A stretch of 64,000 bases of DNA. Origin: a virus. The notes beneath the pieces were generated by a model. The model did not search any database and had not been told where the DNA came from. It saw only the letters and a program-made list of their open reading frames with translations. Of the stretch, positions 1 through 64,000 are shown piece by piece (within the stretch, counting starts at the first letter, position 1; the number at the start of each line of letters is the position of its first letter). The DNA is taken from IMG/VR virus record IMGVR_UViG_3300031952_000008, positions 30,281 through 94,280 of that record. One strand, 5' to 3'. Both the position numbers and the translations under genes were made by a program.

Positions 1-3000
1 CTTCTATATAAGCTAAACTACTTGTTCTACTAGTCGAACTACCATTATCACTATGATAAAAGTCTGACCCAGATTCATTAAATTTATTAACACTAGAACT
101 GGTAGTAGAAATCATACCTGATAAGTTAATATCTACATAACCATCATCACCTATATCAATAGTTAAATCTTCAGGATATGTAATATAACTTAAACGTATA
201 ATGAAATCACTAAAAGTAATATTTCCTCCAGTAGTTACACTAATATTAAATGGGAAAGTATATATTCCATCAGTAACGGTTATGTTACCATTAGTTATCC
301 AATTATTTAAATAACTTTCGTCCAAAACTATAGTTATAGAAGGCTGTAAATAGTTTTCTGAATTATAAATAGTAAGAGAATTTGTAATATTAGGAATAGT
401 TACCGAAATATTATAAGCACTACTAGATTGTACCATAAATTGAATACTAGCAAACTTTATATATTGAGTATTACCAGTTCCAGATTGTTGCCTTTTATCT
501 CTAAGAGTTAAATTAAAAATCATACTTCCATTATCTGTAAAATTATAAGTTTTTGAAGTAACCTCGTTATTATACATATCATCCCAACCAAAAAGAGTTT
601 GGTCGGAGTTCAATCCTGAAACATCTAAACTTGCCGAAGTAATAGTAATATAATTAGGCAACTCTACATAAAATGCTTCATAATTATATAATCTATATTT
701 AAGTAATATACTGGTTGAATTATCCGAAAATTCATTAATCTTATTAGTATTAATAAGAGAAAGGTCATAACTGGCATTAAAAGTAGTATTTGAAACTCCG
801 ATAAAATAATCTATTCCTTTACCTACCATATAAACATCTGAACCTACACTTAAATTATCCGAATTAACACTAACAATACTAACATTAGCAGTAGTACCAT
901 ACTCATAAGTTCTATTAGCAAACAAACCATCTAAATTAAGATAAACATTTCTATCTAAAACACCTATATAAAACGTTCTATTCTCTCCCCAACCAACGCT
1001 ATTATTAGTTCCGATAGTACAACTTGCTGTACCGTTATAATTAAGTGCTGAATGTAATATTAATACATTTTTTATGTCCCAATTCATAGCCTCTTCATAA
1101 AGGGAAGAGTATGCTTCTTCATTATCAACCGTCGAACTCCATAAACTCTCATTATGTTTAGCTCCAGTTGTCCAATCAGCATCCCATATTTTTGAAGAGG
1201 ACGCACTACTAGTTTGTGTACCAAAACTAGCACCATAAACCAAAGGAGCAACAGTTTCCCAAGTACTTCCATTCCAACAATCTCCCCTAGAACTAGGAGA
1301 AACATAAGTAATATTATTTAATTTCATTGTTGCTGTTGAACTACAAAAAGCGGCACCATTAGTGATTCTACTAGCATAGGCTGATGTTTTTACAAAAATA
1401 TTTCCGGTTAATGAACTAATATCAACGTTTCCAGAACTTATCCCCGAATAATTATAGTACCAATGGGTAGAATTAAGTTTTTCTATAATAAAATTATTAC
1501 CTGCGTGAGAATATGAAGCACCGCCATCACATTCCGCAACTATACCATCAGTATAAATAGTAACATCATTAGTTAGATTTGTGAAGATTATTCTTGTATA
1601 GATATTTGTAGATTCGCTGTGAGCACAAGCACCACATTGACCTGACATACTAAGGTTGTATAAAGTAATCTTAGATTTTAAAGCTATTTTTAAAGGGTCT
1701 ATTGTACCATTTGTATAAATATCCATTTGACCATATTCATTAGTTCTACCAGTATCCATATAGGCACCAGCATCTAATTGAAGATAACCATTTACAATAT
1801 AACTACCGGAACCATAAGTTGATTGGGCGGAATAATTATAAAACTTACTCAAATTAAGAGTTGAAGGTATAAAATTATCAAAAAGGAAAGGAGTTATACT
1901 AGAATAAAACCTATATTGTAAATTATTTTGTGACCAACAATCGGAAGGTATTGAAAAGTTTTTATCTATAGCCTGTCCACTAGATATATTATATCCATAT
2001 TTTACACGCCACGAACTAGTACTCATACTATTGATTAGTTTAGAATAATTAATATAAACATAGGAATCTGTATTAGTCGAATAATAATTTCCGGTACTTA
2101 ATCCACCACAAACAGTAGATACATTAGCAGTTTCTTGATAACAAATATTAGGAGAATCTACTCCCAAAATTTCACAATCTACCTGGCTGGTATTTTCGGC
2201 CTGGATACTGAAAATAAACTCATTAGTTACTGGAGCAGTAACGTAATCTGAAAGATTAGTAATGTAAGTATAACTATTAAAGTTTTCCATTAAAGTAATA
2301 TTCGAAATATTAACTACCCAAACCGGAACATCATTTACATATATAACATTTATACCAAGAGTTTGGTTAAGTCCATTAGCTCCTATGCTATCATTAACAC
2401 CAATAATACAAGTTGCGTTACCATACCAACCAAAAAAAGGAGATAATATAAGATTATTACCTGTTATATTACAATCTACCTGGCTAGTATTCTCGGATTT
2501 AATACTAAAAGTGGTACTATATCCGCCAGTATCATTAACATAACTAGAAAGGTTAGTAAGATAAGTGATGGTTGAACTATATTCATTAACTGAAATATTA
2601 GAAATGTTATAAAGCCAATCTATTTTAACATAAGTAAAATTAAGACAACCACTACTAGTATCTATATTTTGGTCGGCATAATTGACGCAATGTACATAAA
2701 GACAGTGATTGCCACCAGTATAAGTATCAAAAACTGTGTAAGCATGAGAAGTAGTAGTTGTTGTGGCGAATTTATAATTGGGATTAGTAGCGACAGCGGT
2801 AGAATAATTAAGGTTGGTATCTACTACTCCGGAACAATTAGCATTTTGACCAGTAGTTAAAGTAAGACTAAGAGTGTTACTATTTATAATAACATTTCCG
2901 TTACTATTCCAAAGAGTTCTATTTCCTTCACTAAATACTGAACTTGTAATATTATAATTAGATATATTAGTATATGGGTGAATAGTTAAAGTAAAATTAG

Positions 3001-4807
3001 CTGGAGCTTGAAAACAAAAACCAAGTATGTCACAAACTTCTACATTCCAATACCAAAGGTTGTTATCAGAAAGTGTTGCCTCAATTAAGTTAGCCGAGTT
3101 ATTAACAACAGCACTAGCATTAACTACATCTCCATGCCCACTCCAGATATGAAGTGTGGCATTAGAAATATTATTAACATAAGATTTAGGAGTATAACTA
3201 AAATTTAAAGTAATATTAGAAGTATAAGTTGTATTTGCTGGACTATTAAGAGTTACACTTATGTTTCCAGAAGCTCCACTTCCTACTGTGAAAGTATAAT
3301 AGTTTCCACTGTTATTATTCAAAGCCGAGTCCCAACAACTAACATTATAATAATACTGACCATTGGAGAGACTAACTGCCTGACTAACATTACTCGCATT
3401 ATAACTTTTATAATTGAATTGTGTAGTATTACCACTATCATAAACCCAAGAAACAGATTGAGGGTTATTATTTGTTGGAGTTCCTGTCTTAGTATAGTTT
3501 ATACTTATCATGTTCCATGCTGATGCATGAGGTGCTCCTGAGTATATTCCTTTTAACCAAGTAATTGAACCATTGGTGAAAGGAAATCCTGAAGCTAAAT
3601 TAGAATATGTGCAAGAACCCTCAGCTACCACTGGCATATCTAAAGAAAGATTTGTATTTGCTGGAAGATTAAAACTTCCTACAGCACTCGTTCCACTTCT
3701 TGTCCAATTAATAGGGTTAGTTCCATTATCATAAATAAATCTTTGAGTAGTCCTACCTAAGTTTTGCTCACCGCCACCAACAATATCATAAAATATACCT
3801 GTTATAGTAATATTTTCAGTGGCTCTTATTTTAATACCGCAAGAACCACCTCCAGAAGGGTCTCCCCAATCTAAATTTACACCATGAATAGCGGTTTCAT
3901 TAACATAAGTAGTAACATTATTCCAATTAACTATGCTACAATTTCCTCCAGCTTCATCAAGAGATAAATTAATAGCATTAACAGGAGAGCTTGTTGAACC
4001 ATTGGCTGGAACAAAAGTTGTGATGTTTGGTGGTGTTATATCCCATCCATTTCCGCCACCATACAATGTTGCTATATCTCCTCCACAAATAGCATCTAAT
4101 GAACAACTTGCATCATTTATAGAATTATTAAAAAAATAATATTCATCAATGCTGACATTACCACTACCACTAGTTCCAGCACCTTGTCTATTAACACTTA
4201 AAAAGGTAGTTCCAACATTTTTAGCGTGAGCCCAAGATTCTCTATAAACACCATCTATGTATAAATATCCAATATTCGAACCCCATCTTAAAACTAAATG
4301 ATGCCATTTTCCATCACTAAATTCTGTTGTAAGTGATTCATCTGTTTGCCAATCATTACCTCCACCATAACCAGAGATTATAACATTATTAGAACTATCA
4401 AACCCAAATTGCACAAGTTGATTTGTTGTATAAGTTCCAAAAGCAGTAAAATAACCATAATTATCTGCTGTTTGAAAAGGTCCATTGAACCACAATGATA
4501 CTGTCCAATTACTTGCTCCTGAAGGTAAACCTGTTGGAGAAGCTTTGTTTGCATAATTAGTAATTCCACTACTAAAATTAACTGCTTTCCCACCACCAAC
4601 ACCAGTTATTTGATAAGTTGGAGAACCATACGCAGTTAAATTATTAATTCCATATTTCCCAGTTCCGTAATCTGTTATATTGCCACTGGTATCATTAAAT
4701 GCCCAATAAGCTACTATATTCGCATTAGTTAAAGCACTAACCATACTTGCCATCACAAGTGATAAGATAAACATTAATCCAATTAAAAAAAATGATTTAA
4801 ACTTCAT
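1..4807 (-). CDS. Very large (>1600 aa, truncated at window edge) secreted or surface glycoprotein with LamG/concanavalin-A-like and Ig/cadherin-like repeats; putative adhesin or receptor-binding protein
   Basis: Not in the ORF track, apparently because it runs off the left edge; ends translated by eye. ATG at 4807 gives MKFKSFFLIGLMFILSLVMASMVSA (signal peptide), then LTNANIVAYWAFNDTSG... with LamG-type motifs (WHHLVLRW, YLYIDG). Very rich in N-x-S/T. Internal repeat at about 2170-2330 and 2470-2630 (SENTSQVDC). Confidence 0.75.
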   Translation of the reverse strand, partial: MKFKSFFLIGLMFILSLVMASMVSALTNANIVAYWAFNDTSGNITDYGTGKYGINNLTAYGSPTYQITGVGGGKAVNFSSGITNYANKASPTGLPSGASNWTVSLWFNGPFQTADNYGYFTAFGTYTTNQLVQFGFDSSNNVIISGYGGGNDWQTDESLTTEFSDGKWHHLVLRWGSNIGYLYIDGVYRESWAHAKNVGTTFLSVNRQGAGTSGSGNVSIDEYYFFNNSINDASCSLDAICGGDIATLYGGGNGWDITPPNITTFVPANGSTSSPVNAINLSLDEAGGNCSIVNWNNVTTYVNETAIHGVNLDWGDPSGGGSCGIKIRATENITITGIFYDIVGGGEQNLGRTTQRFIYDNGTNPINWTRSGTSAVGSFNLPANTNLSLDMPVVAEGSCTYSNLASGFPFTNGSITWLKGIYSGAPHASAWNMISINYTKTGTPTNNNPQSVSWVYDSGNTTQFNYKSYNASNVSQAVSLSNGQYYYNVSCWDSALNNNSGNYYTFTVGSGASGNISVTLNSPANTTYTSNITLNFSYTPKSYVNNISNATLHIWSGHGDVVNASAVVNNSANLIEATLSDNNLWYWNVEVCDILGFCFQAPANFTLTIHPYTNISNYNITSSVFSEGNRTLWNSNGNVIINSNTLSLTLTTGQNANCSGVVDTNLNYSTAVATNPNYKFATTTTTSHAYTVFDTYTGGNHCLYVHCVNYADQNIDTSSGCLNFTYVKIDWLYNISNISVNEYSSTITYLTNLSSYVNDTGGYSTTFSIKSENTSQVDCNITGNNLILSPFFGWYGNATCIIGVNDSIGANGLNQTLGINVIYVNDVPVWVVNISNITLMENFNSYTYITNLSDYVTAPVTNEFIFSIQAENTSQVDCEILGVDSPNICYQETANVSTVCGGLSTGNYYSTNTDSYVYINYSKLINSMSTSSWRVKYGYNISSGQAIDKNFSIPSDCWSQNNLQYRFYSSITPFLFDNFIPSTLNLSKFYNYSAQSTYGSGSYIVNGYLQLDAGAYMDTGRTNEYGQMDIYTNGTIDPLKIALKSKITLYNLSMSGQCGACAHSESTNIYTRIIFTNLTNDVTIYTDGIVAECDGGASYSHAGNNFIIEKLNSTHWYYNYSGISSGNVDISSLTGNIFVKTSAYASRITNGAAFCSSTATMKLNNITYVSPSSRGDCWNGSTWETVAPLVYGASFGTQTSSASSSKIWDADWTTGAKHNESLWSSTVDNEEAYSSLYEEAMNWDIKNVLILHSALNYNGTASCTIGTNNSVGWGENRTFYIGVLDRNVYLNLDGLFANRTYEYGTTANVSIVSVNSDNLSVGSDVYMVGKGIDYFIGVSNTTFNASYDLSLINTNKINEFSDNSTSILLKYRLYNYEAFYVELPNYITITSASLDVSGLNSDQTLFGWDDMYNNEVTSKTYNFTDNGSMIFNLTLRDKRQQSGTGNTQYIKFASIQFMVQSSSAYNISVTIPNITNSLTIYNSENYLQPSITIVLDESYLNNWITNGNITVTDGIYTFPFNISVTTGGNITFSDFIIRLSYITYPEDLTIDIGDDGYVDINLSGMISTTSSSVNKFNESGSDFYHSDNGSSTSRTSSLAYIE

Positions 4808-5783
4808 TAGTAACACCAAAAGCTATCTTATCAAGACTGGTAAGTTTAGAAACTCCTTTATCTATTTCATATTGTCTAAAAGGATACTCTATCCAATTAC
4901 GGTCTCCTACTGGTACAGACATTTCATTTAATGTATTATTAAAAATGTTTATATTAGGATTAATAATAGTTTTATTTCCGATAATCACTCCAGTTTTAAG
5001 TTTTGAAGTGTCTGAAACCACTTCCGAAACTATACTCTTTTCTTCCACAACCTTAATTATAGTAACGTTCTTAATATCATAATGGTCGATTTGTGAGATA
5101 ATATAATCATAACATTTAAGAACGGTTTTGTTAATGGTACAATCATAACAATGCATAGAAACGTTCTTGGATTGGTCAATACTACAAATATTAGTTAAAG
5201 TAACATTTTTATAAACCGGAGTAGAATCTATAGAGGTTTCGGTAACGTTCTTATAAGTAATTACTTCCCTCTCCACAGTCTTGTTAGTAAACGTGTACGA
5301 CCAACTCGCCCATAAGGGGTCCACAGATACTTTACTAACTACAAAGCTCCACTTATAATATGCAGGTTGTGTGGCGTGTCCTACTAATTTGTTCAAATTA
5401 TTCTTCCCACTCCAACAATAACCATCATAGATAATTGTCCAATTCTTACTAAGCGAACCTGTCTTAGCTTTTTTAACATACCAATCTACAGTAATATTAG
5501 GGTTAGTACTAACTATATTAGATATTTTATTTAAATTAACCCAAACAGTAGTACTGTAAGGTTTTTTATATAAGTAATTACTGTTATTAGAGTATTCAAA
5601 ACAAATTTTGGAAGAAGTATTTACCGTAACAAACGCTTCACAAGTTAACCCATTACAAACCACGTCACCACTACTTATAAACTTAACCCCAGTAAGTAGG
5701 AAAAGGAAAGCAAATAATCCAACCAAGCCAACTGTAGCCCCTCCAGCTAACATCTGTTTATTTATAGTGCTATAAGTAGCCAT
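4797..5783 (-). CDS. Membrane-anchored putative glycoprotein
   Basis: N-terminal hydrophobic helix (GATVGLVGLFAFLFLLTGV), more than 10 N-x-S/T sequons, several Cys. Confidence 0.6.
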   Translation of the reverse strand: MATYSTINKQMLAGGATVGLVGLFAFLFLLTGVKFISSGDVVCNGLTCEAFVTVNTSSKICFEYSNNSNYLYKKPYSTTVWVNLNKISNIVSTNPNITVDWYVKKAKTGSLSKNWTIIYDGYCWSGKNNLNKLVGHATQPAYYKWSFVVSKVSVDPLWASWSYTFTNKTVEREVITYKNVTETSIDSTPVYKNVTLTNICSIDQSKNVSMHCYDCTINKTVLKCYDYIISQIDHYDIKNVTIIKVVEEKSIVSEVVSDTSKLKTGVIIGNKTIINPNINIFNNTLNEMSVPVGDRNWIEYPFRQYEIDKGVSKLTSLDKIAFGVTNEV

Positions 5784-6175
5784 TAGTCACCGGACCATTC
5801 TATCAAACTTAAGGAAAATTGAAAATGATTGAATACTCTATCTGCTGAATCGTCAAACGTTAAACCTTCGTTTTCTACGCAAAAACTCCCAACAATCCTA
5901 CCATCATTGTAGTCGTGCTTCTTTCCATCTTGTAAACTTTCTAGTTTCTCCCTAATCTGTTCTTTAGTAGTAGCACCAGTAGAATAAATTATTCCATTTA
6001 ACTGTATTCTCCAATCTAAAGCATCCATGCCAGGAATCTCATGTTTCGCTATCCTTTTACCTAAGGTTTGTTTAATAGTAGCAGTAACCTTAACAGGAGA
6101 GATACCAGTGACTAGCAATCCAACGGTTCCAAATAAAACTTCATTAACATCATCATAAGACGCAATCGTAATCAC
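5783..6175 (-). CDS. Putative distal tail / tail-tip hub protein
   Basis: 130 aa, immediately after the tape measure gene; beta-rich, ending FQFSLSLIEW. Positional call. Confidence 0.5.
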   Translation of the reverse strand: MITIASYDDVNEVLFGTVGLLVTGISPVKVTATIKQTLGKRIAKHEIPGMDALDWRIQLNGIIYSTGATTKEQIREKLESLQDGKKHDYNDGRIVGSFCVENEGLTFDDSADRVFNHFQFSLSLIEWSGD

Positions 6176-6178
6176 CCA

Positions 6179-9100
6179 TTAATAAGATTGTAATTCTTTC
6201 CTAATCTGCCTAGCTATCTCGTTCGCCGAAACATTAGACCCACTTACATTAACAGTAACATTAATATTATTACCCATTTTACCTAGTTTACTTAATGGAA
6301 TAACAGCTTCCGGACCTTTTTCGCCAATCATAGCACGAGTAGGACCATTAACTATTCCTCCTTCAGCAAAACCAAAAAAGCTTCTTATAAAATTAGGAAC
6401 AATAGTGTCCATAACATTGGTACCCATATTCTTTAAAAAATCTGTAGGACCCATAATTTGAAACCCCGGTTGCGTTTCTTTTCTATTAGCAATTTCATTA
6501 GCAGCCTGAAAATTATTCATATCGAAAGGATTATAAAAAGGAACACTATTAACAACGCCAGGTCCCGCTGGAGTAGTATAATTAACACCAGTATTTTGTA
6601 TAACAGCATTATCTATTACGCCTTCAGCTATTGTTTTTTTATCTTCTAATTTATTAATATCTTTCTCTTTTTTATCAACTTGTATTGCTTTTTTATCTTC
6701 ATACTCTCTTCTTTCCTGTTCTAACGTAGCTTCTTCCGTTCTTAATTTAGCCACTTCAGCAGCCGCACTAGCATAAGCGGCCATTTCAGTTTTTAATAAT
6801 TCAACAACTTGAGACGAATTAACTGTAATCTGGTTAGTTTTATCCTCTTCTTCCATCATAAAACCTTTAACATTATTATGCATGTCCCCATAATATACAT
6901 CATAAGCTAACTGTAATTTATTAACGAACTGAGATTGAGTACTGGTATTACCACCACCCATATTAAGATTATTAATACCTAAAAGAGCAGTTTGCCAAGT
7001 CTTAACTCTATCAGTAACATCAGCATTAAGAGACTCCCCAGCAGAAACCTCAGCTTTAATAGCTGTTTCTATAGTAGTTTTCCAAGCATCATAAGCATTA
7101 GCACTATCTTCGGAATTTTCAATAACCGTTTCCTGTTGGGCTATTAAATCATCAAAACTATCTCCCACTCTACTAAGTTGGGATTGAATAAATGCACCAG
7201 CATCAGCTATACCAAGTTCTAAAAGCTTCTGTTTCTTCATCCAAATATCTACTTTATCAAGTAACCCTAAAATAACTGTTTCACCAGTAAATCTTTGGGT
7301 GGATAGTGTAGAAATATTCTTTTGTGCATCAGAAGCCGCTCTACCAAAATCTTCTAAAGAAGACCTTACATCTCTTAATTGATTAGCATTATCTTTTAAA
7401 GTATCATTCCATTTTTCATTAATATCTTTAAGATTTTGTTGTTCAGTTACTAACTGGTCGTCTATATTAACTATTGAAATTTTAGCATTTGTAACACTTT
7501 CTAAAAGTTTAAGTTGTTGTTGATAAACAAGATTATCCCTAATTCTAACATCTATAGATTCAAAAGTAGAAGTAATAAGTTCTTTTTGAGCATCAGCCTC
7601 TTCATTAATAGCTTTTATTCTAGTAATTAAAGAAGGATTACCTTTTTCTGTCCAATCAACTAAAGATTTAAGAGAATCAGTAGATTTTCTATTAGCAATA
7701 TCAATCGCAGTTTGTGTTACAAATAAATCTTGATTATTTTTAATATTAGTTCCAGAAACTCCAGATTCCATAGGTGCTTTAAATAAATCGGTTACCATCT
7801 GATAAGCTTTTTCTGTATCCTTCATCAATTCAGGAATCCACCAAAAAGGATTGACTAAATCTGCTAAATCTAATAAAGCAGAATAAGCAACTACACTCCA
7901 ACGACCAACATCTCTTAAAAACGAACCAATTTCTTCATGATGAACTTGAATATTTTTTGCCGAACCACTCATACTAATCGAAAACTTGTCAAGAGTTCCA
8001 CTAGCACCTTCTATACCTTTAGTCATATCGGAAATGGCTCCATTATTAAGTAAAATCTTTTCAGTAGCTAAAGCAACCGAGGTAGCGACTCTTCTTTCAA
8101 AAATATCACCCATAGCTTCTAATTTAGTACTCATATCACCTTGACCTAAGGAAATAGCTAATTGAGTAAAAACATCATTTAAACCAACAAAATCGCCATT
8201 AGAATCATAAATAGCAACTCCTAATCTTTCCATTTGTTCTCTAGCTTTTGGAGATTCATTAGTAACAGCGGCTAATATACCTCTAATAGCTGTACCTGCC
8301 ATCTCTCCTCTAATACCTGCATCAGATAACATGGCAATAGTTGATAATAGTTCTTCAAACCCAACACCAGCCGCATAAGCTGTTGGACCAGCATATTTCA
8401 TAGCTTCGGCTATAGTATCCATACTTGCCGCACTATTAATATCGGCATAAGTAAGTTTATCAGCAACCTCAGCCGCTCTTTCGGCAGTCATATTAAACTG
8501 ATTCAAAACCATTGTAACAACATCGGTAGCAGAAGATAATTCTACTTGTGAAAATGTAGCTAATTTAGTAGAAGTAGCCATTATCTTATCAGATTCGGCC
8601 TTATCGAAACCTCTTTTAGTAACATCCAAATAAGCTTCTGCAATTTGGTCTAAACTATAAATAGTTCCTTGTTGTAATCTATTGATAGCTTCAAGAGAAG
8701 CACCTGAAGAAGTTTGAGTAACTGCGGCAATACGAGCAATAGTCATTTCATACTTAACAGCAGGTTCTATTAATCTACTCCAAACCATACCACCTAAATT
8801 AATAACTAAAAAAGCATTAACTAATGCCCACCTAAAATGGGTCATTTTACCTAAGAAAGAATCTATTGCACTCTCCGATTTTTTAATTTGTTCAGGAAAT
8901 TTAACACCAATTTCTTGTCCGGCATTTTTAACATTTTCAGTAATCTCACTTTTTAAAACTCTAGCAAAAGTACCAAAAGAAGCGGCTTGTTCAATAGGTT
9001 TAAGTTTTGCAAACTCAGCACTCATTCTTTGAGCTTCAACACTATTTTTTCTAGCGGCCAATGCCAATTCATTAAATTTTTGAGCCAAATCTACTGTAGA

Positions 9101-9241
9101 TTTAGAAGTTTTAACACTTTCTGCTTGAAGATTTCTAGTCTGGGCTCTAACGGCATTTAAATCAGTATCTAACTTTTTAAGTTCAGCACTAGCTTCATTA
9201 AGTACCGAAACAACAATTCGAAGTTCACCGATGTCTGACAT
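6179..9241 (-). CDS. Tail tape measure protein (TP901-like core)
   Basis: 1020 aa, helical and Ala-rich. Core motifs (AEAMKYAGPTA, LSDAGIRGEMAGTAIRGIL, LGVAIYDSNG) and C-terminal FAEGGIV...GEKGPEAVIPL. Confidence 0.92.
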   Translation of the reverse strand: MSDIGELRIVVSVLNEASAELKKLDTDLNAVRAQTRNLQAESVKTSKSTVDLAQKFNELALAARKNSVEAQRMSAEFAKLKPIEQAASFGTFARVLKSEITENVKNAGQEIGVKFPEQIKKSESAIDSFLGKMTHFRWALVNAFLVINLGGMVWSRLIEPAVKYEMTIARIAAVTQTSSGASLEAINRLQQGTIYSLDQIAEAYLDVTKRGFDKAESDKIMATSTKLATFSQVELSSATDVVTMVLNQFNMTAERAAEVADKLTYADINSAASMDTIAEAMKYAGPTAYAAGVGFEELLSTIAMLSDAGIRGEMAGTAIRGILAAVTNESPKAREQMERLGVAIYDSNGDFVGLNDVFTQLAISLGQGDMSTKLEAMGDIFERRVATSVALATEKILLNNGAISDMTKGIEGASGTLDKFSISMSGSAKNIQVHHEEIGSFLRDVGRWSVVAYSALLDLADLVNPFWWIPELMKDTEKAYQMVTDLFKAPMESGVSGTNIKNNQDLFVTQTAIDIANRKSTDSLKSLVDWTEKGNPSLITRIKAINEEADAQKELITSTFESIDVRIRDNLVYQQQLKLLESVTNAKISIVNIDDQLVTEQQNLKDINEKWNDTLKDNANQLRDVRSSLEDFGRAASDAQKNISTLSTQRFTGETVILGLLDKVDIWMKKQKLLELGIADAGAFIQSQLSRVGDSFDDLIAQQETVIENSEDSANAYDAWKTTIETAIKAEVSAGESLNADVTDRVKTWQTALLGINNLNMGGGNTSTQSQFVNKLQLAYDVYYGDMHNNVKGFMMEEEDKTNQITVNSSQVVELLKTEMAAYASAAAEVAKLRTEEATLEQERREYEDKKAIQVDKKEKDINKLEDKKTIAEGVIDNAVIQNTGVNYTTPAGPGVVNSVPFYNPFDMNNFQAANEIANRKETQPGFQIMGPTDFLKNMGTNVMDTIVPNFIRSFFGFAEGGIVNGPTRAMIGEKGPEAVIPLSKLGKMGNNINVTVNVSGSNVSANEIARQIRKELQSY

Positions 9242-9242
9242 A

Positions 9243-9767
9243 TTAAGTTTTAAATCCCTTGCTTTCTACTTTTCTTTTTTCTTCCCTTGCATTATAACAC
9301 TCTACAATCCAATTAATCTCCCATACAGTAAGATTATTTACATTATAAAAATTGTAACCAAGTTCGTGAAGGAAAAGCAACATATCGCCTTCTTTCCTTC
9401 TTTCTCTTAACTTCCTTAAATGTTTTCCAAACTCATCATCTTTCTCAAACTGCTTACTTCTTTCTTTCTTCTTCTCTGTCTTTACTCCGGAAATATCAAA
9501 TACTTTATCAACCAACGCAGTTGCGAACTCAGGTCTTACAAGATTAAAATCCTTTCCTATATCAGGAACCTTAACATTGTTCCCAAGGATATAATCATCA
9601 TAATCCACATTATCGCCAGACAGTATGCGTTTCAGTTCTCCCCTAGTAAGAGGAATGAGCTTAACCTTGTGCTCCTCTCCTTTCACTACTATACAAAACT
9701 CTTGAGGTATAAGGTTTCCCTTATTATCTCTATCAAAATACAAATCATCACTTAACCCTTGAACCAT
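9243..9767 (-). CDS. Tail assembly chaperone, long (GT-like) paralog
   Basis: Directly upstream of the tape measure gene; N-terminal half aligns by eye with 9769..10239; extra C-terminal segment. Confidence 0.6.
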   Translation of the reverse strand: MVQGLSDDLYFDRDNKGNLIPQEFCIVVKGEEHKVKLIPLTRGELKRILSGDNVDYDDYILGNNVKVPDIGKDFNLVRPEFATALVDKVFDISGVKTEKKKERSKQFEKDDEFGKHLRKLRERRKEGDMLLFLHELGYNFYNVNNLTVWEINWIVECYNAREEKRKVESKGFKT

Positions 9768-9768
9768 A

Positions 9769-10239
9769 TTACTTAAGTTCTAACTTCGACACTTTTTCGG
9801 ATAGTTCTTTGATTTTCTTTTCATACTCTTCCATCAAAAGTAATTCGTGTCTTGTTCTTCCCATTAAAATTAATGAATTAAATGTTGGATTTAAAACAAT
9901 TAATCTTTTTATAATATCTGGTTTCTCAAAGTCTCTTACAATACTAAAATCAAAGATAGTCTGAGCAATGTTTTTAACAAAGGTAGGCTTCATAACTCTA
10001 ATTTCTTCATCCGAAAATGAAGGCTCTTTGCAATATTTCTTAACAATTAAAGCATCCGAATCCTCATCTGTCTCTCCTTTATCTTTATTCTTTTCAAAAA
10101 TCTCTTTCATTTCCTTACGAGTAATAGGTATTATTTTAATAGTTTCTACCTTATCATCTACTCGTTCCTGTAATTCGACATCTTGTGGAACTAATTCTCC
10201 ATCCTTATTATCGAATAATGCCTTATCTTTTGATAACAT
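9769..10239 (-). CDS. Tail assembly chaperone (G-like)
   Basis: Lies between the tail tube and tape measure genes; charged, 156 aa. Confidence 0.6.
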   Translation of the reverse strand: MLSKDKALFDNKDGELVPQDVELQERVDDKVETIKIIPITRKEMKEIFEKNKDKGETDEDSDALIVKKYCKEPSFSDEEIRVMKPTFVKNIAQTIFDFSIVRDFEKPDIIKRLIVLNPTFNSLILMGRTRHELLLMEEYEKKIKELSEKVSKLELK

Positions 10240-10283
10240 ATAAATCCCTCGCTTAAATATAATATACTTTACTCTAAATTTAC

Positions 10284-11420
10284 TTAGCTTTTATATGAAG
10301 GGTCGTTATCTACGACAAAGAACTTAATTCCTTTAACGAATACGTTCGTGTCGTTACCAACAATGTCCTCAGGGCCACCATTGATTGCCATATCGTCGAA
10401 GACGACTGAACCAGCAACCATTCTTATATAGTCTGGTGAGGATACTGGGCTACTAACGCTACCTATTTCTCCACCCCTTACGAAGTCTAGTACTACTTGA
10501 GGCTTTGTAAATGTAGGTTGGTCTGCGGTAGCTCCAAGAGCACCTAAGAACCTTTCATACATTTCCCTATCTTGGTAATGCATACCAAGTCTCAAAGAGT
10601 AATCTCTTCCTTTAGGATAGATTGCTTTTGCCGACCTTATACTATCATAACTAGTTGTAGTTCCACAAATATACCAGACTGCTTCACAGTTGTTATTAAC
10701 AGTTAATTCAAAACTATTAACTAAAACAAGCTGGTCACTTGCTAAATCTCCACTAGCATCTCCCACTGTTGCCTCTCCTGTAGTCATATAAATTGCTCCT
10801 TGGTAGAAGACAAATGGGTCTTGAGCTATCTCTGTTGAATAGGTTTCATCAGATGTTCCTACAATAACTCTTTTAGCCAACCAATCAACTGCAACCTTTA
10901 CAGGTTCGTCAATATTAGCAGAAAGGGTTAATCTATTAACTCTGCAACCTACATATGTTCTTTTCAAATTTAACTTTTTAGTTTCATCACTTGTAACACT
11001 TGAATCCTCGTAATCAGTAAATTCTAACTGAAAACTAGGAAAGTCGTTAATTCCAGGTGAGTTTGCACTACCCATGATATGTTTACACATACCTGCTGTT
11101 GCACTAGGGTAAAGAAGTTTTGCTCCAGAATCTATTGTATCTGTTGAAGCTGTATCTTCTCCTATTGCCTGCCTAAGGAAAGCACATCCTTGCAAGTAAT
11201 ATTCCATTGCTCCTGTAACTTCGAATTTTCCAGGAATGATTGTGTAGTAATCTCTTGTACCACCAAGTGTTTTAATTTTAAACAAATTGTTCTTTTCGCC
11301 AGGCGTGATAGATTGAACTAGTCCTAATGATTGGTCCATCGTTGAAAGATAGGAACCATATTGGTAATCAGGGACTTCGCATCTCCATCTGACGCTCTGT
11401 TTATATCCAGTTGCCGCCAT
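10284..11420 (-). CDS. Major tail (tube) protein
   Basis: 378 aa. KRTYVGCRVNRLTLSA...VKVAVDW and SFELTVNNN are typical tail-tube signatures; position fits. Confidence 0.75.
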   Translation of the reverse strand: MAATGYKQSVRWRCEVPDYQYGSYLSTMDQSLGLVQSITPGEKNNLFKIKTLGGTRDYYTIIPGKFEVTGAMEYYLQGCAFLRQAIGEDTASTDTIDSGAKLLYPSATAGMCKHIMGSANSPGINDFPSFQLEFTDYEDSSVTSDETKKLNLKRTYVGCRVNRLTLSANIDEPVKVAVDWLAKRVIVGTSDETYSTEIAQDPFVFYQGAIYMTTGEATVGDASGDLASDQLVLVNSFELTVNNNCEAVWYICGTTTSYDSIRSAKAIYPKGRDYSLRLGMHYQDREMYERFLGALGATADQPTFTKPQVVLDFVRGGEIGSVSSPVSSPDYIRMVAGSVVFDDMAINGGPEDIVGNDTNVFVKGIKFFVVDNDPSYKS

Positions 11421-11438
11421 AAATAATCATCTCTTTTA

Positions 11439-11639
11439 TTAGTAACTTTTCTTTTTACTTTTAATTTCCGCTTTAACTTCTTCTACTTTCTTAATTTCTT
11501 CAACAAACTCAAACTTGCCAGTACTAACTAAGTTACCAGCAACCTTATCATTAGTTTCATAAATTCCTCCCTTAACAACACCACAACCCAGTTTCTTATC
11601 GTACCCGGGAACTCCATCCTTATACATTATTTTTACCAT
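11439..11639 (-). CDS. Small hypothetical protein
   Basis: 66 aa with AAGGTGA RBS, inside the structural operon. Confidence 0.6.
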   Translation of the reverse strand: MVKIMYKDGVPGYDKKLGCGVVKGGIYETNDKVAGNLVSTGKFEFVEEIKKVEEVKAEIKSKKKSY

Positions 11640-11649
11640 TAAATCACCT

Positions 11650-12078
11650 TTATAATCTTATTTTGGAAAGACTTATTTGAATGTTTTCGGCCATAGTATC
11701 TTTAATATTAAGTAAAGCCATCTGGTAAGCCTGTTCCATAAAATGATAACCTTCAAAACTTTGATGTCCAAACTCAACATATTTAGCATAAGGAGCCTTA
11801 TTTTCGTCAATAAATACAAAAAATGTGTTTTCTATACCCTTAGATGCTCTATGTATATCAACCATTATACTTGCCGAAAGATTACCTGTTCTACTAATAG
11901 GACCCTTAGGATTATAAGTATTCATACTTTCCATAAGATTAATCTCAGCCGATTCGGCAATTCTTTTAGTTTCTTCAATCGCACCATCAACTATACCATT
12001 AGCTATAGCATTTTGAACAGCAATCAATCCTTTGGAAAGAGTATCCTTTTCTACCTTAAAACTTATTCCAAAAGCCAT
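11650..12078 (-). CDS. HK97 gp10-like tail completion / neck protein
   Basis: RTGNLSASI, APYAKYVEFG and HFMEQA motifs. Confidence 0.8.
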   Translation of the reverse strand: MAFGISFKVEKDTLSKGLIAVQNAIANGIVDGAIEETKRIAESAEINLMESMNTYNPKGPISRTGNLSASIMVDIHRASKGIENTFFVFIDENKAPYAKYVEFGHQSFEGYHFMEQAYQMALLNIKDTMAENIQISLSKIRL

Positions 12079-13293
12079 TTATATCGCCTGCGTGAAATAA
12101 AAATACCTAACTGTTATAAAACCATGATAAAGTTTAGTGTCCGGGTCAAAAATAATTTTACTAGTACCCAACATTTTAAATCCATCTATATATAAAGCTT
12201 GTGTAATACTCTGGTGCTCCTTTAATGCGTTCTTTATTTCCTTAAAATAATGGGAAACCAAGGTCTCATCTTGAACACTAACCCTAACACCATTAAGTCT
12301 AGTAGTAAGTTTAAAATCTTTCATTGTATAAAAATGGATGTTATAATAACAATAAGTTAGTTCGGAATAATTAGTTCCGAGGGAGATAATATCATTAGTA
12401 CCAGGAAGTTGCTCTATTTGTATTCTAGGATAGGTAGCATCTGTTCTAGGCTTATCAAAATGGCACCAAGTTGAACGAGTAGTACCACCTGCTAAAGCAC
12501 GAGGGTCAGTAAGATAAGTATTCAAAATATCTTTTATCTCAATAGCAATAGCGGCCTCATCAACATTATTACTATAATTAGCGGTAAAAGTCCAATTAGT
12601 ATTATTACCACCATCTACATTAGTATCATCATCTGCGGTTATTACAAATCCCGAAACATAACAATCTGTAGGATTGGTATAAGTAACGGTAATAGCATTA
12701 GGAATAGCAAAAATATATTGTGTTCCTAGAGTGCTGGATACGAAAGCATTAACTAATCCATAAGCTCCATTCCAATTACTTGCAGTAAGATTAGTAAAAG
12801 TAAAGGTTTGTCCAGCTCCAAACGTACCAGTAATACCATCAGTTCCGAAAACTAATCTGGAAATTGTACAAGCACCATTAATACTAAAATTACTGGTAAA
12901 AGTGCATTGAGGTAAAGCTTTAGTATTAGTAGTAATTACAGCACCATCTTTACTAAAAGCGTAAGTAGTACTAGAATTAGTAGTATGAGTACAAGTGGCG
13001 GAAAGAGTTAAGTTACCGGAAGAAACAAGAGCTGTTCCACTAAAATCTAAAACAACAGCACCTACTATTGTAATATCTCCTACCGTAAGGGTAGTAGCTC
13101 CGAAGGTTATAGTTCCTGTATAATCAGCAGTTGTAGTAATACCTGCAACAGTTATACCAGTAGAAAAAGTACAGTTTACATTACTTGTAGTATCGAATAT
13201 AAGGGTATCTGTGGCACTAAGAACTCCTAACGACCAGTTAGTTCCTAAATTTCCGTTTTCGGAACTGGAACTACTCCAAATATTGTTAACGAT
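12079..13293 (-). CDS. Putative tail terminator domain fused to a Thr/Gly-rich N-terminal beta domain (404 aa, ATC start)
   Basis: The frame of track ORF 12079..12525 stays open for 256 more codons (checked codon by codon) up to ATC at 13293, which has a GGGGA RBS and an in-frame TAA two codons upstream. C-terminal part has YPRIQI...YNIHFYT...YHGFITVRY. Confidence 0.7.
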   Translation of the reverse strand: MVNNIWSSSSSENGNLGTNWSLGVLSATDTLIFDTTSNVNCTFSTGITVAGITTTADYTGTITFGATTLTVGDITIVGAVVLDFSGTALVSSGNLTLSATCTHTTNSSTTYAFSKDGAVITTNTKALPQCTFTSNFSINGACTISRLVFGTDGITGTFGAGQTFTFTNLTASNWNGAYGLVNAFVSSTLGTQYIFAIPNAITVTYTNPTDCYVSGFVITADDDTNVDGGNNTNWTFTANYSNNVDEAAIAIEIKDILNTYLTDPRALAGGTTRSTWCHFDKPRTDATYPRIQIEQLPGTNDIISLGTNYSELTYCYYNIHFYTMKDFKLTTRLNGVRVSVQDETLVSHYFKEIKNALKEHQSITQALYIDGFKMLGTSKIIFDPDTKLYHGFITVRYFYFTQAI

Positions 13294-13337
13294 TTTTTAT
13301 TCCCCTTGGACTATTAATATGCCACTTGGCACAGAAC

Positions 13338-13511
13338 TCAACAATTCTTTTTCTTTTTAGCTAAAATATCAACATTTAAATCGGTTAACATAGTAGTTCT
13401 ATGTCTGCATCCTATATCTTCTATAGGTGTTTCCCTAAATTGCTCATCCAAATTACCGATTACTTTATCTTTGCTCATCGAGCTTTTTTTATTTAAATCA
13501 GATTTGACCAT
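13338..13511 (-). CDS. Small hypothetical protein (57 aa)
   Basis: AAGGTGA RBS, then MVKSDLNKKSSMSKDKVIG...; below the track cut-off. Confidence 0.55.
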   Translation of the reverse strand: MVKSDLNKKSSMSKDKVIGNLDEQFRETPIEDIGCRHRTTMLTDLNVDILAKKKKNC

Positions 13512-13545
13512 TATTTTTCACCTTAAAGATATTATTTATAATATC

Positions 13546-14181
13546 TCAAACAGTTGATAAGTATTTATTTCTTTGGAATTGTTGAGTTAAACTAAACATA
13601 TTAGTATCGTAATCCTCGTCCCAATCAAGATATTTGTCAGTTAATTGCATTTCTATCTTTTGACGGATAAGGTCTTCATATTCCTTACGCCTATCCTTTA
13701 TAACTTGTAATTCCTTACTTGTTTTATCCCCACTCATAGTGTCGGATTTTTCAAGTAATTTCTCGGCTGTTCTAATAGCACAAAGCTTTTTGTAAGGCAT
13801 ACCAGCAAACCAAATAATAACTTCTGAATCATCTGCGATTGCAACCCCACCTAAAGTGGTAGAGCTTTGCATTTTAACAATTCCAGCCCCAGTGGCAACC
13901 ACATAATCCGTGGAAGATTCTAACTCAGTTTTGGTCGCAGTACCCATATAAACTTTGTCCACTCTTTCTATAGACCTTTCTCCTAAATAAAATTTAGTAT
14001 AATAATCATTAGTAGTATCATCTCTATCCACTTCTGATATAATGGATTGTAATGGATTACCATATTCATCATAAATATATTGTGTTTGTTCGGCTATTTC
14101 ATAACCTATATCAGTAGTTCCATACCTACCTACACAGTCTATAATTCTCATAACGTCCGTTGTGCTACAAAGGTCTTGCAT
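13546..14181 (-). CDS. Putative head-tail adaptor
   Basis: Position between head and tail genes; MQDLCSTTDV start resembles adaptor N-termini. Confidence 0.5.
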   Translation of the reverse strand: MQDLCSTTDVMRIIDCVGRYGTTDIGYEIAEQTQYIYDEYGNPLQSIISEVDRDDTTNDYYTKFYLGERSIERVDKVYMGTATKTELESSTDYVVATGAGIVKMQSSTTLGGVAIADDSEVIIWFAGMPYKKLCAIRTAEKLLEKSDTMSGDKTSKELQVIKDRRKEYEDLIRQKIEMQLTDKYLDWDEDYDTNMFSLTQQFQRNKYLSTV

Positions 14182-14350
14182 TGTTGTTACCCAATAGTAA
14201 TAATAGATGTTCTAGTATATAAACATATCTATTTAATCTTTATAAGGACTACCCTTACTTTTCTCATAATCCCCTATATCTCCCTCTACAACATCCTTCT
14301 CTTCTACATTTCCAAATACATTCTTTCTAGTTTTAGCCATAATAGTCACC

Positions 14351-14599
14351 TTAAAAAAATAATATCTTTATAAATATACTAAAAAAAGCAGTAGCAATAG
14401 TACCACCTATAATCCTAATCCAATAAATATCCTTAGCATTCTTAACATGACACTCAGATAGTTCAATGGTTTTATCGTGGATTTTATCTACTTTACTACA
14501 AAGATACATTAACATATCACGGTCTGTATAACCTGAGTTTCCATTAACTCGCTTAAATTCACTAACTTCAGCTTTTAAAGTCATTTTAGTCAGGGTCAT
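14351..14599 (-). CDS. Small coiled-coil protein with C-terminal TM helix (XhlA/holin-like architecture)
   Basis: Ends WIRIIGGTIATAFFSIFIKILFF. Confidence 0.5.
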   Translation of the reverse strand: MTLTKMTLKAEVSEFKRVNGNSGYTDRDMLMYLCSKVDKIHDKTIELSECHVKNAKDIYWIRIIGGTIATAFFSIFIKILFF

Positions 14600-14927
14600 A
14601 CTTGCTATATGTTATGTTAAAATCAAATGTCTCACAACTTGAAACGTTATAAACCACTACATTCATAGGAGAACCATTTGCTGCCCAACCAGTCCTATCT
14701 GCATAATACCCTGTCTGTTGTGCTGTTAATAAATTAGTCAACCCAGCTTTATCAACAACTTTAACAATAAACTTATTTGTTGGTATACTTGCTTTTATAT
14801 TAAACTGTTTTATATCTCCACATATACCCGAAACAATTACCGAACTAACACTGCTTCCTGCAAAGGAGGCAATAGTTGCCGTAGTAAGTTTACTAGGATA
14901 TGTCGCCATAATGCTATTATCTGCCAT
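14586..14927 (-). CDS. Hypothetical beta-rich virion protein
   Basis: AAGGTG RBS before MADNS; inside the structural operon. Confidence 0.5.
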   Translation of the reverse strand: MADNSIMATYPSKLTTATIASFAGSSVSSVIVSGICGDIKQFNIKASIPTNKFIVKVVDKAGLTNLLTAQQTGYYADRTGWAANGSPMNVVVYNVSSCETFDFNITYSKYDPD

Positions 14928-14954
14928 AAATGACACCTTTTTATTATTTAAAAA

Positions 14955-15983
14955 TTATAACTCTTCAGGCTTTAATTCATAACTCCCCTGTTCTAAAAAA
15001 TCAATAAATCTATTTTTACACTGTTCATGTGAATAGTATTCAACCTTTTCCTGTGCGGTTTCTATAACCTTCTTTCTAAACTCAGGGTCATTTAAAACCT
15101 TTTTCAAAAGTTCTCTACCAGCCTTGACATCCAATGGGTCAAATGTAGTATAAGGATAGCATCTTCTACAACTTTCTACCCTTTCACTTCCGATAACTGG
15201 AACTCCCATAGCGGCACAATCAATAGTAGTCCTACCATGACTTGTAAGAGTGAACGGTTCTATTACCACTAATGATTCTTGAAGTTCGTCGCAAAAATCT
15301 AAATAATTTGTAGCTCCCAACATCTCATCAAAATAGGTAGATGTACAAAACTTTTTTCTATCGGCATTTTCTTCATAACCAATTAATCTTATCTTATATC
15401 CTAAATCTTTAGGAATAAGTGAAGGTAGCATTGAAAATGTATCATATCTATGCCAAACAATCGTTATAACTGGCAAAGTTCTTTTTGGCTTTAACGATTT
15501 AAGTCTTTTAGTATGACAAGGATGAGGAGTGGTATGCACTTTCCTTCCTATCATTAATTCCAAAGCATTACTCATATGATGTTCTGTTCCGAAAATCATA
15601 TCAGCTCCTTTAAGCCCATCTTTTAAGGCCTGAAGGTAGTCAAAACTTGTTTGCCAAAGCTCAACAGTATAATCAAGGTTGGCTACTATTTTAGTATGTG
15701 TATTACCAGCCTTATTAAGCATTTCTCTAATTCGATTAACTAAGTGCCAATCTTGAACGCTTAAGTTAACCTGTATAACATCGTAATCGGTAGCTAATTT
15801 ATCTTTTACTTCATTGAAAAGAGCGACTTCGCCTTTCCAAACTTGTGCCCACTGGTAACTTCCTGTTCTTAAATAAAATTCTTGCTCAACAAGTCTTTGA
15901 TGACGATACCAAGTGCATTGTACCCAACGTAATGTACCATCCATTGCTTTCTCCCTTAACGTCTTTTCGTTATTTACATCCAT
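14955..15983 (-). CDS. GT-B fold (GT4-like) glycosyltransferase inside the head module
   Basis: C-terminal ...SLVVIEPFTLTSHGRTTIDCAAMGVPVIG resembles the GT4 E-x7-E region. Confidence 0.65.
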   Translation of the reverse strand: MDVNNEKTLREKAMDGTLRWVQCTWYRHQRLVEQEFYLRTGSYQWAQVWKGEVALFNEVKDKLATDYDVIQVNLSVQDWHLVNRIREMLNKAGNTHTKIVANLDYTVELWQTSFDYLQALKDGLKGADMIFGTEHHMSNALELMIGRKVHTTPHPCHTKRLKSLKPKRTLPVITIVWHRYDTFSMLPSLIPKDLGYKIRLIGYEENADRKKFCTSTYFDEMLGATNYLDFCDELQESLVVIEPFTLTSHGRTTIDCAAMGVPVIGSERVESCRRCYPYTTFDPLDVKAGRELLKKVLNDPEFRKKVIETAQEKVEYYSHEQCKNRFIDFLEQGSYELKPEEL

Positions 15984-16630
15984 TATTCATCACCTTTAAC
16001 TAACAACCATTTACTCCATTTTCTTTCTAAACTTATACATCCTGGTTGATATAACCACTCACATAACTTCCTTATACTATCCTTCTTAATATATTCTAAT
16101 ATATAAATGCTTGTATTTTTTCTAAACTTACCATCAATACCTAACTTTTCTTTAATTAATTCCTTAATTCTTTTTATGAATTGCTCATTACCAACCATAT
16201 TTAGATAAAATAATGGTTTTTTATATCTTTTATCATTTAAAAAATATAAACTTCCATCTCCATCAATATATCCTCGGATATAATCTTTAATATACTCATC
16301 CGGAATTATTGTAGGAAAATTGAGTGTGAATGTTTTTCTTGGAGTTATTCCATAACCGATTAACAATTCTACTAATTCTTTTGAATTACAACTATATTTA
16401 ATAGCTTTAATTCCTTTATATTCATCTTCCGAAATAGGAGATAAACATAGTTTTTCTCTTAACTTATTAAGATGTTCCTTATCTTTCGGATTTAAATGTA
16501 GTGATAATCTATAACAAGTATATTTTTCTTTTTCATACTGAACACATCCATCCGCACTTATAAATCCTAACCAATAACAGCTTTCGGATGTTAAGTTCCT
16601 AAAAAAGTCAATATTAACTTCATATTTAAT
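15983..16630 (-). CDS. Double-motif LAGLIDADG homing endonuclease (ATT start)
   Basis: Second motif YIRGYIDGDGS is in the track ORF; first motif YWLGFISADG is in the in-frame upstream extension. ATT at 16630 follows GGAAGGTG. Confidence 0.85.
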   Translation of the reverse strand: MKYEVNIDFFRNLTSESCYWLGFISADGCVQYEKEKYTCYRLSLHLNPKDKEHLNKLREKLCLSPISEDEYKGIKAIKYSCNSKELVELLIGYGITPRKTFTLNFPTIIPDEYIKDYIRGYIDGDGSLYFLNDKRYKKPLFYLNMVGNEQFIKRIKELIKEKLGIDGKFRKNTSIYILEYIKKDSIRKLCEWLYQPGCISLERKWSKWLLVKGDE

Positions 16631-16683
16631 AAAACAACACCTTCCTATTTAATAATCTTTACAAAACTTTACAATGACTTTAC

Positions 16684-17334
16684 TTAGTTATTTTGTCCAC
16701 CAATACTATATTTGGTCTTATACTTTATCCTTAAAGTTATTGCATCTTCCATTAGTGTTGGATGTATGGTATTATAACCATTTGAACCGACTGGAATAGC
16801 TGTTGTTCCACATGCTGTTCCTTGGGTAAAGGTTATTATATCATCACTTGTTGCAATAGGGTAAGGTAACCCGATTATATCTCCCCAACTAAGTCCTATA
16901 TCACTGCTAGAACTTGCACTACCAACTCTCTGTGAGATTGTTGATATAAATGCAAATGCTTGTCTTGTTGATGTAGTAGCATCTGAAACGCTAGGTACAT
17001 ACAAAGTTTCCTGAATATGGTTTCCCATAGCATTATATCCTTTAAAAGTCAATGGGTCATGGTCTGCATCTGTATGTCCTGTTTCTGCTCCATTTGCACA
17101 AACAACTAAGTTAAGTGCGTAAGGAGGCTGTTTCGCAAATGACGAACAAGTCATTGCACTAATATCTGCCGTTCCAATTCCTTTTAAAACATATCCTGTT
17201 AGGATTGCTCCTGTACTAACTGCGGAAGCTTGTAGTATTGAATATTCAACTACTGCATTTGGCTCTCCACTTTCATCAGCGATTGTTAGTTTTTTAACAA
17301 CCAAACCACCATCCCTATATCCATAATTCGCCAT
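16684..17334 (-). CDS. Putative capsid decoration / minor virion protein
   Basis: Ser/Thr/Gly-rich, 216 aa, just downstream of the capsid gene. Confidence 0.45.
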   Translation of the reverse strand: MANYGYRDGGLVVKKLTIADESGEPNAVVEYSILQASAVSTGAILTGYVLKGIGTADISAMTCSSFAKQPPYALNLVVCANGAETGHTDADHDPLTFKGYNAMGNHIQETLYVPSVSDATTSTRQAFAFISTISQRVGSASSSSDIGLSWGDIIGLPYPIATSDDIITFTQGTACGTTAIPVGSNGYNTIHPTLMEDAITLRIKYKTKYSIGGQNN

Positions 17335-17395
17335 TATTATTCACCTGTTTTAACGGTCTAACGACCGTTGCATTGCAACGTTAAAACGTTAATTA

Positions 17396-17626
17396 TTACT
17401 TCTTCTTTACTTTTTTAATTACTTCTTTCACTTTTTCCAAAACAGCAACTTTTTCAACTGGTTTTTCAACCTTTTTCTCAACGACAACTTCTTGTTTTTG
17501 AGGGATTTCTTCATTTTTTACCTCTCTAATAAAAATAGGGTCTAACCTTCTTTGTTGATACAAAGATAACTTATCCCATTCTTCTTTTGTTATTCTTATC
17601 TTCTCATATAATCTCATAACAATCAC
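17396..17626 (-). CDS. Small Lys/Glu-rich hypothetical protein
   Basis: ORF track; follows the capsid gene. Confidence 0.55.
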   Translation of the reverse strand: MIVMRLYEKIRITKEEWDKLSLYQQRRLDPIFIREVKNEEIPQKQEVVVEKKVEKPVEKVAVLEKVKEVIKKVKKK

Positions 17627-17627
17627 C

Positions 17628-17655
17628 TAAAAATAAAAAGGAGGCCGAAGCCTCC
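17628..17655 (-). terminator. Hairpin with U-tract after the major capsid gene
   Basis: Minus strand reads GGAGGC-TTCG-GCCTCC-TTTTTATTTTT (UUCG tetraloop). Confidence 0.8.
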
Positions 17656-17676
17656 CAAAAAAGACTTACTCTTTAT

Positions 17677-18708
17677 TTAAGCATCTGAAAAACATCCAAA
17701 ACAAATTGCACATGCATTTATTCTAGACATTTTATACCAAGCGTCCAATAGAACCTTGTGAACTCTCTCATCATCCCAAGTTTCTACTTTGACCTTAGCT
17801 TTCTCTTTCCAAACAATACAAGCAGCAGCAGTAGGGTCTATCATGTAACTGACGTGACCTGTTGCTCCCCAAGCGTCACAGCTAGAGTTTGTTGTGAACA
17901 ATGTGCTTGTTGATATAAGTGTTGAAACTTCTATCTTACAACCTACATATGTTTCAATAACTCCTGACTGAACGATTCCACCTGCACCATACTCAGCAGC
18001 GTTTGTGAACTGAGATGATTTAAGCAAGTACTTGTACTGGGTTGGATGTACAAAAAGTACAGCCTGTCCTGGTCTTTTTGCAAAGTTCTTTTTTTGCAAT
18101 TCGATTTTCATATCGACTACTTTATCAACAGTGATAACATCTCCTGTTGCTAGTTCATCTGTGTCAGCAGCGTCTCCACCATAAACTTCTGAAGCTCCTG
18201 TAGTTCCTCTTCCTGACCATGCTCCTTCTAGACATTTGTTAGCATCTGTTTCTATAGTTTCTAGATACTGTTGAACAAGCATCCTGTGTGCCATTTCAAC
18301 TAGTGAAACTCTTGTACCACTTGCTGTCTCGAATGATATACCGCATCCACCTAGTTTAACATCCCTAGCTGTTAGATAAACGGTTACGTTATCAGCAGTG
18401 TCGAAATTAACTAGTGTTCTTGTCTTACCTTCTGTGTAAGCTGTTCTTCCACCCATTAGGTCTACATCTCCTATTTTAGGCAATACGAATGTTAGGTCGT
18501 TATTTCCCATTAGGTCTGTAAACTCAAGGAAGTACTTTGACAAAACTCTATCAGGCTGAGCATCAAATATGATTCTCTCAGACCATGTTTTTCCCATGAT
18601 GGATGAGATACCTGTGGTAAGACCACTAGCTACTCCGCCTACCCATGGACCAAAACCAGAACCGATATCGGTTACTGGTGATATGTCTAATTGTTCTTTA
18701 GATGGCAT
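17677..18708 (-). CDS. Major capsid protein (HK97 fold)
   Basis: 343 aa after the scaffold. LFVHPTQYKYLLKS..F, G.I.TYVGCKI and the C-terminal pattern fit; GAGGT RBS. Confidence 0.88.
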   Translation of the reverse strand: MPSKEQLDISPVTDIGSGFGPWVGGVASGLTTGISSIMGKTWSERIIFDAQPDRVLSKYFLEFTDLMGNNDLTFVLPKIGDVDLMGGRTAYTEGKTRTLVNFDTADNVTVYLTARDVKLGGCGISFETASGTRVSLVEMAHRMLVQQYLETIETDANKCLEGAWSGRGTTGASEVYGGDAADTDELATGDVITVDKVVDMKIELQKKNFAKRPGQAVLFVHPTQYKYLLKSSQFTNAAEYGAGGIVQSGVIETYVGCKIEVSTLISTSTLFTTNSSCDAWGATGHVSYMIDPTAAACIVWKEKAKVKVETWDDERVHKVLLDAWYKMSRINACAICFGCFSDA

Positions 18709-18726
18709 ATTAATTACCTCGTATAT

Positions 18727-19521
18727 TTAGTAAACTCGTACGGATTTATTTCCGAAAACTCCTTCTTTACCTTGCTGTTTAGCCATTTCATCACAAATTT
18801 CTGTGAAGAAAGGTTTTGGTTTTACTAATGCTTCTGGTTTCTTCTCTTCTAGTTTTTCAGTTGCCACAGCCTGTGAAGGATGTGTTATTGTTTCTCCAAG
18901 TTTCTCATTTTGTCTCTTAGCACTCAAACCTGCATTTACCACTTGTTCAAACTCTGAAATCATTGCCACTGGCAACGCTTTTAATTGTTCTACACTCTTA
19001 TCTTGTCCAAGTTGTTTAAAACTAGCACTTAGTTTCTCCAGTCTCTTACATAGTTCAGTTTCTTCAATTTTTGCTAATTTCTCTTGAGATTCTTTCAGTT
19101 GTGCCGAAAGTGTCTCTTTTTCTTTGGAAAAGGTATCTACCTTACTAAGCAATTCAGTATTAGAATTTTTAAGTTCTGAAGACTCCTTACCCAACTTTTC
19201 CATATCAACATAAACTTTTGCAAGTTCTTCCCTTGTTTCTTTTATTATGGAAAGTTGTTCCTTAAGTTTTTCAATAGATAATTGTTCCTTTGCAGGTTCA
19301 ACTACTGGTTCTACCTTAAGAACTTCTTTAGGAGCTTCCACTACTTTCTCAGATAATTGTTCAGTTTTTACTTCTTCAACCTTAATAGCAGAATTTTGTT
19401 CTACCTTTACTTCTGCCGTGATAGGTTGAACAACAATAGTTTCATTATTCATAATTCCACCCATATTTTCATCCTTAACGCCAGAAGCATCAAGAATATC
19501 CAATTTACCATCACTATTCAT
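18727..19521 (-). CDS. Capsid scaffolding protein
   Basis: Glu/Lys-rich coiled coil between protease and capsid genes; the start may be internal (19452). Confidence 0.7.
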   Translation of the reverse strand: MNSDGKLDILDASGVKDENMGGIMNNETIVVQPITAEVKVEQNSAIKVEEVKTEQLSEKVVEAPKEVLKVEPVVEPAKEQLSIEKLKEQLSIIKETREELAKVYVDMEKLGKESSELKNSNTELLSKVDTFSKEKETLSAQLKESQEKLAKIEETELCKRLEKLSASFKQLGQDKSVEQLKALPVAMISEFEQVVNAGLSAKRQNEKLGETITHPSQAVATEKLEEKKPEALVKPKPFFTEICDEMAKQQGKEGVFGNKSVRVY

Positions 19522-19522
19522 T

Positions 19523-19828
19523 TTACTTACCCCTTAAAAAAGAATCTAACTTAGATTTAAAATCTTCTTTATGTTTAAAATCTATCGGTTTAACTTTTTC
19601 ATCTTTTAAAAAGTTTTGAACGTTATTATCTAAATCGCCTTCAATAACTTCAGCACTATGACTCTCCCTATATTTTTTTACAGCCGCATTAGCAGTAGCA
19701 AAAGATTTACCTTCATCACCATTATATTCTTTATAAGCGGCATTAAAAGCACTCATCCAAATTCTTTTAAGATTTGATGGCAACTTCTTAACGAATGGAG
19801 GTAGCTCACTCTCATTTGTATATGGCAT
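19523..19828 (-). CDS. ChaB-family protein
   Basis: MPY..ESELP..VKKLP...KRIWMSAFNAAY...DEGKSFATANAAVK matches the ChaB pattern. Confidence 0.85.
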   Translation of the reverse strand: MPYTNESELPPFVKKLPSNLKRIWMSAFNAAYKEYNGDEGKSFATANAAVKKYRESHSAEVIEGDLDNNVQNFLKDEKVKPIDFKHKEDFKSKLDSFLRGK

Positions 19829-19841
19829 AATAAATCACCTT

Positions 19842-20456
19842 TTATTTTAAATCTACTTCGATTTTGTTACCAGTAACGGCACCATGAATAACTGTAGATA
19901 GTTCAGTAAAAGTAAGACCTTTACCAACTAATCCTCTTGCAGGGTCCATATATTCTTGTTCGCTATAAACACTTGCACTAACTTCATTGATTAAACCATC
20001 AAGAATATTTCTTGCTGTAGTTTCATCATTAATATGTCCCCACCATCTTATTCCGGCCTTTAATCCGTTAGGTGTTGGTATACCATTGTCAAAAGCTATC
20101 TTATCAACAACTCCGACAATAACAGAAGTTTCTTCATCTCTATGGTCAGAAATGATTGGAAATCTTTGGTTAACAGGATTATCTACTGCTTTAAGCATTT
20201 CTTCCTTTGTATAAAACCTTCTTTGAGGTCTTCCTTCTACCAAGAATATTCCTTTAACTTTAAGAGGTAGTTTAAATCCGCTAGATAAAGATTCTGCTGT
20301 TTCAAAATCTGTAGATAACTTTTCAGGTATATTATTTTTTATAACTTGTTCTGCCATATCCAATTTTAACATCATACTGGCTCGTAGTAATTCCTGAGAC
20401 AACCTAAGTTGTTCCATTATTAGTTCTTCTTCCTTTTTATATAATTTTTCTATCAT
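19842..20456 (-). CDS. Prohead maturation protease
   Basis: PIISDH...IVGVV (His), GLINEVSAS (Ser) and FTELSTV motifs; lies between portal and scaffold. Confidence 0.75.
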   Translation of the reverse strand: MIEKLYKKEEELIMEQLRLSQELLRASMMLKLDMAEQVIKNNIPEKLSTDFETAESLSSGFKLPLKVKGIFLVEGRPQRRFYTKEEMLKAVDNPVNQRFPIISDHRDEETSVIVGVVDKIAFDNGIPTPNGLKAGIRWWGHINDETTARNILDGLINEVSASVYSEQEYMDPARGLVGKGLTFTELSTVIHGAVTGNKIEVDLK

Positions 20457-20770
20457 TGAACATCAAGCCTATCAAAATTTTTATGGTTACTTAACTTTCC
20501 CTTTACTTCCTTATGTAATCTAACGATATCCTCCCTAGATAATTTTTCACAGTTTCCTGAACTGTAAAAGAGATGTAACATTGTGTGCAACATTCTCAAT
20601 TTCTCCATGGGATATATTTCCAAATCTGTATTTGGAGTAATAACCCCAAGAGTGTTTTTCAACTCTTGGGGAGTGTTAGTTTTGGAGGGAGCGGTTTCTT
20701 GGGGCAATACTGCCTCAATAAGCCTCTCAAAAGACAATAATTCTTCATCTAATTTCTTTAAGTTATTCAT
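20453..20770 (-). CDS. Hypothetical protein
   Basis: Translationally coupled to the portal and protease genes. Confidence 0.6.
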   Translation of the reverse strand: MNNLKKLDEELLSFERLIEAVLPQETAPSKTNTPQELKNTLGVITPNTDLEIYPMEKLRMLHTMLHLFYSSGNCEKLSREDIVRLHKEVKGKLSNHKNFDRLDVQ

Positions 20771-22212
20771 TTTATGTTAGGCAATCCTTCTCCTTTAAAA
20801 CTTGAATCTTGACTAGATTTCATCTTCGTTTTATTTCCAGATTGGCTACCAGCTGGTGAACCTGGTTCGTATGGATGCCAAGATTCCATATCTTGGTTCT
20901 TTATTTCCTTAGAAGTGCCATCAATAGATACTTTAGATGACCCACCTAATGAAAGTCCTATCATTGTTCTTGCCTCTTCCCTGTCTATCAAACCTGCTTG
21001 GAACAGTTCCACCGCTCTTTGTCCTGTAGCGTCTGCGTCTTCGGCAACGTCTCTGAAAACAAATTTTGGAGCTTTGAAACCTGAAAGGTCTGCGTATTGT
21101 TGGAAAAGTTCATTTATTCCTGTTTCGAAAATCAATTGGTTATCTCGCATGGCACGATAGAAGTGTTTGGAAAGCGTTATAGTTTCTGCCCTGTTATCCC
21201 CACCACTACCTAAAAGGATAGATTTTGGAACTCCAGTATCGGAAACTACTGCATCTAAGAAATAATCTGCGTAATCATTAAAATTTTGCCTTCCAGGAGA
21301 AAGAAACTCAATAGTTTGGTCCTCTCCTAAAGAAATCTCTTGTTGGCCATTTAATTTACCAATGGTTTTCATCCATTTTCCAAGAATTAAAGGACTTTTT
21401 GCATTAGTTTTAAGAACCATTAATGGATTAGCTGTTTTAATAGCTGCCAAAGCAGCCGCCTTTTCCATGTTCATAAGCCTAATTAAAGTATCATAACCTG
21501 GTTGAAGAGTTGATATACCACTAAACTCATCACCAAAAGTATTATATTTGATGTGAGTTATTTTATCCTTTGGAACATCCACTAATATTTCTGTTCCCAG
21601 TTCAGGGTCAAAGACCTTTTGGGCATACATTAATGGAGTTTTATCGTCACCAAAAATTATGGTATGTGTAACTTCGTCATATTTGAATCCAAATGTTAAA
21701 GGATGAACTTGTCTAAGAAGTAAAATGTCTTTCCCTCCTTGAGAAAGAATGTGTTCCCAGTAATTATTACCAAAAACATCAGCGTTTATGCTAGATTGTC
21801 TTAAGAAAGATTCTCCACCTGAGTTCTTTATTAAGTCACTGCATTTTTTAACTCCTTCCGAATCTTCACCAATAATATCATATCCTCTACTTACCATTTC
21901 GGAAGCTCGGATATTTACTGCTCTAAATATAAATTGATTTCTTAAATAAAGAGATTGAAAACATCTTAAATCTACCCTTCTACTCATTTCATTCATTATG
22001 TCAGTTAATTGTCTTTGGTCTGAGGCTATAGCACTAGGGTTAGTGGTTTGACTATCCACTCCTAATTCTTCTAGAAGTCTATTGGAAGCTAATAGTTCAG
22101 ATTCTCTCTGTTCTAGTTGTTCCTTTAATTTTTGATGTTGCCCTCTATAGTCTTTTGATAGAAATTTGAATATTCCCAAAGAAAATCCTTGTTTTTCTGT
22201 TTGTTCCGCCAT
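20767..22212 (-). CDS. Portal protein
   Basis: 481 aa. FGNNYWE, ITHIKY...GISTLQP, GVPKSILLG and GLIDREEARTMIG motifs. Confidence 0.9.
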   Translation of the reverse strand: MAEQTEKQGFSLGIFKFLSKDYRGQHQKLKEQLEQRESELLASNRLLEELGVDSQTTNPSAIASDQRQLTDIMNEMSRRVDLRCFQSLYLRNQFIFRAVNIRASEMVSRGYDIIGEDSEGVKKCSDLIKNSGGESFLRQSSINADVFGNNYWEHILSQGGKDILLLRQVHPLTFGFKYDEVTHTIIFGDDKTPLMYAQKVFDPELGTEILVDVPKDKITHIKYNTFGDEFSGISTLQPGYDTLIRLMNMEKAAALAAIKTANPLMVLKTNAKSPLILGKWMKTIGKLNGQQEISLGEDQTIEFLSPGRQNFNDYADYFLDAVVSDTGVPKSILLGSGGDNRAETITLSKHFYRAMRDNQLIFETGINELFQQYADLSGFKAPKFVFRDVAEDADATGQRAVELFQAGLIDREEARTMIGLSLGGSSKVSIDGTSKEIKNQDMESWHPYEPGSPAGSQSGNKTKMKSSQDSSFKGEGLPNIK

Positions 22213-22296
22213 TTTATATAAAATCTTAATAAATTTATAAATAATCTTAACACTATATAAAAAATAAGTCTCTACATAGTATATATAATCTTCCAG

Positions 22297-22311
22297 TATA
22301 TAAATGTTTCG
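22297..22311 (-). promoter_or_regulatory. Archaeal-type BRE+TATA promoter for the morphogenesis operon
   Basis: Minus strand CGAAACATTTATATA, about 85 nt upstream of the portal ATG. Confidence 0.65.
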
Positions 22312-22439
22312 ATTTTACTTAGTCTACCCTAGTATAATTTGAACTAAATAACGTCGTCTATTTAAAAAAATAACCCTAATACAATACATACATTTTTATA
22401 CTATTACAACAATGGCATATAAAACCTTCGTTTTAAAAA

Positions 22440-22454
22440 CGATAGATTTATATA
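22440..22454 (+). promoter_or_regulatory. Archaeal-type BRE+TATA promoter, divergent from the previous one
   Basis: CGATAGATTTATATA, matching the consensus found elsewhere in the window. Confidence 0.65.
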
Positions 22455-22499
22455 GTAGAACATTCATATGATATATTAGATATAAAATATTTGTGTAAT

Positions 22500-22892
22500 A
22501 TGGTAAAGGAACGAATGATTCGGAAACGAAACAAGAGCTTTTTCACCAAAGCTAAGAAAGGCGTTAAGTTTGTTGAGGAAATTTATACAAAATATGAAAA
22601 AATCTATAACTTCTATTGTCCCAAGTGCAGAACTAAATTTGATACAGATACTTATAAATACACAATTACTGTATATTCCACATTAAACTTAATAACTAGG
22701 CACACTTGTGGAATTAGGTGTCATAGGTTTATAAAAACAGATTATGATATTGTAGAAAAACTGTTTTTAGAAAGTAATAAAACCCCAACATATTATCCCA
22801 AACATAAAAAAATCAGGGAAGGATTTAAAAAGAGAATGTATGTTAAACAATCAAAACATAAAATTAATGATAAAGATGAATTCGAGGTGTAA
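22500..22892 (+). CDS. Basic zinc-ribbon protein
   Basis: CPKC...HTCG. Confidence 0.55.
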   Translation: MVKERMIRKRNKSFFTKAKKGVKFVEEIYTKYEKIYNFYCPKCRTKFDTDTYKYTITVYSTLNLITRHTCGIRCHRFIKTDYDIVEKLFLESNKTPTYYPKHKKIREGFKKRMYVKQSKHKINDKDEFEV

Positions 22893-22895
22893 AAC

Positions 22896-23324
22896 ATGGT
22901 TAAAAATGGATTGAAAATCCGCTATAAAGGCAACGATGCCTTGTCCACTCAAAAAATAAATCATATAGTATATGGAAAGTTACATAAAGTAAAAGGGAAT
23001 TGTATGAACTATACCCCAGGTATACTACATGCGGTAGAATATGTTAAACTTTATAATGGTTGTTATTTCATTCCAGACCAAGTATTTCATATTCAATCAG
23101 GACTAGGAAGTTCACCAACTCCTATGGAAGATTTAGAAAAAAACATAAGGGAATCCATCGGAACGTTATGTTTTGACTTATTAATCGAGAAATTCGAGCT
23201 TCCGGAAGATGAACATTTCAAAAAGTATGTTTTCAAAAATGGTTTTAATTATTGGAAAGATTACACAAGAGACTTAGGGAGAGTGTTTAAATGCAAGGGG
23301 AAATTCAATCTGGAACTGGTGTAG
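22896..23324 (+). CDS. Hypothetical protein
   Basis: GAGGTG RBS; 142 aa. Confidence 0.6.
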   Translation: MVKNGLKIRYKGNDALSTQKINHIVYGKLHKVKGNCMNYTPGILHAVEYVKLYNGCYFIPDQVFHIQSGLGSSPTPMEDLEKNIRESIGTLCFDLLIEKFELPEDEHFKKYVFKNGFNYWKDYTRDLGRVFKCKGKFNLELV

Positions 23325-23857
23325 AAACACCAATTAAGGAGAAAGAAACTAAATATAAAACTTCTGGAGTTAAAGATAGGGCTCTGGAACTTTACGAGAA
23401 TGGAATGAATCCTTCCGAAATAACTAAAAAATTAACTGAGGAAGGATTTGAATGTAGTGATGAAGGAATTAGACAGATGTTACTTAATAATTCAAAAGTT
23501 AGAAAGAACGTGATTTCAGATATTCAATTAACAAAGAAATTCAAAGATATGGTCTTGGATTATGAAAAGGAACTCAAAACTATCTTTGATGAAATAAACG
23601 AAGTTAAAGCTATGGCCAAAAATGAAAAGGAGTACAATGCTTACTCGGCTTTAGTAGGACGAATGTTACAAGGCATAGAATTGTTTTCCAAGATAGCAGG
23701 AGACTTTAAAGAACAAAAAATAGATATTAATGTAATTATTGGCGAGATAGATAATAGAGTTAGAGCAAGTAAAGGAATATTTGAAGAACCTATAGATATT
23801 AATGCTGTTATTATCGAAGACGATAAACGAATAGCAAAATCTAAAGAAGAACAATGA
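23291..23857 (+). CDS. Putative terminase small subunit
   Basis: N-terminal HTH (ALELYENGMNPSEITKKL) plus helical oligomerisation region; same operon as TerL. Confidence 0.6.
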   Translation: MQGEIQSGTGVETPIKEKETKYKTSGVKDRALELYENGMNPSEITKKLTEEGFECSDEGIRQMLLNNSKVRKNVISDIQLTKKFKDMVLDYEKELKTIFDEINEVKAMAKNEKEYNAYSALVGRMLQGIELFSKIAGDFKEQKIDINVIIGEIDNRVRASKGIFEEPIDINAVIIEDDKRIAKSKEEQ

Positions 23858-24207
23858 AAGTTGGTATTGTAGGTAGTAGGAAACGAATAGATAAGAGTAA
23901 TGTTATAAAGTTAGTAGATTCATTAAATAAAAAAGATATTGTAGTATCGGGTGGATGTAAAGGAGTAGATACTTGGGCTATTGAAAGAGCTAAAGAAAGA
24001 AAAATGAATACTATTATAATACTACCAGAAAAACCTACTATCGAAACTACTTACTTTGATGCTGTTAAAAGATTTTATAAACGAAATGAAGCAATAGCTA
24101 AAGAAGCTGACATAATTTATGCTTTTGTATCCTTTGATAGAAAAGGTGGAACGGAAAATACTATTAAACATGCCAAAAAGTTAGGTAAGGAGGTTGTTAT
24201 ATTATGA
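23854..24207 (+). CDS. SLOG / DprA-like nucleotide-binding protein
   Basis: VGIVGSR, VVSGGCKGVD, RNEAI and GGTENTI motifs. Confidence 0.85.
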   Translation: MKVGIVGSRKRIDKSNVIKLVDSLNKKDIVVSGGCKGVDTWAIERAKERKMNTIIILPEKPTIETTYFDAVKRFYKRNEAIAKEADIIYAFVSFDRKGGTENTIKHAKKLGKEVVIL

Positions 24208-24941
24208 AAATAGTGAATTTAGGATTAGGCCAGGTTGGAAAGCCTTTAAAGGAAATATGTGAAAAGAATGGTCATCAAACATTTACAATAGAACTAGATT
24301 ATCAAGATGTTATACCAGAAGATATAGATATTATGATGGTTAACATTCCTTACAACAATAAATTTATTGATATAGTAACTAAAAGGATAGAAGAAGTTAA
24401 ACCTAAAATAGTTATTATAAATTCCACAGTTGATATGGGAACTACTAGAAGTATTGAAGAAATATCTGGAATCCCATGTACACACTCTCCTATAAGAGGA
24501 GTACATCCTTACCTAAAAGAAGGTATTATGACATTTGTTAAATATGTAGGTGCCACAAATATGGAAGTAATGGATAAGGTTGTAGAGTTCTTTGAAAAGA
24601 TGGGAATAGATACTAAAGCATTTAATTCGCCAGAAGAAACAGAACTTGCTAAACTACTTTGCACCACCACCTATGGCGAATATATTGCTTGGGCAACAGA
24701 AGTTAAAAGGATATGTGATAAACATGGTTTAAATTTTGATAATGTTTATACAGACTGGAACCTAACTTATAATGTAGGTTTTATGGAATTAGGTATGCCT
24801 CATGTGGTGAGACCAATACTAAAACCAAATAAAGGGGGGTTTTTAGGCCACTGCGTTTTTGAAAATTCCCAAATATTAGATAAAGAACTATCTAAAGACT
24901 GGAAACATATTAAAAAAATAGGGAAGTGGGTTCAAGAATGA
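24204..24941 (+). CDS. Nucleotide-sugar dehydrogenase-like protein (UDP-Glc/GDP-Man DH family, no C-terminal domain)
   Basis: GLGQVG, NSTV..GTT, HSPIRG, ELAKL and GGFLGHCV motifs. Confidence 0.8.
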   Translation: MKIVNLGLGQVGKPLKEICEKNGHQTFTIELDYQDVIPEDIDIMMVNIPYNNKFIDIVTKRIEEVKPKIVIINSTVDMGTTRSIEEISGIPCTHSPIRGVHPYLKEGIMTFVKYVGATNMEVMDKVVEFFEKMGIDTKAFNSPEETELAKLLCTTTYGEYIAWATEVKRICDKHGLNFDNVYTDWNLTYNVGFMELGMPHVVRPILKPNKGGFLGHCVFENSQILDKELSKDWKHIKKIGKWVQE

Positions 24942-25177
24942 TAAGCAAAGGAATAATTGATAGCATAGAAAAATACTCTTTCGTGACTAAAGTAACTGTT
25001 TCCAAAGATTTTTATATTACAGTATTTTATAAAACTAATGGTAAAGAAAGGCATAAATCTATAAGTAGAAGGGCTAATCATAACGAACTGGTTGAATTTT
25101 TGACCAAGATAAGAATGGAAGCAGATAAGCCAATGCTTCCTGAATTTAAAGATGATTTGCCTATCGAAATAGTTTAA
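24938..25177 (+). CDS. Hypothetical protein
   Basis: ATGA overlap with the previous gene. Confidence 0.55.
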   Translation: MISKGIIDSIEKYSFVTKVTVSKDFYITVFYKTNGKERHKSISRRANHNELVEFLTKIRMEADKPMLPEFKDDLPIEIV

Positions 25178-25189
25178 GGAGGGATAATA

Positions 25190-25927
25190 ATTAAATATTG
25201 TAAAGATTGTGGTATACAAATTTGTGTTGGAGCCAAACAATGGTGCCGAAAGTGTTATTGGAAATCTTTAAAAGGTAGAAAAGTAATATTTACGGAAGAA
25301 CATAAAAATAATATAAGTAAATCTTTAACTGGTAAGAAATTAACACCTATACACATAGAGAATTGTAGAAAATCACATCTAGGTTCGATACCATGGAATA
25401 GAGGAAAAGTGGGAGTCTATTCGGAAGAAACCCTAGAACTATTTAAAAAAACACATCTCGGTAAAATAGCCTCTACAGAAACAAGAAAAAAGATGTCTTT
25501 ATCGCATATAGGTTTTAAACACCCACCAAGAACAGAAGAATGGAAAATAAAACAAAGAAAAGCACATTTAGGTAGAACTGGAAAACTAGCAAGTAATTGG
25601 CAAGGTGGCAAAACAGAAGCTACTAAATTAATTAGAAATAGTATAGAATATAAAGAATGGCGAAACCAAGTATTCAAACGAGATGATTATACTTGTCGAT
25701 TTTGTAAAGTAAAAGGAAAGGATTTAGAGGCACATCATATATATCCTATTCATAAAAGTATAAAATTTATCTATGATGTTGATAACGGAATAACACTTTG
25801 TAAATTTTGTCATGGTTTTATAGATAAAAAAAGAAGAATAAAGGAGGAAAGAAAATGGTACATCTCGTGCACATGGCAGTCATCGGTTCCGACCGTTATG
25901 ACATTGAAAAATTGGGTAATGCTTTAA
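25190..25927 (+). CDS. NUMOD3-repeat HNH homing endonuclease (ATA/ATT start)
   Basis: NUMOD3-like repeats (SEETLELFKKTHLGK, STETRKKMSLSH) and HNH (RDDYTCRFC...HHI...NGITLCKFCH). Frame extends upstream to ATA-ATA-ATT behind AGGAGGG. Confidence 0.85.
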   Translation: MKYCKDCGIQICVGAKQWCRKCYWKSLKGRKVIFTEEHKNNISKSLTGKKLTPIHIENCRKSHLGSIPWNRGKVGVYSEETLELFKKTHLGKIASTETRKKMSLSHIGFKHPPRTEEWKIKQRKAHLGRTGKLASNWQGGKTEATKLIRNSIEYKEWRNQVFKRDDYTCRFCKVKGKDLEAHHIYPIHKSIKFIYDVDNGITLCKFCHGFIDKKRRIKEERKWYISCTWQSSVPTVMTLKNWVML

Positions 25928-26091
25928 AGAAAGTAAAAGATTCATTGGGTGGAGAGTTTGAATTTTTAATAACTAACGATAGAATTACCGTTAGAGACCC
26001 AGAAATGTTATTTAAAGAATATAGGGCTTTACTAGATTCCATGCAAGAACTATATTTAAAATATAAAGATAAAGAAAAAAAGGAATTATAA
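25855..26091 (+). CDS. Hypothetical protein
   Basis: GGAGG RBS; 78 aa. Confidence 0.6.
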   Translation: MVHLVHMAVIGSDRYDIEKLGNALKKVKDSLGGEFEFLITNDRITVRDPEMLFKEYRALLDSMQELYLKYKDKEKKEL

Positions 26092-27110
26092 TGAAAATAG
26101 CACTACTTGCTCAAAATTGGGGGTTTGGAAGAGGCGTTGCCTACAACGCTTTAGCTTATGTTAAAGCCTTACTTGCTTTAGGACACGAAGTTACTGTATT
26201 ACGATTTGGTCAATTAGATGAGAACGCTCCAGAATTTGACCTTCCGATTAAAAAGATAGACTCTCCAGACTTTTGGCAAGTGGATGGAACCTTTTTTAAA
26301 ACCATATTGGATTTAGAAAAACCTGATTATTGCTTATTTTTCGAATACGACCAGTGGGTAGTTAATAAAGATAACTTAATCGAAATCTGTTGGGAAAAAG
26401 GAGTTAAACCAATAGGTGCTTGGATTGCTTGGGAGAAACTATTTAATACATCAGTTCCTAAATTTAAAAGGTTTCATAAAATATTCAGTCATACTAAAGA
26501 ACAGGTTAAGATATTTCGAAGATTTGGTTTAACTAATACCTATTTAGTTCCTTTTGGGTTAGATTTAAAAGAATATGAAGGAGAAAAGTTTCCTCATAGC
26601 AAATTTGTATTCTTACACACATCAGGATTTGGAGGAGTTAAAGGAAGAAGAAATACGGAACTAGTAGTAGAAGCATTTAAGAAACTTAATGACCCAAACA
26701 CCTCACTTATTTTAACTAGTCAAAAAGTTGCTAACTTACCATATTCCGAGATTAAGAAACTATATAAAAAAGCAGATTGTTATCTTTGTCCAAGTAAATG
26801 GGAAGGATTAGGAATACCAAACATAGAAGCAATAATAAGTGGAACGCCAGTAATAACAACAAACTATCCTCCAATGAATGAAATAGTAAAGGATAGGGTT
26901 AGTGGATTATTAGTAGATGCTGATGATTATATAGAAACTAAAGAAATAGGTGTTGCACAACAAATAATAGAAGTAGATGATTTGATTGAAAAAATGAAGT
27001 TAGTTATGAATCCAGAAATACACGAAATACTAGTAAAAGGCTGTCAAATTGAAAAAGAACGATTTAGCCAAGAGAAAATGATGGAGGCTTTAAAAAAGGA
27101 GTTGATGTAA
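26091..27110 (+). CDS. GT4 glycosyltransferase
   Basis: PSKWEGLGIPNIEAIISGTPVI. Confidence 0.9.
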   Translation: MKIALLAQNWGFGRGVAYNALAYVKALLALGHEVTVLRFGQLDENAPEFDLPIKKIDSPDFWQVDGTFFKTILDLEKPDYCLFFEYDQWVVNKDNLIEICWEKGVKPIGAWIAWEKLFNTSVPKFKRFHKIFSHTKEQVKIFRRFGLTNTYLVPFGLDLKEYEGEKFPHSKFVFLHTSGFGGVKGRRNTELVVEAFKKLNDPNTSLILTSQKVANLPYSEIKKLYKKADCYLCPSKWEGLGIPNIEAIISGTPVITTNYPPMNEIVKDRVSGLLVDADDYIETKEIGVAQQIIEVDDLIEKMKLVMNPEIHEILVKGCQIEKERFSQEKMMEALKKELM

Positions 27111-27217
27111 ATATGGGAGATGAAGATTATGAAGGCGGATTCGAAGATGATGATGAAGATGTTTTCAATGATGGTCACGATGATGCTATTATAGAAGATG
27201 AATAGGAGGGGTTATTA

Positions 27218-28348
27218 ATGAAATTTAAGGTCGGAGATTTTAAAACCACTACAGCATTTAGGGATGCAATAAATGATGTACTTGGTAGTAATCATATTAC
27301 AGAAGGTAGATATGTTAAACTATTCGAAAGAGAAGTAGAAAAAATACTACATGTAAGACACGCTATTGCTATTTGTAATGGAACAATATCCCTTCAGATA
27401 ATAGCATATTATTTAAAAACTCAAAAGATTAAAAAAGATAAGCCAGTAGTTTGCGTTCCAGCAACTACATTCCCTGCCACTCTTAATGCTTTCCTAATGA
27501 TAGGTTACGAACCTATACTTTGTGATATTAACGAAAACGATTTATGTATTAATATAGATAATTTAACAGAGGATGAGAAGAAAAGGATAGATGTAATAGT
27601 TCCAGTATCTATATTAGGTTATACTCCTGATATGGATAAAATAATGTTAGAAGCTAAAAAATATGGCTGGTTTGTAGTAGAAGACTTCGCCGAAGCTTTC
27701 GGAAGTAAGTATGATGGGAAATATTTAGGAAGCATAGGAGATTTTGGTAGTTCTTCATTCTTCGTAAGTCACGTCATTCAAGCAGGAGAAATGGGAGTAA
27801 TAACTACTAACGATGATAATTATGCGGAAGCTATTAGAAAAATGAAAAATCATGGTAGAGATGGAGACCCTATGAAGTTTGAACATGGTCTAGTAGGTAC
27901 TAATGGTAAAACAACAGAATTTTGTGCCGCAATAGCTTTTGAACAACTAAAAGATTTTGAAAGAATAGTAAAAAATAGACAAGAAATAGCTAAAACATAC
28001 TATCTTGGTATAAAAAATACTAATTTAATTGCTATGCCATGGGGAGTTAATTATAGTATGTTAGGATATCCTATAATAGCTAAATCTAAACAACAAAAAG
28101 AATTCGCTATTAAAAAACTTCATGATGGTGATGTAGAAACACGAGGAATGTTTCCTTGTTTGGCCAACCAAAAAGCTTATCAAGAACTTGACGAAAATGG
28201 TAAGGTTAAAAAGTATTTATTGGGAGAACCTAGCAAATATCCTATATCGGTTAAAATGGAAGAGAATGGATTCTATATAGGTGTTCATCAATATATAACT
28301 CCTATTGCGGCAGAAAAAATAGCACAAATACTTAACGTATCAAAATGA
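27218..28348 (+). CDS. DegT/DnrJ/EryC1/StrS sugar aminotransferase
   Basis: NGTISL, EDFAEAFGS and SSSFFVSHVIQAGEMG. His replaces the usual PLP Lys, as in ColD/RfbH-type 3-dehydratases. Confidence 0.88.
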   Translation: MKFKVGDFKTTTAFRDAINDVLGSNHITEGRYVKLFEREVEKILHVRHAIAICNGTISLQIIAYYLKTQKIKKDKPVVCVPATTFPATLNAFLMIGYEPILCDINENDLCINIDNLTEDEKKRIDVIVPVSILGYTPDMDKIMLEAKKYGWFVVEDFAEAFGSKYDGKYLGSIGDFGSSSFFVSHVIQAGEMGVITTNDDNYAEAIRKMKNHGRDGDPMKFEHGLVGTNGKTTEFCAAIAFEQLKDFERIVKNRQEIAKTYYLGIKNTNLIAMPWGVNYSMLGYPIIAKSKQQKEFAIKKLHDGDVETRGMFPCLANQKAYQELDENGKVKKYLLGEPSKYPISVKMEENGFYIGVHQYITPIAAEKIAQILNVSK

Positions 28349-28692
28349 AACTAGAACATTTCATGGATGGAAGAGGAATATTAATTTGGGTAAGTCCAAA
28401 AATACTCAAATTTGACTACAAATACTTACTCATGGGAAGTATAATGCCCGGAGAAACAAGGGGGAATCATTACCATAAACGAATATTTGAGAAAATACTT
28501 TGTATAAAAGGAACTATATTAGTAAGGGTAGGACTTAAAGAGTATGAAATTACAGATGGGGAGATAGTAGATATAATAACTGGCGAATTACATAGCGTAA
28601 CTAATATAGGAGAGGAAGAAGCATTTTTTATAGAATTTAAAAGTGAAGAACTAAATGAGGCGGATAGAGATACTCACAAACCAAATAATTGA
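28345..28692 (+). CDS. Cupin, WxcM/FdtA-like sugar isomerase
   Basis: PGETRGNHYHK...E...H motif. Confidence 0.8.
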   Translation: MKLEHFMDGRGILIWVSPKILKFDYKYLLMGSIMPGETRGNHYHKRIFEKILCIKGTILVRVGLKEYEITDGEIVDIITGELHSVTNIGEEEAFFIEFKSEELNEADRDTHKPNN

Positions 28693-29128
28693 TAAGGTAA
28701 TCATAGGTAAAAGATGTAAGATATGGTACTTTGTTAATTTATACAACTCTATAATAGGAGACGATGTTAATATTGGAGCATTTGTAGAAATACAAAAAGC
28801 TAAAATAGGAAATAGGTGTAGGATAGCCAATGGGTCGTTTATTCCTAATGGTGTTATAATAGGCGATGATTGTTTTATCGGCCCAAAAGTTTGTTTTACC
28901 ACAGATAAATATCCTTCCGTTAAGAAGGCTATGACTCAGAAACAATTTTGGCCAGAAAAACTTACGGTAGTAGGTAATAGAGTAATTATAGGAGCTAATA
29001 CTACCATCTTACCAGGTATAAGTATAGAAGAAGGAGCAATAATAGGAGCAGGAAGTTTAGTAACTAAAGATATAGGTAAAAATGAAGTATGGTATGGTTC
29101 ACCAGCAGTTTGTGTGAGGAAATTATGA
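28655..29128 (+). CDS. Hexapeptide-repeat sugar N-acetyltransferase
   Basis: Left-handed beta-helix repeats (IGDDVNIG, IGANTTILPG, IGAGSLVTKD, GSPA). Confidence 0.9.
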   Translation: MRRIEILTNQIIDKVIIGKRCKIWYFVNLYNSIIGDDVNIGAFVEIQKAKIGNRCRIANGSFIPNGVIIGDDCFIGPKVCFTTDKYPSVKKAMTQKQFWPEKLTVVGNRVIIGANTTILPGISIEEGAIIGAGSLVTKDIGKNEVWYGSPAVCVRKL

Positions 29129-30237
29129 AAATTATTGTAATAACCCCAGTACATACAGGAGTATATAAAGACGATACTCAAATGTTCTGTGATGGATTAG
29201 AAAAATATTTTGGTCATGAAATAGTTAGGGCAGAAATTTGGTATGACCAAGGTAATGTATGTTGTAGGTATGGTAATACGATGGATACTGAAAAATTTAA
29301 AGGAGCGGATGTTGTTTGGGCACCTTATGAACCTTTAATACCTGTAGCTCTTTGGATAAGAGAAGAATGTAAAATACCAGTATTAGGTCATTTTGAAGTT
29401 ATTCCTCCAGGAAGATTTAGTATGGAAGCAATTGATAAATACTGGTTTTATAATGAAGAAATGCCAGATTTAGAAAGTAAAACATTTAACGAGTATGCAA
29501 AATATAGATATTTGGCAATAGCATTTGCTAATTGTGATATTAAAACAATTATAGGATTAGAACAAAAATATAAAATAGAAAAACTATTGGGTTGTCAATT
29601 AGATAGAGAATTATTCATTAAACCCTATCCTTTAGATGAAGAATTATTAGATAAATATAGAGACCCTAGTATTAAAGAAAAAAGGCAGATATTGAGTATA
29701 TTAAGCCTTCAACCTCATAAAAGAACTGCTCATGTTATTAGAGCATTATCTTTAATTAAAAATCCTCCAGAATTAATAATAATAGGTGGTTGTAAAAAAA
29801 ATAAAGAAGGAAAGAAAAAAGAACTAGAAAAATTAACTAAATTAGCAAATAAATATAATGTAAAAGTTACATTTAAAGAAATAGTAACTGATGAAGAAAA
29901 ATGTAGGTTAATTCAAGAATCTATATTTACAGTGCACCCATGGGCGTGTCTACCCGTAACAGAAGTGGCATACTTTAAGAAAGCTTCTATTTGTTATGAT
30001 GACCCAGTACTTAGGGATAGATTAGCAGATTTACCTTTTTATGTTTTAGATAATAATATTGTAGAAATGGCACAAGCAATAGATTACTTTGATAAGAATC
30101 CAGAATTTAGAAAGAAATGGGGAGAAAAAGCTTATAACGACCTTATAAGTAATAAAACACACACTCACTTACTTAAAGAAGCCTGTAAGCAAGTTAATGA
30201 AACACTAATTTTGGCAAGTAAGGTGAAGGTAGAATGA
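29125..30237 (+). CDS. GT-B glycosyltransferase (paralog 1)
   Basis: GT4-like layout; aligns with the next gene (ADVVWAPYEPL, KPYPLD). Confidence 0.75.
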   Translation: MKIIVITPVHTGVYKDDTQMFCDGLEKYFGHEIVRAEIWYDQGNVCCRYGNTMDTEKFKGADVVWAPYEPLIPVALWIREECKIPVLGHFEVIPPGRFSMEAIDKYWFYNEEMPDLESKTFNEYAKYRYLAIAFANCDIKTIIGLEQKYKIEKLLGCQLDRELFIKPYPLDEELLDKYRDPSIKEKRQILSILSLQPHKRTAHVIRALSLIKNPPELIIIGGCKKNKEGKKKELEKLTKLANKYNVKVTFKEIVTDEEKCRLIQESIFTVHPWACLPVTEVAYFKKASICYDDPVLRDRLADLPFYVLDNNIVEMAQAIDYFDKNPEFRKKWGEKAYNDLISNKTHTHLLKEACKQVNETLILASKVKVE

Positions 30238-31298
30238 AAATAATAGTTATATGCCCTATTAAAAAAGATTATAAAGATGATACAGATATGTTTTGTGAAG
30301 GGTTTGAAAAATTAGGACATAAAGTTATTAGAATATATATGTGGATAGAAAACGGAAAGATATTTTCTGATACTATTATAGATAAAGAAGATTGCGAAAC
30401 CGCAGATGTTATATGGGCGCCATATGAACCATTAATATATCCAGCATTAAAACTTAAAGAAGACCTTAAGATACCAGTAGTTGGTCATCTTGAAATTATC
30501 CCTCAACAAAAATATAATTTAGAAAACTACGACAATCACTGGTATACCCACATATCTCCTCCAACAGATAATAATTATAGGGAACTTGAAAGGTTGCTTA
30601 AAGACTTTTTAAAGTGCGATGTTAAATCTATTACGGGACCAGAAGTTAAGTATAGAATGGAACGATTCTTAGGAAGAATATTACCACTAAATTTTTATAT
30701 AAAACCATATCCTTTAGATAGTGAAATGTTAGAGAAGTATAAAAAAGAACTTCCTTTAAAAAATCAGATACTTACAATAGACACTTTAGTGCCTTATAAA
30801 AGAATACAGCATATAGTAATTGCCCTATCTTTACTTAAAAATCCTCCAAAATATATAATAGTAGGTAAGTATCATACTGATGTTAAACAAAAGATAATGG
30901 AATTTGCCAAAACTTATAAATTAGATATAGAACTTAAAGGAATTATAGGAGATGAAGAAAAGTGCCACCTTATTCAGGAATCACTATTCCTTGTAGAACC
31001 AATGTCTTGTTTAACCGTAACAGAAGGAGCGTATTATAAAAAGGCATCAATTTGTTATGACGAACACATTATGCATGAAAGATTAGCAGATATGCCATTT
31101 TATACACCTGCTAATGATATCCCTAAACTAGCTAATTCTATCAAAATATTAGTAGAAGGAGAAATATTTAGGGATAATATAGGAAATAAAGCATATTCTT
31201 TACTTATGACTGATAAAACCAATACTCATACTTTAGAAAAAGCTTGTAAAATAGTAGAAGTAATGTTTAAAGAAGCTGTTGAGAGGTATAAAAAATGA
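30234..31298 (+). CDS. GT-B glycosyltransferase (paralog 2)
   Basis: Tandem paralog of 29125..30237. Confidence 0.75.
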   Translation: MKIIVICPIKKDYKDDTDMFCEGFEKLGHKVIRIYMWIENGKIFSDTIIDKEDCETADVIWAPYEPLIYPALKLKEDLKIPVVGHLEIIPQQKYNLENYDNHWYTHISPPTDNNYRELERLLKDFLKCDVKSITGPEVKYRMERFLGRILPLNFYIKPYPLDSEMLEKYKKELPLKNQILTIDTLVPYKRIQHIVIALSLLKNPPKYIIVGKYHTDVKQKIMEFAKTYKLDIELKGIIGDEEKCHLIQESLFLVEPMSCLTVTEGAYYKKASICYDEHIMHERLADMPFYTPANDIPKLANSIKILVEGEIFRDNIGNKAYSLLMTDKTNTHTLEKACKIVEVMFKEAVERYKK

Positions 31299-32083
31299 TG
31301 TTTCATAAAAGTGCACAATTCTATGATGATTTTTATAATGCCAAATATGATGGTAGGTCTGATAAAGAGGTAAAATACTTAGAAAGTATTATAAAAAAAT
31401 ATAAGGCTAAAAAAATACTTGATTTAGGATGTGGAACAGGAAGACATACACTTGCACTTGCTAAAAAAGGATATGATATTATAGGTGTAGATATTTCGGA
31501 AGATATGATTGATATTGCATTATTAAAAAAGAATAATGCGGATATAAATACTTGGTTAAATACAACTTTTGTAGTGGGAGATATGAGAAATACCTATTGT
31601 GGAAGCAATTTTGACCTAATTTATTCAATGTTTCAATCAATGAACTATCTATTGACGGATTCGAATTTAAGAGATACTCTTTATAATGTAAATACTCAAT
31701 TAAAAAAAGGAGGAATATTCGTTTTCGACTGCTGGTATGGTCCCTCTATTGAAAAATATGGTTGTCCTAAAAAATCTTTCTCTATCAATAAAGGAGATTA
31801 TAAGATATTTAGGGATAGTATAAGTACAATACATTATGGAACCAGAACTGTAGATGTAGAACAATATTTTACTTTATTAAATACCAAAAGTTTACTACAT
31901 AGATTGTTTTTAAGTTATCATTTTAAAGAAAAACATACTATGCGTTTTCACTACTTGACAGATATAGCACCTTTAATACAGGATGCAGGATTTGAGATAG
32001 TAAAGATAGAAGAATGGATAACTAAAAAGAAACCTTCTCCAGATACTTGGGCTATTACTTTTATATGTAAAAAGGTGAGATAA
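31295..32083 (+). CDS. Class I SAM-dependent methyltransferase
   Basis: ILDLGCGTG, GVDISEDM, GDMR and LKKGGIFVFD motifs. Confidence 0.9.
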   Translation: MMFHKSAQFYDDFYNAKYDGRSDKEVKYLESIIKKYKAKKILDLGCGTGRHTLALAKKGYDIIGVDISEDMIDIALLKKNNADINTWLNTTFVVGDMRNTYCGSNFDLIYSMFQSMNYLLTDSNLRDTLYNVNTQLKKGGIFVFDCWYGPSIEKYGCPKKSFSINKGDYKIFRDSISTIHYGTRTVDVEQYFTLLNTKSLLHRLFLSYHFKEKHTMRFHYLTDIAPLIQDAGFEIVKIEEWITKKKPSPDTWAITFICKKVR

Positions 32084-33231
32084 TGAAAACTATTCCAGTT
32101 TGTGAGCCTACTCTTATAGGAAATGAAAAGAAATATGTTAATGAGTGTTTAGATACTAACTGGATTGGTTCTCAAGGTAGATTTATTAAAGAATTCGAAA
32201 CAAAGTTCGCCGAGTTCTGTAAAACAAAATATGCTGTTACTTGTTCTAATGGAACAACAGCTTTACACTTGGCTTTACTAGCTTTAGACATTAAAGAAGG
32301 AGATGAAGTTATAGTACCAACATTTTCTTTTATAGCAAGTTCTAATGCTATAGTTTATGTAGGAGCTAAACCTATATTTATAGACTCCGAACCTATTACT
32401 TATAATATGGATATATCTAAAATAGAGGAAAGAATAACAGAAAAAACCAAGGCTATAATGGTAGTTCATATATTTGGTCAGCCTATGGATATGGATAGGG
32501 TTGTTGAAATTGCCAAAAAACATAACCTTTATATAATAGAAGATTGTGCCGAAGCACACGGGGCCGATTATAAAGGAGACCCTGTAGGAACTATAGGAGA
32601 TGTAGGATGTTTCAGTTTTTATGGAAATAAAATAATTACCACAGGAGAGGGCGGTATGTGCGTTACTAATAACGAAATTCTTTATAAAAGAATGGATTTC
32701 CTTAAAAATCAAGCTTTTGGCGAAATAAGATTTATACATAACGCAGTAGGTTATAATTATAGAATGACTAACATACAAGCCGCTATTGGTTTAGCTCAAT
32801 TAGAAAAGGCCGAAATTCTTATTAGAGGAAGGATAGAGAACGCTTTATTTTATAATAAAGAACTTAAAGATGTAGAAGGAATAACTACCCCATCAGAATA
32901 CGAGCATGGTAGACAAGTATATTGGATGTATGGAATTACTATAGATGAAAAAAAGTTTGGGTTGAATAGAAGTATTATTCAAAAAGAACTAGAAAAGTAT
33001 GGTATAGAAACAAGGTCTTTCTTCTTTCCATTAAATCTACAACCTGCATATATAAACTATGGAATAGATTATATAAAATGTCCAATAGCAGAAGAACTTT
33101 GGAATACAGGATTTTATCTTCCTTCATCAAGTCAATTAGCAGTTGAAGATATACATTATATATGTAATACTATCAAAAATATTAAAACTAATGCTAAAAA
33201 GATTAAAAAGAAGTATGAAGAACTAGAATGA
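32083..33231 (+). CDS. Perosamine-synthase-like DegT aminotransferase
   Basis: SNGTTALHLAL, EDCAEAHG, FSFYGNKIITTGEGGM (PLP Lys present) and GYNYRMTN. Confidence 0.9.
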   Translation: MKTIPVCEPTLIGNEKKYVNECLDTNWIGSQGRFIKEFETKFAEFCKTKYAVTCSNGTTALHLALLALDIKEGDEVIVPTFSFIASSNAIVYVGAKPIFIDSEPITYNMDISKIEERITEKTKAIMVVHIFGQPMDMDRVVEIAKKHNLYIIEDCAEAHGADYKGDPVGTIGDVGCFSFYGNKIITTGEGGMCVTNNEILYKRMDFLKNQAFGEIRFIHNAVGYNYRMTNIQAAIGLAQLEKAEILIRGRIENALFYNKELKDVEGITTPSEYEHGRQVYWMYGITIDEKKFGLNRSIIQKELEKYGIETRSFFFPLNLQPAYINYGIDYIKCPIAEELWNTGFYLPSSSQLAVEDIHYICNTIKNIKTNAKKIKKKYEELE

Positions 33232-34289
33232 TAACTCCCAAACTATACGGATTAACTGTAGAAGTCACTAATATATGTAATCTACATTGTAGTATATGCT
33301 TTAAACGAGGATTAGAAAAGATGAAACCTCAACATCTTAAATTAGAAACATTTAAAAAGCTTTTAAATGAAGCAAACCCTACAAATACTATTTGTTTTGT
33401 TGGATTGGGAGAACCACTTTTGAATCCGGATTTTTATAAGATATTAAAAGAATCCGATAATAGGCATTTAGCTATCAATATGGTTACTAATGGTGTTTTG
33501 ATGGATGAAACTTGGTGTAGAAAAATAGTAGACCTTAGAGTTAGTAAAATAAGTATCTCCCTTGATGCGGCTACTAAAGAAACATATGATAAGATACGAT
33601 TAGGCTCGGATTGGGATAAAGTTATTAAAAATATTAAAACCTTAGTTAAGTTAAGGAATGAATCCGTAACTAAATATCCTCATATTAGAATTGATATGGT
33701 TATGACCAAACAAAACGTTCACGAATTACCTTTATTAGTTAAATTAGGTAAGGAATTAGGAGTAGATTCGGTAAGTACATTACATCCACAATGTTTATTA
33801 AAAGGATTAGAAAAAGAACACATTATCGAAATAGACTTAAACGATACTGTAGATTATTACAAAAAATCAATACTTTTATCTAAAGAACTAGATATAGGGT
33901 TAAAACTTAGACCATTAATAATTAATCTTACAAAATGTAAATCTCCTTGGCTTGATAGTTATATGGATGTTTATGGAGATATATATCCCTGTTGTCTTAT
34001 TGGTTGTATAAAAAGTAGAGCAATAGAGCATTTTAAAGATGTTCCCATGAATTTAGATTTTTCGGACATGGTAATGGGTAATATTCATAAAGATAATTTT
34101 ATGGATATATTTAATAGTAAAAAATATAATGATTTCCGAAACGATACCTTACTAACTTTTATGGAACAAGACATGGCTAACGAAAAAACTAAATTTACTA
34201 TGGAAGATTATATTAAATTAAGGAAGGAAAACAAGGTATGTAAGAATTATTGTAACGTTTGTGGCGTAAGATTTGGGATGGTGTGTTAA
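33228..34289 (+). CDS. Radical SAM / SPASM protein
   Basis: CNLHCSIC, GEPLL, C..PW...YGDIYPCC and C-terminal CxxC. Confidence 0.92.
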   Translation: MITPKLYGLTVEVTNICNLHCSICFKRGLEKMKPQHLKLETFKKLLNEANPTNTICFVGLGEPLLNPDFYKILKESDNRHLAINMVTNGVLMDETWCRKIVDLRVSKISISLDAATKETYDKIRLGSDWDKVIKNIKTLVKLRNESVTKYPHIRIDMVMTKQNVHELPLLVKLGKELGVDSVSTLHPQCLLKGLEKEHIIEIDLNDTVDYYKKSILLSKELDIGLKLRPLIINLTKCKSPWLDSYMDVYGDIYPCCLIGCIKSRAIEHFKDVPMNLDFSDMVMGNIHKDNFMDIFNSKKYNDFRNDTLLTFMEQDMANEKTKFTMEDYIKLRKENKVCKNYCNVCGVRFGMVC

Positions 34290-34290
34290 A

Positions 34291-35382
34291 ATGCGTGTAC
34301 TTTACTTAGCTATGGAGAGTGCGAATTGGATTTTAAATTTGTGCAATGAAATATGCAAAAAAGGGCACGAGGTTACTTGTGTAGTTCAGGGAGTAGATGA
34401 GTACGATAAAGAACATCCTATCATACCCCACGAAAATTTAGAAATTATCTATTGTCCTTATAGAACATTTACAACTCCTTTAGAATTTCAGAAATCGGAT
34501 GTTATGAGAAAACTGATACCTCAAAAATTTGACATAGTGTTCGGTTCCCACGTTCAAGTAAGTCCTGTTACCAAAATGGTTGCTGAAACATTCGGTCTTC
34601 CTTGGGGAATAATGTTATTGGATATACCTACACATCTTATGAAAGTTCAAAGAGGTAGAATGATGGATTGGGTATATTATTTTGACGTAATGAAGTTTGC
34701 TAATGTAATACTTTTTAATACCCACATCGCAAGGGATGAATATTATAAATATACTCATCAATGGTTTGATGACCCTTGTGTTATAACTTATGGAATTAAC
34801 ATGAACGAAGAATACTTTAAAAGTGGATTGGATACTAAAGGAGATTATGTACTTTCTGTGTGTAGAATGAACGAACAAAAGAATTGTAATCTTATACCAA
34901 GAGCATTAGGACTTATTACCGGAATAAAAAAGTATATAGCAGTAGGTTGGGATGATGGAGATTTGGAACTGACTAAAAGACTTTGTGAAGTTAATGGAAT
35001 AGAATTTGAACATTATGAAAATCTTAGTGAAGAAAATAAATTTAAACTAATTAGGGATTGTGCCATGTTAATCTATCCTCAAAAAACAGAATATATAGGA
35101 GGTCTTAGTCCTTGGGAAGGACTGTATGCTAGTAAGCCTGTATTAGTCCCTAAATTAAAAGTTTTGCACGACCTTTATAAAAGTCATGCCATTTATTTTG
35201 AAAACGATAACTCCGTATCCTTAGCAAGAGAAATTTCTTTTACTAATGATATAAGACCTGAAATAACAAGACCTCTTAGGGAACAAGGTGCAGATTTTGC
35301 CAAGATAGAATCTAGTTTTGAAACAATGGCTAGTAGAATGTTACATATATTTGATTCAATAATAAGGAACGTGCAAAAATGA
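34291..35382 (+). CDS. GT4-like glycosyltransferase
   Basis: EYIGGLSPWEGLYASKPV. Confidence 0.8.
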   Translation: MRVLYLAMESANWILNLCNEICKKGHEVTCVVQGVDEYDKEHPIIPHENLEIIYCPYRTFTTPLEFQKSDVMRKLIPQKFDIVFGSHVQVSPVTKMVAETFGLPWGIMLLDIPTHLMKVQRGRMMDWVYYFDVMKFANVILFNTHIARDEYYKYTHQWFDDPCVITYGINMNEEYFKSGLDTKGDYVLSVCRMNEQKNCNLIPRALGLITGIKKYIAVGWDDGDLELTKRLCEVNGIEFEHYENLSEENKFKLIRDCAMLIYPQKTEYIGGLSPWEGLYASKPVLVPKLKVLHDLYKSHAIYFENDNSVSLAREISFTNDIRPEITRPLREQGADFAKIESSFETMASRMLHIFDSIIRNVQK

Positions 35383-36077
35383 AACAGATACCAAATTATT
35401 TTATAAATGCAGTAAAAGAATGTTATGGAATAGATAGGGATGATTTTATAAAAATATTAGAAGACCCTGCTACAAATCAAAAAGCTTGTAATGATGAATG
35501 GGAACATAGAGAAACAAACGATTCCTTTTATCAACATTCTAAAAATTATGTATTTGGGTTAATAGGATTTAATAATCATACTAGAGTATTTAAAGTATTA
35601 TGCCCTATTATGGAAGCGGAAAATAAGAAAATACTTGATTTTGGTGGCGGGATTGGAGAATTAGGTATGCAAATGACTGAAGGTAATGATGTTTACTATT
35701 ATGATTTAGATGGGGAGATACAAAACTTTGCTAAATACTTATCTGCTATGACTAATAGACCTATGACCTTTCTTAAAGAAACAGAAGTTTTTGAACAAAA
35801 ATATGATATTATATTAATTATGGATGTATTAGAGCACTTAGAAGACCCTGTAGGAATACTTAAAAAGTTAATAGATTGTTTAACCCCTAGAGGAATTATA
35901 ATAACTAGTGGTTATAATTTTGTAATTAAAAAAGAATTCCCTATGCATTTGCCTAAAAATAAGGAAGCGAGACAAGGAATATCTGATTTGATGTCTAAAA
36001 ATTTTGATTCATTCTATACTCATTATACAAAAGATGAGACTATATTTGGTATTTATAAAAGGGAGGAGATAAAATGA
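35379..36077 (+). CDS. Class I SAM-dependent methyltransferase
   Basis: ILDFGGGIG and DVLEHLEDP. Confidence 0.88.
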   Translation: MKQIPNYFINAVKECYGIDRDDFIKILEDPATNQKACNDEWEHRETNDSFYQHSKNYVFGLIGFNNHTRVFKVLCPIMEAENKKILDFGGGIGELGMQMTEGNDVYYYDLDGEIQNFAKYLSAMTNRPMTFLKETEVFEQKYDIILIMDVLEHLEDPVGILKKLIDCLTPRGIIITSGYNFVIKKEFPMHLPKNKEARQGISDLMSKNFDSFYTHYTKDETIFGIYKREEIK

Positions 36078-37063
36078 AACGAGTATTTTTAATAGCACCG
36101 TTAGAGGATAATCAGACTGGGTATTACGTTTATGATGCATTTAGGGAACTAGGTTGGGCTGTTGCCATATTAGACCCTAGAGAAGTTGCTAAAAAAGTTG
36201 GGTTGGAGAAGTTACAGACTTTAATAGTTCAACAAATAGACCACTTAAATCCTAAACCTGACTTATTGCTCGTTTTAAAAGGGTTAGAAGTATCTACTGA
36301 GGTTATAGAGTATGCTAAACGACAAGGTATTAAAACCGCTTGTTGGATTTATGATGCCACACTCAATGGAGTTCCTTTACATGAATGTAAACAATATATA
36401 GAACAAATGAAACACTACGATACATTCTATACTTATTGCGATAATGTAGATGAACTATTTGAAGCCGGACTTACTAATGTTAAATTCTTAGCAGAAGGAT
36501 ATGACCCTGTTAGGAACGGAGAGCAGATTATTAATTATTACTTAGAGAAAAAGTTCGGAAGCGATATTCTTTTTATAGGCTCGATGGATAATATACATCC
36601 TTGTAGGGAAGACTTTTTGGAAAGGGTAATTGATGAAGGTTTTGAACTTAAAATTTATGGAGAGATTAAAAAGAAGATTAGTCCTAAAATACATAGTAAA
36701 CATCAAAAGGTTGCTTTAATTAATGAATTTCACAGTTACGCCAGTCAAGCAAGTAAAATTTGTTTAGGAGGACTAGATAGCGATTTTATGACCAAAAGGT
36801 CTCACTCTGCTAGGGTTTATAGAACTCTTGCTTGTGGTGGTTTTTATCTTTGTAGAAGAACTGCTGAGATAGAAAAAGATTTTACTATCGGAGTTCACTT
36901 AGATGTATTCGATACCCCGGACGAAATGGTTGAAAAAATAGTTTATTACTTAAACCATCCTGAAGAGAGGAAGAGAATAGCGGATGCTGGAAAGGAAAAG
37001 GTTAAGGAATATACTTTTGAAAAAAGACTACTGGGAGAATTCGGAAGAGGAGATGTAGAATGA
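36074..37063 (+). CDS. CgeB-like glycosyltransferase
   Basis: DILFIGS, SKICL, RVYRTLACGGFYL and YYLNHPEERKRIA motifs. Confidence 0.85.
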   Translation: MKRVFLIAPLEDNQTGYYVYDAFRELGWAVAILDPREVAKKVGLEKLQTLIVQQIDHLNPKPDLLLVLKGLEVSTEVIEYAKRQGIKTACWIYDATLNGVPLHECKQYIEQMKHYDTFYTYCDNVDELFEAGLTNVKFLAEGYDPVRNGEQIINYYLEKKFGSDILFIGSMDNIHPCREDFLERVIDEGFELKIYGEIKKKISPKIHSKHQKVALINEFHSYASQASKICLGGLDSDFMTKRSHSARVYRTLACGGFYLCRRTAEIEKDFTIGVHLDVFDTPDEMVEKIVYYLNHPEERKRIADAGKEKVKEYTFEKRLLGEFGRGDVE

Positions 37064-37218
37064 GTACTTTTAAAATAAATAAAGACCTTTTGCATAAAGT
37101 TAATAAAAGAGGGTATTGTCTTTGTAGTATAAATAAAGCAGATACTTGCCCTTGTAATTTTTTTTTAGAAACCGATAATTGTAGGTGCGGAGTTTATATA
37201 AAAATAGAGGAGGATTAA
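37060..37218 (+). CDS. Miniature ferredoxin:thioredoxin reductase catalytic-subunit-like Cys protein (52 aa)
   Basis: Not in the track. GYCLC...TCPC...CRCGVY parallels the CPC/CPC/CHC pattern. Confidence 0.6.
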   Translation: MSTFKINKDLLHKVNKRGYCLCSINKADTCPCNFFLETDNCRCGVYIKIEED

Positions 37219-37518
37219 ATGGAAAAACGAAATCATGCATGGGGGTATGAGCTAATCCTTTGGAAAGACAAAAAGTTTACAGTAAAACTTATACATATAG
37301 ACAATAGTTGTGAAACCGAAGTACATAAGCATATGTATAAGAAAGAATTATTAGTAGATGAGGGACTAAATACAATTTTCGTGGACACTCAACAACTTCA
37401 TGCATTAGTTTGTGAAAAAGGTAGAAATTTTACAGAATTTATAGAGGTTAGTAAAAACGATAGTGACTTTGATAATATAAAGGTAAACATTTATGAGAAC
37501 AATAAAGGAAATAGTTAG
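37219..37518 (+). CDS. Cupin (mannose-6-phosphate isomerase type II-like)
   Basis: HAWGYE...HKH..KKE...HAL...IEVS. Confidence 0.65.
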   Translation: MEKRNHAWGYELILWKDKKFTVKLIHIDNSCETEVHKHMYKKELLVDEGLNTIFVDTQQLHALVCEKGRNFTEFIEVSKNDSDFDNIKVNIYENNKGNS

Positions 37519-39148
37519 TGATTTTGTAAAATTTTATTCATACTTTAACGAGGACTATAAAAACATTAACCTAGATGACCCTATACAGTTTTCCGTGGTC
37601 TTTCAAAAACTTATTTCCAAAGTTTATGAAGAAAAAAATGGTTGTTTTTACTTTAAAAAGTTCATTTTAGGTCCTATGGAAGAGACTGGAAGTGGTGGAA
37701 TACGATGGAATAGTCTATTCCAACGATGGTTTGATATTCAAAGACGTAATAAAGGTAAGTATTTATCTCTATTATGTAGTAGAAGTCATGGTAAAACCAC
37801 GTTTTTTAGCATAATTATGACGATTTATAAAGCTTATATTCATAAAAACTATCAACAAGTCATCATTTCCGCCTCATCCACGCAATCTGACCTTATAATC
37901 CGAGATATTAGAACTATTATTGAAAATAACGAGCTTTTGTTCAAATTAGTCGATTTTAAGCATTGGAGCACTGAATTTCTTGCTTTTAATGGTGGATTCA
38001 TCATTTCTCGAGGTATCGGAGCAGAAATTAGAGGATTACACCCTCATAGAGTAATTTTGGATGATATACTTAGGTCTGATGAGAAACTTTCTAAGGATAA
38101 GATAGAAAGTTATGTATTCGAAGACATTATTCCAGCTATATCTCCCAAAAATGGAGACTTAGTTATAGTAGGAACTAAAAAAGATGCTACTGATATATTC
38201 AGTTGTATAGGGGAAATGATAAAAGATGGTGCTACTAAATGGAAGTTTTATAAGTTCCCAGGTATTTTAGACTTTGAAAAGAAAATTACTTTAGCTCCTG
38301 ACCTTAAGAGTTTTGATGAATTAATGGAAATGAAGAAAACCATGGGCACTCTTAGGTTTAATAAGGAAATATTGTGTGAGGCCATCGCTGAGGGGTCTAG
38401 AATTTTTGATGAAAACCTACTTGAATTAGCTAAGGATAAAACTTTAACTTACGAAGATACTCCAGAAAAGGGAGCAAGTTACTATGCTGGAGCCGATTTA
38501 GCTAGGAGCGGTAGTGCTAGTGCAGATTTTACTGCTGTAGTTTTCCTTAAATTTATAGAAGCTTATAATTATATGGTAGTGGCGGATGTTTATCATAAGA
38601 AAGGAATTAAAATAAGGAACCAAGTTAAAGATGTTAGTTTATTATGTGAAAAATTTAATGGAGCCATTATATTAGTAGAGGAGAACAATTTCGGAAAAGA
38701 TTTCATTGACTTAATGGCTGAAGAATACAATACCGCAGTTGAGCCTATAAGAACCACGGATAAAACCAAAGAAGATATAGTAAGGATATTAATAACTTCT
38801 TTTGAACAAGAAAAGATTAAGTTTCCTTACATGACTGAGGGAGATAGAAGGCTTACTGAATTAGTGCTTGATGAACTTAGAAATTATGTTGTCAAACTAA
38901 CCCCGGCAGGGAATGAAAAACTTGAAAGTTCCGGGGGCAAACATGATGACTTAGTTGATGCTTTAGGTTTTGCTCTTAAATGTAGCAGGATTAGCGGTGC
39001 AGAACCGGGACCTCTTGCTAAAGGAAGTAATGATAGAGGTAGTGAATTAGAGAACATGATAGATATGGGAATGATTCCCGAAAGAGAAAGCATGGATGGG
39101 TTAGATATGCCCACAATATTTTTTAACAATAGGAGGAACACAAGATGA
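37493..39148 (+). CDS. terL: Terminase large subunit
   Basis: Walker A SRSHGKTT, Walker B VILDD, nuclease motifs GADLA and HDDLVDAL. Confidence 0.92.
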   Translation: MRTIKEIVSDFVKFYSYFNEDYKNINLDDPIQFSVVFQKLISKVYEEKNGCFYFKKFILGPMEETGSGGIRWNSLFQRWFDIQRRNKGKYLSLLCSRSHGKTTFFSIIMTIYKAYIHKNYQQVIISASSTQSDLIIRDIRTIIENNELLFKLVDFKHWSTEFLAFNGGFIISRGIGAEIRGLHPHRVILDDILRSDEKLSKDKIESYVFEDIIPAISPKNGDLVIVGTKKDATDIFSCIGEMIKDGATKWKFYKFPGILDFEKKITLAPDLKSFDELMEMKKTMGTLRFNKEILCEAIAEGSRIFDENLLELAKDKTLTYEDTPEKGASYYAGADLARSGSASADFTAVVFLKFIEAYNYMVVADVYHKKGIKIRNQVKDVSLLCEKFNGAIILVEENNFGKDFIDLMAEEYNTAVEPIRTTDKTKEDIVRILITSFEQEKIKFPYMTEGDRRLTELVLDELRNYVVKLTPAGNEKLESSGGKHDDLVDALGFALKCSRISGAEPGPLAKGSNDRGSELENMIDMGMIPERESMDGLDMPTIFFNNRRNTR

Positions 39149-39552
39149 AAACAACTATAATAGCTTTATTAGCAATGCTTTTACTAAGCATGGTAGTAAT
39201 TGCTTCGGAAGATAGCGAACCTAACCTTATTTCCGAACAAAATAAGGTAGATAAGATAGATAGGTTGGCTGGAATTGCTAATGCAATTACTAGAGGAAAT
39301 AAGAGTGAAGAAACAATTCAGAAACTAACCGAGGTCTTGAACAAGATAGAAGATAAAAGGTTAGAAGTTATACAGAAACTTGAAGACTTAAAGATAGACA
39401 TGAATAAGACCAAAGACAAGGTATTAATAGAAGGAGAGAAAGAGGGTAAGTTCTTAGGTTTATTTAAGGCTAGACATACTGAAATGTATGAAGTAAGTGA
39501 GGATGGTTCCGTTAAGGAGAAAGGTTGGTTTAAGTGGCTATGGAAGGATTAA
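39145..39552 (+). CDS. Secreted or membrane-anchored hypothetical protein
   Basis: Signal peptide MKTTIIALLAMLLLSMVVIA. Confidence 0.6.
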   Translation: MKTTIIALLAMLLLSMVVIASEDSEPNLISEQNKVDKIDRLAGIANAITRGNKSEETIQKLTEVLNKIEDKRLEVIQKLEDLKIDMNKTKDKVLIEGEKEGKFLGLFKARHTEMYEVSEDGSVKEKGWFKWLWKD

Positions 39553-39798
39553 AGTTAGAAAATAGATTATCCGAAACCAGATAGTTATTCTGGTGAAATA
39601 AAGGTTTTACCAACTTTACCAAAGTATAGTTATGTATTCAGTTGCCCAAAGTGTGGAAGTCACAACTTTATAGACTTCGTGGACACTGATTGTCCAACAT
39701 TTTGGGACAAGGATGATGTAAAAAGAATATGTGCTTGGTGTTATGAAGGCGGCTTGGATGAAAAGGAAAGTGGATGTTATGGTAAAACCGAACAATAA
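39540..39798 (+). pseudogene. Zinc-ribbon gene, frameshifted or with an ATA start; paralog of 40408..40602
   Basis: Frame 39562..39798 encodes EIKVLPTLPKYSYVFSCPKCG...CAWC but has no upstream ATG. The ATG at 39540 is one base out of frame. Confidence 0.45.
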
Positions 39799-39899
39799 TT
39801 CGAAACATTTAAATAGTTGAACATACATTACTATATATACCTCTAAGATTTTTATATAAAATTTATAAAGTTTATAAGAATTCTTAGTTTATCTTAAAA

Positions 39900-40346
39900 A
39901 TGTTTAAAACAAGTATGCCTAAAGATTTAGAAGAACGCCTTAAAAGTTTCTCTATAGTATTTAAGGAAAACGATAAGGTTCCTGATAGCATTAATAGTAT
40001 CAACTATGTTATTAAAGATTACATTAGTAATTATTGGAAAGACTTGGAAAAGATTAGGGACTTAAATGACCAAAACTTTATTGCTTTCGAATCCTCCCTC
40101 TACTCTTATCTTAGGAAATATTATATTGGTAAAACTCCTTTAACTAGTAAGGTCTTGGATGTGGCGGATTATTTTGTGGGGTTAGAACATGTTCAAGCAC
40201 CGATTGATAAGATTAGGGAAATGGTTAAGGTGTACATGGTTAGTAAGGACTTGTATGAAGGTAAACTGGCTGGGTTGGATAGTGAAAGCTTTCGTCAAGT
40301 TCGTACAGATGTTTACCAAGTTCTAAAGCGTGTCTATAAACGCTGA
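39900..40346 (+). CDS. Hypothetical protein
   Basis: 148 aa, downstream of CGAAACATTTAAATA at 39801. Confidence 0.6.
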   Translation: MFKTSMPKDLEERLKSFSIVFKENDKVPDSINSINYVIKDYISNYWKDLEKIRDLNDQNFIAFESSLYSYLRKYYIGKTPLTSKVLDVADYFVGLEHVQAPIDKIREMVKVYMVSKDLYEGKLAGLDSESFRQVRTDVYQVLKRVYKR

Positions 40347-40407
40347 ACACAAAACTTTTGAGTTATTATATTCATAATAACTTTATGTTTTTATATGGTA
40401 AATTATT

Positions 40408-40602
40408 ATGCCAAAAAATTCCCAAGAGTCATTTTATCAAAATGACACAAAAGACATCTTTCTAAACCAGAACGGTTGGAAAATAACAATACTACCACCA
40501 CTACCCACCTATTTCTCATACAACTGCCCCAAGTGCGGCGTATCCCTAAGATTCGGCAAAACAGTAACCGCCACAACAACATTCTGTAATACGTGCCAAT
40601 AA
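40408..40602 (+). CDS. Small zinc-ribbon protein
   Basis: CPKC...CNTC. Confidence 0.55.
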   Translation: MPKNSQESFYQNDTKDIFLNQNGWKITILPPLPTYFSYNCPKCGVSLRFGKTVTATTTFCNTCQ

Positions 40603-40791
40603 GGGAATAGTAGATGTAACAATAGCAATACCCCAAATTCTTTACGAAGTTAGTTTTTCTAAAAATATACCCCGCTGGCAGAGGAGTAGAGCTATAGAGT
40701 TATCTTGCTTGTTTAGACTATTCTTGTCACTACTAAGTATTAACTACTATATAGTGACGATTTTTATTTGTTTCGCCGTGCCTTGTATTTA

Positions 40792-40806
40792 CGAAAGATT
40801 TATATA
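40792..40806 (+). promoter_or_regulatory. BRE+TATA early promoter
   Basis: CGAAAGATTTATATA, identical to the copy at 45809. Confidence 0.75.
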
Positions 40807-40883
40807 CTTGTTCTACTTAATAGCTTTTATTTCGTAATTAATAGTTACGAAAGATTAGTTAAACATTAGTGAGCGTGAATAAA

Positions 40884-41180
40884 ATGAGCGAAAAACAAAC
40901 AGAACATAAACAAGCAGAACAATTTGTGTTAGATATGTCAGCAATTAAGACAAAACAGCAAGAAGCGTCAGCAGAAGCAGTAAGCGTCTTTTTTTGTAAG
41001 AAAGACAGCACAGATTTAATAAGCAAAAATCTGTCAGAAACTAAAGCGTATCTTGAAAAGCACGAAACTGCTTTTTTGAATAGTCTTATTGCTATGAATA
41101 GTAATAAGAAATTAACTACTGACACGTTTCATTTGTTTTTGTCAGCAATAATTAAGCAAAAAGTTTTTGCTAAGCAGTAA
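40884..41180 (+). CDS. Small early protein, paralog A
   Basis: Own promoter and poly-T terminator; clearly homologous to 41573..41839. Confidence 0.8.
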   Translation: MSEKQTEHKQAEQFVLDMSAIKTKQQEASAEAVSVFFCKKDSTDLISKNLSETKAYLEKHETAFLNSLIAMNSNKKLTTDTFHLFLSAIIKQKVFAKQ

Positions 41181-41186
41181 AAAAAT

Positions 41187-41232
41187 ACTGCTTCTTTTTC
41201 TTTTTTTTTTCTTTATTTCTTTTCTATTTCTT
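41187..41232 (+). terminator. Oligo-T terminator
   Basis: Long T tracts directly after the stop codon. Confidence 0.7.
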
Positions 41233-41486
41233 AATTACTTTTAATACTACTTGAAACAATACTCTTTATTCTATTGATTAAACTACAAGACACGATACAA
41301 CATTAAACGGCGTTAATGTGGCACGCCTAATTGTTCGGATTTTCCTGTTTAGTAAATCAGTATAAGAATACAGCACACGCCACGCCACATCCACGCCACT
41401 CAATTGTTCTTCCGTGGTTATCTGAAAAACTCGGTTTACGCCGTGCCATTCCATACAATAGTCCTAACCCCTTATAAAGGGATAAT

Positions 41487-41501
41487 AGAAAGATTTATAT
41501 A
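41487..41501 (+). promoter_or_regulatory. BRE+TATA early promoter
   Basis: AGAAAGATTTATATA. Confidence 0.72.
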
Positions 41502-41572
41502 TTAGTCTTACTTCCTAACCTTTAAACTTCAGTATTTAACTTCTAAAGTTAATAAATACTGATTTAAGAAAA

Positions 41573-41839
41573 ATGTCAAATACCGAATTTAGTTTAGATT
41601 TAACGCAAGTTAAAGCAAAACAATTAGAGCAAAGTGCCGAACCTGTTAGTGCTTTCTTTTGTAAGAAAGATAACTCGGATTTAATAAGTAAGAATATGTC
41701 CGAGACTAAAGCCTATCTTGAAAAGCACGAGCCTGTTTTTATGAAAGCATTAGTAAGTTTGAACGATAACAAAAAACTTACCACAGATACTTTCCACACT
41801 CTTTTAAGTGCTGTAATAAAACAGAAAGTCTTTAAATAA
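41573..41839 (+). CDS. Small early protein, paralog B
   Basis: Shares FFCKKD..DLISKN.SETKAYLEKHE and NKKLTTDTFH with paralog A; followed by a T-tract. Confidence 0.8.
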   Translation: MSNTEFSLDLTQVKAKQLEQSAEPVSAFFCKKDNSDLISKNMSETKAYLEKHEPVFMKALVSLNDNKKLTTDTFHTLLSAVIKQKVFK

Positions 41840-42173
41840 GACTTTTTCTTTTTCTTTATTTTTTTAATCTTTTTCTCGGATTCTATCATTAAAGTCTATA
41901 AACACTATCCTTTAAAAACGAAGTGCCACGGCACATTCACACCACTCAATTCTTTGTGTTTGGTTATTTAAAAACCGAGCCGTGAAATACCATAACTGAA
42001 CCGAGGCCGTGCCTCTTAATTTTATATAAATCCGTGATTAACTTATAAATGACAACACGCTTTATATAAATGTTAAGAATTTATATAATTTATTAGCACA
42101 ACATATATATAGTAAGACTGCTTTACTACTTGTTAAAATGTGTTATAAATCAATAAAATCGGAGCGTGAAATT

Positions 42174-43676
42174 ATGAAAAATGTAGAAGCAGAAGAATTT
42201 GAAAATGACGAGCCACACGCAGAAAACTGCGAGTGTGCCGAATGTAAGAGTTTGATGTATATACAAGAAGTTAATAGTGTTGCCGATAAACTTAGCAAAT
42301 ACGAAATCAGTTTTTTATCCGATGTTCTAAAAACATTAAAATCAAGAGTGAAACAATGATTAAAGTCCTAATAGAACCGGAAAATAAGATAGTAGAAACA
42401 CAGCAAATAATACTCACAGAAAAAAGTTATCCTTCAGATAACCTTAAAATTTCTTTAAAGAACGGAAAATTGATGTTTAGAGTTCATATTGATGACCTCG
42501 GAAATACATTCAAATGTGATGTTTCCGAGTTCATAGATAGTTTAAAACAAATTGGAGCGTGGAATGTATGAGCGTAAAAGAAAATAAGTTAAGACAAAAA
42601 ATAGAGATTAGTGTGGAAAAGAGTGATACGGACTTTAATCCGATAATCACTTTTGTTAAGACAATAGCAGAAATGAACGGACAAAAGGTGGAAGGAACTA
42701 TTGAATCCTTTAATATTGAGGCATCAACCGATTGGTGTTCCAAACAAATAGAAAGGATTAATATAAACATCAAAACCGTCACCGAAGACCGTTTGTGCTT
42801 ACTTGATAGTAAGACAATAGAAATTAAGGGGAAGTAAAATTCCTCATTTTTTTTATTTTTTATAATCATAATTGGAGGTTATTAAAATGGAAGAATTGAA
42901 GATAGAGAATGTTAAGCAAGGAATTTGTAAGATTTCACAATTAGAAACAGGATTCGGAGAAAAACCTGATGTAATTGTGTTAGACATACAAGACTGGAAA
43001 AGGATAGGGAAAGTAATGCGGTGGGAACAATGGTAAAAGCAAAAATAGGAGACCATTTAACAAATGGTCTTGACTATAATCGTTCCGAGAATTGTAGTAT
43101 GAGTAAAGAACAAATAGTTAAATTAGTGGAAGACATTCTCGGAAAGAAACTTGTAGAACCTAAACTTAGCCGCTGGGGACTACGATGGAGCGGTATTAGT
43201 ATTAATGAACAAGAATTGGAGGAGGAACTAATATGAGAAAGAATCCATTAAAAGGAAAAATGTCTATACATCAGTTTAGTGGTGATAGAACAAACGAAGA
43301 AAAAAGGATAGGTAACAATTACTTAAATTGTAACTACGAAGAGGTAGAACAAAATGAAAATTGAAGTAAGATTTTTGACCGAAAGGAAAGGAAGACCAGT
43401 TCGTAAAGAACTGAACAAGGTAGGCTCCGTAATTGTCAGATTTATTGCTGACATTACAAAAAAAAGGCGAGATGTATGTCCAAAATAGAAAACCTTGGAC
43501 ATGGAGTAGAACGATTAGTGTTCAAAGTAGAACCTTTGGACGCACTCGTTTTAAAAGTAATCCAAGCAGATGTGGAACGCTTAAACATTATAAAAGATGT
43601 TACTAGTGTTCCGGAACCGGAAGTTCAGGAATTATATCCTGGAACTCCTTACTCTTGCGATTACTTAAAAGATTGA
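42174..43676 (+). other. Run of small early hypothetical ORFs (42174-42359, 42356-42571, 42568-42837, 43021-43236, 43476-43676 and shorter ones)
   Basis: Overlapping start/stop codons and RBSs; no recognisable domains. Confidence 0.55.
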
Positions 43677-43700
43677 TTGTTCTATAAAGGAACTACACCT

Positions 43701-43778
43701 CGGAAGGAAGGTATGGGTGGTCACGCTCTTCATACTTTCCTTCCGCCTTTTTCTTAAGACCTTTTACTTAAAAGGTCT
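43701..43778 (+). terminator. Two adjacent hairpins ending the early ORF run
   Basis: CGGAAGGAAGGTATG/CATACTTTCCTTCCG (15 bp, one G-U) followed by a T-run, then AGACCTTTT-ACTT-AAAAGGTCT. Confidence 0.65.
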
Positions 43779-44260
43779 CATTTAGATTATTGAAACGCTG
43801 TTCTTTAGTGCTGTTTGACTGCTGACATCAGAGTAATGAACGCAAACACGCACATCCTACAGCGAGATGAGCCACGGCCCCTACTATAAGATAGACTATA
43901 TTGAGTGGTGATAGTGTGTGCCGTGCCTTGTAAGAAGATTGTGGCGAACACGCACAGCACGGGGCCGTGCCTCGTAACTGATACGCCATACGGAGTAGTG
44001 TTACTACTGGAGAGTAGTTTATACTTTTTACTCCTGAATAGTAGTTACATTCACACCGCTTAATTCTTCCATGGGGGCTGTTTGAAAACTGGGCCGTGCC
44101 TTTTAAGGTTTCAAGGCTCTAAAAGTGGTGATTTTAGCCGCCGCCAGCCGTGCCTCTTAAGTTATCTCGGATGTTACTACTACATAGTGACTAAAAGAGT
44201 GTTGCCTCTATTAAGTAGTAAAATATTGTTGTTACTTTCAAGTGACAACTCCCGCAAAAT

Positions 44261-44275
44261 CGCAACATTTATATA
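44261..44275 (+). promoter_or_regulatory. BRE+TATA promoter
   Basis: CGCAACATTTATATA upstream of the gene at 44372. Confidence 0.6.
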
Positions 44276-44371
44276 GTAGTTATACTTAATGAATAGCGTA
44301 TTTATAAACCAGCGTTCAAAAGCGGTTTTATAGAATACCAAGAGAATTTAAACAAACCGAGGTGGTTTGAA

Positions 44372-44878
44372 ATGAGTAAAGGCAAAGAAAAGGAAGTAGT
44401 AGAGGTTGGTGTTGAGGAAGTTGTTGATATAAAATCAGCAACCAATCCAAAAAAAGGCAAAGTGGCTTTAACTTTGGATAACAAAGCAGTAGTCAATGTA
44501 GGAAGTAGCAAAGAAATTAGTGGTGGCGAAACCATTTTGGTCTCGGATTGGAATCCAGGACAGGCACCACACTTCAGTATTCCATTTGGCGTATTGACTG
44601 AATTAGTCAAAGCAGGAAAACTGATTCCTTTGGGAAAATATGGGGATGTGGATGTTGTTGATGCCGACGATGCTTTGGATATTGTAAAGTCCGCTGTTGA
44701 AAAGCAGTATGGAATAGAGTGGAAAGCAGGAAAGAGTGGAGCAACCAAGGCATACAAGGAAACCGCTGAGGCAGCCATTAAAATGGTTATGGACATGGCT
44801 AAGTGCGACAGAGCAGCCGCTTTGGAAAGGTTGAAGTCCTTTAAAGCAATAGGAAAAGAACTTCCAGAAGAGGAGTAA
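44372..44878 (+). CDS. Hypothetical protein (monocistronic, probably abundant)
   Basis: GAGGTGG RBS, own promoter and T-tract terminator. Confidence 0.75.
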   Translation: MSKGKEKEVVEVGVEEVVDIKSATNPKKGKVALTLDNKAVVNVGSSKEISGGETILVSDWNPGQAPHFSIPFGVLTELVKAGKLIPLGKYGDVDVVDADDALDIVKSAVEKQYGIEWKAGKSGATKAYKETAEAAIKMVMDMAKCDRAAALERLKSFKAIGKELPEEE

Positions 44879-44930
44879 ATACTCCTCAATTTTTTTTTCT
44901 TTAAACCCAGAGCCGTGTTATGGCTCGGGT

Positions 44931-45242
44931 TTATACATTATTTGCCGAAACAAATCCTGAATTCTTTACCATTAACTGGTTTAAATAAGTATCTAATTCT
45001 TTTTTAATCGTCGCCCAAATGGCATTAGCATAAGGTTCTACCATTTTCTCTGCCAGTTGTTGCGCCCTAAAATCTAAATCCTTCTTAACAGATTGTAACC
45101 TTGCCTCCACACTTTCCGGGTCAATAATACACAATTTCAAACCAACATATTTCTTATTAAGCCGTATATGACCACTATTTCCACACTTCTCAACCATGTA
45201 ATGGTCTTCCGTATTTCTAAAGTCTTCATATAAGTTTTCCAT
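44931..45242 (-). CDS. DUF2080-like (AbrB-type) small DNA-binding protein
   Basis: VEKCGNSGHIRLNKKYVGLKLCII resembles the archaeal V..FGNSAHV.LPK.WIG.KV pattern; GAGGTGG RBS. Confidence 0.6.
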   Translation of the reverse strand: MENLYEDFRNTEDHYMVEKCGNSGHIRLNKKYVGLKLCIIDPESVEARLQSVKKDLDFRAQQLAEKMVEPYANAIWATIKKELDTYLNQLMVKNSGFVSANNV

Positions 45243-45568
45243 AATCCACCACCTCAATGTACTACATTGTCCTTAATTAAGTACATTGTAATACATAATG
45301 TAAGTTCCGATATATAAATGCTTGTATTACACGCCACGCCGCACTGCCGCCAGTTAATTCTCATTATTCGCCTGTTTAATAACCGTGGCTCGTAATGTAG
45401 GTTCCGAACGTACGCCGAGCCGTGAAATAACTGGCCGAGCCGTGTAATGTCATACAATGTAGTACCAGCGACGACGAACTAGGCCGTGGAATGACATTAT
45501 GACACCACAACCGAAACAATATATGTTCCTTATACAGAAGAAAAGACCAGCGGAACAGGCACAGATAC

Positions 45569-45625
45569 TACCTTATGACCTACCTTATGACTATTATTTT
45601 ACCTTATACCTGTTTAATACCTTAT
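45569..45625 (+). repeat. Four TACCTTAT direct repeats
   Basis: Copies at 45569, 45581, 45600 and 45618. Confidence 0.65.
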
Positions 45626-45808
45626 ATTACTTGGTATTCCTATATATATGGTATTTTTTATTGTGTTGCGGAAAGTTCCGAAGTTCCGAACCTTTTCCTG
45701 ATTAATAGGAAAGAGGAATAAGTTGTTCAATAGTGGGTTTTGTTGTTTGGAAATCGTAAAATCCTTGTTTGGATGTTACTACTCAATAGTAATAGAACTT
45801 AACAAAAA

Positions 45809-45823
45809 CGAAAGATTTATATA
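45809..45823 (+). promoter_or_regulatory. BRE+TATA promoter heading the long early operon
   Basis: CGAAAGATTTATATA. Confidence 0.75.
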
Positions 45824-46027
45824 CTCAAGACACTCAGATATTAGTATAGTGTTTCGGAAGAAAAGAAAGAGGGAAATCACGAAAGAGGTGATTTCTTAAA
45901 GAGGTTAGTTTGATGGTAAAAGTGAAGAGGATATCATCTTATAGGTTAAATGACTGGCTTGTGGAAGCCATATTCTCTTTAATTATTCTATCCTTATTTT
46001 TGGTAAAAGAAGTTGAGGTGATTTTAT

Positions 46028-47240
46028 ATGGTATGTGAATGGTGCGGAAATGTAAAGGCAGAAATGTTCTGCGATAGTAATTGTGCCTATAACCTACTGG
46101 TTATCCTTAGGCAGTTAGCAAAATACCGGAATATGGTTCCTTTAAGTGATAAGGACTCTAAAATGTTGGAGTTACTGGAACAAGTTAATCCTCGTCCCAC
46201 TTTCAAAAGAGGCGATGGAACGGTTAATGAAGTGGTGGTTGAAAATGGATAATTGTCCTAAATGTAAAACATCCTTGTTTCCCAAAGATATTGTTATGAG
46301 AGTAAGGTGTATTATAGGCTTAAAAGATTATAATTTTCTGGGTATTTTACCATTAACTAAAGGAATTTTTCGTTGTGAGATATGGTATAGATGTCCTAAA
46401 TGTTTTAAGGTAATTAAGGAACGGTGGAACGAATGAAATACAAGGATGGTATGCGAGACCACTTTATCAAAGTAGCACACTTGGAAACTATCAAGGTTAT
46501 CAAGGATAAAATCACACCTAAAGTTGTAGATTATATCTTGACCACGCCCATATACCAGCCGCCAGAGATACAAATGCCTTTAATGGATTATATCCTGGCG
46601 GTTTATGATAATTCAATAATGGGTTGGAAGTTGTATAAGGAAGTGTTCAGCCAACGGATAGGAGATTACTTAATAGGGCTACCAATTCCTATAATAAAGA
46701 CCGTGGGTTCCAGTCATATTCCAATTCAGGCACGTAGACCGTTTGGAACTATAATAAATAAGGATGGAATAAAGGTTAGTAGTTAAAAATCTTGTATGGA
46801 GAAGTTATTCTCCTAAAGCCATTATTCATAATGGCTAAATTGGCTTATTTCTGTTGTTTAGAAATCCTTGTTTTCAATTTAAGGATTCGGTGAGATAATA
46901 TGGGTATGAAAATAAAAAAATGTTGTAAAATAATAGGGAATATACATTCAACCATCACTCCTAATGGTGTGATGCTTTTTGATACTGATGGTTTAAGCAA
47001 TTTTAAATATTGTCCTTTTTGTGGAAGTAGAATAAAGATTAAGGTGAGAAAATGAAATTCAAGTATTATTTTTATTCCTATGATAGAAAAAGAAAACTAA
47101 AAATAGGAGATAGAATAAAAAACGGAGAAGATGTATTGTTTTATAAAGAAAGTGAAGGCTATTTAAGTTTAGGAAACGATAATCTTATACCACAAATATT
47201 AAAAGGCAATAAAATAGTTACAGATGAGGTGAGAAAATGA
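46028..47240 (+). other. Small early ORFs, several with CxxC zinc ribbons (46028-46252, 46245-46436, 46433-46786, 47052-47240)
   Basis: RBSs, overlaps and CxxC pairs. Confidence 0.55.
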
Positions 47241-47569
47241 CAAAATTTACCTGTAATTGTATAAGTTTCCAAAGACATAAAACCTGTAAGCATATCAAAA
47301 TAGCGGAACTAAATATGCCAGACTTTTTAAAAAACAAGAAGGAATACAAAATCATAGTATCGGAAGTAGTAACAAAACAAGTAAAACCACTAACTTCATT
47401 AGAAAGGGTATTAGTTGACCTTCCATTTATGTTATTATTAACAATAATTGTTTTATGTTATTTTCTAAGTGGTTATGAAAAATGGTATGGTTTTCTTCTT
47501 GGATTTTCATTTATATCCGTTATGAGATGGTATCATAATTCAATAAATAAAATGGAGAGGAGGGCTTAA
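47237..47569 (+). CDS. SWIM zinc finger with two TM helices
   Basis: CNC...CKH; hydrophobic C-terminal half. Confidence 0.65.
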   Translation: MTKFTCNCISFQRHKTCKHIKIAELNMPDFLKNKKEYKIIVSEVVTKQVKPLTSLERVLVDLPFMLLLTIIVLCYFLSGYEKWYGFLLGFSFISVMRWYHNSINKMERRA

Positions 47570-47570
47570 A

Positions 47571-48284
47571 ATGAAAGATTTTAATGGTAATGAACTAAGG
47601 GTTGGGGATAGGGTAGAGAAGGCAAGAGAATATAAACCATATTTTTATTGTAGATTTGGTGGTGGAGCAACCGAGGTTCCGATAGGAAGTAGAGGAACGA
47701 TAGAAAAGATATACGCCGATGAAACTCTTTGGGTTAGGTTTGATAATAAAAAGTGTTGGCAGATTGATAGAGATGAACTAAACCGTGTTTATACCGAACA
47801 AGATTTCAAGAAAGACCTTGATTATGTTTTGGATAGTGTAGGTAATAAAATAAGGGCTGGGGATATGGTGGAAAGAATAAATAGTCATCATGGAAGATAT
47901 GGAAGAGGTGACATATTTAAGGTTAAACTATTAAATCCTCATGATAGTTGCCCAATAATAGATGATGAAAATTACAGCCACGAAATTGCTAACATAAGAT
48001 TAGTGGTAAAAAACACTATTGTTAAAGGTGATGTGGTGCCAAATAATGTTTGTAAATACATAAATTTAACGGAGGGAACTAAGATGGAATTGAAAGACAT
48101 GAAAAAGGATAACATAAAGGAAGCAAAGAAGAAGTTTCAGGAAGAAACAACCAATGCAGAAATAGAAGAGGCTAAAAGTAAGTTGCGGTATGCGACGGAT
48201 AGCATACTAGCCATAGACCGAGATATTAAAAGGTTGGAAGACTCTAAAAAGCCGCACCTAGAAATTTTGGAACATTTTAAATAA
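47571..48284 (+). CDS. Tandem KOW/SH3-like domains plus C-terminal coiled coil
   Basis: D.NGNELRVGDRVE and DSVGNKIRAGDMVE; first domain is homologous to 49611..49925. Confidence 0.65.
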   Translation: MKDFNGNELRVGDRVEKAREYKPYFYCRFGGGATEVPIGSRGTIEKIYADETLWVRFDNKKCWQIDRDELNRVYTEQDFKKDLDYVLDSVGNKIRAGDMVERINSHHGRYGRGDIFKVKLLNPHDSCPIIDDENYSHEIANIRLVVKNTIVKGDVVPNNVCKYINLTEGTKMELKDMKKDNIKEAKKKFQEETTNAEIEEAKSKLRYATDSILAIDRDIKRLEDSKKPHLEILEHFK

Positions 48285-48330
48285 ACGTGTTCCTTTTTTT
48301 TTCTTTTTTTAATGTAGTTTGGAGGCTAAA

Positions 48331-48801
48331 ATGATAACAGACCCAGTATTAAAAGAAATAGTAAGTAAAGCCCTTAAAGAAGGTAATTTTGGAACACCAA
48401 CATTCACAGCCACTTATAAAGGAAAAGAAAAACGTGAAGGCAAATGCTTGGTTACTTTCTATAAAGGAAGTCGTTATGCCTCATTTCAAAAAGGTGATGA
48501 TTACACGGTTTTCAAAATAAGCTGTTTCGTAACGGATAAGATAGTAATTAGTGGAAAACGATGTGTTGGAAGAACATGGGTTAAACTGGACGAAGAAGAT
48601 GTGGTTAATGCTAAACTGGTTAAAATCCTAAGGAGCATACGAAAACAAGATTTTTGGACTTGGATGAGCAAATGGAAAGAACCCGAAGAGGTAATTAAGG
48701 AAATACAAACCTGGGACCTTTCCACTAAAAGAGATGCTATTAAGGAATTGGGTCAGTATGTTCAAAAGAGGCACGAGTATGGAATTCTCACTATCCGTTA
48801 A
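48331..48801 (+). CDS. Hypothetical protein
   Basis: GGAGG RBS. Confidence 0.6.
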   Translation: MITDPVLKEIVSKALKEGNFGTPTFTATYKGKEKREGKCLVTFYKGSRYASFQKGDDYTVFKISCFVTDKIVISGKRCVGRTWVKLDEEDVVNAKLVKILRSIRKQDFWTWMSKWKEPEEVIKEIQTWDLSTKRDAIKELGQYVQKRHEYGILTIR

Positions 48802-48969
48802 ACTTAAACCAAAGAAAAAGAAGGAATTTATTTCCAAAAAAGAGGTAAAGGTTTCTAAAGGAATTGGAAAGATTATGCCGTTTAGAAAACCAAGTATGAG
48901 AATTAAGGATTCGGTAATAAACAAGTTACCTAGTTAGTCTGATAAAATGAAAGAGTATGGTGTATCATA

Positions 48970-49254
48970 ATGGAACAAATAGAGTTTAAATTGTCGGATT
49001 TTGAAAAAGAAGGTATAGAAAAGAGATTATTACCTTTTATTGATGTATTACATTCAAAGGCATCAGGGTTTAAGAATGGAACTGATGGCTATAAGAAATG
49101 TTATAAAGATGAGGATACTTTTGTTACCAAACATATTAAGTCAAAAGGAATAAAAGATGAGGAAGAAATGGTAACTTCTATAATAGTCAATTATGATAAA
49201 GAAGGTTTAAAAATGATTCAAGAAGCCGCAAAAGAGGTAGAAAATAGTGGTTAA
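48970..49254 (+). CDS. Hypothetical protein
   Basis: ORF track; coupled to the next gene. Confidence 0.55.
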   Translation: MEQIEFKLSDFEKEGIEKRLLPFIDVLHSKASGFKNGTDGYKKCYKDEDTFVTKHIKSKGIKDEEEMVTSIIVNYDKEGLKMIQEAAKEVENSG

Positions 49255-49504
49255 GTTAGAAAATATAAAAATTGGACAAAAATATAAAGTAACAGGGTCT
49301 ATTGGAGAATGTTGGGCCAATAAGAAATGCAAGGATTGTTCGCCCTTCAAAGAAGGAGTAGTTGCTGAAAAAATAAATCCAGGACATGATACCTATAGCA
49401 ATAGAATAGTTTTTTGTAAAGGCATTACTGGTGGTCAATGTCATTTTAATCCTTTAGATTTAGAACCTTTTAATAAAAAATTGTTTGATTTGGAGATAAA
49501 ATGA
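49247..49504 (+). CDS. LMDL-tail family protein 1 (KKLFDLEIK)
   Basis: KOW-like start IKIGQKYKV; C-terminal motif variant. Confidence 0.7.
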   Translation: MVKLENIKIGQKYKVTGSIGECWANKKCKDCSPFKEGVVAEKINPGHDTYSNRIVFCKGITGGQCHFNPLDLEPFNKKLFDLEIK

Positions 49505-49610
49505 AAAACATAATTACATTACCATTTAGATTTATTAAAGGATTAATATTTAACTATGATATTTATGAAACCTTTAAATGGAATTGTAAATGTGTTTGGA
49601 ATGGTATAAA

Positions 49611-49925
49611 ATGAGTTTCAAAAAAGGAGATAGGGTTATTAAAGCAAGACCTTTTAGGAAGGATAAGTATTGTAAATGGGGAGGAGATAAAGCATATGTT
49701 CCTATAGGAACTAAAGGAACAATAACCCAAATTTCCGATATAAATGATGCCAAAGTTAGTTTTGATAATGGACTACGTTGGAGTGTTAGTCAGGAAGAAC
49801 TTGACCCATATAAAAGTAGTTTAATGGATTTAGAATATAAAGAGACCCCAAAAGTTCCAGAAATAAATTATTCGGATGATGAAGATGAAGAAGAACCAGA
49901 AGAAGAATGGCATGATGAAGACTAA
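49611..49925 (+). CDS. LMDL-tail family protein 2 (SSLMDLEYK plus acidic tail)
   Basis: FKKGDRV start. Confidence 0.7.
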   Translation: MSFKKGDRVIKARPFRKDKYCKWGGDKAYVPIGTKGTITQISDINDAKVSFDNGLRWSVSQEELDPYKSSLMDLEYKETPKVPEINYSDDEDEEEPEEEWHDED

Positions 49926-50038
49926 TAGTTGCCCAAGAGGAATGGAAGTTAAAAGCTGTGGCGATTGCCCATTATATATGGATAGTTGTAGGGGTAATGA
50001 AGCACAATGGGAATTAGAAGAATTGGAGGAGATTAATA

Positions 50039-50287
50039 ATGGCCCGTTTATTGCAGGATGAAAAAGTTAATGTAGGAGATAAGGTTATGCTAATAGATGA
50101 TGAACCTAACCAAAATCTTATAAAAAGAATATACGGGTTAAACCCTGTCATTGTTTTTAATACAATATATACCATTAAAGGATTTGATGATACTCTTATA
50201 CTTACAGAACCTAATATAGATGGTTATCTTTGTAAAATCAGATTTAGAAAGGCATTAATTAACCTAATGGATTTGGTAATAAAATGA
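50039..50287 (+). CDS. LMDL-tail family protein 3
   Basis: VNVGDKV; ends INLMDLVIK. Confidence 0.72.
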   Translation: MARLLQDEKVNVGDKVMLIDDEPNQNLIKRIYGLNPVIVFNTIYTIKGFDDTLILTEPNIDGYLCKIRFRKALINLMDLVIK

Positions 50288-50565
50288 TAGAAATTAAAGA
50301 TACCAAGATAAGAGTTAAGGATAGTAAAGAAAGTGCTCTTGTCCAGAAAAAGTTATTTAGTTTAGGATGTAGATGGGATAATAGAATAGAACAAGAACAA
50401 CGGTTAAAATTTTTAAGTTGTCCTTTCCTTTATATATCTAACGATTTAAGTTTAGGATATACAGACCATGGTAGTGACCATTTCTTTAGTATCCATAGAA
50501 ATAAAGAAATAACGGTTAAAGATTTATTATGTCCTAAGACATTAATGGATTTAGAGGTGAAATAA
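50284..50565 (+). CDS. LMDL-tail family protein 4 (non-KOW body)
   Basis: Ends PKTLMDLEVK. Confidence 0.72.
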   Translation: MIEIKDTKIRVKDSKESALVQKKLFSLGCRWDNRIEQEQRLKFLSCPFLYISNDLSLGYTDHGSDHFFSIHRNKEITVKDLLCPKTLMDLEVK

Positions 50566-50566
50566 T

Positions 50567-50857
50567 ATGACTTGGTTATGCTTGGCTTGTGGAAACAAAG
50601 AAGAATTTAAAGGATATTGTAACGGAACCTGTAGTTATACTGAAAGGGCTTACTTTGATGGAGAAGGAAGTGTTACAGAAACCACCGATTGCGATTATGA
50701 TAATTATGATGGTAATGATAGTGAGGTTGAAGAATGTGGTGTTTGTGGTAGTTGTGATATTCAATGTTTTGATACCAAAGAAGAAGCAGATGAGGCTTAT
50801 AAACTAAATAAGAAACCAAAGACTTTAATGAGTTTAGAGGTTAAAGATGACTCCTGA
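50567..50857 (+). CDS. LMDL-tail family protein 5 (acidic zinc-ribbon body)
   Basis: CLAC...CGVC; ends PKTLMSLEVKDDS. Confidence 0.7.
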   Translation: MTWLCLACGNKEEFKGYCNGTCSYTERAYFDGEGSVTETTDCDYDNYDGNDSEVEECGVCGSCDIQCFDTKEEADEAYKLNKKPKTLMSLEVKDDS

Positions 50858-51083
50858 AGAATTTAAAAATCTTAAGATAGGGGACGAATTAGTCTCCGTA
50901 AATGATGTTCCTTTCTTTACAAGAGGGATTAGAGTGGTAGTTAAAAGTATTAGTGAATGGGGACCACGAATTGAAGGAATAAAAAATGGTAAAGTATATG
51001 ATAAAGGTATTCCAGATGTGTATATGGATTATTATGAATTGATAAAAAAGAGACCTAAAACGTTGATGGACTTAAAAGTATGA
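50847..51083 (+). CDS. LMDL-tail family protein 6
   Basis: LKIGDEL; ends PKTLMDLKV. Confidence 0.72.
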   Translation: MTPEEFKNLKIGDELVSVNDVPFFTRGIRVVVKSISEWGPRIEGIKNGKVYDKGIPDVYMDYYELIKKRPKTLMDLKV

Positions 51084-51400
51084 AATACCTTAAAACAGAA
51101 GGAGGATACCTTGTAGAAAGTGAGAGTAAAGAAGGAACTTTTTACAATGTAAGTTTGGATTTCAAATCCTGTACCTGTCCTGCTTTTAAATACTTCCTTC
51201 ATTGTAAAGGAATGTGTAAGCATATGAGTGCGGTTGCTAATAAGGAAAAGAAGGATTTAACTAAAGAAACAAAGGACATAACATTTACTGATGGTAGTGA
51301 AGCCTTTGAGTTTGTTGATAAATACGGAGAAGAGAAACTTAATTTCCTTAAAAAAATAGGAGAAGTTTATGAACAAAATGGTAAACTATTCAAGATGTAA
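51080..51400 (+). CDS. SWIM zinc-finger protein
   Basis: YNVSLDFKSCTCP...CKH. Confidence 0.8.
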   Translation: MKYLKTEGGYLVESESKEGTFYNVSLDFKSCTCPAFKYFLHCKGMCKHMSAVANKEKKDLTKETKDITFTDGSEAFEFVDKYGEEKLNFLKKIGEVYEQNGKLFKM

Positions 51401-51507
51401 GAGGAAAAATAAAGATAAAAATATTTTTTGTAAAGGATTTAAGAATGGATGTAATTGTATCCTCTGTTGGGATAGAGCAATAAAATCTATAAAACTAGGG
51501 TGATAAA

Positions 51508-51852
51508 ATGAAATTCGAGGAAGCATGGGATAAAATGATGAAAGGAAAGATAGCAATATATACACCGATGGATTGGAAGTATCGTATCCATAATTATAAA
51601 TTACAATTTCAAGAAGATGGTAGATGGATTAATGAATGGGTTAATGATAAGTTCGTTGATATGATAATGAATGGTAATTGGAAGATGGATAAAGAACCAT
51701 TATATAATAAATCTAATTGTAATGGTAGTTATGAAGAAGAAGATATTGTGGAAGCATTAAAGAAGTATTTTGATTGGGAAGACGATGGTAACCAAAAAGT
51801 TTCTCATAAAACCAAATATGATAAAAGGAAAGAAATATTTGGCTGGTCATAA
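51508..51852 (+). CDS. Hypothetical protein
   Basis: GGGTGA RBS; MKFEEA start. Confidence 0.6.
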   Translation: MKFEEAWDKMMKGKIAIYTPMDWKYRIHNYKLQFQEDGRWINEWVNDKFVDMIMNGNWKMDKEPLYNKSNCNGSYEEEDIVEALKKYFDWEDDGNQKVSHKTKYDKRKEIFGWS

Positions 51853-51859
51853 TCATTTA

Positions 51860-51935
51860 GGCAGAGAAGTTCAATAGAACAACCAAAATTATTGAACCTT
51901 TTGGGAGGTTGTCAGTTCAAATCTGACCTCTGCCT
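51860..51935 (+). tRNA. Atypical tRNA-like element, anticodon unclear
   Basis: Acceptor stem GGCAGAG/CTCTGCC and T-arm GTCAG-TTCAAAT-CTGAC are canonical. D-arm GTTC-AATA-GAAC has only a 4-nt loop; anticodon arm CCAAAA/TTTTGG has a 10-nt loop. Confidence 0.55.
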
Positions 51936-51945
51936 ACCCCTCACA

Positions 51946-52200
51946 ATCATACCTTATGGAAATGGCTGTGATAGCCAAGGGAAGTCCTCTGGTAGAGGGT
52001 GGATAAGGCGTTCAATTCGCTATTTCGCTTCCTTATCACAATTCATAAGGTATGATATTTATAATCATATCCCTACGAAAGGGAATGGCGAATTAATCGG
52101 TATCTTCTAATAAAGATAACTGAAATATGTTGAATTGTGGACTGGAATACGCCACCTACCGATATTATCACCCCGTAATAGGGATATGATAACTCATATT
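51946..52200 (+). ncRNA. Putative structured non-coding RNA or leader upstream of the Ubl gene
   Basis: Nested inverted repeats: ATCATACCTTATG/CATAAGGTATGAT, TGTGAT/ATCACA, CCTCT/AGAGG, TCCCT/AGGGA, ATCGGTA/TACCGAT, TTATCA/TGATAA. Confidence 0.5.
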
Positions 52201-52265
52201 TACCCCAAGACTCAGTGGGTTTTAAGAAGGAGTCAATAGTAAAGTATTATTGGAGGTGGCTTAAT

Positions 52266-52580
52266 ATGCCTACTAAGAGACAGATTGCCGCACGAAAGGC
52301 TGTGGCTACAAGGAGAGCAAGAGCAGGTGTTGAAGCACCAGCAAGAGCAACAGGTGGAGCAATAGAAGTGAAGTATGGAAGGATGGGAATCAACGGTGTT
52401 AAAACCGCTTTGGTCGCTCCTGGCACAACTCACGAGGCTGCACTTAAACAAGCAGGAGTTGAACTAAACCCTGCTAAAGAGGGCATCCAAGACAAGAAGA
52501 CAGGAAACACGGTGATGTTTGCTGATGTTGTCGTGGAAGGCACATATATTGTGGCCCAAGGTATCAATTCAAGTATGTAA
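52266..52580 (+). CDS. Ubiquitin-like (beta-grasp) protein with basic N-terminal leader
   Basis: GGAGGTGG RBS before ATG 52266. IEVKYGRMG..VKTALVAPGTTHEAALKQAGVEL...ADVVVEG.YIV fits a ThiS/MoaD/Ubl beta-grasp pattern; first gene of the E2/JAB/E1 cluster. Confidence 0.65.
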   Translation: MPTKRQIAARKAVATRRARAGVEAPARATGGAIEVKYGRMGINGVKTALVAPGTTHEAALKQAGVELNPAKEGIQDKKTGNTVMFADVVVEGTYIVAQGINSSM

Positions 52581-52654
52581 ATTGAACCTAAAAGTTTTTT
52601 AAGGCATTTTTTTGTTTTTTGCCTAACATTTTTTAACCAATGAGGTGAGAAACT

Positions 52655-54139
52655 ATGATGAAATTAAAGGTTGATGAAAAGAACATTTTCCTATTCAATA
52701 AGTTATTGAAGTTAGGAAAGAAGAAAGATGATAATACGGTTGTAATTTCTACTCCTTTTAAGATAACAATAGAAGGAATAATGAAGGATGATAATATTGT
52801 AGAAATTCAGATAACTGCGGCAACAAAGCCAGGAGAGAAGTTCGTCCAAGATATGTTGGATAATTTAAGTTTTGTAACCGCTAAGGATATTGAAAAGACT
52901 GGGTTAACTTTGGATAATCTTAAGACAGCAGAGTATGACATGGTTTATTATGACCGAACCGAATTTCTTAGGAGAAAAGATTTGATTACCAAATTGGCTC
53001 CTGGGGTAGAATTCAATAAAGCTCTTACTGAGGGGTTCATTTATGATGAGATAACCATGAGTTTTAACCCAAAAATCAACAAAGTCTTCGGTGATGAGAA
53101 GGATACCGAGATACAAACAGAGTGGGATAAGGATAAACGAATGGTTTATTTACCAATTAACGATACTTCCGCAGATAAGAACGTGGTTGATACAAAAAAC
53201 AATATTATAGGAAAGTATTACAGAAATAGGAACACTATTGTATTAATGGTTAATCCCTTTAAGAACACGGATGAAGTAGTTAATGCCATAATAACAGGGT
53301 TAAGTGCTTTTGAAGTTAAGAAGGAAGACACGGAAAAGTTCAAGATGATTAATCTGGCTAAAACATTTACTAAGGACATATCAGTAAGATTAGCCGATAA
53401 AGAAAAACGAAAAACTAATATGGAGAAAGAGGTTAAAGATTACCAACAAGCAATAATGGATAAGTTTACAACTATCCAAATGGATAGTGAGGAAATAATT
53501 GCTTTAAAAAATATGAAGGATAACTTCAAGGAATCTTTCTTTAAAGAACTTAAAGCCACTAAAGAATTACAATTTATTAAAGATGTGGGATTTACACCAA
53601 CCGAAGTTCTTTTAACTTACAAACCTACTTGTATTACTGAACCTAATTTTATAAGGACAAGTAAAGAGTATGGTAAAAGAAGTATGTATGTTGGGGAGGT
53701 AATCATTAAAGTAGGAGCCGGACAAATTAAGATAGGTAATACTTTGGATTTAGAAATTTATAAAACACAAAACGACCCAAGTTCAGGAGTTGCTTATAAG
53801 TTTCCTCACCCACACGCTCACGATAATGGAGAATGTTGTTTAGGAAAAGAAGCAACCAAGGACACCATTTATATGCTAAAGAGTCAACTTAAATTCTCCG
53901 ATTTGGCAATTTATCTTTGTATGTTCGTTAGAAACTTTGGAACAGATGGTGGATTTATGGGTAAGCATAATTTGTATGATTTCTGTTTAATGAATGGCTA
54001 CCCAGTTTTTGATGAAAAAGGAAAACAAATATACATTAATGACCCTGAAAAAATAAAGAGTGGAGAACAAGTAGAAATGAAGAAGGCAAAGAACTGGGAA
54101 GAGAATGTTGCTAAATTTAAAGACTTTAAACCAAACTGA
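52655..54139 (+). CDS. E2-like conjugating enzyme with long N-terminal and coiled-coil extension
   Basis: C-terminal FPHPHAHDNGECCLG matches the E2 HP(H/N)-x-G-x-C-L motif; adjacent to the Ubl gene. Confidence 0.65.
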   Translation: MMKLKVDEKNIFLFNKLLKLGKKKDDNTVVISTPFKITIEGIMKDDNIVEIQITAATKPGEKFVQDMLDNLSFVTAKDIEKTGLTLDNLKTAEYDMVYYDRTEFLRRKDLITKLAPGVEFNKALTEGFIYDEITMSFNPKINKVFGDEKDTEIQTEWDKDKRMVYLPINDTSADKNVVDTKNNIIGKYYRNRNTIVLMVNPFKNTDEVVNAIITGLSAFEVKKEDTEKFKMINLAKTFTKDISVRLADKEKRKTNMEKEVKDYQQAIMDKFTTIQMDSEEIIALKNMKDNFKESFFKELKATKELQFIKDVGFTPTEVLLTYKPTCITEPNFIRTSKEYGKRSMYVGEVIIKVGAGQIKIGNTLDLEIYKTQNDPSSGVAYKFPHPHAHDNGECCLGKEATKDTIYMLKSQLKFSDLAIYLCMFVRNFGTDGGFMGKHNLYDFCLMNGYPVFDEKGKQIYINDPEKIKSGEQVEMKKAKNWEENVAKFKDFKPN

Positions 54140-54165
54140 TTATCGCCAGTTAAAAGGTGAATAGT

Positions 54166-54423
54166 ATGAAATACACGGACATAAAAGAAGGTATGTTAAT
54201 CAAATTGGTTAATGTAGGTTGTGAAGAGGATGATGAAGCATATACTGGTGCCTATGAAGGAGAGATTTTTAAGGTAGGAAAAATAAATAATAACTATGCC
54301 AATATTACAAGAGTTAGTGATGGTTGGGATAATTATTGTATTCCTGGCGAACCAGCAACTTATTGTGAGTGTTGGGAGCCAGTAATTGTTAAACCTAAAA
54401 CGTTAATGGAGTTGAAATTTTGA
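54166..54423 (+). CDS. LMDL-tail family protein 7
   Basis: IKEGMLIKL; ends PKTLMELKF. Confidence 0.72.
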   Translation: MKYTDIKEGMLIKLVNVGCEEDDEAYTGAYEGEIFKVGKINNNYANITRVSDGWDNYCIPGEPATYCECWEPVIVKPKTLMELKF

Positions 54424-54683
54424 AACTAGAAGATATTAAACCCGGAATGAAAATAAGATTAGTAACCCAAGAAGTAGGAGGTCATAAAGATTATTATAAT
54501 TATGATTGGAAAATTGGTGATATAATGCAGGTATTAGATATTGGGTTAACTTTATATAATCTTAGAACAAAACAAAAAAATTATTGTATACCAGAAGTTC
54601 GTATTCCTTGTATGGCAAACGAACATTATTATTCCGAGTTTTTTGAACCATTAAAAAAGACGCTTATGGACTTGAAAATATGA
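54420..54683 (+). CDS. LMDL-tail family protein 8
   Basis: IKPGMKIRL; ends KKTLMDLKI. Confidence 0.72.
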   Translation: MKLEDIKPGMKIRLVTQEVGGHKDYYNYDWKIGDIMQVLDIGLTLYNLRTKQKNYCIPEVRIPCMANEHYYSEFFEPLKKTLMDLKI

Positions 54684-54910
54684 AATGGGAAGATATTAAA
54701 ATAGGTATGTTAATAAAACTTATTGATAACCCAGCCAATTTTTATATAGGTTGTAATATTGGTGATATTTTTAAGGTAAAAAGAATGATGGACGCTCCTG
54801 ATTGGTATATTATTGAAGGCGTAAATAATGATGGAGTAAAAGGTTTAGGTAAAGATTATCTTAAATTTTGGGATTATTGTAATAGGAATCTTATGGATTT
54901 AAAAATATAA
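54680..54910 (+). CDS. LMDL-tail family protein 9
   Basis: IKIGMLIKL; ends RNLMDLKI. Confidence 0.72.
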   Translation: MKWEDIKIGMLIKLIDNPANFYIGCNIGDIFKVKRMMDAPDWYIIEGVNNDGVKGLGKDYLKFWDYCNRNLMDLKI

Positions 54911-54967
54911 AATATGACCAAAAGGGAAGAAGAATATGGAATAGAATAGTAAAGGAGGAGGAAAAAC

Positions 54968-56089
54968 ATGACCAAGTATCGTGGAACTATCGTTTTGAAA
55001 AAGAAGCCATATAAGATAATAGAATGGCTAACAATGAACTTTGATAAGGAAATAGGTGCCATTGGAATAGGGCAAGTAGAAGATGGTATCTTGTATGTTG
55101 AGAAACTATTCTTCCCAAAACAAGAAGTTACAGCCGCCCATATTCACATAGACCCTGCTGGATTCGGGGACATAATTAGAGAACTGAGCATGGAAGACCT
55201 TGGTAGAATTAATTTTTACTGGCATAAACATCCTGATGGATATGCTGGACATAGTGGAGGAGATGAAGAGGAAACCATTGATGTATTCATGGATGAAAGT
55301 TATGGTAGGAAAATCATGGGATTTCTTGTAACTTCTAATTACAGCGGAACTATGAAACAGGATTGTCGAATTGAAATTAGAGACCCAGTTTGGGCAAGTA
55401 TAGAAAGTCAAGCAATTTCTGAGGAAGACACGGCTGTAGAGGAAGAGTGTAGAAAAATTCTTGAAAAATGTATCATTAAACCAGTAGAAAGAAAGGAAAC
55501 TCCAGAATTTGCTAAGTGGAAAGATAAATTATTACAAACAGGTCATAATTGTACTAGAACAGACCAAGGGCTCTTAAGAGATTGTGGAATAGATAGGACA
55601 CTTAATTACAACAATACCTGTGGAGAAACTGGCGACCTTAAATTATCTGATATGATTGGAAATATGGTCAGGAACAAGAAGAAACTTACCAGGTTTGTTA
55701 GTAAAGATGAGGACTTGAATGAGGAAATAGAAATATTAGTAGGAAATGGTATGGGCTTTGTGGTTGCTTACGCTAAATACCAACCTATTCTTGCTGATTT
55801 CTTCAAGGATGCTATGGATTTGTTTAGTGATATTGTAACCGTAGAAAAAGATGGTTTAGTTAAATACAATTTAGTTCCTAAGGCTAAAATGTATGATAAA
55901 ATGAAGGAAGAACTTAAGAAATTATATTCCTTAATAGACCAGGAAAAGAAAAGATTAAAAACGGATGAGATAGTAGCAGGAGCCAAAGTAGAAACTCCAG
56001 CACCAAAATCGGATAAAGATATTGTAATGAAAGGCTATCCTGATATGACTGGTATGACTAAAGGACAACGTGACTTTTATTTCGGATGA
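54968..56089 (+). CDS. JAB/JAMM metallo-isopeptidase with C-terminal extension
   Basis: E(IG)...WHKHPDGYAGHSGGD fits E-xn-H-x-H-x7-S-x2-D exactly. Confidence 0.88.
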   Translation: MTKYRGTIVLKKKPYKIIEWLTMNFDKEIGAIGIGQVEDGILYVEKLFFPKQEVTAAHIHIDPAGFGDIIRELSMEDLGRINFYWHKHPDGYAGHSGGDEEETIDVFMDESYGRKIMGFLVTSNYSGTMKQDCRIEIRDPVWASIESQAISEEDTAVEEECRKILEKCIIKPVERKETPEFAKWKDKLLQTGHNCTRTDQGLLRDCGIDRTLNYNNTCGETGDLKLSDMIGNMVRNKKKLTRFVSKDEDLNEEIEILVGNGMGFVVAYAKYQPILADFFKDAMDLFSDIVTVEKDGLVKYNLVPKAKMYDKMKEELKKLYSLIDQEKKRLKTDEIVAGAKVETPAPKSDKDIVMKGYPDMTGMTKGQRDFYFG

Positions 56090-56164
56090 AATAATTATAT
56101 TTATAATTATTTAAGGGAATTAGAGGTGAAAGAGAGGTGATAGATATTTTCAAGGTGAATCTCT

Positions 56165-56281
56165 ATGGATAAAGAGGAAAAGTATGTTTGTGAGGATTGT
56201 GGTAATTGGTTTTTTAGGCATACTTTTATTGAAAGATGTCCTTATTGTTATTCGGAAAATATTGTTAAGGTGAAATTATGA
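56165..56281 (+). CDS. 38-aa zinc ribbon
   Basis: YVCEDCG...CPYCYS; AAGGTGA RBS. Confidence 0.6.
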   Translation: MDKEEKYVCEDCGNWFFRHTFIERCPYCYSENIVKVKL

Positions 56282-56448
56282 GTATGTTTAAAAAATTTGC
56301 TTCAGGTAGAGCTACCTGTAAGAAATGTAACACCAAAATCGAAAAAGGAGAAACAGATATTGGTTACAAAAGCATAGCGGGCCCTCGAAGTGAGGAAAGA
56401 CATTACCATTTAAAATGTATTCTTAGTATGCCAATACAGGAGAAATAA
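56278..56448 (+). CDS. Stand-alone PARP-type zinc finger (56 aa)
   Basis: Not in the track. ASGRATCKKCNTKIEKGE...HYHLKC matches the zf-PARP pattern. Confidence 0.7.
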   Translation: MSMFKKFASGRATCKKCNTKIEKGETDIGYKSIAGPRSEERHYHLKCILSMPIQEK

Positions 56449-56450
56449 TT

Positions 56451-56705
56451 ATGAAACTATCCGATTTTAAAGAAGGTATGAAAGTAAGATTTGCTAAAAA
56501 CTTCGGTCCCAAACACCAAGATTATACTTTTAAAATAGGAGATATAATAGAAATAACAAGGATAGGTATGGGTTCAATATCTCTTTTTAACCCAAGAACT
56601 AAGGAAGACCAATATGGTATTCCTTTAAATCATAAAGATACTAATGAATTTTTAAACCAGTTTGAACCGATTAGAACTTGTTTAATGGATTTAACGATGA
56701 GGTGA
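56451..56705 (+). CDS. LMDL-tail family protein 10
   Basis: FKEGMKVRF; ends TCLMDLTMR. Confidence 0.72.
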   Translation: MKLSDFKEGMKVRFAKNFGPKHQDYTFKIGDIIEITRIGMGSISLFNPRTKEDQYGIPLNHKDTNEFLNQFEPIRTCLMDLTMR

Positions 56706-56710
56706 AAATA

Positions 56711-56920
56711 ATGAATTGTATTATTGATGGTTGGAAACATAGATTTGATGCTTTAGGTAAATGTATCCTTTGCGATAAACAATTTTGTTGTGTTAGTAAG
56801 CATCATGGATTGGCGGCTTGTGAGGTAGTTTCAGAGAACGGCTCCACTATTGATTTTGTTTGTCCGGAATGTTTAAAAAGGTATAAAAAACGAGGTTGGA
56901 AAGTGAAAAAATGGATATGA
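56711..56920 (+). CDS. Cys/His-rich zinc finger (PHD/RING-like spacing)
   Basis: CILC..FCC...HH...C...FVCPEC. Confidence 0.5.
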   Translation: MNCIIDGWKHRFDALGKCILCDKQFCCVSKHHGLAACEVVSENGSTIDFVCPECLKRYKKRGWKVKKWI

Positions 56921-57085
56921 ATTATCATTGTATTGGTAGATTTAAAAGTAGAGAAGAATGTTTAAGAAGATTACAACCTTTTAAAGAAAAAGGTTTTGAA
57001 ATAAAAACGGTTTTGCGTGGTAAAAGATATAACCCAAATAAATTATATGCGGCTGTTTATATAACTAAATAATGAGGTGAAAAAC

Positions 57086-57850
57086 ATGGCTTTGAATTTA
57101 AGCAAACAGGCACTTCTTATTGATGATGCCAAAGTAAAAAAATATACGGTACATATATTTGGATTGGGTAGCATAGGTAGTCATTTGGGTAGAGCACTTT
57201 GTAAAACGGGTTTCGTTAATATAGTAGGTTATGATTTTGATACCGTTGACGAAGATAATATTCCTGCCCAAGCGTTCAGTCCTAAACATATTGGTATGAA
57301 AAAGACCGAAGCGTTTAAACAAATGTTAATAGAGGAGACAGGGATAGAACCAATAGTTTATGATGGTAAAGTTGATGAAAAGACCGAGATTAAAATAGAG
57401 GCTAATTCTATATACTTTGTGGCTTTTGATAGTATCCCTGCTAGAAAACTTGTTTGGGATAAAGTAAAGAACTTCCCAGTTCCTTATGGAGAGACTAGGA
57501 TTGGAATGTTTGATTATCGTTTCTATTTTGTAGTGCCAGGGAAGACTCCTATGGATTGGAAGTTCGGGTATGAGAAATTACTTGACCCTAATCAACCAAT
57601 GACCGAACTTAAATGTGGAGAGAAATGTAGTTTCGGTCCCAACACTTACTTGGTATCCTTAGTATTAAGGCAGATGCTTAACATAATAGAGGAGAAAGAC
57701 CTTATATATTCTTACATAGGTAATTGGCTTACTCCAGATAACATAATTATTAAATCAACTTGGTTAGATAAACAACAGGAAGAAGAAAAAGAAGAAGTTG
57801 AACTATCCGAGTTTGAGAAAGACCTCAAAATCGTTGAGGAAATTATTTAG
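57086..57850 (+). CDS. E1-like ThiF/MoeB adenylyltransferase
   Basis: GLGSIGS, DFDTVDEDNI, IGMKKTEA, FDSIPAR and ETRIG; candidate catalytic Cys in ELKCGEKC. Confidence 0.9.
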   Translation: MALNLSKQALLIDDAKVKKYTVHIFGLGSIGSHLGRALCKTGFVNIVGYDFDTVDEDNIPAQAFSPKHIGMKKTEAFKQMLIEETGIEPIVYDGKVDEKTEIKIEANSIYFVAFDSIPARKLVWDKVKNFPVPYGETRIGMFDYRFYFVVPGKTPMDWKFGYEKLLDPNQPMTELKCGEKCSFGPNTYLVSLVLRQMLNIIEEKDLIYSYIGNWLTPDNIIIKSTWLDKQQEEEKEEVELSEFEKDLKIVEEII

Positions 57851-57876
57851 GCTGGTCGCATTAACGCCAGTTAGAG

Positions 57877-58146
57877 GTGATTAGTATGACAGATATTGAC
57901 CCAGAAGATGATTGGCCATATGATGCCATAGAATTAAGAATAGGAGAGTTTATAGAGTTTGATGATGGTCTAATAGGAGAAATCATAGAGGTAGATGTAG
58001 AGTTTAATAATGTATTAGTTAGATTACCAGAACAATATTTGGATTTCAACACAGACCCTACAACAGAAGATATAGAAGATATGGTAGAAAATGGTTTTTG
58101 GAGTGCTGATGTTAAAATGATAAGGAACATGGTGGAGTATGTATAA
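57877..58146 (+). CDS. Acidic KOW/SH3-like protein without an LMDL tail
   Basis: LRIGEFIEF...GEIIEV; very Asp/Glu-rich. Confidence 0.6.
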   Translation: MISMTDIDPEDDWPYDAIELRIGEFIEFDDGLIGEIIEVDVEFNNVLVRLPEQYLDFNTDPTTEDIEDMVENGFWSADVKMIRNMVEYV

Positions 58147-58383
58147 ATTCAAAGTAGGAGAGACTTGGTAGAATTTATAGATGACGCACTTCCTGATGTA
58201 TTATTAAAAGGAAAAATAGTAATGGATGCCAAAGATAAAACATTTTATTTAGAAATTCTTTATCCTAAAGGATTTGGTTGGACTGGTTCCGGATTTAAAA
58301 ATGATAATGGTAATAAATATTGGTGTGTAAGTAAAAGAAGGCTTAGATTAACAAAGAAAAACCTTATGGACTTGGTAATATGA
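58139..58383 (+). CDS. LMDL-tail family protein 11, with a 2-nt frameshift near the 5' end
   Basis: ATG 58139 gives MYKFKVG. Removing one GA from GGAGAGAC restores FKVGDLVEF; ends KNLMDLVI. Confidence 0.6.
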
Positions 58384-58943
58384 GCAAACAATTCAATTAT
58401 AGCAGGGCAAGAACCATCAATAAAAAGGATGTTAATTCCGAATATATTGAAATAATCAAGGATTTGGATTGTAAAGAAGGTAACCACCTAATTTTAGATA
58501 GCCGTTTCAAAAATACTACTAAGGCTCTTAATTCAATAAAGATACCTATACGAAACATTTATATTCCTAATCCATACGAAAAAGTGGATGCTCCAAATTG
58601 GTCTAACCAGTTTGTGGGCGACTTCTTAAATTCTTGGACGGGTGGAGCGTTCCGGACGGTATACTTAGACTATTGTTGTACCCTTGAAGGAAATGCGGAA
58701 ACTCGTCCGAGATTTGATATTCAAAAGTTAATGGAAAAACGATTGGTAAATGGAGTATTAGGAATTGAACTGAATAGGAGAGACCCAAGAAAAAGTGGAG
58801 GAGTTCGTAGTTGGGGTGACATTTGTGACCTTATTAATTACGTTGAAAACCTTGCCTATGAAAACCATTACACTTATCAAGTAATAGATGGATGGACATA
58901 CGGACAAATGTTCGTGGTGTTCTTCAATTTGGTGAAAGGATGA
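58380..58943 (+). CDS. Hypothetical, possibly a divergent methyltransferase fold
   Basis: FRTVYLDYC resembles a motif-IV-like segment; weak. Confidence 0.4.
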   Translation: MSKQFNYSRARTINKKDVNSEYIEIIKDLDCKEGNHLILDSRFKNTTKALNSIKIPIRNIYIPNPYEKVDAPNWSNQFVGDFLNSWTGGAFRTVYLDYCCTLEGNAETRPRFDIQKLMEKRLVNGVLGIELNRRDPRKSGGVRSWGDICDLINYVENLAYENHYTYQVIDGWTYGQMFVVFFNLVKG

Positions 58944-59197
58944 TTAAAGAATTTAAATCAGGAAAATGGTATAGACTTAACCCGCAAGGAGTAAAATACG
59001 TTAGTTGGAATAATAAAGGCGATATGAATTTCCTTAAAGATTTTAAATATCATCAATGTAATAGAGGACATGATTATTTTGCCTCTTTTTATGATTGTAA
59101 AATTCCTAGTTATGGTTGGAGTTTTAATAACTCCTTAGAGTTCTTTGATGAAAGAGATAATGGTAAGATGAACCTTATGGATTTGGTGATAAAATGA
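58940..59197 (+). CDS. LMDL-tail family protein 12
   Basis: FKSGKWYRL; ends MNLMDLVIK. Confidence 0.72.
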   Translation: MIKEFKSGKWYRLNPQGVKYVSWNNKGDMNFLKDFKYHQCNRGHDYFASFYDCKIPSYGWSFNNSLEFFDERDNGKMNLMDLVIK

Positions 59198-59451
59198 CTA
59201 AAAAAGATTTAAAAATAGGTGATAAAGTAAGATTTAAATACGAAGGGCTTGACTCCATAGGAACTATTTTCAAAGATAGAGGAACTAATTATTATTTAAT
59301 TAAATTATTACCTGAACATGAAAAAGATGGTGGCTGGCCCGAAAAAGATGGAAGAATAGAAAATAACCTACCTATTGGTAAATATTGGAATGTTCCTGGA
59401 AGACATATTGAATCATTAGTTCCTAAATCATTGATGGACTTAGTATTATAA
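59194..59451 (+). CDS. LMDL-tail family protein 13
   Basis: LKIGDKVRF; ends PKSLMDLVL. Confidence 0.72.
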   Translation: MTKKDLKIGDKVRFKYEGLDSIGTIFKDRGTNYYLIKLLPEHEKDGGWPEKDGRIENNLPIGKYWNVPGRHIESLVPKSLMDLVL

Positions 59452-59575
59452 TCATTCGCCTTTAAAAAGACGGTGATGGCATTTCGGTCATTTTGGCCGT
59501 TAAAAATGACCACTAAGGGTGCTGGGTTGAGTAACACGCCTATAGAACTTAACCCAGATACTCAATACTTATCAT
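59452..59575 (+). ncRNA. Intergenic multi-hairpin element
   Basis: GGTCATTTT/AAAATGACC, CTGGGTTGAGT/ACTTAACCCAG, plus a weaker 5' stem. Confidence 0.4.
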
Positions 59576-59585
59576 AGGTGTTATT

Positions 59586-59810
59586 ATGGAATTTAAAGTT
59601 GGAGATAAAGTTAAAGTAGTTCACATGCCAAGCGAGTGTGATGGAGGCTTTCCTAAAGAAATGTTGGGTAAAATTGTAACAATAGATGATGTTTGGTTAG
59701 ATTTACTTGGTGTTATTTATACAATTAATAAAAATAGGTGGTGTTCTAATTTTATAGAATCCGATTTAGAACATATAAGAAAGAACTTAATGGATTTGGA
59801 AGTGAAATAA
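59586..59810 (+). CDS. LMDL-tail family protein 14
   Basis: FKVGDKVKV; ends KNLMDLEVK. Confidence 0.72.
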   Translation: MEFKVGDKVKVVHMPSECDGGFPKEMLGKIVTIDDVWLDLLGVIYTINKNRWCSNFIESDLEHIRKNLMDLEVK

Positions 59811-59812
59811 AA

Positions 59813-60028
59813 ATGTTTAAAAAAGGAGATAAGGTCACTTTAAAAGACGGAACAGAATTTAAGCACCAACAAGGAACTGCTAAGTTTGGAACTATCTTAA
59901 ATGATGAATCCCTCACAATGTGGATTAAAGTAAGATGGGGAAAAGGATGTGAAAGGAGAGAAGATGTTTATCCTATTAAAGATTTGTTACTTTTAAAACC
60001 TCAAAAGTTAATGGATTTAGTATTTTAG
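59813..60028 (+). CDS. LMDL-tail family protein 15
   Basis: FKKGDKV; ends QKLMDLVF. Confidence 0.72.
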   Translation: MFKKGDKVTLKDGTEFKHQQGTAKFGTILNDESLTMWIKVRWGKGCERREDVYPIKDLLLLKPQKLMDLVF

Positions 60029-60090
60029 ATAAGTTTAAATACCAGAACATTCATAATAATTATTGAAAGAAACACTTTCGGAGTTGCGTT

Positions 60091-60957
60091 ATGGAAACAT
60101 TAAGTAAGGTAGATGATATAATGTATTTATCACCCAGCAGTATTAACGACTATTTTCGTTGCCCCTATTTTTTCTTTAAAAGCCATATAGAAAAGGTTCC
60201 TATCAAAAAGACCATTCACTTAGTTAAAGGAACCGTTGTTCATAATTCATTAGAGAAATGGTTTATGGAATACACGGATGACTTAGTTAAAGGAATGGAA
60301 GATATTTTTAATAGAGAGTGGGAAATCAATCCTGAACTTAAAGACCTTAAACTTCCTGATGAAGAATTGGTTATGCATAAAAAGGATGCTTGGAATATTG
60401 TTACTAAATTTGTAACAAGACACCTTGATAAAATAGAGGGTATTATTGATGCTGGTAAGGCTGAGAATTATAGACACGCTTGGTATCTTTTAAGACCTAA
60501 ACTTAACGAGGTTAAACTAGAAGTTCCCGAAATGAAAGTTAGGGGTAAAGCAGATAGGGTTTATGAAAACTTTGATGGATTAGTAACTCTTGGAGATTAC
60601 AAAACCAGTAATAGGTATGGTATCGGAATTACTGAAGACCAAAGGCGACAAATAGCCATTTATGCTCTTATGTATCTGGAACAAGAAAAGAAACCTTTAC
60701 ATTTCGTGTCCATAATCTTCCTTAGATTTGGAGAGGAACCAATGTTAGAAGTAACACCTGACCTTATTAAGTTTGGAAGAGATACGGTATTATATGTAAG
60801 GGAGAAAACAATGAGTAGGAACATTGATGACTATCCTAAGAAACTTAGTTCTAATTGCCAGAATTGTGCTCTTTTAGAACTTTGTAGTGGGGCGGAAGAA
60901 TTCGTATCTAAACTTAGGAAGGAAAAGTTTAAAAAGTTAGCGGAGAAACTTAAATGA
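60091..60957 (+). CDS. Cas4-like / RecB-family PD-(D/E)XK exonuclease
   Basis: LSPSSI...CP, GTVVH, RGKADR, GDYKT, QIAIYA and C-x2-C-x4-C. Confidence 0.9.
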   Translation: METLSKVDDIMYLSPSSINDYFRCPYFFFKSHIEKVPIKKTIHLVKGTVVHNSLEKWFMEYTDDLVKGMEDIFNREWEINPELKDLKLPDEELVMHKKDAWNIVTKFVTRHLDKIEGIIDAGKAENYRHAWYLLRPKLNEVKLEVPEMKVRGKADRVYENFDGLVTLGDYKTSNRYGIGITEDQRRQIAIYALMYLEQEKKPLHFVSIIFLRFGEEPMLEVTPDLIKFGRDTVLYVREKTMSRNIDDYPKKLSSNCQNCALLELCSGAEEFVSKLRKEKFKKLAEKLK

Positions 60958-61178
60958 AAAAGGAAGATTTCAAGGTTGGAATGAAGATAGAACTATTCTC
61001 TAAAATAGGTGAGAAACATTGTTCTGGCTTAAATCTTGGAGAAGTTTATACGGTTAATAATATAGAAGATAAACGGGTATATATAATATCTTCCTACGAA
61101 GAACACTTAACCATTTGGAACTGTTGTTTTAGATACGTTAAAAAGGTAAAATCTACATTGATGGATTTGAAAATATGA
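60954..61178 (+). CDS. LMDL-tail family protein 16
   Basis: FKVGMKI; ends STLMDLKI. Confidence 0.72.
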   Translation: MKKEDFKVGMKIELFSKIGEKHCSGLNLGEVYTVNNIEDKRVYIISSYEEHLTIWNCCFRYVKKVKSTLMDLKI

Positions 61179-61399
61179 ACGAAAAAGAACGGGAACAATT
61201 TCCTAGTGGAATCGTTACTATGATTCTTAATAGGAACTTTAATGATTGTAAAAAGGGAGATAAAGTTGATATGTTTAAACTTCCATACACTAATGAGTTT
61301 TGGGTACAAAATTCAAAAAAAGAAACATTTAAAGTATATGGTAAAGATTATCAATGGTTTGATTATCCCAAAAAAACTTTGATGGATTTACAATGGTGA
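61175..61399 (+). CDS. LMDL-tail family protein 17
   Basis: KKGDKV; ends KTLMDLQW. Confidence 0.72.
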   Translation: MNEKEREQFPSGIVTMILNRNFNDCKKGDKVDMFKLPYTNEFWVQNSKKETFKVYGKDYQWFDYPKKTLMDLQW

Positions 61400-61644
61400 A
61401 ATGGAAAGAGATTAGAAAAGGTATGAAACTTAGATTAATGAAAAGACCAAGAACGCATCCGGAGAATGGTTATAACCCTTTAGAAATTGGAGATATTGTA
61501 ACGGTAACTAAAAAAAATAAGGAAGGATACTGGGACATAGTAAATGATAAATATGATGTTGTTTTTGGGTTATCTAACGATAAAGATTGGTTAGCGGTTT
61601 GGGAACTTGTTTATCCCAAGTGTTTGATGGATTTAAAAATGTAA
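61393..61644 (+). CDS. LMDL-tail family protein 18
   Basis: IRKGMKLRL; ends PKCLMDLKM. Confidence 0.72.
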   Translation: MVKWKEIRKGMKLRLMKRPRTHPENGYNPLEIGDIVTVTKKNKEGYWDIVNDKYDVVFGLSNDKDWLAVWELVYPKCLMDLKM

Positions 61645-61655
61645 AGGTGTTACGA

Positions 61656-61913
61656 ATGGTAGATATTGAAGTATTGAAAGAATTTATTAAGTTAAAATTA
61701 AAAGAAATAGGAATATTATTATGTTTTATCATAGGTATAATTGGGTTATGTCTTATTACGGCATTCTTAATACATATTATACCACAATTTTGGTTAACAA
61801 TACTAAAATATTTTGTAGTAATAATATTTATTTTAATGATATTGGTTAGTTTGGTTGTTTGGTTAAAAGATAATTGGGACCAAGCACAGATGAATATTTA
61901 TTTAAGAAGGTGA
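61656..61913 (+). CDS. Two-TM membrane protein
   Basis: Two hydrophobic helices. Confidence 0.6.
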   Translation: MVDIEVLKEFIKLKLKEIGILLCFIIGIIGLCLITAFLIHIIPQFWLTILKYFVVIIFILMILVSLVVWLKDNWDQAQMNIYLRR

Positions 61914-62074
61914 AATCATGGCAAAACTTAAAAAGGTTTGTATAGTAAATTTAGATGGAGATAGTATTATAACAGATATGGTTAATAGAGAAAGGCTTAT
62001 AGCATTATTATCTCCACACTTTGATTTGGCTGACGAAGGAGATAGAATTGAAGTTTTTGAAAGAGGTGAACAAA

Positions 62075-62380
62075 ATGGATGATATACTTTTTAAAGGACT
62101 AAAAGTGGGAATTAAGAAGGGAGAACCTAACTACATTCCTCCTTCAATACCTTTATCTACAAAAATATGTTCTAATTGTGGCGGAGTTATGGAACTTAGA
62201 CCATTAGATTGTTATTGGATAAAAGGAGAAGAAGGATATTATATCGTGGGTAGAAATTCTAAGAATGAATTATTCCTCAAAAGTGAGATGGTTAATAAAC
62301 TTCTTTATGGTTGTAAAACTTGTACCTTTGCTGAAACCGTTAATGTAAAGCCTATGGAAGAAGAGATAGTGGTGGTTTAA
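62075..62380 (+). CDS. Zinc-ribbon protein
   Basis: CSNC...CKTC; GAGGTGA RBS. Confidence 0.6.
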   Translation: MDDILFKGLKVGIKKGEPNYIPPSIPLSTKICSNCGGVMELRPLDCYWIKGEEGYYIVGRNSKNELFLKSEMVNKLLYGCKTCTFAETVNVKPMEEEIVVV

Positions 62381-62488
62381 AACGAAACCCAATTATAAAA
62401 AAGGATACTTTATATTAATGGAGTATTGGGATAGTTTACCAGATGAACAAAAGGAAGATATACATAAAGAATTAGTAGAGTGTGGGTT

Positions 62489-62701
62489 ATGAAATGTCTT
62501 TGTATAAAAGATGGGTTTACAGATGGTGGTAAACAATTTGCTTATAAGGGAAAGAGTTATGAATATATTGGTGAAGGAACACATATGCAACTTAAGACCG
62601 AAGGCATGGATGATTTTAAACATTATATTGGAGATATGAAATGGTTTAATAAATATTTTACTTTAGCCCCTAAAAATTTAATGGATTTGGTAATGATATG
62701 A
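62489..62701 (+). CDS. LMDL-tail family protein 19
   Basis: Ends PKNLMDLVMI. Confidence 0.7.
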   Translation: MKCLCIKDGFTDGGKQFAYKGKSYEYIGEGTHMQLKTEGMDDFKHYIGDMKWFNKYFTLAPKNLMDLVMI

Positions 62702-62961
62702 AAAAACTTAAAGTTGGAATGGTTTGTAAGTATAGAAACATAATGACAATGTTTCCTACCGAAATATGGAGAAAAAAGATTTTAAAGGTCAAAATTGTAG
62801 AAATCAAAGATAGAGAATATACTATCCAATTCTTACATTATCCTGATATTGGTCATGGTACGAGAGAACAAGATGGTGTACAATTTAAAGGTTACTGGTT
62901 TGTTCAGAAAGAGGACTTAGAATATTTGGGTCCAAGTTGTTTGATGGATTTGAAAATATGA
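62698..62961 (+). CDS. LMDL-tail family protein 20
   Basis: LKVGMV; ends SCLMDLKI. Confidence 0.72.
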   Translation: MKKLKVGMVCKYRNIMTMFPTEIWRKKILKVKIVEIKDREYTIQFLHYPDIGHGTREQDGVQFKGYWFVQKEDLEYLGPSCLMDLKI

Positions 62962-63123
62962 TAATCGAAACTTATTATTGTAGTAAGAAAAAAATGTATA
63001 TATGTAAATGTGGGGACTTAGATGTCCCTTGTGAACACTTTAAAGAGGGTAAATGCTTATACGCTGAGGGGTCGGTCGAGGGTTCGGCTGGCCCTTCTTC
63101 AAAGGTTTCGGAGGAAGTAAAAG

Positions 63124-63519
63124 ATGAGGAAATTAAAATTTAGGTGTTGGAATAGAAGTTGTAAAAGAATGTATTATCCAGACTTATTGATATTAAGAGA
63201 TTTAAAAGGTAAAGAAAGAATTGAAACACTTGGGTTGATAAGTAATCATCCTACAGAACCAATTATGCAATATACGGGATTAAAAGATAAAAATGCTAAA
63301 GAAATTTATGAAGGGGATATTGTTGAAGTTAGTGAATTTATCAAAGAGCATAAATTAACAAGAAAAATATATGAAGTTATTGAATGGATTACACCAAATT
63401 TTTGGAGAGTTACATTAGATAAAGAAATGCCAGAACACGCTAAGGCACAATATCTTTATGAAGATGAAGAGTATATTATTATAGGTAATATTTATGAAAA
63501 TCCAGAACTATTAAAATGA
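63124..63519 (+). CDS. YopX-family protein
   Basis: MRKLKFRCW, MQYTGLKDKNAKEIYEGDIV and IIGNIYENPELL. Confidence 0.92.
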   Translation: MRKLKFRCWNRSCKRMYYPDLLILRDLKGKERIETLGLISNHPTEPIMQYTGLKDKNAKEIYEGDIVEVSEFIKEHKLTRKIYEVIEWITPNFWRVTLDKEMPEHAKAQYLYEDEEYIIIGNIYENPELLK

Positions 63520-64000
63520 TAAACTTTCCTAACCAATTAAAGAATGGAGATTTCAGGTTTATAAAGATAAGACCAGAATCTAAACTACCCGCTGAAAAGG
63601 GATGGAATAAGACCAAGAATTATCCTTATACTAGCGTTATACTGGCTAAGTATATGGTAGAAGATAACATATATGGTGTAGCAACCGGAACAGGAAATCT
63701 TATAGTATTAGATTGTGACCTTAGATTAATGGAAAGAATTGCCATTGAAAAGTTACCACCAACATTTAAAGTTAGAACTCCAGGAAATGGTTGCCATCTT
63801 TACTATATTTGTCCAGATTTCCCAAAGACTAAATTACTTAAGCATCCTATTATTGAAGATTTAAAAGGTGCCCCTTTACATTTGGGTGAAATTAGAAGTA
63901 TAGGGTCGGAAGTTGTGGGTCCTGGTTCGTTTAATGCTAAAAAAGGAAAGTATTACTTAGTGGAAGACAATATAGAAATTGCCCAGATTAACACCAAACA
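63516..64000 (+). CDS. Bifunctional primase-polymerase (Prim-Pol) N-terminal domain, truncated at window edge
   Basis: Not in the track. K.P..KGW, YGVATG..NLIVLDCD, VRTPGNGCHLYY and EIR..GSEVVGPGS motifs. Confidence 0.88.
   Translation, partial: MINFPNQLKNGDFRFIKIRPESKLPAEKGWNKTKNYPYTSVILAKYMVEDNIYGVATGTGNLIVLDCDLRLMERIAIEKLPPTFKVRTPGNGCHLYYICPDFPKTKLLKHPIIEDLKGAPLHLGEIRSIGSEVVGPGSFNAKKGKYYLVEDNIEIAQINTK

What the first reader, a model, noticed from the sequence alone, without database searches (positions are those of the whole stretch)
40783..41308. About 525 bp, including a whole gene with promoter and terminator, contain no CC or GG dinucleotide
Seen: I found no CC or GG from 40783 to 41308. 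The stretch 40685-40775 is also free, the only break being the GCCGTGCC motif. The adjacent paralog (41573..41839) has about 9 such dinucleotides, and its two Pro codons (CCN) correspond to Ala and Thr here (EPV to EAV, EPVF to ETAF). The likely RBS reads GAGCGTGA, with no GG. Caveat: both paralogs lack Gly and Trp, and the terminator is T-rich, which lowers the expectation. Inference: this may be first-entering DNA purged of CC/GG-containing PAMs (CCN, NGG) or restriction sites (GGCC, CCGG, CCWGG, GGNCC), so that an anti-defence protein is made before the DNA can be cut.
Basis: partly seen in the sequence, partly recalled or inferred. Interest (0 to 1): 0.8.

Follow-up and report, generated by a model that had tools for sequence, protein, structure and literature searches.

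The report
CC/GG-free gene unit, archaeal virus
One small gene of an uncultured archaeal-type tailed virus from sediment, together with its promoter and terminator, contains no CC or GG in its DNA, which chance cannot explain and which suggests that something in the infected cell reads that two-letter step, though I could not identify what.

Summary
No CC or GG occurs between window 40782 and 41309, a gap of 528 bp. About 20-28 are expected, and the next longest gap in the 94,280-bp viral contig is 173 bp. With 40684-40774 added, 625 bp hold only the two CC of one GCCGTGCC motif.

The ban shows at three levels:
- **Synonymous codons:** 0 observed against 7 expected, exact P = 3-4e-4.
- **Amino acids:** this is the only one of 137 ORFs with no Pro, Gly or Trp.
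- **Non-coding flanks:** 0 observed against 11-15 expected.

The tandem paralog has the same 14-nt promoter core and is 69% identical in protein. Its count is normal (9 against 8.7 expected), and both copies are under purifying selection. Fourteen outside homologs total 1,433 residues with no Pro, no Trp and two Gly.

Deamination, chance and avoidance of 4-6-bp restriction sites do not fit. My best reading (0.4) is selection at the DNA level that hides an early unit from a factor reading CC/GG, most likely PAM-dependent CRISPR. Position at the entering end and an anti-defence role are untested. No homolog DNA could be fetched.

This scan's unchecked notes report similar cassettes in at least ten other phage and archaeal virus genomes.

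The parts
40669..40683 (.). GC-rich hairpin (CCCCGCTGGCAGAGG) that marks the left edge of the CC/GG-free zone. The last CC/GG before the zone start at 40670-40683.
40684..40774 (+). Upstream spacer of 91 bp with no CC/GG (4.0-5.4 expected). It holds an inverted repeat GTCACTA...TAGTGAC at 40726-40758, related to the GTTACTACT..TAGT motif found upstream of other promoters at 43999, 44172 and 45774.
40775..40782 (+). GCCGTGCC motif, the only CC-containing word kept inside the 625-bp zone. It is one of 7 exact plus-strand copies, all in intergenic DNA between 40775 and 44154 and mostly just upstream of TATA boxes. It is probably a regulator site. One strain variant (run X4) lacks it.
40791..40808 (+). 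Archaeal-type BRE/TATA promoter P1 (ACGAAAGATTTATATACT). The 18-mer recurs exactly at 45808. Its 14-nt core GAAAGATTTATATA is also exact at 41488, the promoter of paralog B.
   Evidence: reading it as a promoter is inferred from the consensus, no RNA data
40847..40866 (+). Second BRE/TATA-like element P2 (TTACGAAAGATTAGTTAAAC). In runs X2 and X3 the sequence left of 40847 is replaced, and in X4 the stretch 40726-40846 is deleted. P2 is therefore the promoter that all strains share, and it would give a leaderless or near-leaderless mRNA.
   Evidence: inference
40871..40878 (+). GAGCGTGA, a possible weak ribosome-binding site without GG, 5 nt before the ATG.
   Evidence: inference
40884..41180 (+). 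Gene A, 98 aa, with no Pro, Gly or Trp and no CC/GG. It belongs to a small uncharacterised family. Residues 31-95 are modelled with confidence as a beta-hairpin plus three helices.
41172..41230 (+). Terminator: hairpin AAGCAGTA-N6-TACTGCTT built without GG/CC, followed by a long T-rich run.
41231..41308 (+). Downstream spacer, still CC/GG-free. The zone ends sharply at 41309, where the GC-rich upstream element of unit B begins.
41309..41447 (+). Upstream element of unit B. It holds the 50-nt repeat (copies at 41379, 41925, 44039, 45333) and GCCGTGCC at 41440. It is dense in CC/GG, unlike the matching part of unit A.
41486..41875 (+). Unit B, the internal control. It has the same promoter core (41488-41501), gene B (41573-41839, 88 aa, 69% identical to A, 2 Pro, 9 CC/GG against 8.7 expected) and a T-rich terminator.

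Best explanation
Unit A is a complete archaeal-type expression unit: upstream operator-like repeats, BRE/TATA promoter(s), a 98-aa gene, a hairpin plus T-run terminator, and spacers. Natural selection keeps the two-letter DNA word CC/GG out of it on both strands. The one exception is a GCCGTGCC regulatory motif.

The ban is total, strand-symmetric, and covers coding and non-coding DNA alike.

The most likely reader is PAM-dependent CRISPR adaptation or interference (CCN on one strand reads as NGG on the other). A unit without PAMs cannot yield spacers and cannot be targeted directly.

Such pressure can be local. The papers I read report that spacers are taken mainly from first-injected free ends and, for type III systems, from early-expressed genes. 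An early unit that must be expressed before or during attack gains most from being invisible.

**Shown:** the ban, its three levels, its restriction to unit A, purifying selection on both paralogs, and a family nearly free of Pro/Gly/Trp.

For: - **Size of the effect.** The gap is 528 bp against an expected maximum of about 125, and it is unique in the genome and among dinucleotide classes.
- **Synonymous level.** 0 against 7.0-7.3 expected, exact P 3-4e-4. Gene A is the sole outlier among 137 ORFs; the next lowest observed/expected ratio is 0.76.
- **Non-coding DNA.** 0 against 10.9-15.3 expected. This includes about 100 bp upstream of the TATA box and about 80 bp beyond the terminator, which points to DNA rather than mRNA.
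- **Both strands.** CC (about 10 expected) and GG (about 10 expected) are both absent.
- **Selection, not mutation.** At B's eight aligned CC/GG sites, A has CA, GC, AG, CA, CG, AC, CT and TC. This is a mix of transversions and transitions, not a deaminase pattern.
- **Both paralogs functional.** pN is 0.21 and pS 0.88, yet only A is free of the word.
- **Family pattern.** Fourteen outside homologs (1,433 aa) have 0 Pro, 0 Trp and 2 Gly. B's two Pro are derived.
- **Strain variants.** In three other sediment metagenomes, 9 substitutions plus a 30-nt alternative upstream sequence create no CC/GG.
- **An exception that fits.** The only CC-bearing word kept is a recurrent regulatory motif.
- **Word length.** 4-6-bp sites are too rare here (about 0.2 expected per 4-mer) to explain 20-28 missing dinucleotides.
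- **Literature.** Genome-wide PAM depletion, including the CC PAM, is known (PMC4246573, PMC12174588). Spacer capture is reported to favour first-injected ends (Modell 2017, as cited in PMC6546361) and early-expressed genes (PMC13575424).
- **Layout.** The order TerL, small genes, strong promoter, small gene resembles the T7 concatemer junction, where about 850 bp enter first (PMC11863960).
Against: - CC and GG are enriched genome-wide (1.5x and 1.23x), so there is no general PAM pressure on this virus.
- Paralog B and the third cassette (42138-42359) are not depleted, and B has the same promoter core as A. Early timing alone therefore cannot be the reason.
- Cutting anywhere else in the genome would still kill the virus, so a local PAM-free zone helps only under special assumptions: a leading end, a spacer-capture hot spot, or benefit to kin from anti-defence protein made by a doomed genome.
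- The host, its CRISPR type and its PAM are unknown.
- Scan notes (unchecked) report the same GG/CC ban in phages of very different hosts. That fits a universal reader better than host-specific PAMs, although GG/CC bans are also the easiest to notice.
- The strain substitutions are weak evidence: by chance none would create CC/GG with P = 0.17.
- No DNA of any homolog could be examined.
Confidence: 0.4

Rival explanations
1. RNA-level escape. The transcript, and an antisense transcript, must lack CC (and GG) to survive a dinucleotide-specific ribonuclease. Examples are a Csx1-type type III CRISPR effector or a host or viral shut-off RNase. The protein could then still be made while other mRNAs are destroyed.
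For: Sulfolobus islandicus Csx1 is reported to cut between two cytosines (PMC9704534). The free zone is roughly the transcription unit. The putative RBS and the terminator hairpin are also built without GG/CC.
Against: GG is absent as completely as CC (about 10-12 expected), which would need a second enzyme or a functional antisense RNA. About 100 bp upstream of the TATA box and about 80 bp past the terminator are also free. No RNA data exist.
Confidence: 0.12
2. Self-immunity. Protein A, or another viral factor made with it, binds, cuts or marks nucleic acid at GG/CC steps, for example to shut off the host. The gene that encodes it must lack the target so that it stays expressed.
For: The near-absence of Pro/Gly/Trp follows the gene family across 14 distant homologs from unrelated contigs. 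This ties the ban to this gene rather than to a genome position. The family has a conserved polar motif (N49, E58, and NLSET in most members) and no known fold. One scan note proposed a phage's own DNA-marking enzyme for a similar island (unchecked).
Against: The rest of the virus is rich in CC/GG and would be hit too. Paralog B keeps the conserved motif but is not protected. The virus's only clear DNA methyltransferase is CcrM-like (adenine-type), and there is no C5 methylase. A 65-aa domain with no nuclease or methylase signature is an unlikely enzyme.
Confidence: 0.12
3. Physical or chromatin property. DNA without GG/CC steps is needed at this spot for mechanics or access. Possibilities are a packaging or ejection end, exclusion of archaeal histones so that naked incoming DNA can be transcribed at once, or fewer oxidation-prone GG doublets in a gene that must work before repair.
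For: The ban is strand-symmetric and ignores the coding/non-coding border. The unit lies 1.5 kb after the large terminase gene, in a repeat-rich regulatory region. A physical cause would explain recurrence in phages of unrelated hosts (unchecked notes).
Against: Graded physical effects should lower the count, not remove every one of 20-28 occurrences. The GCCGTGCC motif is tolerated. Paralog B and other promoters nearby are normal. No known mechanism requires it.
Confidence: 0.1
4. Imported cassette. Unit A was recently acquired from another element whose DNA is generally poor in CC/GG, so the pattern reflects the donor and not selection here.
For: The region is a mosaic of cassettes with recombination breakpoints at 40725 and 40847 in other strains. 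A-type orthologs exist in other contigs (P0003).
Against: No genome with such a composition is known. The zone's edges match the expression unit exactly. A and B are saturated at synonymous sites (pS 0.88), so the state has been held for a long time. The explanation only moves the question to the donor.
Confidence: 0.08
5. Chance or base composition: low G+C, a T-rich terminator and a helical protein without Gly or Trp.
For: Local G+C is 27.8%. Paralog B also lacks Gly and Trp.
Against: P is 1.6e-9 or lower with composition fixed. With the protein fixed P is 3-4e-4, and the non-coding DNA alone gives about 2e-5.
Confidence: 0.001

Closest known systems
PAM depletion in phage genomes (Kupczok and Bollback 2014, PMC4246573; the CC PAM of type I-F in Pseudomonas phages, PMC12174588)
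   Same: A short word read by CRISPR systems is under-represented through selection. CC/GG is the word in the I-F case. The effect is seen beyond codon bias.
   Different: The published cases are mild depletions spread over whole genomes. Here the genome as a whole is enriched in CC/GG, and one 0.5-0.6-kb expression unit is completely free, down to giving up three amino acids. Host and PAM are unknown.
Leading-end strategies of T7 (about 850 bp enter first, the rest is pulled in by RNA polymerase, and Ocr is the first protein; PMC11863960) and T5 first-step-transfer DNA (from my own knowledge)
   Same: A short stretch with strong host-type promoters and a small first gene lies next to the packaging genes on the map. 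The idea is that the first DNA exposed must escape nucleases until a protective protein is made.
   Different: No end was mapped here. The terminase looks T4-like by weak Pfam hits, which may mean headful packaging without a fixed end. No dinucleotide ban is described for T7 or T5. Protein A is unrelated to Ocr.
GG/CC-free gene cassettes noted elsewhere in this scan (unpublished, unchecked AI notes)
   Same: They describe a whole small expression unit free of GG/CC whose proteins lack Gly, Pro and Trp. The unit is often called early or next to packaging genes. Two cases are in probable archaeal tailed viruses.
   Different: No sequence similarity links this family to those windows. Here a non-depleted tandem paralog serves as an internal control, and no relatives' DNA was available.
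Motif-free mRNAs that resist sequence-specific RNases (Csx1 cutting C|C, PMC9704534; mRNAs without ACA that resist MazF, from my own knowledge)
   Same: A gene escapes a nuclease by lacking its short target.
   Different: Here both CC and GG are absent, and so are they in the likely non-transcribed flanks.

Membership tests
PAM-depleted phage DNA (CRISPR escape by motif avoidance) | The word is under-represented beyond base composition and codon bias | tested here: met
   0 against 20-28 expected with composition fixed. 0 against 7.0-7.3 with the protein fixed, P 3-4e-4.
PAM-depleted phage DNA (CRISPR escape by motif avoidance) | The avoided word is the PAM of a CRISPR system in the host | not testable with these tools
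   The host is unknown. Searches of the genome, viral and metagenome collections gave no relatives. No spacer database was at hand.
PAM-depleted phage DNA (CRISPR escape by motif avoidance) | Depletion across the genome of the targeted phage | tested here: not met
   CC is 1.5x and GG 1.23x over expectation in the window. All other 136 ORFs have observed/expected ratios of 0.76 or more.
First-entering (pre-early) DNA of the T7/T5 type | The stretch lies at a physical end of virion DNA and enters first | not testable with these tools
   Only assembled contigs of other runs could be laid, which cannot show ends. The record is an 82%-complete fragment without end repeats.
First-entering (pre-early) DNA of the T7/T5 type | Strong host-type promoter(s) and a small first gene next to the packaging module | tested here: met
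   A consensus BRE/TATA lies at 40791-40808, with a second at 40847-40866. Gene A is 98 aa. The large terminase gene is at 37493-39148. Promoter function is inferred.
Anti-CRISPR or anti-restriction proteins | Similarity to a known anti-defence family or fold | tested here: inconclusive
   There is no Pfam, PHROG or PDB-sequence hit for the family. The model has pLDDT about 90 over residues 31-95 and no fold match; the best Z is 3.1. Many anti-defence proteins are orphans, so this neither supports nor excludes the role.
Restriction-site avoidance | Missing words are 4-8-bp recognition sites | tested here: not met
   Every CC and GG is missing, not only those inside palindromes. Each 4-mer such as GGCC is expected only about 0.2 times in 526 bp at 28% G+C (computed from the composition).

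The most novel reading that the evidence does not exclude
Tailed viruses of archaea as well as of bacteria keep one first-expressed gene cassette invisible to a still unidentified cellular or viral factor. That factor reads the bare dinucleotide step GG/CC on incoming DNA or on its transcripts. The gene family found here, which almost never uses Pro, Gly or Trp, would be an archaeal-virus example. Its non-protected tandem paralog would offer a natural control pair for finding the factor.
Probability: 0.3. Interest if true: 0.85.

Novelty: new variant of a known kind. Interest (0 to 1): 0.62.

Why it matters
Motif avoidance is a fingerprint of what attacks a virus. A total, local ban on a two-letter word, strong enough to remove three amino acids from a protein family, implies a reader with very short specificity acting at a particular place or time in infection.

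It would also mark candidate anti-defence genes and possibly the leading end of uncultured archaeal viruses from sequence alone.

By this scan's unchecked notes, it recurs in many unrelated phages.

The A/B pair has the same promoter core and 69% identical proteins, with one copy banned and one not. That makes it a ready-made experimental contrast.

Tried and rejected
**DNA of homologs.**
- The search for related loci found no true relative. I tried A, alignment A2, P0004, P0007 and P0024 in viral contigs, and A2 in metagenome and genome contigs.
- L003 and L004 were spurious matches inside a larger protein.
- Alignment A3 was too diverse for that tool.
- Degenerate DNA patterns found nothing (one search was a format slip).
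- tblastn of A, P0006, P0012 and P0016 against GenBank phages found nothing.

**Relatives of the virus.**
- The large terminase found one contig at 28% identity, with no long CC/GG gap.
- blastn of 37493-43000 against phages found nothing.

**Host.** A DegT query returned only distant bacterial hits at 28-32% identity. The Asgard virus paper I opened has no PAM data.

**Expression.** No RNA holder was listed among the sequencing runs.

**Ends.** The laid runs are contigs only. Their breaks and lack of cover at 40712-40846 reflect strain differences and low depth, not termini. The alternative upstream sequences do not match elsewhere in the genome.

**Function.**
- The ESM Atlas gave no usable hit.
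- The first AlphaFold model, from 4 sequences, was poor (pLDDT 55).
- Rfam had no family above its threshold in 40300-46200.
- The RNA folds of both transcripts are only about 2 SD below shuffles, A slightly more than B.

**A viral CC-specific methylase.** There is no C5 methylase. The N6/N4 enzyme is CcrM-like and carries an intein. The D12-class hit is below its cut-off.

**Deaminase hypermutation.** Rejected from the substitution spectrum.

**Second-longest gap.** The 173-bp gap at genome 7586-7759 has 6.5 expected and is not significant.

Searches timed out and were redone.

Full report
**What the window is.** The window is bases 30281-94280 of a 94,280-bp IMG/VR viral contig. The record is classed as linear, about 82% complete, and has no end repeats. 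It encodes portal, capsid-like, tail tube and tape-measure proteins, and a large terminase at 37493-39148. Promoters are of the archaeal BRE/TATA type and terminators are T-runs. It has no close relative among GenBank phages. Near-identical DNA occurs only in sediment metagenomes. I read it as an uncultured tailed virus of an unidentified sediment archaeon; the host is not known.

**The observation.** There is no CC or GG between 40782 and 41309, a gap of 528 bp.
- The 526-bp stretch has 74 C and 72 G. It should hold 20.2 CC+GG with independent bases, or 28.1 with the genome's own dinucleotide bias.
- None of 20,000 shuffles went below 6.
- The next longest gap in the genome is 173 bp and is not significant.
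- Among the ten strand-symmetric dinucleotide classes, only CC/GG has a longest gap far above its expected maximum, 528 against about 125.
- Upstream, 40684-40774 is also free. The 625-bp zone 40684-41308 therefore holds only the two CC of GCCGTGCC at 40775-40782.
- The zone ends sharply on both sides in GC-rich sequence.

**Three independent levels.**
- **Synonymous codons.** With the protein fixed and codons redrawn from the genome's usage, gene A (40884-41180) expects 7.0-7.3 CC/GG and has 0. The exact P is 3.3e-4 to 4.4e-4. It is the only outlier among 137 ORFs; the next lowest ratio is 0.76.
- **Amino acids.** A is the only ORF with no Pro, Gly or Trp, the three residues whose codons must contain CC or GG. 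The genome-wide share of these residues is 10.8%.
- **Non-coding DNA.** The three non-coding pieces expect 10.9-15.3 and have 0. They include sequence upstream of the TATA box and beyond the terminator.

CC and GG are each absent with about 10 expected. The pattern is therefore strand-symmetric and not confined to the coding sequence or, probably, to the transcript.

**The internal control.** Unit B follows directly. It has the same 14-nt promoter core (GAAAGATTTATATA, exact at 40793, 41488 and 45810) and an 88-aa gene 69% identical to A.
- B has 9 CC/GG against 8.7 expected and two Pro.
- Between A and B, pN is 0.21 and pS is 0.88. Both copies are held by purifying selection on the protein, and the duplication is old.
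- At B's eight aligned CC/GG sites, A reads CA, GC, AG, CA, CG, AC, CT and TC. This mix of transversions and transitions is not the signature of a CC-specific deaminase.
- The state of A is therefore maintained by selection.

**Relatives.**
- An exhaustive profile search found 13 distant homologs of 89-126 aa with E-values from 1e-8 to 2e-4. A closer search found an A-type ortholog, P0003.
- All come from short metagenome contigs.
- These 14 outside proteins total 1,433 residues with no Pro, no Trp and two Gly. Even at B's own rate of 2 in 88, that is P = 3e-12. The variable N-terminal tails follow the same rule.
- At the positions of B's prolines, no homolog has Pro, so B is the derived, relaxed copy.
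- Lack of these residues is a necessary condition for a CC/GG-free gene. It suggests that the ban travels with the family, but it is not proof. I could not obtain the DNA of any homolog (see Tried and rejected).

**Strain variants.** Related strains in three other sediment runs show 9 substitutions and several small indels inside the zone, and none creates CC/GG. By chance that outcome has P = 0.17, so it is weak evidence.
- In two runs the sequence left of 40847 is replaced. The 30 nt that are visible are also free of CC/GG.
- In one run 40726-40846 is deleted, which removes the GCCGTGCC motif and promoter P1.
- P2 at 40847-40866 is therefore the promoter shared by all strains.

**The protein.**
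- With the 16-sequence alignment, AlphaFold gives pLDDT of about 90 for residues 31-95: a beta-hairpin followed by three helices.
- No fold match was found. Foldseek found none in PDB and only E above 4 in BFVD, and the best VIA-align Z was 3.1.
- There is no Pfam, PHROG, PDB-sequence or Atlas hit.
- The function is unknown.

**What can be excluded.**
- **Chance and composition**, as shown above.
- **Deaminase-type hypermutation**.
- **Restriction-site avoidance.** 4-mers such as GGCC are expected only about 0.2 times here, so they cannot account for 20-28 missing dinucleotides.
- **A CC-specific viral methylase.** None is evident. There is no C5 enzyme, and the one clear DNA methylase is CcrM-like and interrupted by an intein.

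**Best explanation (confidence 0.4).** Selection keeps unit A invisible to a factor that reads CC/GG on double-stranded DNA. The likeliest factor is PAM-dependent CRISPR adaptation or interference, where CCN on one strand is NGG on the other.
- Genome-wide PAM depletion is established, including for the CC PAM (PMC4246573, PMC12174588).
- A local effect needs a local reason, and the literature offers two. Spacers are reported to be captured mostly from the first-injected free end (Modell 2017, as cited in PMC6546361). Type III systems are reported to capture spacers preferentially from early-expressed genes (PMC13575424).
- The map order resembles the T7 concatemer junction: large terminase, three small genes, strong promoter, small gene. 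In T7 about 850 bp enter first and RNA polymerase pulls in the rest (PMC11863960).

These steps are inferred, not shown.

**Weaknesses of this reading.**
- CC/GG are enriched genome-wide.
- B, with the same promoter core, is unprotected.
- The host and its PAM are unknown.
- The terminase has weak T4-like Pfam hits, which may mean headful packaging without a fixed end.

**Rivals.**
- **Dinucleotide-specific RNase (0.12).** An example is Csx1, which cuts between two C (PMC9704534). It explains CC but not GG or the flanks.
- **Self-immunity to the unit's own product (0.12).** This fits the family-wide pattern, but not the unprotected paralog or the CC/GG-rich rest of the genome.
- **Physical or chromatin requirement (0.1).** This would explain recurrence across hosts, but not a total ban.
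- **Import from an unknown donor (0.08).** This only moves the question elsewhere.

**Context from this scan.** Unchecked notes describe the same kind of GG/CC-free cassette, with proteins lacking Gly, Pro and Trp, in at least ten other phage genomes. Two are probable archaeal tailed viruses. None shares sequence with this family. I could not test those notes.
- GG/CC bans are also the easiest kind to notice.
- My literature searches found no published description of such local bans.

**Verdict.** I rate it a new variant of motif avoidance, with interest 0.62.

Noticed in passing
window 40775-45441: GCCGTGCC occurs 7 times exactly, always on the plus strand and always between genes (40775, 41440, 42006, 43920, 43964, 44093, 44147). 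Variants of the form GCCGAGCCGTG lie at 45414 and 45434. With one mismatch allowed there are 14 matches against 4.3 expected. Most lie 15-55 bp upstream of TATA boxes. It is probably the site of a regulator of this promoter class.
   Followed up: partly
window 41379-41428, 41925-41974, 44039-44088, 45333-45382: A roughly 50-nt GC-rich non-coding repeat (GCCACGCCACA..CCACTCAATT..) precedes four promoters in the region. Unit A lacks it and has CC/GG-free sequence in its place.
   Followed up: partly
window 40793, 41488, 45810: Three exact copies of the 14-mer GAAAGATTTATATA (BRE plus TATA) define one promoter class. The copies at 40791 and 45808 match over 18 nt.
   Followed up: partly
window 40726-40846 and 40847: There are strain differences in other sediment metagenomes. 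One has a 121-bp deletion that removes GCCGTGCC and promoter P1. Two have a different sequence left of 40847. One contig (run X3) joins the leader of unit B (41538-41575) to a different gene. The region behaves as a set of exchangeable cassettes.
   Followed up: partly
L009:772-2466 (genome 15271-16965, before the window): A 564-aa CcrM-like N6/N4 DNA methyltransferase is interrupted by an intein with a LAGLIDADG homing-endonuclease domain.
   Followed up: partly
window 40884-41180 against 41573-41839: The two paralogs differ at 88% of synonymous sites, above the 75% saturation level, while the proteins are 69% identical. The tandem copies may be kept apart at the DNA level, for example to avoid recombination between them.
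   Followed up: no
window 22213-22499: A 287-bp intergenic region with 20% G+C separates the leftward structural module from the rightward genes. It carries two divergent TATA promoters, at 22297 (minus strand) and 22441 (plus strand).
   Followed up: no
window 24204-37063: A large sugar-modifying gene cluster (a DegT-family aminotransferase at 27218-28348, among others) lies upstream of the large terminase gene. A first-stage note places it between the small and large terminase genes.
   Followed up: no

What the first reader, a model, noticed from the sequence alone, without database searches (positions are those of the whole stretch)
49247..62961. Twenty small divergent proteins share one C-terminal LMDL motif and are interleaved with a ubiquitin-like pathway: candidate adaptor library
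Seen: 20 ORFs of about 70-105 aa carry [K/P]-[K/T/N/S/C]-L-M-D-L-[K/E/V]-[I/V/F/L]. In 19 it lies within about 10 residues of the stop; variants are LFDL, LMSL and LMEL. The bodies are very divergent: most start with a KOW/SH3-like pattern (FKVGDKV, IKIGM), but one is a zinc ribbon (50567) and one is an unrelated fold (50284), so the tail has been attached to different domains. It is always in frame and its codons vary synonymously (TTA/TTG/CTA/CTT for Leu, GAT/GAC for Asp), which points to selection on the peptide. Three members sit between E2 and JAB and one between JAB and E1. Inference: a variable target-binding domain plus a constant docking tail, like the substrate receptors of eukaryotic cullin ligases or poxviral ankyrin/F-box proteins, could aim the viral Ubl machinery at many host proteins. 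Alternatives are a PCNA PIP-box-like motif (compare QxxLxxF), a degron, or a virion-loading signal. I do not know of a described system like this.
Basis: partly seen in the sequence, partly recalled or inferred. Interest (0 to 1): 0.95.

Follow-up and report, generated by a model that had tools for sequence, protein, structure and literature searches.

The report
Shared tail tag around viral ubiquitin-like genes
About twenty unrelated small proteins of a probable archaeal tailed virus end in the same short peptide tag, and related viruses carry a different tag on the same proteins, always next to ubiquitin-like conjugation genes, which points to one shared, co-evolving reader that is still unidentified.

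Summary
All 20 ORFs exist, and the 94-kb virus contig holds 2 more. Every + strand L-M-D-L in the genome lies in such a tail.

Selection acts on the peptide. The only variable bases of the 12-nt core are its four synonymous sites. The residues after the core also encode the next gene's Shine-Dalgarno sequence.

The tail is an add-on to different bodies: an SH3-like barrel (modelled), a phrog_17589-type domain whose homologue in a bacterial phage lacks the tail, and a Cys-rich protein.

Related viruses carry the same gene module (Ubl, E2-like, JAB, E1, a conserved 187-aa protein) and orthologous small proteins, but with other tails: [S/T]-L-K-E-L-L-E in one group and S-W-K-E-R-Y-E in another. 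The tails changed in concert. In both long contigs they cluster tightly around the Ubl cassette.

This fits a tag read by one lineage-specific partner, most plausibly part of the cassette. No binding was shown and the partner is unknown. PCNA docking, a degron and translational coupling remain rivals.

I found no description of such a system.

The parts
49247..49504 (+). tail protein, 85 aa, L-F-D-L variant
   Evidence: ortholog L139:1699-1956 (39% id) carries the W-type tail instead
49611..49925 (+). tail protein, 104 aa; core is internal, followed by a 30-aa acidic extension
   Evidence: weak DUF4314/SH3-like Pfam hits
50039..50287 (+). tail protein, 82 aa
   Evidence: near-identical relative P0011 keeps the tail
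50284..50565 (+). tail protein, 93 aa, non-SH3 body
   Evidence: body matches phrog_17589, E 2.5e-9, residues 5-78; Aeromonas phage P19 homologue ends where the body ends, without a tail
50567..50857 (+). tail protein, 96 aa, Cys-rich (zinc-ribbon-like by CxxC pattern), L-M-S-L variant
   Evidence: ortholog L139:11608-11967 (34% id) has the W-type tail
50847..51083 (+). tail protein, 78 aa
54166..54423 (+). tail protein, 85 aa, core SH3-like paralog, L-M-E-L variant; lies between E2-like and JAB
54420..54683 (+). tail protein, 87 aa, core SH3-like paralog (the one modelled)
   Evidence: AF2 pLDDT 78, SH3-like barrel; tail residues 80-87 under pLDDT 50
54680..54910 (+). tail protein, 76 aa, core paralog
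56451..56705 (+). tail protein, 84 aa, core paralog; lies between JAB and E1
   Evidence: strain-level breakpoint at 56708, just after its stop
58165..58383 (+). tail protein, 72 aa
58892..59197 (+). tail protein, 101 aa, non-core body
   Evidence: ortholog L003:3467-3715 has an L-I-S-L-L-E-E tail; window and L001 diverge right after the core
59194..59451 (+). tail protein, 85 aa
   Evidence: coupled to the next gene in strain L001, uncoupled here by a 131-nt insertion
59586..59810 (+). tail protein, 74 aa
59813..60028 (+). tail protein, 71 aa
60954..61178 (+). tail protein, 74 aa, core paralog
61175..61399 (+). tail protein, 74 aa
61393..61644 (+). tail protein, 83 aa, core paralog
   Evidence: strain-level joint 61645->62072 starts at its stop
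62489..62701 (+). tail protein, 70 aa
62698..62961 (+). tail protein, 87 aa
   Evidence: relatives P0006 and P0008 keep the core while the residues after it differ
52266..52580 (+). putative Ubl (beta-grasp assumed, not verified), conserved C-terminus G-[IV]-[DN]-S-S-x
   Evidence: homologues next to the E2-like gene in L003, L004, L005 and L139; no Pfam or PDB sequence match
52655..54139 (+). E2-like protein, 494 aa; UBC-like region about 291-432, motif H-P-H-x-H-x5-C-C-L-G at residues 385-397
   Evidence: about 35 of the top 50 VIA rows are UBC E2s, Z 5.2-6.3, about 100 aligned residues; motif kept in L139; model pLDDT only 67
54968..56089 (+). JAB/JAMM peptidase, 373 aa, with a lineage-specific C-terminal half
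   Evidence: H-x-H-x7-S-x2-D at residues 86-99; Atlas lead Prok-JAB, score 0.95; 50% id to L139 over residues 1-169 only
57077..57850 (+). E1-like adenylyltransferase, 257 aa
   Evidence: Pfam ThiF 1.7e-14; 46 homologues
58380..58943 (+). conserved 187-aa protein of unknown function inside the tail-gene array
   Evidence: homologues in L003 (55% id) and L139 (26% id, E 5e-11); no family or PDB match
51080..51400 (+). SWIM-like Cys/His protein, 106 aa, conserved module member without a tail
   Evidence: homologues in L005 and L139
60091..60957 (+). PD-(D/E)XK (Cas4-like) nuclease inside the array
   Evidence: Pfam 2.5e-18; 40% id homologue in L139

Best explanation
The tail ([K/P]-x-L-M-D-L-x-hydrophobic) is a short C-terminal recognition tag. 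It is selected as a peptide and appended to at least 22 small proteins with different bodies: SH3-like barrels, a phrog_17589-type domain, a Cys-rich protein and others. It sits on a flexible end just after the folded domain and is read by one common partner that co-evolves with it. This is why related viruses carry orthologous proteins with a different but internally uniform tail (L-K-E-L-L-E or W-K-E-R-Y-E). The most likely reader is a component of the adjacent virus-encoded Ubl/E2-like/JAB/E1 module. The tagged proteins would then be either substrates or substrate-selecting adaptors of Ubl conjugation in an E3-less system. The last 2-3 codons also serve as the ribosome-binding site of the next, overlapping gene. 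The conserved junction is a frequent breakpoint of cassette exchange between strains. Shown: peptide-level constraint, modularity, concerted change between lineages, and clustering round the cassette. Inferred: a single partner (about 0.7) and that it belongs to the Ubl module (about 0.4).
For: Peptide level: the variable bases of the core are exactly the four synonymous sites, and codon diversity at the first Leu and the Asp equals genome-wide usage. The rare replacements are conservative (F for M, E or S for D). By contrast, a second junction repeat in the same genome (8 copies, L007:100-2212) is 80-100% identical at all codon positions. Modularity: only six members are clear paralogs by BLASTP, and the others share only the tail. 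The 50284 body belongs to phrog_17589, and its Aeromonas phage homologue stops before the tail. The modelled member is an SH3-like barrel with a low-confidence tail. Concerted change: E2-anchored metagenome loci have small ORFs ending in [S/T]-L-K-[D/E]-L-[L/I]-E. Of 36 other small family members found in 1.84 billion representatives, 31 show that K-type tail. IMG/VR contig G001/L139 has about 17 ORFs ending in [S/T/N]-W-[K/R]-E-R-Y, again with synonymous codon variation. Orthologous bodies carry different tails in different lineages. On a tree of the bodies the M-type tail needs at least 3 changes. Link to the cassette: Ubl, E2-like, JAB, E1, the 187-aa protein and the nuclease are conserved between G000 and G001. 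In G001 all tails lie at 59.9-75.5 kb around the cassette at 65.5-69.3 kb of a 96.7-kb contig. In G000 tails are on 19 of 29 small ORFs in the 13.8 kb round the cassette against 2 of 51 elsewhere (Fisher 2.6e-9). Precedent: the minimal E1 UBA5 binds its E2 through a C-terminal helical short motif with the pattern L-x-x-L-M (PMC8481289).
Against: No interaction was shown. The clustering could reflect how arrays of small accessory genes grow, not shared function. All relatives were found with E2 or E1 queries, so co-occurrence is ascertained from one side only. In the K-type and W-type lineages the K-E or W-R-E codons themselves spell a Shine-Dalgarno sequence (AAGGAG, GGAGG) for the next gene, so part of the conservation there is dual-coded. 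At least two of the six 'uncoupled' tails in the window are coupled in sister strains. The second Leu is restricted to TTR. Two tails lie far from the cassette on the contig. Two of the roughly 17 G001 copies of the motif sit at an N-terminus.
Confidence: 0.4

Rival explanations
1. The tail is a PIP-box-like peptide that docks the small proteins on the host sliding clamp PCNA, like the C-terminal clamp-binding motifs of archaeal replication proteins.
For: The tail is at the extreme C-terminus, as archaeal PIP motifs usually are (PMC3504372). The K-type consensus has the hydrophobic-x-x-hydrophobic-hydrophobic spacing, some relatives have F or W at the first aromatic position, and S/T precedes the first hydrophobic residue. 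The virus's own family-B polymerase ends in N-S-S-I-K-R-W-L, close to one K-type tail in L003. The array also holds replication and recombination genes: PD-(D/E)XK nuclease, prim-pol, and RadA next to one outlier tail.
Against: The conserved Gln is absent or displaced by one residue, and most tails lack aromatic residues. The W-type tail (W-K-E-R-Y) does not fit the spacing. A conserved host hub would not predict a wholesale, concerted switch of tail type between related viruses. More than twenty clamp binders have no obvious rationale. No PCNA gene was found on the 82%-complete contig.
Confidence: 0.13
2. The tail is a C-terminal degron that hands these early proteins to a protease or unfoldase (host proteasome/PAN, or the virus's own classical AAA ATPase) for timed turnover, independently of Ubl conjugation.
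For: It is an exposed, flexible, partly hydrophobic C-terminal tag on many unrelated proteins. The virus encodes a classical-clade AAA ATPase most similar to proteasome-activating nucleotidases, though below family cut-offs. Lineage-specific tags would fit a virus-encoded reader.
Against: The AAA gene lies outside the tail cluster on the contig, at genome 7789-9033. No protease partner is evident. The tag tolerates 1-17 extra residues, and even 30 in one case, which is unusual for tags read from the free end.
Confidence: 0.12
3. The conservation serves translation or recombination rather than the mature protein. The junction (tail codons, SD, overlapping start) is kept for translational coupling, possibly with a nascent-peptide effect at termination, or as a homology patch for cassette shuffling, and the peptide is a passenger.
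For: 14 of 22 tails are followed within 2-14 nt by the next start. Several others prove coupled on inspection or in sister strains. SD sequences are embedded in or just after the tail in all three lineages. Strain comparisons put mosaic breakpoints at the tail end (56708, 61645, 49495, 59442; window versus L001 diverge right after the core). The same genome has a truly nucleotide-level junction repeat.
Against: Variation confined to synonymous sites, with normal codon diversity, is the signature of amino-acid selection. K to M (AAG to ATG) destroys the SD yet Met is kept in 21 of 22 copies, whereas AAA would have kept Lys. Arg codons switch between AGA and CGN in the W-type tails. The distance from the tail to the next start varies (1-10 residues to the stop in G001, up to 17 in K-type proteins). 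The hydrophobic pattern is kept with different codons across lineages.
Confidence: 0.1
4. The tail is a virion-loading or other targeting signal (compare the capsid targeting sequence of T4 internal proteins or encapsulin cargo peptides), or a handle by which the family members assemble with each other.
For: A short shared peptide on diverse small proteins is how such signals look. The virus has an HK97-type capsid. A virus-encoded receptor would explain lineage-specific tails.
Against: The genes sit in the replication/accessory arm, not with the structural genes. Nothing links them to capsid or portal. The clustering is round the Ubl cassette, not round the head genes.
Confidence: 0.07

Closest known systems
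Families of substrate receptors with a shared docking module (F-box, SOCS/BC-box; poxviral ankyrin-PRANC proteins)
   Same: Many paralogous or unrelated target-binding bodies carry one constant C-terminal element that plugs into a conjugation machine. The family is expanded in a virus and encoded in arrays.
   Different: This comparison rests on general knowledge, not on a test here.
UBA5 C-terminal UFC1-binding sequence (E1-to-E2 short linear motif)
   Same: An extreme C-terminal, helical, hydrophobic short motif (L-x-x-L-M...) that docks on the backside of an E2, in a system whose E1 is a minimal ThiF-type enzyme (PMC8481289). The viral E1 is also minimal (257 aa), and its own C-terminus contains K-D-L-K-I.
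   Different: In UBA5 the motif is on the E1 itself, not on a library of other proteins. The viral E1 C-terminal motif has a different hydrophobic spacing from the tails, so the likeness is only a lead.
PIP-box / archaeal C-terminal PCNA-interacting peptides
   Same: Position at the extreme C-terminus, S/T before the first hydrophobic residue, and hydrophobic-x-x-hydrophobic-hydrophobic spacing in the K-type tails.
   Different: No conserved Gln at the right distance, mostly aliphatic instead of aromatic residues, and the W-type tail does not fit.
Prokaryotic Ubl/E1-like/E2-like/JAB operons (Iyer, Burroughs and Aravind 2006, type 6d; later called Bil antiviral systems)
   Same: The same four components in one cluster, with no E3 (PMC1779556; 10.1101/2023.09.26.559546 listed).
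   Different: Those are bacterial, mostly chromosomal defence operons with one extra alpha-helical protein. This one is in a probable archaeal virus, its E2-like protein has a 290-residue N-terminal extension, and it is flanked by the tagged small-protein arrays.
Capsid targeting sequence of phage T4 internal proteins
   Same: A short conserved peptide shared by otherwise unrelated small viral proteins (own knowledge).
   Different: That one is N-terminal, is cleaved by the prohead protease and is encoded with head genes. None of this is seen here.

Membership tests
Peptide-level short linear motif (as opposed to a nucleotide-level repeat) | Variation confined to synonymous sites; always in one reading frame | tested here: met
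   Entropy is high only at core positions 1, 3, 9 and 12. 22 of 22 copies are in frame. Codon diversity at Leu1 and Asp equals genome usage. The contrast is the junction repeat.
Peptide-level short linear motif | Lies in a flexible region outside the folded domain | tested here: met
   AF2 model of 54420-54683: barrel pLDDT 82-92, tail residues 80-87 mean 49. Only one member was modelled.
Peptide-level short linear motif | Binds a defined partner | not testable with these tools
   The one complex job gave no answer (see Tried and rejected). The host is unknown.
Adaptor/substrate-receptor library of a Ubl ligase | Constant docking element on variable bodies | tested here: met
Adaptor/substrate-receptor library of a Ubl ligase | Co-occurrence with the conjugation genes across genomes | tested here: inconclusive
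   Met in every relative with enough flanking DNA (L001, L003-L006, L139/G001), but all were found through E2 or E1. The reverse direction could not be tested.
Adaptor/substrate-receptor library of a Ubl ligase | Docking element binds E2/E1/Ubl/JAB; bodies bind targets | not tested
PIP-box | Q-x-x-[L/I/M]-x-x-[F/Y/W]-[F/Y/W/L] at a terminus | tested here: not met
   The window tails lack the Gln (except one, Q-K-L-M-D-L-V-F) and lack aromatic residues. In K-type tails the Gln is one residue too close. The W-type does not fit (consensus from PMC3504372).
SH3-like small beta-barrel (core members) | Five-stranded barrel similar to SH3/KOW/Tudor | tested here: met
   VIA Z 5-7 to SH3, KOW, Tudor, FeoA and CPH domains over 50-70 residues. 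This Z range shows a shared fold only.
Ubl conjugation cassette | E1: ThiF-type adenylation domain | tested here: met
   Pfam PF00899 1.7e-14; G-L-G-S-I-G at residue 29
Ubl conjugation cassette | E2: UBC fold with catalytic Cys after an H-P-x motif | tested here: inconclusive
   Motif at residues 385-397, conserved in L139. About 35 of the top 50 VIA rows are E2s, but Z is only 5.2-6.3 on a low-confidence region, and Foldseek gave no significant hit. No Pfam hit.
Ubl conjugation cassette | JAB: JAMM motif H-x-H-x7-S-x2-D | tested here: met
   residues 86-99; Atlas lead Prok-JAB
Ubl conjugation cassette | Ubl: beta-grasp fold with a C-terminal Gly | not tested
   Only conservation and position are shown. 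The C-terminus is G-[IV]-[DN]-S-S-x, not G-G.

The most novel reading that the evidence does not exclude
A group of archaeal tailed viruses carries a self-contained, E3-less ubiquitin-like conjugation machine that is programmed by a library of 15-22 small proteins. Each has its own target-binding body and a common 6-8-residue C-terminal plug for the machine. Plug and socket co-evolve as a private pair in each viral lineage (three 'alleles' seen: L-M-D-L-K-I, L-K-E-L-L-E, W-K-E-R-Y-E). New specificities are acquired by cassette exchange at the conserved junction.
Probability: 0.25. Interest if true: 0.95.

Novelty: new variant of a known kind. Interest (0 to 1): 0.8.

Why it matters
If the tag is read by the viral Ubl machinery, this would be the first prokaryotic-virus counterpart of the eukaryotic scheme of many receptors on one ligase. 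It would show how an E2 without an E3 can be aimed at many targets, and it would give a set of about 20 candidate host-targeting modules per virus.

They are also a clear case of concerted evolution of a short linear motif across a gene array.

The finding is a practical warning too: the C-terminal residues of tightly coupled phage genes are partly dictated by the next gene's ribosome-binding site.

Tried and rejected
1. Complex prediction of P. furiosus PCNA (a stand-in, host unknown) with the 54420 member gave 'no answer', score 0.02 against a mark of 0.32. This is no evidence either way.

The contigs of the roughly 36 related tail proteins and 46 E1 homologues could therefore not be read, and the reverse co-occurrence test was not possible.

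3. IMG/VR searches found nothing further. This covers the E2 protein and its alignment, a body-motif DNA pattern, and K-type and W-type tail patterns. The last found only random matches plus G001 again.

5. The 'phages' collection has no relative of the E2-like protein, E1 or the core tail protein. TerL has only distant matches.

6. Sequence searches of the PDB with E2, JAB, Ubl and the 187-aa protein found nothing credible.

7. Alignments A1 and A4 were too divergent for the search for related loci.

8. No RNA holder was listed among the sequencing runs.

9. I considered and set aside several resemblances because short-motif likenesses were many and mutually inconsistent. These were SUMO-interaction motifs (fits L-M-D-L but not L-K-D-L-I), the BRC 'L-F-D-E' motif for RadA, MIT-interacting motifs, PDZ ligands (extra residues are tolerated) and an acceptor-lysine consensus (Lys is not conserved in the window tails).

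10. I also set aside the idea that the E1 C-terminus carries the same tag: it shares K-D-L-K-I, but the hydrophobic spacing differs.

Full report
**1. Observation**

- The 20 ORFs are real.
- A six-frame scan shows that every + strand L-M-D-L in the window, and three one-residue variants, lies 2-6 residues before the stop of a 70-104-aa ORF between 49247 and 62961. The exception is 49821, where a 30-residue acidic extension follows.
- The window is the last 64 kb of a single 94,280-bp virus contig. Scanning the whole contig adds two tails, at genome 3048 and 10236, giving 22 in all.
- Chance predicts about 0.3 L-M-D-L in the whole proteome.

**2. Peptide or nucleotide?**

- Within the 12-nt core the entropy per base is 0.85, 0, 1.49 / 0.27, 0, 0.27 / 0.27, 0.27, 0.94 / 0, 0, 0.99. 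The four variable bases are exactly the four sites where a change is synonymous.
- Codon diversity at the first Leu (TTG 8, TTA 8, CTT 4, CTA 2) and at Asp (GAT 16, GAC 4) matches genome-wide usage.
- The few replacements are conservative.
- The genome contains an internal contrast. A different junction repeat (8 copies, L007:100-2212) is 80-100% identical over 21 nt at all codon positions.
- The L-M-D-L core is therefore selected as a peptide.
- Two nucleotide-level overlays exist. The second Leu is only TTR (0 of 22 CTN against 39% expected). The 2-3 residues after the core spell GGTGA or GAGGTGA, the Shine-Dalgarno sequence of the next gene, whose start mostly overlaps the stop.

**3. What the proteins are**

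- By BLASTP only six members (54166, 54420, 54680, 56451, 60954, 61393) are clear paralogs. Many pairs align only over the last 8-10 residues.
- The model of 54420-54683 (pLDDT 78) is an SH3-like barrel, with VIA Z 5-7 to SH3, KOW, Tudor and FeoA domains. Its tail falls below pLDDT 50 and forms at most one helical turn.
- The body of 50284-50565 matches phrog_17589 (E 2.5e-9, residues 5-78). Its homologue in the T4-like Aeromonas phage P19 ends where the body ends, so the last 11 residues here are an add-on.
- 50567-50857 is Cys-rich (CxxC pairs).

**4. The virus and the Ubl cassette**

- The contig encodes a portal, an HK97-type major head protein, a tape measure and TerL.
- It also encodes an archaeal-type RadA above NCBIfam's equivalog cut-offs (388 bits against 259), a family-B polymerase and a classical AAA ATPase. 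It is therefore probably an archaeal tailed virus.
- It occurs in several sediment metagenomes. IMG/VR rates it 82% complete.
- E1 is a ThiF-type enzyme (Pfam 1.7e-14).
- JAB has the JAMM motif at residues 86-99 and an Atlas lead to Prok-JAB.
- The E2-like protein has no family hit. Its residues 291-432 align to dozens of UBC enzymes (about 35 of the top 50 rows, Z 5.2-6.3), and an H-P-H-x-H...C-L-G motif is conserved in a 26%-identical relative. The model is weak there, so I call it E2-like, probable.
- The Ubl is assigned only by position and conservation.

**5. Relatives: the decisive part**

- The protein databases hold only near-identical copies of the window tail proteins, and these keep the core.
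- Four E2-like relatives (44-49% identity) led to six metagenome loci. In the diverged ones (L003-L006) the small ORFs next to Ubl and E2 end in [S/T]-[L/M]-K-[D/E]-L-[L/I]-E(-E).
- A profile of the core family searched against 1.84 billion representatives found 73 proteins. Of 36 small ones not from this virus, 31 carry that K-type tail, mostly two residues before the end. Consensus: E-P-V-x-Q-[T/S]-L-K-E-L-L-E.
- An alignment of E1 homologues then found IMG/VR contig G001 (96,731 bp; locus L139). It has Ubl, E2-like, JAB (50% identity), E1 (52%), the conserved 187-aa protein, the SWIM-like protein and the PD-(D/E)XK nuclease in the same order.
- G001 also has about 17 small ORFs with a third tail, [S/T/N]-W-[K/R]-[E/D/K]-[R/N/H]-Y-[E/G]. 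These lie 1-10 residues from the stop, all on one strand, with Arg codons switching between AGA and CGN.
- Orthologous bodies carry different tails:

| Window gene | Window tail | Ortholog | Ortholog tail |
|---|---|---|---|
| 49247 | L-F-D-L | L139:1699 (39% identity) | W-R-E-R-Y |
| 50567 (Cys-rich) | L-M-S-L | L139:11608 (34% identity) | W-K-E-T-Y |
| 58892 | L-M-D-L | L003:3467 | L-I-S-L-L-E-E |
| 50284 | L-M-D-L | L004:9 | M-K-E-L-L-E |

- On a tree of core bodies with the tails removed, window paralogs interleave with K-type relatives, and the M-type tail needs at least three changes.
- The tails of one genome therefore evolve in concert.

**6. Clustering**

- In G001 all tails lie at 59.9-75.5 kb, around the cassette at 65.5-69.3 kb.
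- In G000, 19 of 29 small ORFs in the 13.8 kb round the cassette are tagged, against 2 of 51 elsewhere (Fisher 2.6e-9).
- Other arrays of small genes in this genome lack the tag.

**7. Strain level**

- Contigs of sister strains and locus L001 show replacements and indels that begin at the tail ends (56708, 61645, 49495, 59442).
- At 59174 the window and L001 are identical up to the end of the core and diverge from the next codon on.
- The listed single-base differences inside tails are synonymous (59789, 60010, 62692) or conservative at a variable position (59802). Only 40 of 635 differences were displayed.
- Two tails that look uncoupled in the window are directly coupled in sister strains.

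**8. Mechanism**

- A tag that is uniform within a genome, differs between related genomes, sits on orthologous and unrelated bodies, and is selected as a peptide is best explained by one common reader that co-evolves with it.
- A virus-encoded reader fits the wholesale switches better than a conserved host hub. The only conserved multi-protein system inside the arrays is the Ubl module.
- I therefore rank 'tag read by the Ubl module (substrate or adaptor tag)' first, at about 0.4.
- The UBA5-UFC1 case shows that a C-terminal helical short motif can dock on an E2 (PMC8481289).
- Rivals are PCNA docking, a degron, coupling or recombination at the RNA/DNA level, and virion loading. They are set out with their evidence in the Rival explanations section.
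- Nothing here shows binding. The single complex job is reported under Tried and rejected.

**9. Comparison and novelty**

- The nearest known kinds are substrate-receptor families with a shared docking module (F-box, SOCS-box, poxviral PRANC), E1-to-E2 short motifs, PIP boxes, and the bacterial Ubl/E1/E2/JAB operons of Iyer et al. 2006.
- None has the combination seen here.
- My literature searches turned up no description of tagged small-protein arrays around a viral Ubl cassette.
- I rate it a new variant of a known kind, with high interest because the three tag types make the partner question directly testable.

Noticed in passing
window 59443-59573: A 131-nt, GC-richer insertion, relative to strain L001 and run X2, sits directly after the L-M-D-L codons of gene 59194-59451. 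It contains a perfect 9-bp hairpin (GGTCATTTT / AAAATGACC). It uncouples the tail gene from the next gene and could be a terminator, a small RNA or a miniature mobile element.
   Followed up: partly
L007:100-2212 (genome 100-2212, before the window): Eight copies of a 21-nt junction repeat (about AAAGAGTTTGAGGAGTTG) lie before the starts of micro-genes. They are conserved at all codon positions. When read in frame they give L-K-E-F-E-E-L, which resembles the K-type tails of related viruses, so the two junction types may share an origin.
   Followed up: partly
L007:882-1133: At least ten tandem 18-nt repeats inside ORF 859-1344 encode a Cys-x-N-S-T-x hexapeptide repeat, that is, repeated N-glycosylation sequons.
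   Followed up: no
L007:11463-13775: The viral family-B DNA polymerase ends in N-S-S-I-K-R-W-L, a PIP-like C-terminus, while no PCNA gene is found on the 82%-complete contig. The virus probably uses the host clamp.
   Followed up: partly
window 58380-58943; L003:3717-4274; L139:5176-5805: A 185-209-aa protein with no detectable family or solved relative is conserved in all three lineages inside the tail-gene arrays (invariant I-L-D, Y-x-D-Y, G-N). It is a candidate member of the module.
   Followed up: partly
window 57077-57850 and homologues P0090-P0135: E1 homologues have conserved C-terminal peptides beyond the adenylation domain: E-K-D-[L/F]-x-hydrophobic-hydrophobic-E-E in the close group and E-V-P-K-E-I-K-Y-D in a large distant group of about 40 clusters. 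These may be E2- or Ubl-docking motifs, as in UBA5.
   Followed up: partly
L139:5807-6025 and 6001-6330: In G001 two ORFs carry the W-K-E-[H/R]-Y motif at their N-terminus instead of the C-terminus. They may be fusions made by loss of the upstream gene body.
   Followed up: no
L003:1670-2164: A 164-aa metallophosphatase-like protein in a K-type relative ends in a tail-like I-I-K-E-L-E-E-W-K-K, so the tag may also sit on an enzyme.
   Followed up: no
L007:7789-9033: The virus encodes a classical-clade AAA ATPase. Its best, sub-threshold similarity is to proteasome-activating nucleotidases, FtsH, Cdc48 and CdvC. This is of interest beside a Ubl system.
   Followed up: partly
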